Shown piece by piece: positions 1-64,000 of a stretch of 64,000 bases of DNA (position 1 is the first letter of the stretch; every line of letters starts with the position of its first letter). Below the pieces are notes generated by a model. That model was given only the letters and a program-made list of their open reading frames with translations. It was not told the origin of the DNA and searched no databases. The DNA is from Tubiluchus corallicola (taxonomy: Eukaryota > Animalia > Priapulida). The stretch covers positions 299,594-363,593 of the forward strand of contig JAQGDQ010002382.1 in NCBI GenBank assembly GCA_030141605.1, read 5' to 3'. The position numbers were made by a program, and so were the translations under genes.

Positions 1-604
1 TGCGTGCATGCAATATTGTGACAAATTTCCCCATAGGCCAGATACACACAAGAAAATTTTGTAATACGTTTTTATAGGTTCTCTGGAATGAGCCTATATT
101 GTAAGTGTAATGTTGCAGACATATTGCACTATTCTGTAAAAATATTTGCTCGTTATTTGTGCGCGATGCATAAACACTTATCATTTATTTAATCAAAATT
201 GATGATTAAAGCTATAACTGCTGATCTTTTATTACTTGCTGTTTGTGGCATTACAATGGATAAACGTAGTTGTGAGGTGTTTTTACAAAAAAACCTTTGC
301 AACCTTTCCTTAGAAAAATAAACCTCACTTAGCACACCCTCCTCTTAATTTTACATCTTTTTGAATGGCGTACCTAGCAACCGCCTGCTGATTTCTCTGC
401 TCTGATTACCTGGGTGGAAGTGCATTAACTCACCTGTAACTTACACCTGTATTGCCCTGGATATTGATGTTGGGGAATTCCGCGGCAACACATTCTCTTT
501 AGCCGTGTAAATCTTATGTGATCAAAAAACCATTCCGTGTATTTGTAGTAGGGTTGTAAACTTGCTGTAAACTACAATCCAGTCTATCCACTCCTAATAA
601 ATAG

Positions 605-1110
<506 letters not shown>

Positions 1111-3048
1111 TCTGTGTCTGTGTCTAACCGCATATCTGTCGCTCTTTCTGTCTCCTGTTTAATTTTCTATCTCATTTCAAATCTACGTATTTCAGATTAT
1201 CAGAAGTTATTTTGCGTTTCGCTTTTCAATGCGGTATGCACGTCGAATTATTTTCTTGCTGTCTTTCAAGCTTTTAATTTTCCTATTTTTAAAGGCTATT
1301 TTGCTTGAAAAAATGCACAGGATCTAAGCTTTAGTTGTTAAGCTTTGGTAAGACAAATTGTCGTACTTCTGTAAATTAGTTGAAGTACATTAGGCCTAGT
1401 GTGCTTTGGGAATTCGAGTATGCAGAATGTTGTAAGACCTGTGTAGAAGGATGAATGATTCATAATTGCATATGGGAAATTGGGACCACAAAGCATTAAG
1501 AACTGTTGTCGTAGAAGCTGACGAACCGTTGCCCTTGAAGGGCCTTTCTGTTTCTGAATTCCCCATGCAGTGAAGTTCCAAGGTCCTGTGGCTTCCAACA
1601 CTACTACACAGCATTCGTTTGCTGAACAGATTAAACCATGTTATGTTAGGTAGTTTGCTTCAATAAGCTGCTTTAGTGTCCAACTGGATTGGCTCAACTA
1701 ACTGAGCTAAGCCATGTACAAGTATGTACATTTGCTGGAAACTTAATACTTTTGAAATAGAGGTTTCTACATGTTTACCTTGGCGTAGTCTGTCATTGAC
1801 TTTACTTATTAGGCATAAATGGCATCCGCTGCAGTAGCATGCCTCTGAAATAACTTCATTAAATAATCGCTGTTATGGTTTATATTTCTCATCATGTAGT
1901 TTCCAACCTAGAGCGCATGATTGTTTTAAGTTAGGTTTTTACAGGTAGCCTTAATTAAATTCAGAGCAAGAGATAGTAAGATTGTAGCGTTAACTTCTTT
2001 AATCTTGCAAAAGTGCACGAGCACACCATTGGTTAGCAATTAAAATAAGTACTGCAGATAGTTCAGTAAGACTTAATCTTTAACTAAATTTTATACTCTC
2101 ACCGCCAGTTCCTGAAATAGTAGATGATTGTTGTAAACTGAAAACCCTTGTTTCAGTTGCTTTGTTTAAACGAATGCTTGTCTAATTTCTCGAAAAATAG
2201 GGAGTCTGGGCCCTCCATCTTATTTTGCACTGTGAAATCTAACTACTGTGTATACACGTATTAACTCTCCAGGTATAAAATATTTGCACTTGTGTATTTT
2301 GGAGTTACATGTAAGGCGCGATGTTCTCAACAACGACCGAACTATTTACGCGTCAAACGAACGGTGATTTTTCCCTTTTTTCCGCAAAAGTCATAGAACG
2401 GAAATGTAAAGAACCGGACTGTTAGAGTTCTAGACATTACTGTAAAGAAAATTCAACGTAGGTGTTAACAGACAGAATTTTGTTTCCTGGGTGGCTACAC
2501 TTTCTCGCAGTGGGTATTTTCCCGGATAGAATCCAAGCAAATTTTGTAAAAATGTTGCAAACAATTTCCTGAAAAAATCGATTTGTGCAACTACGAGGTC
2601 GCCCCGAAAAAATAAACACATTATTAGAAAGAGAAAGACCGATTGCAGTGTTTGAGTGTTTCGTGTAAGATAATGTTCACTGAACGAAAGGGAAGGGTGT
2701 ACATATTTTGAAATTCTTTTAACATGTGAGTATATTTTGTTGGGCGGCTTTCGCGAAGTCATAGAATTTAACAAAGTTGAGAATGAGAGACACCTGGTTT
2801 AGCGTTTTTATGAAACTCGTGTTTATTGCACGGCGCCAACTAAAGTCGCAATTGGACTAGAAAGAAATTTGTAGCAATGCATTGACGATTGATCTTTCTC
2901 TTCCTTTTATATTAGTGAAAAAAAAGTCAAATGTGTGTCAGGCTGTCGTTAGACGTTGTCCAAGCGTTGTCAGCCTAGGTGTTAAACTTTTTTGTTTGAT
3001 TAACACGTGAGATTGAGGGGGTCTTGAAAGTAATAATCTTAATTATTA

Positions 3049-3280
3049 CCGGGTGGCGTAGTTCAGTGGTATCGTGCTCACTTCTCACTCGCGAGGTCGC
3101 GGGTTCAACTTCCGATCGAGTCATACCAAAGACTTAGAATATGGTATCGCTGGTTCTTCAGCCAAGCACACGGGTTTATCGAAATTACGTGCGGTTATTA
3201 TTGATTGGGACCACCTTGGAAATAAGTATTATTTAAGTGTTACCTAAGGTGTTTTCTCTGGATTATATCATATAAAGTTA
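3049..3280 (+). mobile_element. tRNA-derived SINE (Meta-SINE-like core)
   Basis: A-box TGGCGTAGTTCAGTGG (~3054) and B-box GGTTCAACTTCC (~3102), followed by GTCATACCAAAGACTT..ATGGTA, which I recall as the Meta-SINE central domain. No tRNA acceptor stem. The 3' limit is approximate. Confidence 0.7.
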
Positions 3281-5743
3281 TCCTACAAGTGTAATCCATG
3301 TCTGTGCAGCATTTGTGTACACTCCATCTCGTCCAAACTTGGCTGACTATTAGCTTTGCCAAACTTACCCAGGGAAAACAGAAAGACCACAAAACAGAAA
3401 AGGCAAACTACTTTCTGCTAGAGTAGACCATTGTTTACTCTGGAAGGAGAATTTTTTGGCTTCACATTCAGTTTGCTTTGCCTACTTTTCCCTCACTTCA
3501 TTGTTTCTTCAGTTTTTTATTCATGCGTACTTTGTGAGTCTAGTAATAAGCAAAATTGTTGCCCTCACGCAGATCTAGGTCAGTCAACGTTAGCGATATT
3601 GGCATCCTTGATGGATATCGCTGCCCGGGAATAATGCTGATCGATATGTCGACCAATCGCAGGCGCTGATGGCCAGGAAAAATGGAGCAGCTAATCCTTT
3701 CGGATTAATTGCGGATTATGAGTAGATATTTTAGCGGCTGTTTGTGATTAGATCCCATTGGGCTGTTAATGTCTGTTGGATTAATTAGCGACACGTGCTT
3801 TTCTCAGTAATGAAAATGTGATCATTATTCGATTGCCTATATTTAGCACAATACACACAGTAAGCTCATTATTATTTCAAAGCCCAGCCTTGTCTAATTC
3901 ACAGTGACGTCATAGCTGCTAATGTAAGTAATACATAGAACCCTCAGCACTGAGATGCTGATTTGCCAGTCTCCATAGCATGCGAGACAAAGCTGATAAC
4001 AGTAACCAAAAAAACGAGGTCTGATCTGTACCTGTGCTGGGTTGTTAAAACTTAATGCCGTGGCTTCTTGTTTGGTTCGTAGCACAAGTTTTTTACAAGA
4101 TAGTACGAGATAGTTATCTGCGTTATCTTACAGGCTTTGTTTATAGCAAAATGTTTGAACTGTGAATTTACCAAAATGTAATTTTTAAACTGTGTCTGAA
4201 TTCCTGGCCAAACAAAAGTTGCAGTTTGGAATAAATCTAAGTTGTTATTTGAATTGAAAATGGTTTCCTAAAACTTTGAAGAAAATCCACGTTCGAGGAC
4301 GTCAACGTTAAAATAATATTGAAATAAAGGCGTTAAGGAAAATTAAACAAGTTCCAAGTCTCTGGTTTTGTTTTGTTGATGTATTTAGTTTTCACAAATT
4401 AAGATGCTGACCAATTTTTATTGGTATTTCAACAAATTGCTGCGGCGTTAAGTGCAGTGCTGCCAGCATTGTTGTCAATTTATTTATTATGTGCACAAAA
4501 TAAACAAAAATTTAGTTAATTTTGGTACAGTCTTGCCACTCCATTCTGTTTTAATTGTGCAAAAAACGTGTTTGGGATAATACAACGTCTTCAGAAAAAT
4601 TATAATGTAATTAGCCTTTGACAAGTGCTAGTGTTTTTGCCAAATAAAGCAAGATTACTTTTTTATATACATGTACATTTACTATAAATGTAAAGTGTAA
4701 AGGCAGTATTGAAATACACACAGATATAAGACAGCTGCAACACATAAAGAATTTGCAGTTAAGTTTCAAAAACTCGTTTATATAAAAATTTAAAAATCAT
4801 TTGAATTAACCTATATGTAGTTATGTTATGTAGGCACGTTAACTACAGTGTTTTCAATATTCCTGTTGATCTTATGGGCTTTTTCAACTATTTATAGTGT
4901 ATTCTATTGACACCTGTGGCCTATCCATTAATATCTAATGCTGACTCAGGCAATTCCCCTAGTGGCTTGGAAATCAATACAGTTAAGCTAATACCTTGTT
5001 GGATAATTAAGTTAATCATAGTTATGCAATTGGCATATAATGCGTTGCTGCTAGATCTTGGAATAATAGCGGAGAGAAGGCAGATACCCTGGTGCTAAAG
5101 AAAGCATACATTAAAAATGTTTCCAAAGTATTTATTATGTAATCATTGCCACCATCATTTTCATTTTGTTATTATCATTATTGTAAACATTGAACTGTAT
5201 CACTATTATTGTTATTATTTTTATAAGCTAGGCATATAACTAAATAATCGCTATGATGTGTATCCACCAAGAAACCAGTCCTGATACCAGCCCCTGTTCT
5301 GATTAGACATCTCACCTTGGAGTATCTTTGCTATTAAGCTGGAGGATTATTTTTTGTATTAAACTAAATTTTAGTCCTGCCGCAATTGTCAGGTGTTGAA
5401 TTTTAAACCTCAGCTTGCAGAGGGCTAAACTATTTAAAATTGTTGTTTCTTGAACGTTTGACTGATTTCAAAAGGATTATTTTCTCTGCCAATGATTGTC
5501 TTCAAAAAGTGTGTAGGCTTTCTAATGTATATAATTTTTATTTTACTGTAAAAATACAGAAAATACATATCAGTTCTGGTCAAGTATGTGTATATGTATA
5601 TGTTAGTCCAGTAAATACAAAAGTGGCCACCTTTGGATGTCCATGACTTGCAGTTCCATAAATGTACCCTGCCATTTGGATACTATGTATTCAGAGCAGA
5701 TGCTTTAGTTAGCTATTTACACATTTTCATTTCTGTATTGCAG

Positions 5744-19569
<13,826 letters not shown>

Positions 19570-19724
19570 TATCAGGTACATTGTTTTTTGTTTTGTTTTT
19601 GTCGTAATTTTTTTCTCCAGGGTGGCAAAGAAGTTACTTAAGTTGAATTGAGTTCTTTGAATTTAAGAAATGAGTGTTTAGTCCAATACGTACAATGACA
19701 CATAAATCTTATAAAGTACTATAC

Positions 19725-19789
19725 TTTCTCCTCTTTCCCTCCCTCCCTCTCTCCCTTTTCTCCCTCTCTCTTCCTCTCTCCCTCTCTTC

Positions 19790-19820
<31 letters not shown>

Positions 19821-19830
19821 ACTCACTCTC
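19725..19830. repeat. CT-rich microsatellite in the calcineurin 3' UTR
   Basis: Visible (CT)n/CTCC tract. Confidence 0.9.
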
Positions 19831-22800
19831 TGTGATTTACTGTTTCTGATCTGCTAGTTTATAAATTCAAAATGCATTTTACAATTAATATCTGTTTTAT
19901 TTTTATTTGTTGCAGAAACTTTCATTTCTGAGTTCCGTTTCACGTCATTCTGGTCACACTTAACAACACATGCACATTCACAATATTAATGAAATAAACA
20001 AAACAGATGTGGCATTCACTCGTGAAACATTACCAAGTATGGTCGAGCAGTGATGAAGCTACATCTGCCATCACGTACTGTGTTACTATGATCTGTTTTT
20101 TGTCTCAGAAAAGCTATTGTTTTGCTACGTTATTACGTTATTAGTCAGTTGTTGTTTTTGAGTTTTCACTATTTGTACAGTGTTCACAACACTATAGTTT
20201 TAACTTGTTGAATTTATTCATGTCCGTCATGCTGAATGCACAAGGCTTTTGATTCACATCATCAAACTAAAGCATTTTATGTATAACTTGTTAACATCTA
20301 GTAATTTTTAGTTTATTTATTTATATTTGCGTGCAGCTACCTCATTATTTCGCACTTGTTTTGTAACACAGTTTGTGAGTGGCTGGTATTGGGTGGCCCA
20401 CTGGCCAATGGCCAGTCAGAAGTGCCTTTTCAGAATGTAGGCTGAATCAGCATTTCTGATTAATAGTTGTTAATAGCAACTGTCTTTAGTCAGTTAATTT
20501 TGACAGACATTACAAGAGTAGGTCACTTGTAAAATATTAGACAATTGAGCTGTGACATTGAATGTGATTGGTTGATTTTGTGATCTGGAAACTGTATGAT
20601 CAGCCACTGAACTTCATTTGCTATTTCATCATTAGTTATTATTATAAGTATTCTTATTGTAATTTTTCACCTATTCGCATGTGTCACCTTCCCCGTTCCC
20701 TTCAAAATGAGCTACTTCATTTCTTTCGACTGGCCAAGATGGAGCGTCTCATTTTGTCGAAGGGGTGTGACTGTTTTTTTATCATCACTTGGGTATTTAA
20801 CTTACTTATTAACTTATTCATGGAAAACTAAAACAGTATACAAGGAATATTTCCATGATATTGTTAATATTTCTTGCAAATGCATGCATGTTAATAAAGC
20901 CTTTCAGTTTATTAAAGGATTCTTTGTGATACTGGTGTAAAATGTCAGTTGTCACGGACTTGAGTGAACAATATATATATGTCTGCGAAGGTGGGTAGCA
21001 AGTTATTTCGTAAGTTGCTTGAATATGGTGTTAAAGAACATTTCTATGAAAGTACGAATTACCATTACCATTGTAAATTTTCTAATTATATTTATGAATA
21101 TAATATATAATGTATAATTAATATATTAAAACTTCCACAATGCAAGGCGAAACTGTGCACAATATGCGTGCCAGGCTTTCTCGTTGCTACTAGCAATGTA
21201 TGTGTGCCTCGTGTGGAAATCTTTTTATCATTTTTGGAATAATATATTATTGGTATTGAGAGGCCAGAGATCTATAAACTGAACTTGTTTAATATATAAA
21301 TATAAATGGATTGTTCTCTTGTTTGCATTTCTATTTATTTCTCAAATTTTTGATGAACTTGTTTTCGATTCTGATTTTCGTTATAAATTTTATAAATATT
21401 CTGGTCGTGTATGATGTCTTCTGTAAGAGAAGGTCTTGCAGGCTTGTTGCAGGAATTTAGCGAGTACACTCGAACGTTGCACTCACACACTACACTCACA
21501 GTGCCGTTACCGTTTAGGTTTCTGTCTTCCATTGTGAGTATAGTGAAGTAACTAAGGCAACAGAATTTGTTTATTACATAATTTTTAACCTATGCATTTT
21601 TTGGTGTGACGTGTATATGTGAATTAAATGTTCAGCATTTGAATTTTATACATGTTTTCCATCTGCTTTCAAGCTATTGTGTCATTGATATTGCAGCTTG
21701 TTATTTGGAATTTGATATTTAAATACTAGTATTTAGTAGTAGTGTCATACATAGTGTTTTTCTTGCTAACTTCTTAAGTGCACAATATATTGCCAGACTT
21801 CATCTTTAAATCGCAGATGAAAGCAGTAATTTCATGCCTGTGTATATACTTTGAATATTTTGATAAAAAGAAACAATTGGTGTACTAGCTTATTTTTAGC
21901 CAAACTTGTTCCGTTTATTCACACATTGTAAAATTTGTTGATTTATCATTACTTGCCTTTAATCTGCATTTCGTTGTGGTTACCTGTTTACTTTTATACT
22001 AAAGTTCGTTGTTACATATAAAGTTCCCACATGTAAGTGGGAATTGTACAGTTTATTAATTTACACATCAATTAGTGAAGCTGTCAAACTTGCCCAGTCA
22101 AAATTAATCTTTACTATCAAATTTTGTATATAGTTGGTTCATGTCTGAGTTTGGTTAGTATCCCATTTGTGTGATTTTTTTTCGTTTTACGTAAACTTTA
22201 CATTTCAAAAGACGTCATGTGTTCTGGCTATCCGCAGTGTAATAAATACAAGATTTTTTGCTTATTTTTTGCAATTTGAATGTTGATAGAACTAAAGTAC
22301 TCTTCAAAATTCGTAGATGCTATTCTTGTGTGAATTTTACCGCAGTTATTATAAGTGCTTCATAGTGTTTATCTTTCCATTTTGACACTTTCTTATACTG
22401 TTCTTTTAATTAAATAAGTAATGTGGTTAATTAATCGCAAAAATCTCTCATTATCAAAAGCCTGATAACCTCAGCTGCCTAGATTTGAGATAGTTTATTC
22501 CAGATAGTTTAATCCTATATTCCAAAACAATATAAGATTAGTTTTTATTTGGCAAATCTGGAGTAAAGAGTAGTAGCTAAAGTTACTTAAGTAATATCTG
22601 TTCCATGTTTAGTTTTATGAAGCTCTTCCAGATTACTTTGCAATCATTTTTGCATGTCAGCTTGACTAGGTGCCTGTACAACTATGATTTGCTGAATATC
22701 AATGGGTGTTGAGCCATATGCTGAATTAGTCTGTGAAATTGTAGAGTTAATATAAAAAAGCTGAAGTACACATGGTTGTCTTTTTAAAATGTTAAGATTT

Positions 22801-24251
22801 TTCTCCTACTTAACTTAAAATCTCTTCTTTGTCTAAATCTAAAACACACAACTTTAAAATGATGTCAGTAAATTGTAATTTTATGTGTTTGCTGTGTTGA
22901 TACTGATAATAACAATTACACTGTATAAAACGTTTAGTGCATGCTGTTGTTTTATTCTTGTTTATTTAAACTTTAACTATATTTCTGTGTTACAATAAAT
23001 GAACTCAAAACAGAAAATGCAATGCCTTATATGTTTAAAATTCCTGGCAAGAGCAAGGGGGTATTTTACAGTACAATTCTAATGTTGTATATGATAGATA
23101 TCATGAAGCAACATATTTTTATCATAATAGCTTATTGCCACACACACTAACATTTCTGGAAGTCAGTGATCAAAAGTTATATTACTGCATACCTAATTGC
23201 TCAGTTTAACAATATTAAATTATAAATCTACTCGTATTTTGCTTAATAAAAACTTTAATTTGCAAACAATATGCAGCCAATAATATGCTAGAATCTGTTT
23301 TGTTTCTCGTGTCAAGTCAAACTCATGTACACAACCTTTTAAGATCACTCTCCACAGTAAGAACAGTGACACATGGGGACCTCGTGTTAAAATTAATGCT
23401 TTAGTATTTACAGTGAATTGCAGCTTTGTATTATGTATAACAAATAGATATCAGTTGTCAGAGTTTCACAATGTAGTGAAATGAAAAAGTGAACTCATAC
23501 AGTATCATGCTGAGTGCATTTGATGCTGCTCATTGTCTAATAATCAAAATACGAGAAAAAATTCACTAATAATTCTTGTTGCTGGTGTTGATCAAATGCA
23601 CTAATCTTGTAATCTGATGTGACTTATCAAATGCACTTTCATTGTTTCTTTCATACACGTTCCTTAATCATTGCCTTCTTTTTGGTTGTTAAATGTACGG
23701 TGTCATTTTGAGTAATTTATCTTACTTAGCTGTCCACATTGTTTTTCATTTGACAGGTAGTTTTGATTTTTGTTAAGCGGCCATGCAATTTGTTTTTTTT
23801 ACAGAAAAAGTGGCAATTTGTTAACATTCTACTTTATTTACTCTCATTTTATGTGTCTGTTTATGTGCGTAATGTATAGGTATTGTAAATTTTTTTCGTA
23901 TTATGCTACTCTAATTTTTTTTCATTAAATTTCTATTTATGTGCAAGTTGCTGCAAATCTTTTAGGTGCTAATCGATGAAATAAAAGAAATGTTCACCTT
24001 CCATGCAAATAATTATATGTAAGTCTTAGTAAAATTAATAGTTGATCACTACAGCAATTTACCGTTAAAAATAATTAACAATGTTAATACTCAATTAAAA
24101 ATTATTCGCAAATGAGCATAACCATTAACCAAGCCTAGCCCTAAGTGTCCAACGTGAGACTCGTCGTAAATATTCCGTCAATGTGTTACCAAGTGATTGG
24201 CTTTCCTGTTGAAGATATCCCGTAATGCTTATTGGGGAATCGCGACGTGAC

Positions 24252-26346
24252 GTGCAGAAATTGCTGAAATTCTAAACAATATTTTAAAAACAGGCACATT
24301 TCCGCAGGATATTCATAAAGGAATACTTATCCCTTTACCCAAGCCAGGTAAGAAACGAGGTCCTATATAAAATCTTAGACCATTGATGTTGCTTACACTA
24401 CTATACTAAGGAAGATCTGTACCGTTACCGTCGAAGGATAGAGGTTAAGCATACATAGCTTATAAACCTCTCCACTCTTCCTTGTTTACTTTGTCAATAT
24501 TAAGAATACATAATGGGTGGCGACACTACGATCACGAAGCGAAGCATAGGGTTTCTTGTTGCCATTGTGGCAACCTGGGGTCTATATATTTTTCAGCATT
24601 GTTTTTCCAAAATCTATGGAGACGAGACTTAAACTGGGCAGGATTGGGTGCTTGTATTACATGGTCAGGCAGCTTGTTCCACTCATTAATTACTCGCCTT
24701 GCGAATGTGAATCTTCTTCTGTTCCACCTTTTGGGAACTGTTCTCTTCTTGATTTTGTAGGAGTGACCTCTGGTACCATGATATGTCTGTCGGTGAAAAA
24801 ATATTTCACTGTTGATGGTTTCTATGCCTTTAAGAATACGGAATGTTTGGATTAAATCTTGTCTTTTGCGTCTGTATTTCAGAGTTGTAAGGCCGAGAAT
24901 CTTAAGTCTTGCAACATACGGTAAATGAGAAATGGCAGGTACAAGTCTAGTAGCTCGACGTTGTATACTTTCAATTTTTCTTATCATGTCTTGACGATTT
25001 GGGCTCCAAATCACATCACCATAATCCAGAATAGGACGAACGATTGATTTATATAGTTTGGTCGCCACTGTATGTTGACTAGGATCTATGACAGGTTACA
25101 CACTTACATTCCAACAAGCCAAGCAGCATATCAACCAGGACGGAATACTACTGAATTAGTACAAGCCTGTAAATTACTAGCCGGAAAAGCCATCTCTTCT
25201 GCTGATTACTCAATACATATTCATGATCGATATGTCAAAGGCCTTTGATTGTGTGCGGAGAAAAACTCTGCTATGCTGCCTGGAAGAAATCCTTGAACCT
25301 GATGAAATATACATCATAAGTATAATGTTAGAAAATTTATTAATTCAAGTCAGGTGTGAAGGGAAATTGAGTCAGCCGTTTTCTACAGACAAAGGAGTAC
25401 CTCAGGGTGACTGCCTAAGCCCTGTACTTTTCACTTTATATCTTGCCATAGCTCTCACTGAGGACAAAGTTATACCATTGAAAGACCTAGAAGATCACAA
25501 CTACACAATTCTTGATCCTGAATTAATACCGAATGAAGTAAGACAAGAATGCAGTTACAGTTCTCTACAAAGTAAGTCAACTACTATATCTATGCAGTAT
25601 GCTGATGATGTGGCATGGATTACAAGAAACAAAGAAGACGTAGATGAAATAAAAAACTCAATAGAGGAGAAACTGAACAGAATGGATCTCATTGTAAACA
25701 AAAATAAAACTGAAGAGTTTCACATAACACGCCATGGTGATGAATCATGGCAAAGATGCAAGTATCTCGGTAGTCTGCTGACAACAGAAGACGACATATC
25801 AAGACGGAAGATAATGGCATTATCAGTTTACTCAAAACTTAAAAAAATTTCTTTGGAAACAAAAATTAGAATATTCTCAGCCTTAGTTGAAACTGTATTT
25901 CTATATAACTCTGAGCTCTGGACATTAAAAGCAAATCATAAAGCTGAAATCGATGCGTTTCAAAGGCGAAATTACAAAAACATGTTGGGTATTAGATGGC
26001 CAAAGAAAATTTCAAACAAAGATCTATATGAAACAATAAAAGAAGAACCTTGGACAAGAAAAATAAAAAGACGCCGTTTAAGATGGATTGGGCATATGCT
26101 TAGACTACCTGATGATACTCCAGTGAAGATAGCTCTTCAACAAGCCATAGAACCAGCTAAAAAACCTGCAGGAGGACAAATGTTAACATATTTAGATTTT
26201 GCACAAAAAGATTTAAACACTTTAGCATTGATCCTTAGAAATAAATCTACTTGGGGCATTGCGGCGAGCAGGGAGTCCTGGCATAGGGAGGTGAACAGAA
26301 TCATGTCACTGGATGTGTGATTCATTGGATCATGATGATGATGATG
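24252..26346 (+). mobile_element. 5'-truncated RTE-clade LINE (reverse transcriptase), interrupted by a CR1 fragment
   Basis: ..ILIPLPKPGKKRGPI*NLRPLMLL..ILRKI (24255-24420) resumes after 25068 as CMLTRIYDRL..SQAAYQPGRNTT. ORF 25223-26320 has IDMSKAFD, KGVPQGDCLSP, YADD, KYLGS and RRLRWIGH. Ends in a (GAT)n tail. Confidence 0.92.
24421..25068 (-). mobile_element. CR1-clade LINE 3' fragment
   Basis: ORF 24532-25068: LYKSIVRPILDYGDVIWSP..IESIQRRATRLVP..YVARLKILGLTTLKYRR..TRGHSYK..FTFARRVINEWNKLP, a typical CR1 ORF2 C-terminus. Short tandem tail (acggta) at its 3' end (~24421). Confidence 0.92.
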
Positions 26347-27320
26347 ACATAGAGGAATTACAAGATGCAGAATGTACGATCAGCTGCCGTTTAGAAAAAT
26401 ATAATCTTAAAGTCAGCAATAGAAAGACTGAAGAATACCATATTCGAAGAGGAGGTAATTATTCATGGAAATGATGTAAATACTTTGGTGGCTTGTTAGA
26501 CACCGAAGCTGACATACAAAGAAGGAAATTTCTTACATTGTCTGATTATACAGATGTCAACGGTTTTTGAAAACAATAGACTGTCTCTTGAAACCAAAGC
26601 CCAGATCCTTTCATCTTAGTTGAATCTGTGTTTTTGTACAGTGTTGACCTATGGGCAATAAAATTTAAGTAACAGAAGGAAATTGGCACTTTTCAAAGAC
26701 ATCTCTATAGAAATTACTCGCAATTAAATGGCCTGACTGAATATCTGCTTTACAGTCTTTTTTACAATGACATCAGGACCTAGAGTTCAACTCGTTAAGG
26801 TCCCTTCTCATATTCATTTTAAATTTATCGATAGCGTTTGATGATCAGTATAATGTGGTGAAGAAGAATCCTTGGAGTAAACAAATACAAGTAAGAAGAT
26901 TGCTTTGGTTTGGTGGCAGCAGTGCATAATGCGTGGCATCAACAAGTGAGATGGGCCGTGTTATTTTTAGAACATAGCAGCACAGAAACGACGACGAACA
27001 TATTTTAATATTCCTTGGTTCAAACGACTTTAGTCCAAAAGTCGAGCTCCGAACATCAAGATGGCTAGCATATGTTCTCTAATTACCAAGTAAAGCATAA
27101 GTAAGAATTGCCTTAAAGGAATCCTTAAAGAACCTTGCAAAAAACCATATGTCAAATGAAAAACAACGTGGACAGCTAAGTAAGATAAATAAAGATGTTC
27201 AATAACTTTAACCCATTTATCTTTAGGAGTAGAAGAACTTACCGCACTAGCTGCAGATAGGAGTAGATGGAATGCTCTAATGAATGGTAATGCCTCAATG
27301 TCTACAACAGATGGAAGAGA
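26347..27320 (+). mobile_element. Old degenerate RTE-like LINE remnant
   Basis: Stop-riddled paralogue of the RT C-terminus (KTEEYHIRRG..CKYFGGLLDTEADIQRR..). Homologous to ~43500-43610 and 44650-45090. Confidence 0.65.
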
Positions 27321-28971
27321 CTTTGAAGACCATCTTTTATTTTAGAATTCTGACTGCCTAGTGGGTCACTGATTCAAACCCAGGCTCAGTGTAGTCAAGT
27401 TTGATACCAAAATTCAGCAGTTGAGGTTTTATATAAACACATTTTATTTTTCATGACCTTTAGTATTAAAAAAAATCTGATTGATAAACATTAGTAAGGA
27501 ATTGTGCAGTTACTGTGTTTAGGTAAATACGAGGGTCAAGCACATATAAGCACATATTTAAAACAGTTTAAACAAGTGTCAGAAATAATGCTTGGGCCTT
27601 TATTTGCTTTAATTGTCTTCGAACATTGAGAAACGTCCAGCTGAGATTTAGTAGCGCTTAAACTGTACAGACCGTGAAAAGAACCTACCGATCATTAAAC
27701 TAGATCAGTGTCGTAATAAACTTGAATAATTTCCATTGTCAAATCTGTGGTGAAATTACAATCAAGGTGAATAAGGTAAATAACAAGTATGATTGATCTG
27801 CTCTCATCTGACCTACTAATTCGCGTTAATTAAGCGGTTCTTTAACATAATTGTGCTACGTTATTAAATATGAGAGTCGTAATTAGGTTTAACGATAGGC
27901 TATTTGATTAATTCCGCCTTAGGAATGAGTAAGTACTATAATATAATGTTCACACATTTACATTCAGATATCCACATTTTAACAGCGACAGTGCATCAAC
28001 AACAATCTAGTGATACAAATGTTAAACTAAAACATTACTGAAAGTTTACGATTTTGTAGTTTTTATAAGTTTCTGTGCTATATATGCCCCCATCCCTCCC
28101 ACTCCTAGCATTCATCAGACATTTCAACAGATAGTACATATACTTCATATACATCTTCGTCATTGATTGGGATTGTAACACTTCATTAATAAATATTTAT
28201 GCTGGTTTTTCAAAATGTTTATTTGTAACATAGTATTTGTTCTTCATTTTTGTATAGTCATTGACATAAAACAGTGCAATAGCTTGTGCATATGAGCTAG
28301 TAGTGTAATCAGTGTCTGCCAAATTGAAGCCTGACTCAGACCTGAATAATAAAAGACTGTCGAAAGGTGTTTAGGACGATTGCCTTATACAGAGGGAGAG
28401 GAAAGGGATTACAAAGTAGAGTACACAGATGTCCTGTTCTCATAAAGATCTGAATAATTAGTATGTAGAGTAACATTCGTTTCTGGCTATTGAAGTTTGC
28501 CTTTACAAATACGCTGTATCAGTTTGCTACACGACACAGATTACATGCTCACCCCAATGCTCAACTCAAACCAGCAGTATGCTAAGAATCCAGAAGTACA
28601 TGCCGCATACACGCCGTACATACATAACATACGTTCATAGATAGAATACATGTGCACATAGCTCCACAATTGATTACCTGCATATGTTATCACAAGTGGT
28701 ATTTCCAGCGATTTAATTTGCTCATCATTATTTTTTGTCTGTTTATCATTACCATGCCCACTAGAACATAAATATAATTTACATTTTTAAGTATGTCAAC
28801 TTTAGAAATGTCGTGATCCACATAACAGCACCTCTTTGAACTTTTGGAAGTTTAAAATTAGAACATTGCACTGAGTGCAGTCAGAGTGCAAAAATCAGGC
28901 TTAAGGCGTCTGAAATCATTAGGTGAAGTGTTAAATGTTTTAAGTTTTTTGGTAGATGTTTACGATCTAAC

Positions 28972-29326
28972 TGTTGTGGAGATCGCTGACGTCAAGTAGA
29001 ATTGCACAGAACGTCGTAGAATGTTCTGTCGGGATGACCGCTTTAGCGTCTGGATTGTTCTCGAACATTTGTTCCAGAAGTTTCTGCAGTGCGCTATATA
29101 AGGCGAAGCAGGCTGCCGACAGGGGATCGCACGCAGATCTAACACGGACTTATACTTACGCATTTATACTTACTTAAACGTTTTCCAGATTTTCACGTTT
29201 ATTGTAATCATTTCAACGTTCCTTCATCTTTTGTATAGTAGAATTCTCGCTAAATAAAGCAGTTTTATTTGACGGCGTGTTTTCTGGTTTTCTCTACGAG
29301 CCTTTCGAGAGAAACTAAACACAACA
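28972..29326 (+). mobile_element. Solo LTR (355 bp) with 5-bp TSD
   Basis: CTAAC|TGTTGT...ACAACA|CTAAC; TATATAA at 29095, AATAAA at 29253. The empty site (gatctaacatgtac) is present in the paralogous units at ~45117 and ~59504. Confidence 0.92.
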
Positions 29327-29421
29327 CTAACTTGTATATTAAGTAATACGATACAGACAACATACTAGATTAAAAATTTCTAGCTTCATATTTGCATTTT
29401 GTTTCTACTCAACAGACCAAG

Positions 29422-32400
29422 ATGACAAGTTTAAATAAGGGATGCACGTTGCCTTTATATGTGGTGGATGCTTTCACAAGCCAGGCATTTGCTGGAAATG
29501 CTACTGTTGTATGTCTAGTGTCACACAATCAGGTAAATTAATGATCTGTCATTAACAAACTTTTCGTCTTAATCTGTTGTCAGCTATTTTTATTGCACTG
29601 TTCTTCACTGCAAATAACTTGTGATCCTATAGCACAAAATCAAAGTCAATGTATGTGGCTTAATCGCACTCTTATTTATGTAAAGATACGAGTTTTTAAC
29701 TACTAACTGATAATGTTTCTTGTTATTTATTTATGCGATTAACTCAATTAATCTACTGTGTTACAATAAATAAATCATTATATTATAATATTTAAATCAC
29801 AGGCTTGCATAATAAAAATCACTGGTTTCCTTTTAGAAATATTGAAACAAATTTAACAAGTTAGATGAAAATAAAAGTGTCCATTTGGTCACAGCTGAAA
29901 TCAATTTGTAATCAATTAAACTTATAACATCAGTCATAATAATGTCAGGATAATGGTGACTGTGCCTTTCAGTTATGTTTGTATTTGGATCTATTATAAC
30001 AGTAGGTGTTTTTCATAAAGCGTTAGTATAATTTTAAGTGAGAATTACAATGAGTATCAATGCAGAAAATGCATTTTGTTGTTGTTGTTGTTTCCGTCTC
30101 TACTGAGGCTTTGTAGTTTCTTTTTGCAATTAGAATAGATATTCTGTGTATTATTTGAACTGTACAAAACAGCAGATATGTTATATGTTCAAAATGTATC
30201 CCAAACTGCCCAAAAGCTGTGTTGTTTTTATTAGTTGAATTGTGGTGTAATCTGCATTTCTTGGGTTATATTATTAAATGGCTGTAGACATTGTGATGTA
30301 TATAGTCCTTCGGTTATTCTATTTTAGGTAATCGACGATGCAAAAATGCAAAAAATTGCTTTCGAAATGAACTTGCCGATAACCGGTTTCATTGCACTGC
30401 CAACAGAAAACGATTCGTTCAAGAATTCTTCCCGTTTTGGTCTACGATGGTTTACCCCTGCCTGCGAATTCCAACTGTGCGGTCATTCCACTCTTGCTGC
30501 TGCCACGGTGCTTTTCTCTTGTGTTGGTAAATTTGCTAAGCAGGACAGAAATGTAAATCTAGAAGCTGAAGCTGAGTCAGTTGCTACTAAATCAGCTGAG
30601 TCACACAGTAAATCAGCTAGCTCGGCTGAAACTGAGTCAGTTGCTACTAAATCAGCTGACACTCACAGTAAATCAGCTAACTCGGCTGAAACTGAGTCAG
30701 TTGCTACTAAATCATCTGACACTCACATAGTAAATCAGCTAGCTCGGCTGAAGTAATTTTAATGTTGTAATTGTAATTTTAAACAAACAAGCATACAAAA
30801 ACATACGTAAACTTGATAAAATCCTAAACAAAAAAATCTTTGCTTACGAATAGCCTAAATTGCTGCAGTTCAAGAATATGCCGGTACATGGTTTTTAAGA
30901 ACGTGACAACTGACAACTGTGTGAGTGACAGTACTTTCTCTACCTTACTGCAGATGCTAGCAGTGCAGCACCATCATGTGCTCTGGTTCCGTACAAGTAT
31001 AAAGAAAGAACTAAAGAAAAAAGACTTATTGTATTGAATATTATCGATAATATTGAGTGAAAATAGGGGGCGCTGCAGTTCTGATACTTATACACAACCG
31101 CCACTGTGCTGCATAAACACTAGGCCAAGTTGACCAAAACCTAAATTTTCCTAAGTGAACTTGGTTCAGGAATTGACACTTATGATTACTCCTTCAGTGG
31201 CTTACTTACTGGAGTTCACCATTACGAATGACAGATTGTGATTCTTATGTCCTGCAGCAACAATTTAGTGTTAGTTTGAATAGTTCTATTTGTGAACTGG
31301 TTTAAGTGATTCGACAGCACGCCCCTTTATATGCCATATATCTCTCATAATTTATGTACTCGCGATGTTAAAAAAATCTCCTGGCTTATAATCTGGCAAC
31401 TCTAGCAATGGATTTATTGAAAATATAATTTAAATCCAACCCTTGGCAAGGCTTATCTGGATTACCAACAAATCAATACTAAACACCAAAATGATCCCAT
31501 ACCTGTGGCTAATGTTGCCTATTTGTGCATTTTATTTAATTTTGAATTGACTGCTTTCTCATTCAAAAATTTCTGAAGTTTAGTATCTCTGCCAGCACAC
31601 GTACAATATGACCGCATTGCAACCAGTGATTTCATCATCATCATAAGCCTGTTACATTATTTCTAGACATTGGGCAGGCAAAATTCTAAAATAATAGAAA
31701 TCTGTCCTCAAAACAGGTAAACACAGCAGTAATCTAACAAAAACTGGACACTGCTATGCCAGTGACTTTTTCGCAAGAGCAAAAATCATCACAGCCGGCA
31801 AAAATGTCAGCTACCTCGACTTCCGTCACCGAGCGGCTGGCACGACTAAAGCTGGGTTTCTTATCGGCTAGGTCGACTGTAGAAATAAACCGGCTGGAGC
31901 TGAGCTGAAGCGGTACGGCTCTGGCTTCTATGGCGATCCCATAAGTATTTTTCACGTTGTCTTGAAAATCAGGGAGTTTTTATTTGCCAACCTAATACCA
32001 AACGAATTCACTGTGAATTTATTTGTGTGCTAATGTGTTTACTTCAAATAAGCTTCCATGCAGTTTTGCTTTTTTTTCTTCTATTGCTTGGAGATTGTGT
32101 GCCTTTTTTTGCATTTTAGGACTTAAAGCATTCCGCTGTTTTCAGTTCTCATCATATTTGGCATTTTCTTAGGAGACTGTCAGCTTTCCCTTCTTTTTAT
32201 CTGCACTTTAAAAAATTGGAAAAGAAAAATAGTGCCTGTTAACCATATTCTAAACCATATTCTATTCAAATAATGAAATTACAATTAGGCATTGCAATAT
32301 TTGATTGTATTGCTAATCCACTAATGCTACGATTAGGCTCTAAATATTTGTGAAATTGATAATCATTATGATAGGCAGGTCTGAAATTAAAAGGCAGCTA

Positions 32401-35400
32401 GTGAATATATCTACAGCTATGTAAATTATTACAGGTAACGAATTTACAGAGATTACATTTGATACGCTGAGTGGACCACTTGTTGCCAGAAAAAAAGAGG
32501 ACAATATGATTCTGCTTGATTTTCCTGCTAATCCAACTATTAGTGTTAACAAGGAAAATGTGAAAGAGCTTTTAAAGGTACCTACTCTTTTGAATGAGCT
32601 GTAAAACAAGTTTGCTTGGGTTTTTGTTGTAAGTAATTTTATCATTGAAGCTTTTAGCAGGTAGGTGGTTGACAGTTTGGAAGACATTCTGACACCTTGG
32701 TATATTTATGTATTTTAGGAAATTTCCAGGCTTACTCGTTTTAACTGTGTGTGCTGGCCATGTTTTTCAAATGTATCATATGGGCTGTTTTTTTGGTCAA
32801 TAGCTAAATTGCAGCTTTGCACAGACTTTTTTGAAGGCATATTACTTAGTATTATCTTACTTGTATTACTTAGTATTACGCTTTCTTGCCTGCAATACTC
32901 ATGTAAATAGAAAAGACACATTTTCTAGCTTTATGTAAGTAAAGGGCTTTCTTGCCTGCAATACTCATGTAAATAGAAAAGACACATTTTCTAGCTTTAT
33001 GTAAGTAAAGGGCTTTCTTGCCTGCAATACTCATGTAAATAGAAAAGACACATTTTCTAGCTTTATGTAAGTAAAGGGCTTTCTTGCCTGCAATACTCTT
33101 GTAAATAGAAAAGACACATTTTCTAGCTTTATGTAAGTAAAGGGCTTTCTTGCCTGCAATACTCATGTAAATAGAAAAGACACATTTTCTAGCTTTATGT
33201 AAGTAAAGGGCTTTCTTGCCTTTTATGACAATTTTTTGGTGTTTTAATTAACCCTATTCAGTTTTTGAATTTACCTGAAGAGGGGGACAGCATGAGAGGA
33301 GCATGGAAATTATTCAAAGGTGGGACGGGGTGGGGTGGTTACAGTAATGGTGGCAGTGAAGCGCTTGCTGTTACTTTATTGTTTCTTTTTACTGGCTGTT
33401 ACACACCCGTGCATGCATGCACACGCACGCACACACCCACACACACACACTGTTACATAATATAGTAAAGTATATCATATCACTCTTTTCGGTGATTCTA
33501 GATTGCATAGCACTCCTACAATAGGACTAGTTGAAGTTTAGCAAACAACTATCACAATTACTAACCTGACATTCTGTGCATTAAATTTAGAAATCCACAG
33601 ATTAAAGATACGAGACAATGCCGCTATGATAAAACTAAGGGTGCATTCAGACTAGCGAGTTTTCTGTTGGGAGTTTTTCTCTAACACCAAACTTGCAAGT
33701 GTGAACTGCTTTGCGAGTTACTATCGACAAGTCATTGCACACTTTCAGACAGTTGCTACGAAATGATTTCCTGTTTAGTGTGAACAGTCTCAGCGAGTTA
33801 CTCTTGACACTGCTCCCAGTGAATAGAGGAGGAGTATCAGCTGGTGTTTACTTCATGCTGGAGAATTTTGTTCTTTAGTCTGAACGTGCTTGCGAGTTAC
33901 TTGGCGAGAAAATTTGCTAGTATGAATGCTTCATTACTCTCAAAAGCAGTGCGACAAAATATCAACATTCTTGCAACAGTCAAGTCATCTAAATTCTTCT
34001 TTGTAAAAAGTATTTTGGTCCAAACTTTAATACACTGTAGAATCTTACGTGAATGTTTTTTATAATACAGGTACTTGTTGGAGATTTACCTATTGTTGAT
34101 GTGGAGTATGCTCCTGTTATACAACAAATGATTGTGTGTCTTCAAGATTCTGTGTCCAGGTGTGCATGTTGATAATTTTTTATTTGGTTTGTCGTGTGTC
34201 ATTCGTTTTGCACTTTTCATTTGCTTTCATGTTATTATACATACTATAAAATTGCTGCAAATTGCACAAATCTGCAATTAATCTCTATTTCTATGAAGTG
34301 TGTTTGTGTATGTTTGTTTATTTGTTTGCTATAAAGTCCTGTTTTATTTATTTAACTTAAAATTTGGTCTATTAAGTTGCTAATACATCACACTCCCCAT
34401 TGAATTATGGGATATGTACAGTTATGTGCAGAAATCAATTAACAAAAGCTGAAGTCAGTCTACTTTTTAACTTTTGGCAGGAGTTCTACTTACATGAAAA
34501 AGAATTTAAAATACACTATGTTTCAGTCCATTGTTGGGTTCATTCTCTCATTGTCTCATTTTTCATTCATTAGTCATTGATGTTATTATTGTTGTAAGTA
34601 TAAGGCTTCATGTGTGTGTGTGTGTTTTACCTTCAGGCAAGGACTACTATACAACAGGACGTGCACAGTCAGATCTCTGATTCCGCCAGCGGAGGCGATC
34701 AATACTTGTAATGAACGTAATCTAGAAATAGTGCGCTTTAGAGAGTAGTGATCTTGGAAATTAAAGAATGGACGGATCGGTAGATAGCGAGTATTATTTT
34801 TCATTTAATTGGTTCTTTACATTACGGGAGAAAAGTTCCAATTGTTTATTTTATGTATCAAAGGAAATTAGTGTTCATTTTTACTTCTTAAATAGCGCAC
34901 TACTTTAGGCGTAAGTGTGTTTTACCGGAAGTAGTGCTTTGTCATTGTTAATGTGTCATTGTTCAAAGTCAAGTGAAGCGTTGTTTTCGTGCTTGTGTTT
35001 GTTTCTTTTGGGATTATTTTCAAAATTTCTCGTGGATTTTATACATCTGTGCTCAGCAGCATGCCTAACAAGGTAACTATGACACGGAGAACAAGTGTCG
35101 TGTGTTCAGACTGCCAAGAGATCATGTAGAAAAACAGAAATGGCTAAGTGTTCTTCCCCCACGCGAAGGCTTTGTTGTTGATCCATCGAAATTTTTCATT
35201 TGCGAAAAGCATTGGCCATCGGATACTCAAATAGTCAAAATTCCAGGTGGTCACACCAGCCAGTGGATCCACCCAGTATTTTCAACGTTCCAACATCATG
35301 CTTGCCCACTCCAAAGCCACCACCTCGCCCTCCAAAAACTGAGGACCAGCAGCTGAATTATTTCTTTAAAAAGGATAAAATAACTTATCTCAATGAATTC

Positions 35401-38400
35401 ACTCCTGAGAAAGACCTGCATAAGACGTATCAGAACCTCATTATATCTCGCGCACAAGACAAATTTGTGTGCATGTTCATGGAAGAGGACCACAGTCAAT
35501 GTTATATGTCAATTATTGTTCACAATAAGCCTACCTTGTGTTCCCCTCTTACTCTGTATGCTTTCAAAAACGGGATCAGTGTGCCATTAATTAAAATCCT
35601 CAGTCCGAACAATGGACTGTCCTCTTACTCACAATTTTTCGCGGTTGTGAATTCTGTTGTCAACCACATTCATCATGTTGATGATATTGTCAACAAAGTG
35701 ACAAAGTCTCTTGAACTTGAACTAGCTCAAAATCGAGAACAATCTCCTAGTGTTAATGCTAAAGCCAAGAAGCTCAAATTTCTAACACGACAGCTTCGAC
35801 TATTATGTGATAAGACTTTCACAGTGTCTGATTATTGCTTTGCAATAGAGTCATTTCCCCATTGCAATTACGAACAACTGCGTGACTTTTTAGTGTTACC
35901 CAGCAAAAGAAAGCTGCAGTCAGTTATTTCATCGACAGATATTGACAAGGTGCTAGGTAAAACATTTCAGAAAGTAAAAAGCTCTGAGCAGAAACACTGT
36001 ATGCTATTGGTGGATGAAGTGAAAATATGCCCAACAGTGGCTTAAGGTCCCATGTTGCTTAATTTTGCAGCTAAGGACACTGTGAGCAACAAGCTAATCC
36101 TGTCATTCGTGATAAAACAATAAAGAGACATTTATTTTCAGGGAGATCTTGGAAGCAAGGGCACCGGATATTTTTGCTCTTCCTGCAGCTAACACATCCC
36201 TGATGAAACTGTACGGTGTCCACTTGACGGTTAAAGCTCCAGCCAACTCCGGCTATGACTTTTATTCCCGCAGTTTTTTTCCCTGGATTGGAACGTCTGA
36301 AGATCCAGTTTGTGGTAAACAATTTGCATTGTTTATGTAAGAATGAATGAATATACTATTGATATATATGAATTAATTATAATTATCTTTGCTTTAAAGT
36401 AAAGCTAAACAAAAGAAATTATGTTTATTATTCTTGATGTGCACCATTTTGCTGCGTCTGTGTTTGCCAGTAAGTGGCGTACTCTACTGGCGTTGTTTTG
36501 TAACTTTTCTTTCTCTTTTGAAATGCAGCACAACTAGGGTTGTGGTTTATACAGTAAAATAATTAATATTGGAACATACGATAATTTGAGGCTTCATGCC
36601 ATACAAAAGAGGTAGCTATACGAAGATTGTTAATTAGTTAGTTAGCTATATAAGCTAGTCAGTTAGTCAATCAGTTAGTTTTGGCAAGTTTTCAGTATGG
36701 CATGTTGGGTTGGACAGCTGGGTGTTCTTGGCACTCTTGGCGGCTTTACATTCTTGGAGGCTTGGCGATGGGGTGGAAGACAGAGGCAAGATTTGGAGTG
36801 GAAAACAGGTAGAGTGTCGGCAGTGGGACTGATGTAGGAAGATAGTAGGGTGTGAAGAGAACCACCTAAACTGCAAGAGTGCCCAAATCAATACCAAAAC
36901 ACTAAAATGATCCCATGCGTGTGTCTAACATTGCCTATTTTTGTGTTTAATTTTGAATTGACTGCTTTCTCATTAAAAAATTTTTCAAAGATAGTATCTC
37001 TGCCAGCACACGCACACAGTATGACCACGAATCCGTAGTGCATTCGCCAAATTTCACCCAGTGATTTCGTCATCATCACAAGCCTGTTATGTCAATTGTA
37101 GACATTGGGTAGGCAGAACTCTAAAATAAAAGAAATCTGCCCTCAAGACAGGTAAACACAGCAGTAACCTAGCAAAAAACTAGACACTGCTTTGGCAGTG
37201 GCTTGTTCGCAAGAGCTAAAATCTTCGCAGCCGGCAAAAATGTCGGCTGGCTCCACTCATCTCTGAGTGGCTGGTGCGACTAAAGCTGGGTTTCTTATCG
37301 GCTAGGTCGACTGTAGAAGTGAATTGCCTGGAGTTCAGCTGAAACGACATGGCTCATGCCTCTAGTTTTAAGATGAAGATTAGTTTTAGTTTTGTTCTGT
37401 GTTAGTCTTGCATTTTCTGTCTTAAGTCTGACTGAAAATCACTATGTCACTGAAGGAGTTGCCAGTTTTATGGTTTTTCTGTTGAGGTGGTTTCTAACTT
37501 TGCAGTTTTTATGAGAATAATGAAATTTTGGCCACAAAATATTCTATCCAGTACAGAAGGACTTATGTGGTAATAGTTCCAGTGAATAAAGTATACATTG
37601 TAGGCCTGATTTTCAAAAACATGAAATGTTTTTTTTTCAAAAACATGAAAAGCCTATCTTAATTCATTATATTTGCATGTTTAAAGTTTGCAATGTTTGA
37701 TGCCAGTAATCTCCAACTAATTTCTGACTATGTTAGGGTCGGCTCACACTATATTTGGTTGTTACTGGCAAAAAGTGCTGGGAAAATCAACTTTTCAAGG
37801 TAGGATAATTTGCTGTTTTATGACGTTTGTTATAATTTAACTTATGATGCTTATTCGTTTATGATCTGATTTTGTATGTTTTTCAGTATGTCAGTAGATC
37901 TCAATTTAAATTCTGTGCAAGATTATTACCATGCTGACAAAGAGCGACATAGGTTTGATTTACTTAATGTCGTACAGCACACTGTAATTTAATGTGTGTA
38001 AAGTCCTCGAAAGGTTAAAAAATGAAAATTTCCAGCCATTGTAAATAACTGCGTCTTAGTTTACATAATTTTTCACAAAAAATTACAGAATGCTATAAAA
38101 TATAATTGTTATTTTGAACAATATATATTTTTAGTGGCCAGTCACAAAGTATAATTACTGCCCTGCAATACCATATCACATAGACTTGTGCAGCATATGT
38201 TACCGGAACAGTATCTTGCTTAACCCTTTTACCGCCTCCATGATGTACTATTATGTCTATTTTTTGTATTGGCTTATGCCTATTTGATGTACATATTTAT
38301 CATTAGTATCTAGCGCTCCATTTAAACTCTGGCGAAGTGTATTATCGCTTAGTTTAGTACGTTTAGACAGCTAGCAGGGCCCAGCACAGCTCCAGGAATA

Positions 38401-39391
38401 TGTGTAAACTGAGTTTGACCTTATTTCCTTGGCTACATAGCACATCTGCTACGTACATATATGTCTTCGACTGTGAATTCTGCATCATTTGAAATTTGCT
38501 GTTTTTGCACATTTTTATTATTATTAATAATAATCTTTTGTTCGTATAAAATTTTTTATACAGCAATGTAGTTTTAGTATAAATAATTAATACAATGAAA
38601 AATAATTTTTGTTAGTAATTAAAAAACAAGAGATTTAGAGATTTTAAGACAATTTTCAGCAAAAAGCTTAAAGATTTGATAGTTTTGGAGGTTTTAATGC
38701 ATATGCACACTCTCCCACTTATTTTAGAGATGATGGACCTATATATATATATATATATATATATATGTTCTAAACATTCTTGATAGATATATAAAAATGA
38801 TCTGTAAAGGGATTATTATTCTTGTACACAATTCTACGTGATTTTAAGGCTTTTGGTTTTTGCATGTATTTTACTTTTGATAAATGTATACCAAAACAAA
38901 TATATTTTTAATTGTGACTTGCACAAGTTGATTTTCGGGCTGAATTTAGGGGCTGAAGCTGTTTTACTTGCATGACACTATAATTTTGCTTTGGAGGTTC
39001 ATTTATTGATCTAAATTCAGTTTCATGTGCAGTTTCATATCACCATATTGCCTCATTTGCAAATAAATATAAAACTTAAACAAGTAAGTAAATATATAGG
39101 CCTAACAAATTTTCGTGAATGAATGTAATGATTGATTGATTGAATGAATGAATGAATAGGTGGGTGCATGATTGATTTTTATTTGGCTTGTTGAAATCAT
39201 ATCTTTTTTTCTTATGAACAATATCAAAATAAAGTTGCAAAGTTGTTATTTTGTCATGTGCTTTGTGCGTTTTTGTAGCTCGTCAGTGCTCAAAAAGAGG
39301 AGGAGATGTCTACGTGAATGTACGAGAAGACAAGAGAGTCGAGATTGGAGGCAAGTCTGTAGTCGTTATAGAAGGAAAGATCTATTTATAG
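29422..39391 (+). CDS. PBLD: PhzF/PBLD-family protein (phenazine biosynthesis-like, DAP-epimerase fold), copy 1, 296 aa
   Basis: Exons 29422-29532, 30328-30526, 32435-32577, 34071-34159, 36142-36314, 37737-37799 and 39279-39391 total 891 nt, in frame. Motifs VVDAFT..FAGN, LRWFTP..LCGH, FDTLSG, LDFP, DFYSR.FFPW..EDPVCGSAH, ARQCSKRGG. Confidence 0.95.
30563..30751. repeat. ~60-bp tandem repeat x3 in PBLD copy 1 intron 2
   Basis: The GCTGAAACTGAGTCAGTTGCTACTAAATCAGCTGAC..CAGTAAATCAGCTA unit is repeated; copies 2 and 3 have a single unit. Confidence 0.9.
31473..31930. repeat. Dispersed ~450-bp repeat present twice per PBLD gene
   Basis: Homologous to ~36888-37365, 46693-47155, 51840-52320 and 61080-61540 (shared AAATGATCCCAT..GGCTAGGTCGACTGTAGAA). 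Confidence 0.8.
32880..33220. repeat. 66-bp minisatellite x5 (copy 1 only)
   Basis: CTTTCTTGCCTGCAATACTCATGTAAATAGAAAAGACACATTTTCTAGCTTTATGTAAGTAAAGGG at 32881, 32947, 33013, 33079 and 33145. A single unit is present at ~48107 and ~62494. Confidence 0.97.
33639..33933. mobile_element. PIF/Harbinger-type MITE (also 48610-48904 and 62999-63293)
   Basis: TAA|GGGTGCATTCAGACTAGCGAGTTTTCT ... AGAAAATTTGCTAGTATGAATGCTTCA|TTA: imperfect TIRs with TWA flanks. Confidence 0.7.
34638..36044 (+). mobile_element. Truncated THAP-domain / P-element-like transposase
   Basis: Starts CAAGG exactly where copy 1 departs from copy 2. THAP-like FRLP..KWL..FFICEKHW..DPPSIF (35061-35290, frameshifted, N-terminal Cys pair missing), then YEQLRDFLVLPSKRKLQ..CMLLVDEVKI (P-transposase core start), cut at 36045. 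Confidence 0.85.
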
Positions 39392-42300
39392 TCTAAATCA
39401 TGGAATCGTACTTTATCTGATTGCTTTATCACAGTGTTGCCATTCTGGTTGATAAAGATTATTGTTTTGGAAGCTAAAAATTATAGTATTTTCCACCATA
39501 TTATCGCATCTTCATGCAAAATTCAAAATTTCTGTGTATTTGCAGCAAATTGTTATTATTATTGTATAATTATGCATTTAATAAGTAACCATAACACCAA
39601 AAAGTACTGTAGAAAACTGGCTATTTGTTTTACAGATTTTATTTTCCACTCATTGTAAAAAAGGTGAAACTGCAAGAGAAACAAGAAAAAAGAACATGAA
39701 ACAAAAGTAAATCCATAACAGACATGCAAAAAATAAATAAAGGAACAAGCATTAGCAAATTAACAAGCATACTGAAGCAGAATTTACTAATAAATAAACT
39801 TCCTGACATATCACAAATCAGCATGCACGCCTACACAAAAACACGCATATGCATATGCAGTTGCAAAAAAAAAACAATAATTAGGCATCACCGTAACACT
39901 ATTAGAAACTACCAAGCTGACAAATAAATTACTGCAAAGTTCTGCATAAAAATGAAGAAACATAAGAACTTACAAACGTTTGAGGATCTGTAGAAAAAAC
40001 TTTAAGCCAGTCTTCAGAAATTAACAGAGACATACTGATTCTACAACGGTGGCATACTGACTTCACAACTACTATACCACTAAAAACACAATTTTTTCCT
40101 ATTCTAAGGCTATCTAACCACTCATACAAGAGCGGCCAAGCATGTCAAACAAACTCTACAGGTAATGCAAAATGAATAATGACACTCTAGAATCAAAACA
40201 CCTGGCTTCACTGTACCCAAGCTGGCCTGAGAGATAACAAGTACCATTAGCAAGTGTAAAATTAAGTTTATCAAAACACAGTAGAATGTCGCTACCAGTC
40301 TCTTTTGAAATTACTGCTTTTTTCTGAAAACTTTGACCACTAATTGCGACCAGCATGGTTTGGATTACAACGAAGTCAAAATTTGTTTACTTTCCCCTGG
40401 TAAGCAGTAATGTTTTTTGTCTAAATTATCGTATAATTATCTGTTATCGTACAGTCTGTTTTTTTTGTATGGTATGAAGCATCAAATTATCGTATATTCG
40501 AATAATTATCATATAAAAAGCAACCCTGTTTATCATTTTCATGTCAGGTAAGTGCTAGAAAATAGAACGAAGGTAGAACTGTAGCAGTGCGTAGTTAATA
40601 TAAAAAAGAGTTCCTTTAAGGGAAAATAGAATGGTGTATAATGTTCTCTTATGATCAGTGATTATTTTATCATTGTTGTGTTTTTAATTAGAAATGCTCC
40701 TTTTAAGGGAAAATTAAAATAAGCTTTTAGCATGTAGTGAACTGAGTGGAATTCTGAAATAGTGTTGTTCCCTATAATAATTTTACAATTTTAGTCAAAG
40801 GATTATGTGCAGTTTTAATAGAAATATTATTTTATGTTCTATGCACTAAGTGGGATGGACGTTTTTGTTGTTGTTGATGTATACTATCTTTTCTCTATAT
40901 ACCAGCTAGACTACACCACTATTGTTATGCATTTGGGAAGTTTTACTTATGGACCAAAGTTGACCTTACCTTTTTTGCCCATTTCTGAAGTTAATTATTG
41001 TAGGTTTTATATTTTAGAATTTAAATGTGCCACATTGTTGCTTTATTAGGGTAGAGGATTGAGTGATATTTTATCAATTGTGCCAAATAAATTAACTTGT
41101 TCTCGGTTAAAGCGGCTTAGGACTATAATAATGGCGGTTATATGCGCCATGCAATTTCTATATTTGAATGAAAATACAGCATTATTGTGTAAATTGTGCC
41201 AAATAAGTTAATATGTTTCTGCTTAAAGTGGATTATCAAGTTACTGCTGTGTTATTTGATTACAGTAATTTTTGTGGCTTTATAAATCGACCAAGTCCAC
41301 ATTAAGATGAAATTATATTTTTTGTAAACAGGATGAAACAGGATAGGAAATAAGTTAACAGGTTTCTGCTTAAAGCAGATTACGAAGTTACAGATGCGCT
41401 AAGCTATACTTTTTGATTACAGTTATATTTATAGCTGTATAAATCGTGGATTGAATAATTAAAATGAAATTATTTTTGTTTGTTTAATGAGATTATTCTT
41501 GTTTATTTAAACTTTAACTATGTTTCTGTGTTACAATAAATGAACTCAAAGCAGAAAATGCAGTTCCTTATATGTTTAAATTCCTGGCAAGAATAAGGGG
41601 GCATTTTATAGTACAATTCTAATGTTGTATATGTTAGATATCATGAAGCAATATAAATTTATCAGAATAGCTCATTGCCACACTTAAGATTTCTGGAAGT
41701 CAGTGATCAAAAGTTATATTACTGCATATTTTATTTAATAAAAACTTTAATTTGGAAACAATATGCAGCCAATAATATGTTAGAATCTTGCTTGTTTCTT
41801 TTGTCACATCAAACTCGCATGTACACAATCTCTAAGAACACTTAAATTGTTGCATGAGGTCTGTCTCAACAGTAAGAACAGCTACGTGTGAGAGTTTTCT
41901 ATACAATAGCTTACAATAACTGTACGATAAAATGATTTACTATTACCAGTTGACAGAGTACCAAAATGTGTAGAAATGAAGAAGTGAACTCATAAGATAT
42001 CATACTAAGTGCAGGTGATGCTACTCATTGTATAATAAATAAAAATTGGAAAAAGTCAAAAAGTTGATAAATCTTGTTGCTGTCTCAGTTGATGTGACTT
42101 ATCAAATGCACTTTCACTGTTTCCTTCATGCACTTTACTTAATCACAGCCTCTTTTTGTTGTTAGCTGATGTTATTTTGCGTAATTTGTTGTGATTTTTG
42201 TTATAAAGTTATGCAATTTGTTTTGTTTTTTTACAGAAGAAGTGGTAGTTTGTTAACATTCTACTTTATTTAATCTCATTTTAGGTGTCAGTTTATGTGC

Positions 42301-42591
42301 GTAATACATATTTATGGTAAAGTTTTTTCGTGTTAGGCTGCTTTAAAAAAATTTCTTATTGACAAATAAGAGAAATGCTCACCTACTATGCAAGCAATTA
42401 TTTAAGTCTTGCTAAAATTAATAAATGATCATGGCAGCAATTTATCGTTAAAAAAATTAACATTGTTAATACTAAATTACTAGCAAAATGAGCTTAACCA
42501 AGCCTAGCCCTAGGTGTCTGATATGAGAGTCGTCGTAAATACGCTGTCAACGCGTTGCCAAACGATCGGTTTTCCTGTTGAAGATATCCCG

Positions 42592-43320
42592 TTGTGGGAT
42601 GTGTGAAAAAGTGGGATGCATCGTGAGGGATATTTTAAATTTGAGTGATATAAACAAAATTGGTAGGTTTGCAATACAGATAAGGCTGAACCTCTTACAG
42701 TCAGTTATGATACTAGTGATTTATAATACAGAAACATGGAGTGAAGTAACAAAAGTAGAAATGGGTAGGATGGAAGAAATTCAGAAGGATATGTTACAAA
42801 AACTAGTAATTTATCACAGAAGGTGTCAACTAGTTATAGGGGTATGCTAATAGAACAGTGTACATAAGTATATACTGTAGGTATACACTTTGGGCATATT
42901 AAGACTCTTAAAAAGTTAACCTGGAAGAAACATGTAAAAGAAAACGTAAAAAAATTATTAAAATTACTGCACATCACCAGATATACTCAAGAACTAAGTT
43001 AAGGTTTTTATCTTATGAGCTGAGCACGATAAACCCAAGCAGTATATAACTGAGTTAACACTAGAACAGACAAAAAGGGTTTTAGAGATAAAGCTTAATA
43101 TGCTACCACTAAAATGTAATTATAGAAGTAAGTTTAAAGGAGATATATGGTGTCCGCTATATGGTAAAGACAGGATCTATTTAGATTGTTATAAGAAATG
43201 TGCTACCAACTACAGAAGTAAATTTCCAAAGTCTGATTGAGTCAGAAGATGCACAAATAGCAAAGCAGTAGGTGGAATTTGTTCAAATAGCAATGGAAAC
43301 AAGAAAAAGAAGAGGTGTCG
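42592..43320 (+). mobile_element. Degenerate LINE RT C-terminal fragment (also ~56980-57710)
   Basis: IYNTETWSEVTKVEMGRMEEIQKDMLQKL.. followed by stop-riddled KLNMLPLKCNY..CPLC. Confidence 0.6.
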
Positions 43321-43609
43321 TGCTGGAAATTTAGCTACAATAATAATAGTCATAAATGGTTGATTAGCATCAATGCTGATTACGTTACTTGTGTCTTGCG
43401 CGGTAACATTCCTTTGTGCCTATCTAACCAGATAGAGTTAACACCGAGGAAACAACGAAACAACATGTGCTTACTGGAGAACCGCAACTGCCGCGACATG
43501 ACATAGAGGAAGTTGAGGAACTGCAAGATGTAAAATGTACAACAGTCGTCGTATAGAAAAATATAATCTTAAAGTGAACAATACAAAGACCAAAGAATAC
43601 GTTATACCC

Positions 43610-44560
43610 ACTGCTAATTTAAACATCAACAATTCTTCCTAAATATCTTTTAATGACACAGATAAAGTCAAGGAATACATTATTTAAAAATGTGTATAGT
43701 TACCAGTCTCATGAAGAAGTGAAACAGCTTTGTACAAAAATGGGCAAATTTTCCAGGATTTCAAACATGTGGTGTAGATGAAATTGATAAAATGCATCTG
43801 AATTGCATATTAAAAGAATTTTGTAATAAACTTAAATCAATGTACAGAAAACTATTTTTTACAAAGCTACATAATGATCCTAGACACAGTGATGGCAAAA
43901 ACAAACTAAGATTTTATAGATATGTAAAAATCAATAATGAATTAGAAGATTATTTCAAAATTATTTCTAATGAGAAACAGCGACAAATGATTACGAAATT
44001 ACATAACAGCGAATATGACCTGGAAATAGAACGATTTAGATATCAAAATAAAAAAGGGCATGAAAGGCTTTGTCAATACTGTCACAACAATAGCTCAAAA
44101 TTAGTAGAAAACAAATTATATTACCTTTTTACTTGTCTTTTGTATAAAGATATTAGACAAAAATATGAGCATAAATATATCTTTGCAAAAAGGTAACATA
44201 TACTCAGTAATGTGGTTTTTTTCTAATTGCAAACCCAGAAGACCTTATTCACTTTGGAAACTGCTTAAATGAATGTGATAAAAAAGGCAGTTATATCTTG
44301 GTGGTAATCTGTGAGTGCTGGATAAACCTTGTGCTGTGATTGTGTAATTTAATCTCGTTTGTGATTATATTAATTATTTAGGTTTTGTGTTTTTACTACT
44401 ACTTTGTAGTTGTAGCATAAAGTTTTATTTCGTAAGAGCACATAATTTCTTATTAGATTTAAGTAAGTTGTACAAACTCGTGGTTTTGCAATGTTGCATA
44501 ATTGCATCTGTATTTGTTGTTTTTCGTGTTTCTTGTACTTTGACTTTTTTGCAATTGTAA
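43610..44560 (+). mobile_element. Degenerate LINE ORF2 3' end with Zn-knuckle remnant (also ~58000-58950)
   Basis: NKLRFYRYVK..RQMITKL..LEIERFRY..ERLCQYC..VENKLYYLFTC, the pattern of L2/Daphne/Nimb-like ORF2 C-termini. Confidence 0.65.
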
Positions 44561-45214
44561 TTTTTTGCCATGATACGCTATTGTATTTGTGCAATAGAAC
44601 AAAATTGAAATTGAAGATGCGGTAATGATTCGTGGAAAAGATGTAAATAACTTGGTAACTTGTAAGACACCGATGCCCACATACAAAGAAGGAAAATTCT
44701 TAAATTGTCTGCTTATTCACATATCTCAATGATTTTTGATAACAATAGACTTTCTCTTGAAACCAGAGTCCGGATTCTTTCAACTTTAGTTGAATCTGTG
44801 TTTTTGTACACTGCTGAGCTATGGACAATAAAAGTTAAGCAACAGAAGGACAGTTGATGCTTTTCGAAGACGTCTCTATAGGAAATTACTCGCAATTAAA
44901 TCGCCTGATAGAATATCCAATGATGATCTGTATAATGCAGTCAAGAAGATTCCTGGTAGTAGACAAATACAAGTAAGAAAATTGCTTTGGATTGGGCACA
45001 CACTAACAGTAAGATTACCTCCTCTTCCTATGGTATTGCATAAAGCTCTTGAAACGACAAAAAACCAAGAGGCTGTCAACTAGGCTGACGTATTTAGGTT
45101 TTTGGTACAGATTTATGATCTAACATGTACATTAGGCAATTTGATACAGACATCATACTATATTCAAAATTTGTAGCTGCATATTTGCCATTAGTTTCTA
45201 CTCAACAGACCAAG

Positions 45215-48200
45215 ATGACAAGTTTAAATAAGGGATGCACTTTGCCTTTATATGTGGTGGATGCTTTCACAAGCCAGGCATTTGCTGGAAATGCTGCTGC
45301 TGTATGTCTAGTGTCACACAATCAGGTAAATTAATGATGATCTGTCATTAACAAACTTTTCGTCTTAATTTGTTTTCAGCTATTTTTATTGCACTGTTCT
45401 TCACTGCAAATAACTTGTGGTCCTGTAGCACAAACTCAGTCAATGTATGTGTCTTAATCGCACTCTTATTTATGTAAAGATATGAGTTTTTAACTACTAA
45501 CTGATAATGTTTTTGTTATTTATTTATGTGATTAACTCAATGAATTAACTGTGTTACAATAAATAAATCATTATATTATAATATTTAAATCGCAGGCTTG
45601 CATAATAAAAATCACTGGTTTATTTTTAGAAATATTGAAACAAATTTAACAAGTTAGTTGAAAACAAAAGTGTCCATTTAGTCACAGCTGAAATCAATTT
45701 GTAATCAATTAAACTTATAACATCAGTCATAATAATGTCAGGATAATGGTGACTGTGCCTTTAAGTTATGTTTGTATTTGGATCTATTATAATAGTAGGT
45801 GTTTTTCATGAAGATTTAGTATAATTTTAAGTGACAATTACAATGAGTATCAATGCAGAAAATGCATTTTGTTGTTGTTGTTGTTGTTGTTTCCGTTTCT
45901 ACGGAGGCTTTGTAGTTTCTTTCTGCAATTCGAATAGATATTCTGAGTATTATTTGAACTGTACAAAACAGGAGATATGTTATATGTTCAAAATCTATTC
46001 CAAACAGTCCGAAGGCTGTGTTGTTTTTATTAGTTGAATTGTGGTGTAATCTGCATTTCTTGGGTTATATTATTAAATGGCTGTAGACATTGTGATGTAT
46101 ATAGTCATTCGGTTATTCTATTTTAGGTAATCGACGATGCAAAAATGCAAAAAATTGCTTTCGAAATGAACTTGTCGGAAACCTGTTTCATTGCACTGCC
46201 AACAGAAAACGATTCGTTCAAGAATTCTTCCCGGTTTGGCCTGCGATGGTTTACCCCTGCCTGTGAAATCCAACTGTGTGGTCATGCCACTCTTGCTGCT
46301 GCCACGGTGCTTTTCTCTTGTGTTGGTAAGTTTGCTAAGCAGGACAGAAATGTAAATCTAGAAGCTGAACCTGAGTCAGTGCTACTACATCAGCTGACAC
46401 TCACAGTAAATCAGCCAGCTGGAGTTCACCATTAAGAATGACAGATTTTGATTCTTATGTCCTGCAGCAACAATTTAGCGTTAGTTTGAATAGTTTTATT
46501 TGTGAACTGGCTTAAGTGATTCGACAGCACACCCCTTTATATGCCATATATCTCTCTATATCTCTCATATTTTATGTACTCACAATGTTAAAAAAAATCT
46601 CCTGGCTTATAATCTGGCAACTCTAGCAATGGATTTATTGCAAATATAATTTAAATCCAACCCTTGGCAAGGCTTATCTGGATTACCAACAAATCAATAC
46701 TAAAATACCAAAATGATCCAATACGTGTGGCTAATGTTGCCTATTTGTGCATTTTATTTAATTTTGAATTGACTGCTTTCTCATTCAAATATTTCTGAAG
46801 TTTAGTATCTCTGCCAGCACACGTACAATATGACCGCATTGCGACCAGTGATTTCATCATCATCATAAGCCCGTTATGTCAATTGTAGACATTGGGCAGG
46901 CAGAACTCTAAAATAAAAGAAATCTGCCCTCAAAACAGGTAAACACAGCAGTAATCTAGCAAAAAAACTGGACACTGCTATGCCAGTGACTTGTTCGCAA
47001 GAGCAAAAATCTTCACAGCTGGCAAAAATGTCAGCTACCTCGACTTCCGTCACCGAGCGGCTGGCACGACTAAAGCTGGGTTTCTTATCTGCTAGGTCGC
47101 CTGTAGAAATAAACCGACTGGAGCTGAGCTGAAGCGGTATGGCTCTGGCTTCTATGTCGATCCCTTAAGTATTTTTCACGTTGTCTTGAAAATCAGGGAG
47201 TTTTTATTTGCCAACCTAATACCAAACGAATTCACTGTGAATTTATTTGTGTGCTAATGCGTTTACTTCAAATAAGCTTCCATGCAGTTTTGCTTTTTTT
47301 CTTCTATTGTTTTTTTAGATTGTGTGCCTTTTTTGCATTTTAGGACTTAAAGCATTCCGCTGTTTTCAGTTCTCATCATATTTGGCATTTTCTTAGGAGA
47401 CTGTCAGCTTTCCCTTCTTTTCATCTGCACTTTAAAAAATTGGAAAAGGAAAATAGTGCCTGTTAACCATATTCTAAACCATATTCTATTCCAATAATGA
47501 AATTACAATTAGGCATTGCAATATTTGATTGTATTGCTAATCCACTAATGCTACGATTAGGCTCTAAATATTTGTGAAATTGATAATCATTATGATAGGG
47601 GGGTCTGAAATTAAAAGGCAGCTAGTGAATATATCTACAGCTATGTAAATTATTACAGGTAACGAATTTACAGAGATTACATTTGATACGCTAAGTGGAC
47701 CACTTGTTGCCAGAAAAAAAGAGGACAATTTTATTCTGCTAGATTTTCCTGCTAATCCAACTATTAGTGTTAACAAGGAAAATGTTAAAGATCTTTTAAA
47801 GGTACCTACTGTTTTGAATGACCTGTAAAACAAGTTTGCCTGGGTTTTTGTTGTAAGTAATTTTATCATTGAAGCTTTTAGCAGGTAGGTGGTTGACAGT
47901 TTGGAAGACATTCTGACGCCTTGGTATATTTATGTATTTTAGGAAATTTCCGGCGTTACTTGTTTTAACTGTGTGTGCTGGCCATGTTTTTCAAATGTAT
48001 CATATGGGCTGTTTTTTTTTGGCCAATAGCTAAATTGCATCTTTGCACAGACTTTTTTGAAGGCATATTACTTAGTATTATCTTACTTGTATTACTTAGT
48101 ATTACGCTTTCTTGCCTGCAATACTCATGTAAATAGAAAAGACACATTTTCTAGCTTTATGTAAGTAAAGGGCTTTCTTGCCTTTTATGACAATTTTTTG

Positions 48201-51200
48201 GTGTTTTAATTAATCCTATTCAGTTTTCGAATTTGCCTGAAGAGGGGAGACAGCATGAGAGGAACATGGAAACTATTCAAAGGTGGGATGGGGGTGGGGG
48301 GGTGGGGGGTTACAGTAATGGTGGCAGTGAAGCACTTGCTGTTACTTTAATGTTTCTTTTTACTGGCTGTTACACACACGTGCATGCACGCACGCGCACA
48401 CACACACCCACACACACGCACTGTTACATAATATAGTAAAATATATCATATCACTCTTTTCGGTGATTCTAGATTGCATAGCACTCCTACAATAGGACTA
48501 GTTGAAGTTTAGCAAACAACTATCACAATTACTAACCTGACATTCTGTGCATTAAATTTAGAAATCCACAGATTAAAGATACGAGACAATGCCGCTATGA
48601 TAAAACTAAGGGTGCATTCAGACTAGCGAGTTTTCTGTTGGGAGTTTTTCTCTAACACCAAACTTGCAAGTGTGAACTGCTTTGCGAGTTACTATCGACA
48701 AGTCATTGCACACTTTCAGACAGTTGCTACGAAATGATTTCCTGTTTAGTGTGAACAGTCTCAGCGAGTTACTCTTGACACGGCTCCCAGTGAATAGAGG
48801 AGGAGTATCAGCTGGTGCTTACTTCATGTTGGAGAATTTTGTTCTTTAGTCTGAACGTGCTTGCGAGTTACTTGGCGAGAAAATTTGTTAGTATGAATGC
48901 TTCATTACTCTCAAAAGCAGTGCGACAAAATATCAACATTCTTGCAACAGTCAAGTCATCTAAATTCTTCTTTGTAAAAAGTATTTTGGTCCGAACTTTA
49001 ATACACTGTAGAATCTTATGTGAATGTTTTTTATAATACAGGTACTTGTTGGAGATTTACCTATTGTTGATGTGGAGTATGCTCCTGTTATACAACAAAT
49101 GATTGTGTGTCTTCAAGATTCTGTGTCCAGGTGTGCATGTTGATAATTTTTTATTTGGTTTGTCGTGTGTCATTCGTTTTGCACTTTTCATTAGCTTTCA
49201 TGTTATTATACATACTATAAAATTGCTGCAAATTGTACAAATCTGCAATTAATCTCTATTTCTATGAAGTGTGTTTGTGTATGTTTGTTTATTTGTTTGC
49301 TATAAAGTCCTGTTTTACTTATTTAACTTCAAATTTGGTCTATTAAGTTGCTAATACATCACACTCCCCATTGAATTATGGGATATGTACAGTTATGTGT
49401 AGAAATCAATTAACAAAAGCTGAAGACAGTCTACTTTTTAACTTTTGGCAGGAGCTCTACTTACATGAAAAAGAATTTAAAATACACTATGTTTCAGTCC
49501 ATTGTTGGGTTCAAATTCTGATTGGATGAAAATTTTTCATTGTCTCATTCTTCATTCATTAGTCATTGATGTTATTATTGTTGTAAGTATAAGGCTTCAT
49601 GTGTGTGTGTGTTTTACCTTCAGGTAAAAGGAAAAAGTTATGTGAGTAGCAAGTACATGTTTGCTGCATGTCTGGTGCTCTTAGCATTGTGCTAAAATGT
49701 GTTATTTTTAGTCTACTTCTTTTGTAATCTTTGCTGTGCTGCTTGTGGTTGTATTGTACAGTGTCCAGAAAGGTAATCCCCCACTTTGCCAGTTATCTTT
49801 TTGCCAGTCTACTTTTTCACCAGTCTACTTTTTTGCTAGTCTACTTTTTTGCCAGTCTACTTTTTCGCTAGTCTATTTTTTGCCAGTTTTCTTTTTCGCC
49901 ATTCCACTTTTTCACCTCTCCACTTTTTCGCCAGTCTTCTTTTTTGCTAGTCTATTTTTTGCCAGTTTTATTTTTCGCCATTCCACTTTTTCGCCAGTCT
50001 TCTTTTTTGCCAGTTTTCTTTTTCGCCAGTCTTCTTTTTCGCCAGTCTTCTTTTTCGCCAGTCTATTTTTTGCCAGTCTACTTTTTCGCCAGTCTACTTT
50101 TTCGCCAGTTTTCTTTTTCGCCGGTCCACTTTTTTGCCAGTCTTCTTTTTTGCCAGTTTTCTTTTTCGCCAGTCTTCTTTTTCGCCAGTCTTCTTTTTCG
50201 CCAGTCTATTTTTTGCCAGTCTACTTTTTCGCCAGTCTACTTTTTCGCCAGTTTTCTTTTTCGCCGGTCCACTTTTTTGCCGGTCCACTTTTTCCCCGGT
50301 CCACTTTTTCCCCGGTCCACTTTTTCGCCAGTCTTCTTTTTGCCGGTTTTCTTTTTCGCCGATTTTCTTTTTCGCCAGTCTTCTTTTTCGCCAGTCTACT
50401 TTTTCGCCATTCTACTTTTTTGCCAGTTTTCTTTTTTGCCAGTCTTCTTTTTTGCCGGTCCACTTTTTTGCCAGTCCACTTCGTTAGGTTAATAATGATT
50501 AACAATGAAGACTTGACGCTTTAAATGCTTTGTGAACGGAAGATATAAATCCTACAGAGCGTGCCATATATCACTGGATTTGCACTGAAATGATGAATCT
50601 GATGCACTGTGCCAAAATCGCGAGTCCAATCGAAAATTTAACATTCAGAATCTGCTGTTATTTTCATTCTGAGATGTTTAGTTTCCGAGATATGCACCTT
50701 TTTGGAATAACTTAAAAATATACATAGCTAGTCCACCAAATTTAGTATGCTTGTAGTTAGGGTAGAGGGCCACCTCAGGTTGTGACCCTGTGACCCTCCT
50801 GAGTTATAACCCAAAAATCATCAAAAGAGGTCTATTTTTGAGAAATAGTTACTCCTGCAGGAAGCGCCATCTATTCAAACGAAAAAAAACATGAAAGTAC
50901 TATGCCTTGGCTATCAGTAACTTGCTTAGCTTTGTCGAACACTGAACCATTGCCCTTTTACAATGCCACAAACATGCCATTGTCTGTATAATGCTTAATA
51001 TACTTAACATATACGACAGTTGCAAAGATTAGTATCTTCAATACTAATGAATAAAAGTATCATCACCATGTTCGAATGCATATACATTGTACGTTCTTTG
51101 TCACTCAGGTTAATAGTGAGTGGGGGCAACCGGCAACCAGTTTTTTAAATGACTATCAATTCATTTAGTGAGCAGGTCCCATGTTGCTTAATTTTGCAGC

Positions 51201-54200
51201 TAATGACACACTGTGAGCAACAAGCTAATTCTGTCATTCATGATGAAGCAATAAAGATACATTTATTTTCAGGGAGATGTTGGAGGCAAGAGCACCGGAT
51301 AGTTTTGCTCTTCCTGCAGCTAACACGTCCCAGATGAAACTGCACGGTGTCCACTTGACGGTTAAAGCTCCGGCCGACTCCGGCTACGACTTTTATTCCC
51401 GCTGTTTTTTTCCCTGGGATGGACTGCTTGAAGATCCAGTTTGTGGTAAACAATGTGCATTGTTTATGTAAGAATGAATGGACATACTATTTAAATATAT
51501 GAATTAATTATAATTATCTTTGCTTTAAAGTAAAGCTAAACAAAAGAAATTATGTTTATTATTCAACCGTCAGTTGCTACCACACCAGCTGACTCACACA
51601 GTAAATTAGCTAGCTGAGTAAAAAGTTAAAAAGAGCTTCTGGGGAATGTTCTCGATGTGCTCCATTTTGCAGTGTCTATGTTTGCCAGTAAGTGGCGTAT
51701 CTACTGGTGTTCTTTTGTAACCGGGGCGAAAGACACAGGCAAGGTTTGGAGTGGAAAACAGATAGAGTATCGGCAGTGGGACTGATACAGGAAAGTTGTA
51801 GGGTGTGAAGAGAACCACCTAAACTGCAAGGGTGCCCAAATCAATACCAAAACACTAAAATGATCCCACACGTGTGTCTAACGTTGCATATTTGTGTGTT
51901 TAATTTTGAATTGACTGCTTTCTCATTAAAAAATTTTTCAAAGTTAGTATCTCTGCCAGCACACGCACACAGTATGACCACGAATCCATACTGCATTTGC
52001 CATATTTCACCCAGTGATTTCGTCATCATCACATGCCCGTTATGTCAGTTGTAGACATTGCGTAGGCAGAACTCTAAAATAAAAGAAATCTACCCTCAAG
52101 ACAGGTAAACACAGCAGTAATCCAGCAAAAACTAGACACTGCTATGGCAGTGGCTTGTTCGCAAGAGCTAAAATCTTCGCAGCTGGCAAAAATGTCGGCT
52201 GGCTCCACTTCCATCTCTGAGCAGCTGGCGCGACTAAAGCTGCGTTTCTTATCGGCTAGGTCGACTGTAGAAGTGAATTGCCTGGAGTTCAGCTGAAACG
52301 ACATGGCTCTGGCCTCTAGTTTTAAGATGAAGATTAGTTTTAGTTTTGTTCTGTTTTAGTCTTACATTTTCTGTCTTAAGTCTGACTGAAAATCACTATG
52401 TCACTGAAGGAGTTGCCAGTTTTATGGTTTTTCTGTTCTAGTGCAGAAGGACTAATGTGGTAATAGTTCCAGTGAATAAAGTATACATTGTAGGCCTGAT
52501 TTTCAAAAACATGAAATGTTTTTTTCAAAAACATGAAAAGCCTATCTTAATTCATTATGTTTGCATGTTTAAAGTTTGCAATGTTTGATGCCAGTAATCT
52601 TCAACTAATTTCTGACTATGTTAGGGTCGGCTCACACTGTATTTGGTTGTTACTGGCAAAAAGTGCTGGGAAAATCAACTTTTCAAGGTAGGATAATTTG
52701 GTGCTTTATGACGTTTATTGTAATTTAACTTATGATGCTTATTCGTTTATGATCTGATTTTGTGTGTTTTTCAGTATGTCAGTAGATCTCAATTTAAATT
52801 CTGTGCAAGATTATTACCATGCTGACAAAGAGCGATATAGGTTCGATTTACTTAATATTGTGCAGCACACTGTAATTCAATGTGTGTAAAGTCCTCGAAA
52901 GGTTAAAAAATGAAAATTTCCAGCCATTGTAAATAACTGTATCTTAATTGACACAATTTTTCACAAAAAATTACAGAATGCTAGAAAATATAATTGTTAT
53001 TTTGAACAATATATATTTTTAGTGGCCAGTCACAAAGTATAATTACTGCCCTGCAATACCATATCACATAGACTTGTGCAGCATATGTTACCGGAACAGT
53101 ATCTTGCTTAACCCTTTTACCGCCTCCATGATGTACTATTATGTCTATTTTTTGAACTGGCTTATGCCTATTTGACATACATATTTATCATTAATATCTA
53201 GCACTCCATTTAAACTCTGGCGAAGTGTATTATCGCTTAGTCTAGTACGTTTAGACAGCTAGCAGGGCCCAGCACAGCTCCAGGAATATGTGTGAACTGA
53301 GTTTGACCTTATTTCCTTGGCTACATAGCACATCTGCTATGTACATATATGTCTTCGACTGTGAGTTCTGCATCATTTGAAATTTGCTGTTTTTGCACAT
53401 TTGTATTATTATTAATAATAATCTTTTATTCGTATAAAAATTTTTATACAGCAATGTAGTTTTAGTATAAATAATTAATACAATGAAAAATAATTTTTGT
53501 TAGTAATTAAAAAACAAGAGATTTAGAGATTTTAAGACAATTTTCAGCAAAAAGTTTAAAGATTTGATAGTTTTGTAGGTTTTAATGCATATGCACACTC
53601 TCTTACTTATTTTCCAGACGATGGACCTATATATATATGTTCTAAACATTCTTGGTAGATATATAAAAATGATCTGTAAAGGGATTATTATTCTTGTACA
53701 CAATTCTACGTGATTTTAGGGCTTTTGGTTTTTGCATGTATTTTACTTTTGATAAATGTATACCAAAACAAATATGTTATTAATTGTGACTTGCACAAGT
53801 TGATTTTCGGGCTGAATTTAGGTGCTGAAGCTGTTTCACTTGCATGACATTATAATTTTGCTTTGGAGGTTCATTTATTGATCTAAATTCAGTTTCATGT
53901 GCAGTTTCATATCACCATATTGCCTCATTTGCAAATAAATATAAAACATAAACAAGTAAGTAAATATATAGGCCTAATAAATTTCCGTGAATGAATGTAA
54001 TGATTGATTGAATGAATGAATGAATGAATAGGTGGGTGCATCATTGATTTTTATTTCGCTTGTTGAAATCATCTCTTTGTTTCTTATGAACAATACCAAA
54101 GTAAAGTTGCAAAGTTGTTATTTTGTCATGTGCTTTGTGCGTTTTTGTAGCTCGTCAGTGCTCAAAAAGAGGAGGAGATGTCTACGTGAATGTACGAGAA

Positions 54201-54263
54201 GACAAAAGAGTCGAGATTGGAGGCAAGTCTGTAGTCATTATAGAAGGAAAGATCCATTTGTAG
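45215..54263 (+). CDS. PBLD: PhzF/PBLD-family protein, copy 2, 296 aa
   Basis: Exons 45215-45325, 46127-46325, 47659-47801, 49042-49130, 51273-51445, 52625-52687 and 54151-54263, same lengths as copy 1. GNAAAVC, EMNLSETCF, LCGHATL and EDPVCGSAH are intact. Confidence 0.96.
49781..50482. repeat. ~16-17-bp minisatellite (GCCAGTCTACTTTTTTC variants) in PBLD copy 2 intron 4
   Basis: About 40 variant units. It produces the spurious Phe/Ser-rich ORFs 49736-50524. Confidence 0.95.
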
Positions 54264-57200
54264 TCTAAATCATGGAATCGTACTTAATCTGATTGCTTTA
54301 TCACAGTGTTGCCATTCTGGTTGATAAAGATTATTGTTTTGGAGGCTAAAAATTATAGTATTTTCCACCATATTATCGCATTTTCATGCAAAATTCAAAA
54401 TTACTGTGTATTTGCAGCAAATTATTATTATCATTGTATAATTATGCATTTAATAAGTAACCATAACACCAAAAAGTACCATTAGCAAGTGTAAAATTAA
54501 GTTTATCAAAACACAATAGAATGTTGCTAATTCCTGCATGTGCAGAACGAAGCCTGATCGTTGTCATCATGGCCATTTGACAACTATGAATGGCCCCTTT
54601 AAACTGATTAACTGTAACTGCTTCCCTTTGAGGTAAACCATTCCACAGATCCTATGACTGATAAAAAATTTCGTAATATAAAATTTATTCTTTAATTTTT
54701 ACCGTTTGTTAAACTACTCTCTTTTGAAATTACTGCTGTTTTCTGAAAACTGTTACCACTAATTTGCAACCAGCATGGTTTGAACTACAACAAAATCAAA
54801 ATTTATTTACATTTCCACGGTAAGCAGTAATGTATTTTCATATCTAAATTATCCTGTAATTATCTGTTATCATACAGTCTGTTTTTTTGTATGGTATGAA
54901 GCATCAAATTATCGTATATTCGAATAAATTTCATATAAAAAGCAACCCTGTTTATCATTTTCATGTCAGGTAAGTGCTAGAAAATAGAACGAAGGTAGAC
55001 TGTAGCAGTGTGTAGTTAATATAAAAAAGAGTTCCTTTAAGGGAAAATAGAATGGTGTATAATGTTCTCTTATGATCAGTGATTATTTTATCATTTTTAT
55101 GTTTTTATTTAGAAATGCTCCTTTTAAGGGAAAATTAAAATAAGCTTTTAGCATGTAATGGACTGAGTGGAATTCTGAAATAGTGTTGTTCCCTATAATA
55201 ATTTTACAATTTTAGTCAAAGGATTATGTGCAGTTTTAATAGAAATATTATTTTATGTTCTATGCACTAAGTGGGATGGACGTTTTTGTTGTTGTTGATA
55301 TACACTATCTTTTCTCTATATACCAGCTAGAACTACACCACTATTGTTATGCATTTGGGAAGTTTTACTTATGGACCAAAGTTGACCTTGCCTTTTTTGC
55401 CCATTTCTGAAGTTAATTATTGTAGGTTTTATATTTTAGAATTTAAATGTGCCACATTGTTCCTTTATTAGGGTAGAGGATTGAGTAATATTTTATCAAT
55501 TGTGCCAAATAAATTATCTTGTTCTCGCTTAAAGCGGCTTAGGACTATAATAATGGTGGTTATATGCGCCATGCAGTTTCTATATTTGAATGAAAATACA
55601 GCATTATTTTGTTAATTGTGCCAAATGAGTTAATACGTTTCTGCTTAAAGTGGATTATCAAGTTACTGCTGTGTTATTTGATTACAGTAATTTTTGTGGC
55701 TTTATAAATCGTGGACCAAGTCCACATTAAGATGAAATTATATTTTTTGTAAACAGGATGAAACAGGATAGGAAATAAGTTAACAGGTTTCTGCTTAAAG
55801 CAGATTACCAAGTTACAGATGCACTAAGCTATACTTTTTGATTACAGTCATATTTATAGCTGTATAAATCGTGGATTGAATAATTAAAATGAAATTATTT
55901 TCGTTTCTTTAATGAGATTATTCTTGTTTATTTAAACTTTAACTATGTTTCTGTGTTACAATAAATGAACTCAAAGCAGAAAATGCAGTTCCTTATATGT
56001 TTAAATTCCTGGCAAGAATAAGGGGGCATTTTATAGTACAATTCTAATGTTGTATATGTTAGATATCATGAAGCAATATCAATTTATCAGAATAGCTCAT
56101 TGCCACACACTTAAGATTTCTGGAAGTCAGTGATCAAAAGTTATATTACTGCATATTTTATTTAATAAAAACTTTAATTTGCAAACAATATGCAGCCAGT
56201 AATATGCTAGAATCTTGCTTGTTTCTCTTGTCACATCAAACTCGCATGTACACAATCTCTAAGAACACTTAAATTGTTGCATGAGGTCTGTCTCAACAGT
56301 AAGAACAGCTACATGTGGGAGTTTTCTATATAATAGCTTACAATAACTGTACGATAAAATGATTTACTATTACCAGTTGACAGAGTACCACAATGTATAG
56401 AAATGAACAAGTGAACTCATAAGATATCATACTAAGTGCAGGTGATGCTACTCATTGTATAATAAATAAAAATTGGAAAAAGTCAAAAAGTTGATAAATC
56501 TTGTTGCTGTCTCATTTGATGTGACTTATCAAATGCACTTTCACTGTTTCCTTCATGCACTTTACTTAATCACAGCCTCTTTTTGTTGTTAGCTGATGTT
56601 ATTTTTCCGTAATTTGTTGTGATTTTTGTTATACAGTCATGCAATTTGTTTTGTTTTTTTACAGAAGAAGTGGTAGTTTGTTAACATTCTACTTTATTTA
56701 ATCTCATTTTAGGTGTCTGTTTATGTGCATAATACATATTTATGGTAAAGTTTTTTCGTATTAGGCTGCTTATTGACAAATAAGAGAAATGCTCACCTAC
56801 TATGCAAGCAATTATTTAAGTCTTGCTAAAATTAATAAATGAACAATCACAGCAATTTATCGTTAAAAAAATTAACATTGTTAATACTTTTGTGGTGTGT
56901 GGTGTCTGATATGAGAGTCGTCGTAAATACGCTGTCAACGCGTTGCCAAACGATCGGTTTTCCTGTTGAAGATATCCCGTTGTGGGATGTGTGAAAAAGT
57001 GGGATGCATCGTGAGGGATATTTTAAATTTGAGTGATATAAACAAAATTGGTAGGTTTGCAATACAGATAAGGCTGAACCTCTTACAGTCAGTTATGATA
57101 CCAGTGATTTATAATACAGAAACATGGAGTGAAGTAACAAAAGTAGAAATGGGTAGGATGGAAGAAATTCAGAAGGATATGTTACAAAAACTAGTATTAT

Positions 57201-59601
57201 CACAGAAGGTGTCAACTAGTTATAGGGGTATGCTAATAGAACATTGTACATAAGTATATGCTGTAGGTATACAGTTTGTACATATAAAGACTCTTAAAAA
57301 GTCAGCCTGGAAGAAACGTGTAAAAGAAAACGTAAAAAAATTATTAAAATTACTGCACATCACCAGATATACTCAAGAACTAAGTTAAGGTTCTTATCTT
57401 ATGAGCTGAGCATGATAAACCCAAGCAGTATATAACTGAGTTAACACTAGAACAGACAAAAAGGGTTTTAGAGATAAAGCTTAATATGCTACCACTAAAA
57501 TGTAATTATAGAAGTAAGTTTAAAGGAGATATATGGTGTCCGCTATGTGGTAAAGACAGAGGATCTATTCAGACGGTTATAAGAAATGTGCTACCAACTA
57601 CAGAAGTAAATTTCCAAAGTCTGATTGAGTCAGAAGATGCACAAATAGCAAAGCAGTAGGTGGAATTTGTTCAAATAGCAATGGAAACAAGAAAAAGAAG
57701 AGGTGTCGTGCTGGGAATTTAGCCAAAATAGTAACAGTCATAAATGGTTGATTAACATCAATGCTGATTACGTTACTTGTGTCTTGCGCGATAATATTCC
57801 TTTGTGCCTATCTAACCAGATAGAGTTAACACCGAGGAAACAACGAAACAACATGTGCTTACTGGAGAACCGCAACTGCAGCGACATGACATAGAGGAAG
57901 TTGAGGAACTGCAAGATGTAAAATGTACAACACTCATCGTATAGAAAAATATAATCTTAAAGTGAACAATACAAAGACCAAAGAATACGTTATACCCACT
58001 GCTAATTTAAACATCAACAATTCTTCCTAAATATCTTTTAATGACACAGATAAAGTCAAGGAATACATTATTTAAAAATGTGTATAGTTACCAGTCTCAT
58101 GAAGAAGTGAAACAGCTTTATACAAATTGGGCAAATTTTCCAGGATTTCAAACATGTGGTGTAGATGAAATTGATAAAATGCATCTGAATTGCATATTAA
58201 AAGAATTTTGTAATAAACTTAAATCAATGTACAGAAAACTATTTTTTACAAAGCTACATAATGATCCTAGACACAGTGATGGCAAAAACAAACTAAGATT
58301 TTATAGATATGTAAAAATCAGTAATGAATTAGAAGATTATTTCAAAATTATTTCTAATGAGAAACAGCGACAAATGATTACGAAATTACGTAACAGCGAA
58401 TATGACCTGGAAATAGAATGATTTAGATATCAAAATAAAAAAGGGCGTGAAAGGCTTTGTCAATACTGTCACAACAATAGCTCAAAATTAGTAGAAAACA
58501 AATTATATTACCTTTTTACTTGTCTTTTGTATAAAGATATTAGACAAAAATATGAGCATAAATATATCTTTGCAAAAAGGTAACATATACTCAGTAATGT
58601 GGTTTTTTTCTAATTGCAAACCCAGAAGACCTTATTCACTTTGGAAACTGCTTAAATGAATGTGATAAAAAAGGCAGTTATATCTTGGTGGTAATCTGTG
58701 AGTGCTGGATAAACCTTGTGCTGTGATTGTGTAATTTAATCTCGTTTGTGATTATATTAATTATTTAGGTTTTGTGTTTTTACTACTACTTTGTAGTTGT
58801 AGCATAAAGTTTTATTTCATAAGAGCACATAATTTCTTATTAGATTTAAGTAAGTTGTACAAACTCGTGGTTTTGCAATGTTGCATAATTGCATCTGTAT
58901 TTGTTGTTTTTCGTGTTTCTTGTACTTTGACTTTTTTGCAATTGTAATTTTTTGCCATGATACGCTATTGTATTTGTGCAATAGAACAAAATTGAAATTG
59001 AAGATGCGGTAATGATTCGTGGAAAAGATGTAAATAACTTGGTAACTTGTAAGACACCGATGCCCACATACAAAGAAGGAAAATTCTTAAATTGTCTGCT
59101 TATTCACATATCTCAATGATTTTTGATAACAATAGACTTTCTCTTGAAACCAGAGTCCGGATTCTTTCAACTTTAGTTGAATCTGTGTTTTTGTACACTG
59201 CTGAGCTATGGACAATAAAAGTTAAGCAACAGAAGGACAGTTGATGCTTTTCGAAGACGTCTCTATAGGAAATTACTCGCAATTAAATCGCCTGATAGAA
59301 TATCCAATGATGATCTGTATAATGCAGTCAAGAAGATTCCTGGTAGTAGACAAATACAAGTAAGAAAATTGCTTTGGATTGGGCACACACTAACAGTAAG
59401 ATTACCTCCTCTTCCTATGGTATTGCATAAAGCTCTTGAAACGACAAAAAACCAAGAGGCTGTCAACTAGGCTGACGTATTTAGGTTTTTGGTACAGATT
59501 TATGATCTAACATGTACATTAGGCAATTTGATACAGACATCATACTATATTCAAAATTTGTAGCTGCATATTTGCCATTAGTTTCTACTCAACAGACCAA
59601 G

Positions 59602-62600
59602 ATGACAAGTTTAAATAAGGGATGCACTTTGCCTTTATATGTGGTGGATGCTTTCACAAGCCAGGCATTTGCTGGAAATGCTGCTGCTGTATGTCTAGTG
59701 TCACACAATCAGGTAAATTAATGATGATCTGTCATTAACAAACTTTTCGTCTTAATTTGTTTTCAGCTATTTTTATTGCACTGTTCTTCACTGCAAATAA
59801 CTTGTGGTCCTGTAGCACAAACTCAGTCAATGTATGTGTCTTAATCGCACTCTTATTTATGTAAAGATATGAGTTTTTAACTACTAACTGATAATGTTTT
59901 TGTTATTTATTTATGTGATTAACTCAATGAATTAACTGTGTTACAATAAATAAATCATTATATTATAATATTTAAATCGCAGGCTTGCATAATAAAAATC
60001 ACTGGTTTATTTTTAGAAATATTGAAACAAATTTAACAAGTTAGTTGAAAACAAAAGTGTCCATTTAGTCACAGCTGAAATCAATTTGTAATCAATTAAA
60101 CTTATAACATCAGTCATAATAATGTCAGGATAATGGTGACTGTGCCTTTAAGTTATGTTTGTATTTGGATCTATTATAATAGTAGGTGTTTTTCATGAAG
60201 ATTTAGTATAATTTTAAGTGACAATTACAATGAGTATCAATGCAGAAAATGCATTTTGTTGTTGTTGTTGTTGTTGTTTCCGTTTCTACGGAGGCTTTGT
60301 AGTTTCTTTCTGCAATTCGAATAGATATTCTGAGTATTATTTGAACTGTACAAAACAGGAGATATGTTATATGTTCAAAATCTATTCCAAACAGTCCGAA
60401 GGCTGTGTTGTTTTTATTAGTTGAATTGTGGTGTAATCTGCATTTCTTGGGTTATATTATTAAATGGCTGTAGACATTGTGATGTATATAGTCATTCGGT
60501 TATTCTATTTTAGGTAATCGACGATGCAAAAATGCAAAAAATTGCTTTCGAAATGAACTTGTCGGAAACCTGTTTCATTGCACTGCCAACAGAAAACGAT
60601 TCGTTCAAGAATTCTTCCCGGTTTGGCCTGCGATGGTTTACCCCTGCCTGTGAAATCCAACTGTGTGGTCATGCCACTCTTGCTGCTGCCACGGTGCTTT
60701 TCTCTTGTGTTGGTAAGTTTGCTAAGCAGGACAGAAATGTAAATCTAGAAGCTGAACCTGAGTCAGTGCTACTACATCAGCTGACACTCACAGTAAATCA
60801 GCCAGCTGGAGTTCACCATTAAGAATGACAGATTTTGATTCTTATGTCCTGCAGCAACAATTTAGCGTTAGTTTGAATAGTTTTATTTGTGAACTGGCTT
60901 AAGTGATTCGACAGCACACCCCTTTATATGCCATATATCTCTCTATATCTCTCATATTTTATGTACTCACAATGTTAAAAAAAATCTCCTGGCTTATAAT
61001 CTGGCAACTCTAGCAATGGATTTATTGCAAATATAATTTAAATCCAACCCTTGGCAAGGCTTATCTGGATTACCAACAAATCAATACTAAAATACCAAAA
61101 TGATCCAATACGTGTGGCTAATGTTGCCTATTTGTGCATTTTATTTAATTTTGAATTGACTGCTTTCTCATTCAAATATTTCTGAAGTTTAGTATCTCTG
61201 CCAGCACACGTACAATATGACCGCATTGCGACCAGTGATTTCATCATCATCATAAGCCCGTTATGTCAATTGTAGACATTGGGCAGGCAGAACTCTAAAA
61301 TAAAAGAAATCTGCCCTCAAAACAGGTAAACACAGCAGTAATCTAGCAAAAAAACTGGACACTGCTATGCCAGTGACTTGTTCGCAAGAGCAAAAATCTT
61401 CACAGCTGGCAAAAATGTCAGCTACCTCGACTTCCGTCACCGAGCGGCTGGCACGACTAAAGCTGGGTTTCTTATCTGCTAGGTCGCCTGTAGAAATAAA
61501 CCGACTGGAGCTGAGCTGAAGCGGTATGGCTCTGGCTTCTATGTCGATCCCTTAAGTATTTTTCACGTTGTCTTGAAAATCAGGGAGTTTTTATTTGCCA
61601 ACCTAATACCAAACGAATTCACTGTGAATTTATTTGTGTGCTAATGCGTTTACTTCAAATAAGCTTCCATGCAGTTTTGCTTTTTTTCTTCTATTGTTTT
61701 TTTAGATTGTGTGCCTTTTTTGCATTTTAGGACTTAAAGCATTCCGCTGTTTTCAGTTCTCATCATATTTGGCATTTTCTTAGGAGACTGTCAGCTTTCC
61801 CTTCTTTTCATCTGCACTTTAAAAAATTGGAAAAGGAAAATAGTGCCTGTTAACCATATTCTAAACCATATTCTATTCCAATAATGAAATTACAATTAGG
61901 CATTGCAATATTTGATTGTATTGCTAATCCACTAATGCTACGATTAGGCTCTAAATATTTGTGAAATTGATAATCATTATGATAGGGGGGTCTGAAATTA
62001 AAAGGCAGCTAGTGAATATATCTACAGCTATGTAAATTATTACAGGTAACGAATTTACAGAGATTACATTTGATACGCTAAGTGGACCACTTGTTGCCAG
62101 AAAAAAAGAGGACAATTTTATTCTGCTAGATTTTCCTGCTAATCCAACTATTAGTGTTAACAAGGAAAATGTTAAAGATCTTTTAAAGGTACCTACTGTT
62201 TTGAATGACCTGTAAAACAAGTTTGCCTGGGTTTTTGTTGTAAGTAATTTTATCATTGAAGCTTTTAGCAGGTAGGTGGTTGACAGTTTGGAAGACATTC
62301 TGACGCCTTGGTATATTTATGTATTTTAGGAAATTTCCGGCGTTACTTGTTTTAACTGTGTGTGCTGGCCATGTTTTTCAAATGTATCATATGGGCTGTT
62401 TTTTTTTGGCCAATAGCTAAATTGCATCTTTGCACAGACTTTTTTGAAGGCATATTACTTAGTATTATCTTACTTGTATTACTTAGTATTACGCTTTCTT
62501 GCCTGCAATACTCATGTAAATAGAAAAGACACATTTTCTAGCTTTATGTAAGTAAAGGGCTTTCTTGCCTTTTATGACAATTTTTTGGTGTTTTAATTAA

Positions 62601-63519
62601 TCCTATTCAGTTTTCGAATTTGCCTGAAGAGGGGAGACAGCATGAGAGGAACATGGAAACTATTCAAAGGTGGGACGGGGGTGGGGGGGGGTGGGGGGTT
62701 ACAGTAATGGTGGCAGTGAAGCACTTGCTGTTACTTTAATGTTTCTTTTTACTGGCTGTTACACACACGTGCATGCACGCACGCGCACACACACACCCAC
62801 ACACACGCACTGTTACATAATATAGTAAAATATATCATATCACTCTTTTCGGTGATTCTAGATTGCATAGCACTCCTACAATAGGACTAGTTGAAGTTTA
62901 GCAAACAACTATCACAATTACTAACCTGACATTCTGTGCATTAAATTTAGAAATCCACAGATTAAAGATACGAGACAATGCCGCTATGATAAAACTAAGG
63001 GTGCATTCAGACTAGCGAGTTTTCTGTTGGGAGTTTTTCTCTAACACCAAACTTGCAAGTGTGAACTGCTTTGCGAGTTACTATCGACAAGTCATTGCAC
63101 ACTTTCAGACAGTTGCTACGAAATGATTTCCTGTTTAGTGTGAACAGTCTCAGCGAGTTACTCTTGACACGGCTCCCAGTGAATAGAGGAGGAGTATCAG
63201 CTGGTGCTTACTTCATGTTGGAGAATTTTGTTCTTTAGTCTGAACGTGCTTGCGAGTTACTTGGCGAGAAAATTTGTTAGTATGAATGCTTCATTACTCT
63301 CAAAAGCAGTGCGACAAAATATCAACATTCTTGCAACAGTCAAGTCATCTAAATTCTTCTTTGTAAAAAGTATTTTGGTCCGAACTTTAATACACTGTAG
63401 AATCTTATGTGAATGTTTTTTATAATACAGGTACTTGTTGGAGATTTACCTATTGTTGATGTGGAGTATGCTCCTGTTATACAACAAATGATTGTGTGTC
63501 TTCAAGATTCTGTGTCCAG
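59602..63519 (+). CDS. PBLD: PhzF/PBLD-family protein, copy 3 (exons 1-4; continues beyond the window)
   Basis: Exons 59602-59712, 60514-60712, 62046-62188 and 63431-63519. By eye these are identical to copy 2. Confidence 0.93.
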
Positions 63520-64000
63520 GTGTGCATGTTGATAATTTTTTATTTGGTTTGTCGTGTGTCATTCGTTTTGCACTTTTCATTAGCTTTCATGTTATTATAC
63601 ATACTATAAAATTGCTGCAAATTGTACAAATCTGCAATTAATCTCTATTTCTATGAAGTGTGTTTGTGTATGTTTGTTTATTTGTTTGCTATAAAGTCCT
63701 GTTTTACTTATTTAACTTCAAATTTGGTCTATTAAGTTGCTAATACATCACACTCCCCATTGAATTATGGGATATGTACAGTTATGTGTAGAAATCAATT
63801 AACAAAAGCTGAAGACAGTCTACTTTTTAACTTTTGGCAGGAGCTCTACTTACATGAAAAAGAATTTAAAATACACTATGTTTCAGTCCATTGTTGGGTT
63901 CAAATTCTGATTGGATGAAAATTTTTCATTGTCTCATTCTTCATTCATTAGTCATTGATGTTATTATTGTTGTAAGTATAAGGCTTCATGTGTGTGTGTG

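What the first reader, a model, noticed from the sequence alone, without database searches (positions are those of the whole stretch)
30373..30390. PBLD copy 1 keeps a full ORF but has lost the PhzF catalytic glutamate
Seen: TTG CCG ATA ACC GGT (L-P-I-T-G) versus TTG TCG GAA ACC TGT (L-S-E-T-C) in copies 2 and 3: four substitutions in four codons, all non-synonymous. Also GNATVV vs GNAAAV and GHST vs GHAT, with all seven exons and splice sites intact. Established: the Glu of the SET motif is the catalytic acid/base of PhzF (E45). Inference: a pseudoenzyme/binding protein, or a switch to chemistry that needs only the two cysteines.
Basis: partly seen in the sequence, partly recalled or inferred. 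Interest (0 to 1): 0.75.

Follow-up and report, generated by a model that had tools for sequence, protein, structure and literature searches.

The report
Duplicated PBLD with rebuilt substrate pocket
In this animal, one copy of a duplicated PBLD gene has an intact reading frame but has replaced the family's conserved glutamate and most other pocket-lining residues while keeping two cysteines, so it is likely a working enzyme (predicted to be an amino-acid racemase or epimerase) with a new substrate rather than a dead gene.

Summary
Copy 1 of three tandem PBLD genes has seven intact exons (296 aa) and reads L-P-I-T-G where copies 2 and 3 read L-S-E-T-C; residue 55 maps to PhzF Glu45. The four-codon cluster alone is not unusual (P about 0.22). 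The gene-wide pattern is: 6 of 15 mapped PhzF pocket positions differ between copies 1 and 2 (1.1 expected), the rest of the protein is under purifying selection (dN/dS about 0.2), and both cysteines and the amino/carboxylate-binding residues are unchanged. Both copies carry two cysteines, which PhzF lacks, so Glu55 need not be catalytic here. Plant homologues with two cysteines often lack this Glu (50 of 96), and nine pair Pro with Val/Met as copy 1 pairs Pro with Ile. Best reading: a neofunctionalised two-cysteine racemase/epimerase-like enzyme with a more hydrophobic pocket (about 0.55). Open points: no RNA data, no assay, public contigs showed only the S-E-T-C form at these codons (inconclusive), and allele versus paralog was not tested by depth.

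The parts
29422..29532 (+). PBLD copy 1 exon 1 (aa 1-37); Asn26 kept, Ala28Thr and Ala29Val
   Evidence: a copy-1-type contig with 0 other letters over 29401-29536 in run X1
30328..30526 (+). PBLD copy 1 exon 2 (aa 38-103 plus 1 nt), PhzC-PhzF domain
   Evidence: Pfam PF02567 E 4.3e-17
30373..30390 (+). L-P-I-T-G-F in place of L-S-E-T-C-F; Ile55 at the PhzF Glu45 position, Pro54 at Ser44
30469..30489 (+). Phe85 (PhzF Leu69 / HypE Leu85 position), first cysteine Cys88, Gly89, His90, Ser91
   Evidence: Cys88 aligns with the first DapF and proline-racemase-family cysteine; copy-1-type contig 30405-30517 with 0 other letters in X1 and X2
32435..32577 (+). copy 1 exon 3
34071..34159 (+). copy 1 exon 4 (identical to copy 2)
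36142..36314 (+). copy 1 exon 5; Ser225, Ile230, Thr232, Ser233 differ from copy 2; Asp235 (36302-36304) and second cysteine Cys238 (36311-36313) kept
   Evidence: Pfam PF02567 E 1.2e-07
37737..37799 (+). copy 1 exon 6 (rest of Gly239, Ser240)
39279..39391 (+). copy 1 exon 7 with stop codon
45215..54263 (+). PBLD copy 2, seven exons, 296 aa, keeps S-E-T and both cysteines
59602..63519 (+). PBLD copy 3, exons 1-4 (window ends in intron 4); gene body almost identical to copy 2, may be a very recent or false duplication

Best explanation
Copy 1 is an intact tandem duplicate of PBLD that keeps two cysteines and has changed most pocket-lining residues, and it is likely an active enzyme, predicted to be a cofactor-free racemase/epimerase whose pocket was likely reshaped by selection for a different, more hydrophobic substrate. 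Shown: ORF, the substitutions and where they fall, both cysteines in both copies, purifying selection outside the pocket. Inferred mechanism: as in DapF, proline racemase, CntK and HisR, Cys88 and Cys238 would act as a thiolate/thiol pair that removes and returns the alpha-proton, while Asn26, Gly89, His90, Asp235, Gly239 and Ser240 would hold the amino and carboxylate groups. With two cysteines present, position 55 would be a side-chain specificity site rather than the catalytic base, so Glu-to-Ile, with Ser54Pro, Phe85 and the 225-233 changes, would retune specificity; a non-polar amino acid is the likeliest substrate class.
For: (1) Non-synonymous differences are 15 in 98 sites within four family motifs versus 11 in 587 elsewhere (P 1.6e-7); outside the motifs dN/dS is about 0.2 (P 9e-5); motif divergence 0.153 exceeds intron divergence 0.038 (P 6e-6) and synonymous divergence 0.079 (P 0.04). 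(2) With a residue list taken from PMC4586147, 6 of 15 mappable PhzF pocket positions differ (1.06 expected, P 2e-4); 4 of 13 still differ when codons 54-57 are removed (P 0.005). The nine unchanged positions are 26, 88, 89, 90, 235, 237, 238, 239, 240. (3) Copy 1 alone departs from positions at least 80% conserved in 183 homologues at 28, 29, 54, 55 and 91. (4) Of 118 scored plant-type homologues, 96 have the second Cys and 50 of those 96 lack the Glu, versus 2 of 22 without it. All 9 with Pro at 54 have Val or Met at 55, 4 changes on the tree, for example L-P-V-T-C, I-P-V-T-G, M-P-M-T-A; seven of them form one clade across six legume genera in an unsupported FastTree. (5) Cys88 aligns with the first cysteine of DapF (HHalign probability 86.6) and of the proline-racemase family; a model of an amphioxus PBLD matches PhzF (Z 31.0), DapF (22.9), proline racemase (21.9), CntK (21.4) and HisR (20.1). 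(6) None of 33 proline-racemase-family proteins has Glu at ligand site 1, a known specificity site (PMC4364671).
Against: No expression data and no assay. The P-I-T-G letters were not seen in public contigs: runs X1, X2 and X4 each showed only an S-E-T-C contig over 30376-30385, and the contig depth (338) lay nearer the value predicted if P-I-T-G were absent (330) than present (308), though the same prediction failed on other contigs. The Glu-loss/second-Cys link in plants is not significant on independent pairs (median p 0.25), and that set was gathered with a Glu-less query. In the mostly animal set all 19 of 183 two-cysteine proteins keep the Glu and all 8 Glu-less ones have Thr. Only 7 of 21 differences fall on the 91 highly conserved sites, as random placement would give (P 0.48); overall non-synonymous divergence (0.038) equals intron divergence. 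Thr28 and Ser91 occur in none of 183 or 118 homologues, so they could be damaging. HHalign placed the second cysteine motif two columns off DapF's, and position 55 to proline-racemase site 1 has only weak support (probability 9.5). My four motif windows were drawn after I saw the differences.
Confidence: 0.55

Rival explanations
1. Copy 1 is a folded but catalytically dead binding or regulatory protein (pseudoenzyme); the pocket is free to drift or adapts for binding.
For: Glu55 is present in 175 of 183 mostly animal homologues; in PhzF, E45A, E45Q and E45D are inactive (PMC5524880). Purifying selection outside the pocket fits a kept fold. Search listings show mammalian PBLD in signalling roles (titles and abstract starts only).
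Against: Drift would not exceed the neutral rate, yet motif divergence is 0.153 against 0.038-0.079; both cysteines and the six backbone-binding residues are unchanged; similar Glu-less two-cysteine forms are kept across plant genera.
Confidence: 0.12
2. Copy 1 is a young, unexpressed pseudogene that has not yet gained a stop or frameshift.
For: Overall pN (0.038) equals intron divergence (0.038); differences hit conserved sites at the random rate; copy 1 has a solo-LTR-like insertion 95 bp upstream of the ATG and a THAP-transposon fragment in intron 4.
Against: Decay should be spread evenly; it is ninefold enriched in the pocket motifs (odds ratio 9.5, P 1.6e-7), and the other 253 codons show dN/dS about 0.2. 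All splice sites are intact.
Confidence: 0.12
3. Copy 1 is an active enzyme, but the chemistry is not amino-acid racemisation (for example a double-bond isomerase or dehydratase of the same fold).
For: The fold also houses hydroxyproline dehydratases, LigU and PrpF isomerases; no substrate is known to me for any animal PBLD, and my searches returned no paper whose title or abstract start gives one.
Against: Papers tie the Cys/Cys pair to racemases and epimerases (PMC5958127; PMC11602996), and dehydratase-type members are described as Ser-Thr (PMC4364671).
Confidence: 0.11
4. Copy 1 and copy 2 are divergent alleles or haplotypes assembled in tandem, or P-I-T-G is a private variant or an assembly error.
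For: In run X2 copy-1-type and copy-2-type contigs have depths 209 and 234, about 1:1 rather than the 1:2 that three copies predict; only S-E-T-C contigs were seen at these codons; sample X4 lists no copy-1-type exon 2.
Against: The upstream flanks of copies 1 and 2 are collinear but only 70-87% alike against 92-96% in the gene body, too far apart for alleles of one haplotype block. Copies 2 and 3 differ only at one G-run over 5.2 kb, so base accuracy looks high. The same sample gave copy-1-type exon 1 in X1 and copy-2-type in X2, so these contigs drop one of two short alternatives (mechanism inferred).
Confidence: 0.1

Closest known systems
Animal PBLD / MAWBP (Pfam PF02567)
   Same: PF02567 hits on exons 1, 2, 5 and 7; up to 146 of 296 positions identical to amphioxus PBLD; groups with animal PBLDs in an unsupported FastTree.
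   Different: Most have Glu-Cys-Thr (154 of 183); 19 have Glu-Cys-Cys; none of 183 combines no Glu with two Cys.
Plant PhzF-family proteins, including (recalled) Arabidopsis DAAR1/DAAR2 isoleucine racemases
   Same: Two cysteines in 96 of 118; Glu replaced by Gln, Val or Met in 51 of 118; Pro-Val/Pro-Met forms mirror copy 1's Pro-Ile. A review table lists AtDAAR1/2 as Ile racemases (PMC7432710).
   Different: A separate clade, so the match is convergent. That DAAR1 is a PhzF-family protein is recalled; its sequence, cysteines and Glu state were not seen, and the primary paper was not held.
PhzF (DHHA isomerase, Pseudomonas)
   Same: Fold (homologue model Z 31.0); His74, Asp208, Gly73, Gly212, Ser213, Asn18 equivalents kept.
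   Different: PhzF uses Glu45 and has Ala72/Thr211; copy 1 has Ile and Cys/Cys.
Two-cysteine cofactor-independent racemases/epimerases (DapF, proline racemase/HypE, CntK, HisR)
   Same: Same fold (Z 20-23); first cysteine aligned; second Cys-Gly motif precedes the matching helix in the homologue model.
   Different: 10-17% identity to the homologue model; sequence family is PhzF, not DapF or Pro_racemase; activity untested.

Membership tests
PBLD / PhzC-PhzF family (PF02567) | Pfam PF02567 match above cut-off | tested here: met
   exon 2 63 bits, exon 5 32 bits, cut-off 27
PBLD / PhzC-PhzF family (PF02567) | His and Asp of the two active-site motifs (PhzF H74, D208) | tested here: met
   His90 and Asp235 present
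PhzF sensu stricto (Glu-dependent DHHA isomerase) | catalytic Glu45 | tested here: not met
   Ile55
PhzF sensu stricto (Glu-dependent DHHA isomerase) | no cysteine pair (Ala72, Thr211) | tested here: not met
   Cys88 and Cys238 in copies 1 and 2 (PhzF residues from PMC4586147)
Two-cysteine racemases/epimerases (works-like) | DapF-like two-domain fold | tested here: met
   shown on an amphioxus homologue model (pLDDT 94.1), not on copy 1 itself; profile with copy 1 as master matches DapF at probability 86.6
Two-cysteine racemases/epimerases (works-like) | first catalytic cysteine | tested here: met
   Cys88 aligned to DapF and proline-racemase-family cysteine
Two-cysteine racemases/epimerases (works-like) | second catalytic cysteine at the matching place | tested here: inconclusive
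   Cys238-Gly motif present, but HHalign to DapF is two columns off and no C-terminal alignment to proline racemases was obtained
Two-cysteine racemases/epimerases (works-like) | cysteine-dependent alpha-proton exchange or stereoinversion | not testable with these tools
   needs an assay
DAAR1-like amino-acid racemases | same active-site residues as Arabidopsis DAAR1 | not tested
   DAAR1 sequence was not among the 120 listed plant hits by name; paper not held
Pseudogene | stop, frameshift or broken splice site | tested here: not met
Pseudogene | loss of purifying selection across the gene | tested here: not met
   dN/dS about 0.2 over 253 non-motif codons, pairwise between copies 1 and 2
Pseudogene | no transcript | not testable with these tools
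   no RNA holder listed

The most novel reading that the evidence does not exclude
Copy 1 is an animal cofactor-free amino-acid racemase built from PBLD, which reached by convergence the same Pro-hydrophobic-Thr pocket motif seen in plant two-cysteine homologues; the paralog pair then reveals the unknown chemistry of animal PBLDs and a new route to D-amino acids in animals, including the two-cysteine PBLDs of zebrafish, birds and amphioxus.
Probability: 0.3. Interest if true: 0.75.

Novelty: new variant of a known kind. Interest (0 to 1): 0.52.

Why it matters
I know of no established reaction for animal PBLD (recalled; searches listed no paper whose title or abstract start gives one). Two paralogs 93% identical that differ almost only in the pocket are a ready-made experiment: assaying both tests whether two-cysteine PBLDs are racemases and whether the family Glu is catalytic or only a specificity residue. 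It also warns against calling a PhzF-family protein dead because it lacks the Glu. Interest is tempered because Glu loss recurs in plants and in an Anolis paralog, and nothing here is shown to be expressed or active.

Tried and rejected
Whole genome: none is held, so other PBLD copies outside the window were not searched. Expression: no RNA holder listed; the one guessed-RNA run X6 laid no contig; this is no evidence either way. Depth arithmetic on contig means as a test for P-I-T-G was inconclusive because it missed control contigs by 30-130. A depth comparison with the single-copy neighbour gene was not obtained, so allele versus paralog rests on flank divergence. The four-codon cluster as evidence by itself was rejected (P 0.22). 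My first reading that 'no Glu plus two Cys' is unique (0 of 183) was dropped once longer and plant proteins were examined. Homologue search with copy-1 exon 2 gave only 3 hits among 55 candidates. ESM Atlas did not hold the exon; a zebrafish homologue returned only PBLD clusters. Profile alignment of position 55 to proline-racemase site 1 and of the C-terminal half was weak. The spliced copy-1 protein was not folded; only a homologue was. Earlier scan notes: none near or by sequence; two PBLD word hits did not bear on this. Papers: I saw passages only of PMC5524880, PMC4586147, PMC5958127, PMC11602996, PMC4364671, PMC13692746, PMC4978887, PMC7432710 and two bioRxiv preprints (10.1101/2024.09.03.611005, 10.1101/2022.12.07.519424); Strauch 2015 and Blankenfeldt 2004 were not held; no supplements were read, and the alignments in the supplements of PMC11602996 and PMC5958127 may bear on the position-55 mapping.

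Full report
Setting. The window is AT-rich animal DNA with spliceosomal introns; no whole genome is held. Self-comparison shows three tandem copies of one gene on the + strand, identified as PBLD/PhzC-PhzF by Pfam. Copies 1 and 2 are complete, seven exons and 296 aa each; copy 3 is cut after exon 4. The phylum was not determined; the best homologue shares 146 of 296 positions with copy 2.

Observation. All of it is in the sequence: P54-I55-T56-G57 against S-E-T-C, T28-V29 against A-A, S91 against A, intact splice sites. Exon 2 matches PhzF (1t6k) over query 4-62 / chain 31-83, which puts residue 55 on Glu45 and residue 90 on His74 if the 6-residue gap lies in the loop between them, as it does in the YddE alignments printed in the same call. 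Glu45 is essential in PhzF (PMC5524880, passages). The cluster of three changed codons in four is common by chance given 21 differences (P 0.22).

Is it real? Logan contigs of runs X1 and X2 (one sample, possibly the source of the assembly, so not independent) hold copy-1-type sequence with no other letters over 29401-29536 and 30405-30517, but over 30376-30385 only an S-E-T-C contig is listed. The same sample gives copy-1-type exon 1 in X1 and copy-2-type in X2, so short alternatives are evidently dropped, and the absence is inconclusive. A depth calculation did not settle it (observed 338; 308 if present, 330 if absent; controls missed by 30-130). Copies 2 and 3 are identical over 44432-49611 except at one G-run, so four clustered base errors are unlikely. 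Copy-type depths of 209 and 234 in X2 do not fit three copies, so copy 3 may be false or polymorphic, and an allelic reading is not excluded by depth. Against alleles: the upstream flanks of copies 1 and 2 are collinear but only 70-87% alike, while gene bodies are 92-96% alike; I infer an older tandem duplication with gene conversion of the gene body. A different sample, X4, shows one exon-2 contig reading S-E-T-C and E-V-P-L-C-G-H-A-T, nearer the family consensus (letters), which agrees with copy 1 being the derived form.

Pattern of change. Copies 1 and 2 differ by 26 non-synonymous and 16 synonymous nucleotides. In four motif windows (43 codons, drawn after seeing the data) there are 15 non-synonymous changes in 98 sites; elsewhere 11 in 587 (P 1.6e-7). 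Outside, dN/dS is about 0.2 (P 9e-5). Inside, 0.153 exceeds five introns (224 of 5890, 0.038; intron 4 left out for its insertions; P 6e-6) and synonymous sites (16 of 203; P 0.04). For an independent definition I used the PhzF pocket residues named in PMC4586147 (passages): 15 could be mapped, the C-terminal ones by ungapped count from Asp208 (His155 and Ala183 could not). Six differ (54, 55, 85, 225, 230, 232; 1.06 expected; P 2e-4), and 4 of 13 without codons 54-57 (P 0.005). Unchanged are both cysteines and the residues that bind amino and carboxylate groups in PhzF and, by proposal, in HisR (PMC11602996, passages). That paper also names the residue three before the first cysteine (HypE Leu85, DapF Ala80) as a side-chain contact; here that is position 85. 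Counter-evidence: only 7 of 21 differences fall on the 91 sites at least 80% conserved (P 0.48), and overall pN equals intron divergence.

Homologues. Of 284 stored proteins, 197 were 250-400 aa and 183 kept the second motif: 175 have Glu55, 19 have Cys238 (named ones include zebrafish, birds and amphioxus; all keep Glu), 8 lack Glu (all Thr238). These were gathered with Glu-bearing queries. One Glu-less form is an Anolis paralog cluster found in two species. Longer proteins left out of that count included plant ones with two cysteines and no Glu. A search with one such domain listed the best 120 of 642 hits; 118 were scored: Cys238 in 96, Glu in 66, Gln 25, Val 18, Met 8, Asp 1; Glu absent in 50 of 96 with the second Cys and 2 of 22 without (Fisher 2e-4). 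The Glu state changes at least 20 times on the tree, but the link to the second Cys is only a trend on independent pairs (3.6 same way, 0.5 opposite; median p 0.25). All nine proteins with Pro at 54 have Val or Met at 55 (4 changes), eight of them with two cysteines, and Gly at 57 occurs in 10 of 118. Copy 1's P-I-T-G therefore resembles a variant that plants keep, reached independently.

Fold and mechanism. An amphioxus PBLD model (pLDDT 94.1) places the Ser54 equivalent in a loop just before a strand, where Pro is tolerated (PDB 4dun reads N-L-P-E-T). It matches PhzF-family structures at Z 28-35 and DapF, HypE-like, proline racemase, CntK and HisR at Z 20-23. The nearest structure, 1s7j, also has the second cysteine. 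Profile alignment puts Cys88 on the first cysteine of DapF and of the proline-racemase family; the second motif is off by two columns against DapF, and position 55 against proline-racemase site 1 is only weakly supported. Proline racemases and DAP epimerases use two cysteines and PhzF a glutamate (PMC5958127, passages). I infer two-base stereoinversion by Cys88/Cys238 with position 55 as a specificity residue. Arabidopsis DAAR1/2 are listed as isoleucine racemases (PMC7432710, table); their place in this family is recalled, not checked.

Verdict. Observation confirmed; interpretation partly supported. Most likely a neofunctionalised two-cysteine PBLD with a rebuilt, more hydrophobic pocket (0.55); pseudoenzyme 0.12, young pseudogene 0.12, other chemistry 0.11, allele or artefact 0.10. 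A new variant of a known kind; interest 0.52, rising to about 0.75 if racemase activity is shown.

Noticed in passing
window 28972-29326: Solo-LTR-like insertion (TGTTG...CAACA, 5-bp CTAAC target-site duplication, TATA-like and AATAAA elements) 95 bp upstream of copy 1's ATG, absent from copies 2 and 3; could alter copy 1's transcription.
   Followed up: partly
window 34640-36045: Truncated THAP-domain transposon-like fragment in copy 1 intron 4 (Pfam THAP E 3.5e-4, below cut-off); copy 2 has unrelated sequence with a tandem repeat there.
   Followed up: partly
window 40299-49611 vs 54718-64000: Copies 2 and 3 are about 95% alike in the spacer but identical from 44432 on except one G-run; with 1:1 type depth in run X2 this suggests recent conversion or a false duplication.
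   Followed up: partly
window 5743-19569: 3' exons of a calcineurin A-like gene upstream of the PBLD array, recognised by eye from recalled motifs; not run through a tool.
   Followed up: no
window 24150-24260, 42480-42600, about 56900: CpG-rich element shared by all three spacers; with the acceptor-like sequence before each ATG it may mark the promoter and a non-coding first exon.
   Followed up: no
window 25080-26300: Decayed LINE-like reverse-transcriptase remnant, recognised by eye.
   Followed up: no
P0239, P0220, P0215, P0221, P0227, P0168: Named zebrafish, bird and amphioxus PBLDs carry the second cysteine with the Glu kept: candidate two-cysteine enzymes in model animals.
   Followed up: partly
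P0259 cluster: Anolis PBLD paralog with L-T-V-T-A in place of L-S-E-T-A, cluster members from two species: another animal Glu loss, with Thr at the second site.
   Followed up: partly
window aa 85, 230, 233 (30469, 36287, 36296): At these pocket codons each copy lies one nucleotide step from a common family residue (Val; Val or Asn; Pro), so both paralogs may have diverged.
   Followed up: no

What the first reader, a model, noticed from the sequence alone, without database searches (positions are those of the whole stretch)
29422..63519. Tandemly amplified animal PhzF-family genes with a two-cysteine racemase-like active site
Seen: LCGH (Cys at 30478 and 46277) plus EDPVCGSAH (Cys at 36311 and 51442). 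Established: human PBLD and bacterial PhzF have Thr here (EDPxTG), whereas same-fold PLP-independent racemases/epimerases (DapF CGN/CGT, proline racemase MCGH/PCGT) use a Cys pair at these two positions. From memory, the Arabidopsis PhzF-like DAAR1 is an amino-acid racemase. Inference: an expanding family of animal PLP-independent racemases/isomerases, possibly for D-amino acids or specialised/defence metabolites. The intron-rich structure argues against recent horizontal transfer.
Basis: partly seen in the sequence, partly recalled or inferred. Interest (0 to 1): 0.8.

Follow-up and report, generated by a model that had tools for sequence, protein, structure and literature searches.

The report
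Tandem animal PBLD genes, racemase-type cysteines
This animal has three neighbouring copies of the PBLD gene; the two complete copies carry a pair of active-site cysteines like those of cofactor-free amino-acid racemases and likely act as racemases or epimerases, and the same cysteine recurs in many animal lineages, including zebrafish, so the idea can be tested directly.

Summary
Three tandem PBLD/PhzF-family genes lie on the + strand. Two are complete (seven exons, 296 aa); the third is cut by the window end and its coding part is identical to copy 2. All four Cys codons are at the stated places and align with the catalytic pair of E. coli DapF.

The Cys is not special to this animal: 48 of 466 homologous domains have it (Thr 411, Ser 1), including zebrafish, five birds, amphioxus, Aplysia, a tardigrade, apple paralogs and bacteria. 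It arose repeatedly, often in tandem copies.

New here: copy 1 has lost the PhzF catalytic Glu but kept both Cys. Its differences from copy 2 cluster in pocket residues (7 of 21 at 23 published pocket positions, p=4e-4), while the rest is under purifying selection.

Best reading (0.45): two-cysteine racemases/epimerases diverging in substrate. Main rival (0.33): Cys is a tolerated Thr substitute and copy 1's pocket is relaxed. No activity, substrate or expression was shown. Shared intron positions argue against horizontal transfer.

The parts
29422..39391 (+). PBLD copy 1, seven coding exons, 296 aa; Cys88/Cys238, catalytic Glu55 replaced by Ile, remodelled pocket
45215..54263 (+). PBLD copy 2, seven coding exons, 296 aa; Glu55, Cys88, Cys238; close to family consensus
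59602..63519 (+). PBLD copy 3, exons 1-4 (rest beyond the window); coding part identical to copy 2
30478..30480 (+). Cys88 of copy 1 (LCGH; aligns with DapF Cys73, PhzF Ala72)
36311..36313 (+). Cys238 of copy 1 (EDPVC; aligns with DapF Cys217, PhzF Thr211)
30379..30381 (+). Ile55 (ATA) of copy 1, in place of the Glu equivalent to PhzF catalytic Glu45; two nucleotide changes from copy 2
46178..46180 (+). Glu55 of copy 2, retained
46277..46279 (+). Cys88 of copy 2
51442..51444 (+). Cys238 of copy 2
60664..60666 (+). Cys88 of copy 3
44432..49611 (.). Tract of near-total identity between copies 2 and 3 (1 mismatch and one 2-nt indel after 44432), against 104 mismatches in the upstream 4.9 kb; likely recent gene conversion or unequal crossover
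41493..42592 (.). Upstream element shared at about 70% identity with 22952-24223, and present before copy 3 (55918-56770); possibly the old promoter or non-coding first exon of the repeat unit (inferred)

Best explanation
The genes are vertically inherited animal PBLD paralogs of the DapF/PhzF fold whose proteins likely work as cofactor-free two-cysteine racemases or epimerases of a small amino acid or similar carboxylic acid, with copy 1 likely shifting to a new substrate. Shown: gene structure, the Cys pair and its alignment with DapF Cys73/Cys217, the retained clamp residues (Asn26, Gly89, His90, Asp235, Gly239, Ser240), loss of Glu55 in copy 1, and clustering of copy 1/2 differences in the pocket. 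Inferred: the substrate carboxylate is held by the backbone amides at the two helix N-termini; one Cys thiolate removes the alpha-proton and the other Cys reprotonates the opposite face. Copies 2 and 3 keep Glu55 and may keep Glu-type chemistry too. Copy 1 cannot use the PhzF Glu shuttle and has more hydrophobic lining at several positions (Glu55Ile, Ile85Phe, Asp230Ile), so it would rely on the Cys pair and may take a bulkier, non-polar side chain. Gene conversion likely homogenises the copies outside the pocket exons.
For: HHalign puts LCGH on DapF QCGN and EDPVCG on ETQACG (E 0.035, Thr-consensus profile, E 3.9e-5, probability 70%). A model of an Aplysia Cys/Cys, Glu-less homologue (proxy, pLDDT 96) matches PhzF-family chains first, then hydroxyproline epimerases, DapF and proline racemase. 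DapF uses two Cys as acid/base (PMC13728532, passages). Cys-Cys versus Cys-Thr separates racemase/epimerase from dehydratase, and one Thr-to-Cys change gives epimerase activity (PMC3958920, passages). Site 2 is Thr 411, Cys 48, Asn 6, Ser 1 of 466 domains: Thr to Cys needs two base changes, mostly through Ser, which is almost absent. There are 17 state changes on a 65-row tree, and one Cys clade is rejected (p-AU 0.0002). Among acid-less domains 7 of 16 have Cys238 against 38 of 436 others, and 6 of 16 have Pro54, as copy 1 does, against 9 of 448. Copy 1/2: 7 of 21 differences fall at 23 pocket/door positions named in PMC4586147 (expected 1.6, p=3.8e-4); pN there is 0.20 against gene-wide pS 0.079 (p=0.013). 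Outside the motif windows pN is 0.019, below pS (p=1.6e-4); there are 5 double-hit codons against 1.06 expected. End branches: copy 1 0.083, copy 2 0.
Against: No assay, substrate or expression data. Yeast YHI9 has Cys at site 2 with Ala at site 1, so site-2 Cys occurs without a partner. Five bird PBLDs have it with copy number unknown. Pocket pN does not exceed the local synonymous rate of exons 2 and 5 (0.117, p=0.14), nor gene-wide pS in any of 7 anchor-window widths (p 0.07-0.42). Door positions 230-233 vary across the family, and 2 of 18 control pairs reach 25% against 33% here. Eight of 16 acid-less domains have Thr, not Cys, and the independent-pairs test had only 3-5 pairs and was not significant. 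The survey pools redundant searches, two of them with Cys-bearing profiles, and the tree rows were chosen to include Cys forms (24 of 65). DAAR1's own residues were not seen.
Confidence: 0.45

Rival explanations
1. Cys238 is a tolerated substitute for Thr. Copies 2 and 3 do whatever ordinary PBLD does (probably a Glu-based isomerisation), the array is a dosage amplification, and copy 1 has a relaxed pocket, becoming a non-catalytic binder or an early pseudogene.
For: Cys recurs in birds, fish, plants and bacteria, and in YHI9 without the first Cys. Copies 2 and 3 are identical in coding sequence. Copy 1 lost the essential PhzF Glu45 equivalent (PMC5524880 and PMC4586147, passages) and departs from consensus at 14 of 92 conserved columns against 9 for copy 2. 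Pocket pN is not above local pS.
Against: Ser, the mildest and nearest substitute, occurs in 1 of 466 domains. Copy 1 keeps an open frame, all splice sites and both Cys; 0 differences fall in 57 conserved columns outside the motif windows (p=0.009 among all 21 differences, 0.076 among the 10 outside). Its Pro54/Gly57/Ser91 changes echo those of other Glu-less paralogs.
Confidence: 0.33
2. The Cys pair serves other chemistry of the same fold, such as double-bond isomerisation, dehydration, or a redox or electrophile-sensitive switch, on a lineage-specific metabolite rather than racemisation.
For: The fold hosts dehydratases and PhzF-type isomerases as well as epimerases. DapF's two Cys can form an inactivating disulfide (PMC13728532). 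Pocket remodelling says nothing about reaction type.
Against: In the proline-racemase branch Cys-Cys marks racemases/epimerases and Cys-Thr marks dehydratases (PMC3958920). An isoleucine epimerase, cited to Strauch 2015, is listed among DapF-like enzymes (PMC12039745).
Confidence: 0.17
3. Copy 3 is an uncollapsed haplotype or assembly duplication of copy 2, so only two genes exist. This changes the copy count, not the Cys finding.
For: 0 of 180 codons differ, and 1 mismatch in about 3,370 aligned intron bases.
Against: The upstream 4.9 kb differ at 104 positions with 16 indels, with a sharp switch to identity near 44,400. The spacers after copies 1 and 2 differ. A contig joint from the copy-2 3' flank (54576) into the next unit (54718) appears in runs X1, X2 and X4, two samples, though as a 141-nt-shorter form.
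Confidence: 0.15

Closest known systems
Vertebrate PBLD (human cluster P0139; PF02567)
   Same: 44-49% identity of copy 2 to vertebrate PBLDs, same motifs, shared intron positions
   Different: Human is Glu/Cys/Thr; here Glu/Cys/Cys (copies 2 and 3 share Glu55 and Cys88) and Ile/Cys/Cys (copy 1). Zebrafish and five bird PBLDs share the Cys/Cys state.
Pseudomonas PhzF (DHHA isomerase, 1t6k)
   Same: Fold, clamp residues Gly73/His74/Asp208/Gly212/Ser213, and Glu45 in copies 2 and 3
   Different: PhzF has Ala72 and Thr211 where these have Cys; copy 1 lacks Glu45; no phenazine genes were seen in the window.
DapF, proline racemase, hydroxyproline epimerase (Cys-Cys type)
   Same: Two Cys at the aligned positions; same fold (proxy model)
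   Different: About 12-16% identity; PF01678 and the proline racemase family were not hit by the four full-length homologues scanned; substrate unknown.
Arabidopsis DAAR1 (isoleucine racemase/epimerase)
   Same: A eukaryotic cofactor-free amino-acid epimerase; its PhzF-family membership is recalled, not from a call; many plant homologues are Cys/Cys
   Different: Its sequence and original paper were not available; only citing passages were seen. Plant rows lie apart from the animal rows in the tree.
Aplysia californica and Hypsibius exemplaris duplicated PBLDs (uncharacterised)
   Same: Cys/Cys with Glu lost, in duplicated copies; Pro54 in Aplysia
   Different: Separate branches in the tree (Aplysia inside a gastropod clade at 99; the tardigrade near the window rows at weak support 86); no function known.

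Membership tests
PhzC/PhzF family, PBLD orthologous group | PF02567 match over the protein | tested here: met
   6 of 8 exon pieces hit, 4 above the cut-off; spliced models E<1e-108 against the family profile
PhzC/PhzF family, PBLD orthologous group | Conserved GN, CGH and EDP..GS motifs | tested here: met
PhzC/PhzF family, PBLD orthologous group | Metazoan intron positions (vertical descent) | tested here: met
   Bird isoforms skip exactly the 21-aa exon after EDPVT; a 10-aa vertebrate skip ends at the window's intron 3 position; Acropora reads through at EDPVTG
PhzF proper (DHHA isomerase) | Catalytic Glu45 | tested here: inconclusive
   Present in copies 2 and 3, replaced by Ile in copy 1
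PhzF proper (DHHA isomerase) | Ala72 and Thr211 at the two helix N-termini | tested here: not met
   Both are Cys
Cofactor-independent two-Cys racemases/epimerases, DapF-like | Two Cys at positions aligned with DapF Cys73 and Cys217 | tested here: met
Cofactor-independent two-Cys racemases/epimerases, DapF-like | DapF-like two-domain fold | tested here: met
   On a proxy homologue (Aplysia P0249), not the window protein:
Cofactor-independent two-Cys racemases/epimerases, DapF-like | Thiols facing each other across the substrate alpha carbon | not testable with these tools
   The fold tool returned no coordinates
Cofactor-independent two-Cys racemases/epimerases, DapF-like | PLP-independent L/D interconversion that needs both Cys | not testable with these tools
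   Needs an assay
DapF or proline racemase sequence families | Pfam match to those families | tested here: not met
   No such hit in 8 exon pieces or 4 full-length homologues; PDB profile hits to them only E 0.07-0.19
DAAR1-type plant racemases | Same active-site residues as DAAR1 | not tested
   DAAR1 sequence and paper not available
Secreted L/D peptide isomerases | Signal peptide for the secretory pathway | tested here: not met
   By eye only: the N-terminus runs into the first beta strand within about 10 residues, with no hydrophobic leader

The most novel reading that the evidence does not exclude
Animals have repeatedly converted PBLD, a gene with no established reaction, into PLP-independent two-cysteine racemases or epimerases: a Thr-to-Cys switch after tandem duplication, sometimes followed by loss of the ancestral Glu. 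This locus catches the second step under way, and zebrafish, Aplysia and amphioxus carry testable examples of an unrecognised animal route to D-amino acids or other inverted metabolites.
Probability: 0.4. Interest if true: 0.78.

Novelty: new variant of a known kind. Interest (0 to 1): 0.52.

Why it matters
Known animal amino-acid racemases are mostly PLP-dependent (recalled). A recent paper lists few substrates for cofactor-independent enzymes (PMC11602996), and another notes that many DapF-like enzymes lack mammalian homologues (PMC12039745). If Cys/Cys PBLDs are racemases, animals have an overlooked, repeatedly evolved source of D-amino acids. By the Cys-Thr versus Cys-Cys rule, the substrate of a Cys/Cys copy would also point to the reaction of human Cys/Thr PBLD. 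Copies 1 and 2 are 93% identical and differ mostly in the pocket, so they form a natural pair for mapping specificity. If the idea fails, this is an ordinary tandem duplication.

Tried and rejected
No whole genome is held, so total copy number, the rest of copy 3 and any Thr-type paralog are unknown.

Expression: no RNA holder listed; a run guessed to be RNA laid 0 contigs. Neither is evidence.

No further PBLD exons upstream of 29,300 by DNA alignment or motif scan.

First exon boundaries were off by 1-3 bases and were fixed.

The motif windows (11 of 21, p=1e-5; none of 20 control pairs above 21%) were drawn after the differences had been seen. They were replaced by seven widths (p 0.04 to 8e-5) and a published residue list; His155 and Ala183 there are mapped tentatively.

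The AU test of invertebrate Cys rows alone did not finish. The independent-pairs test of Glu loss with Cys was underpowered. The host group could not be fixed: the nearest row is Helobdella, without strong support.

Horizontal transfer rejected. A single ancient Cys paralog rejected, although gene conversion within lineages could hide old paralogy. Secreted peptide isomerase rejected: no leader.

Literature: ten searches listed no paper on Cys/Cys animal PBLDs or on racemase activity of PBLD; subscription journals are mostly missing. Strauch 2015 and the PhzF structure paper PMC534541 were not held; Visser 2012 was not looked up; no supplements were read. Strauch 2015 may already discuss the Cys pair. 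Earlier scan notes: nothing.

Full report
Observation. A six-frame motif scan and self-alignment show three tandem units spaced 15.8 and 14.4 kb. Spliced by coordinates, copies 1 (29422-39391) and 2 (45215-54263) each have seven coding exons with GT-AG introns and encode 296 aa without internal stops. Copy 3 (59602-63519) shows exons 1-4 before the window ends. Cys88 lies at 30478, 46277 and 60664, Cys238 at 36311 and 51442. Pfam PF02567 hits 6 of 8 exon pieces, 4 above the cut-off. The upstream neighbour is a calcineurin A gene (read by eye). No whole genome is held.

Origin. Copy 2 is 44-49% identical to vertebrate PBLDs and up to 49% to coral and sponge PBLDs. Bird isoforms lack exactly the 21-residue exon after EDPVT, vertebrate isoforms lack a 10-residue exon ending where the window's intron 3 falls, and Acropora models read through at EDPVTG. 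The host group is unresolved; the nearest tree row is the leech Helobdella, with weak support.

The cysteine pair. Profile alignment to E. coli DapF places LCGH on QCGN and EDPVCG on ETQACG (E 0.035; with the 85-row, Thr-consensus profile E 3.9e-5). True PhzF has Ala and Thr at these sites (Ala72 and Thr211 in PMC4586147, passages). E. coli YddE and 4dun are Cys/Thr, 1s7j is Cys/Cys, and yeast YHI9 is Ala/Cys. A model of the Aplysia Cys/Cys homologue, used as a proxy, has pLDDT 96 and matches PhzF-family chains first, then hydroxyproline epimerases, DapF and proline racemase. DapF uses two Cys as acid and base (PMC13728532, passages); PhzF uses Glu45 instead (PMC5958127 and PMC5524880, passages). 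Proline-racemase-like enzymes divide into Cys-Cys racemases/epimerases and Cys-Thr dehydratases, and one Thr-to-Cys change gives epimerase activity (PMC3958920, passages, citing Visser 2012, not read). DAAR1 is linked to N-malonyl-D-allo-isoleucine (bioRxiv 2022.12.07.519424, passages), and an isoleucine epimerase is listed among DapF-like enzymes (PMC12039745, passages). Its PhzF-family membership is recalled and its residues were not seen. PMC7432710 gave only a reference entry, PMC8142540 had no PhzF passage, and PMC2459174 (passages) confirmed Cys/Thr variation in proline racemases.

How common the Cys is. With a query carrying no site-2 information, 12 motif hits had Cys and 99 Thr among 120 proteins. 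Among 120 mostly vertebrate hits, 5 proteins had Cys; among 150 representatives at 50% identity, 6 did. Pooled over 461 proteins, site 2 is Thr 411, Cys 48, Asn 6 and Ser 1 of 466 domains; this pool is redundant and partly Cys-biased. Named Cys carriers include zebrafish and other teleosts, five birds, Branchiostoma, Aplysia, Patella vulgata, Trichonephila, Hypsibius, apple and a fungus; 5 of 24 named invertebrate genera have one. All bird members listed from three large clusters that showed the motif had Thr. On a 65-row tree built without the two trait columns (24 Cys rows, chosen by me) the state changes 17 times, and a single Cys clade is rejected (p-AU 0.0002). Several Cys forms sit in duplicated loci: three Aplysia proteins share one scaffold length, two Cys/Cys without Glu and one canonical; Hypsibius, Labeo and Cirrhinus models fuse neighbouring copies; apple paralogs within one 90% cluster differ Thr/Cys. 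Bird copy numbers are unknown. The near absence of Ser, the usual mutational step between Thr and Cys, suggests two favoured states rather than drift (inference).

Divergence between the copies. Copies 1 and 2 differ at 21 residues and 16 synonymous codons (dN/dS 0.47). Nearly all change is on copy 1 (end branches 0.083 and 0). Copy 1 has Ser54Pro, Glu55Ile, Cys57Gly, Ile85Phe, Ala91Ser and Cys225Ser, and differs at 230, 232 and 233. Of 23 pocket and door positions named for PhzF, 7 differ (expected 1.6, p=3.8e-4), while both Cys and all clamp residues are unchanged. pN at these positions is 0.20, above gene-wide pS 0.079 (p=0.013) but not above local pS 0.117 (p=0.14); 2 of 18 control pairs reach 25% against 33% here. 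Outside the motif windows pN is 0.019, below pS (p=1.6e-4), and 5 codons carry two changes against 1.06 expected. Among 16 homologous domains without an acid at 55, Pro54 (6), Gly57 (2), Gly/Ser91 (5) and Cys238 (7) are enriched. These rows are not independent, the independent-pairs test was underpowered, and 8 of the 16 have Thr. Copy 1 looks maintained as a folded protein with a changed pocket; positive selection is likely but relaxation limited to the pocket is not excluded.

Array dynamics. Copies 2 and 3 are identical at 180 of 180 codons and nearly identical in introns, but 2% apart upstream, with a sharp boundary near 44,400. A shared upstream element is only about 70% identical between copy 1 and the others, while gene bodies are about 95% identical. 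This fits an older duplication homogenised by gene conversion (inference). Contigs of two samples join the copy-2 3' flank to a following unit, which weakly supports a real third copy.

Verdict. The genes are PBLD family members. They probably work like two-cysteine racemases or epimerases (0.45), with copy 1 shifting substrate; they are not members of the DapF or proline racemase sequence families. Rivals: tolerated Cys with a relaxed copy 1 (0.33) and other chemistry (0.17). Ten literature searches listed nothing on Cys/Cys animal PBLDs; Strauch 2015 was not held and may bear on this. New variant of a known kind; interest 0.52.

Noticed in passing
window 5744-19569 (+): Calcineurin A catalytic subunit gene (3' part), recognised by eye from its translation; lies upstream of the PBLD array.
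   Followed up: partly
window 13714-13813 and 16543-16631 (+): Two similar exons of matching phase, each encoding a calmodulin-binding-like helix of calcineurin A (the role is recalled; no Pfam hit); likely alternative exons. A further exon at 14106-14201 resembles the next exon but is one base out of frame with 13714-13813, giving an early stop; a truncated isoform or a homopolymer error.
   Followed up: partly
window 34640-36045 (+), intron 4 of copy 1: Insertion absent from copy 2, with a 287-aa stop-free frame. It resembles a THAP/P-element transposase fragment by eye; no Pfam hit.
   Followed up: partly
window 25181-26320 (+), interrupted at 24532-25095 (-): LINE fragment with a reverse transcriptase domain (RVT_1, E 5.5e-19) and a second LINE-like fragment inserted on the opposite strand.
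   Followed up: partly
window 49788-50481: 16-bp tandem repeat (about 44 copies) in intron 4 of copy 2; also a 66-bp repeat expanded in copy 1 intron 3 (32880-33221) and a 60-bp repeat after exon 2 of copy 1.
   Followed up: no
P0429, P0412, P0426 (Danio); P0011, P0185, P0201, P0221, P0446 (birds): Vertebrate PBLDs with the Cys/Cys site; zebrafish offers a tractable test system.
   Followed up: partly
P0249, P0391, P0394 (Aplysia californica): Three PBLDs with the same scaffold length, two Cys/Cys without the Glu and one canonical; Aplysia is known for D-amino-acid biology (recalled).
   Followed up: partly
P0296, P0317, P0329, P0339, P0361, P0363: Six unnamed homologues have Asn at site 2 (EDPVNG), a third state.
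   Followed up: no
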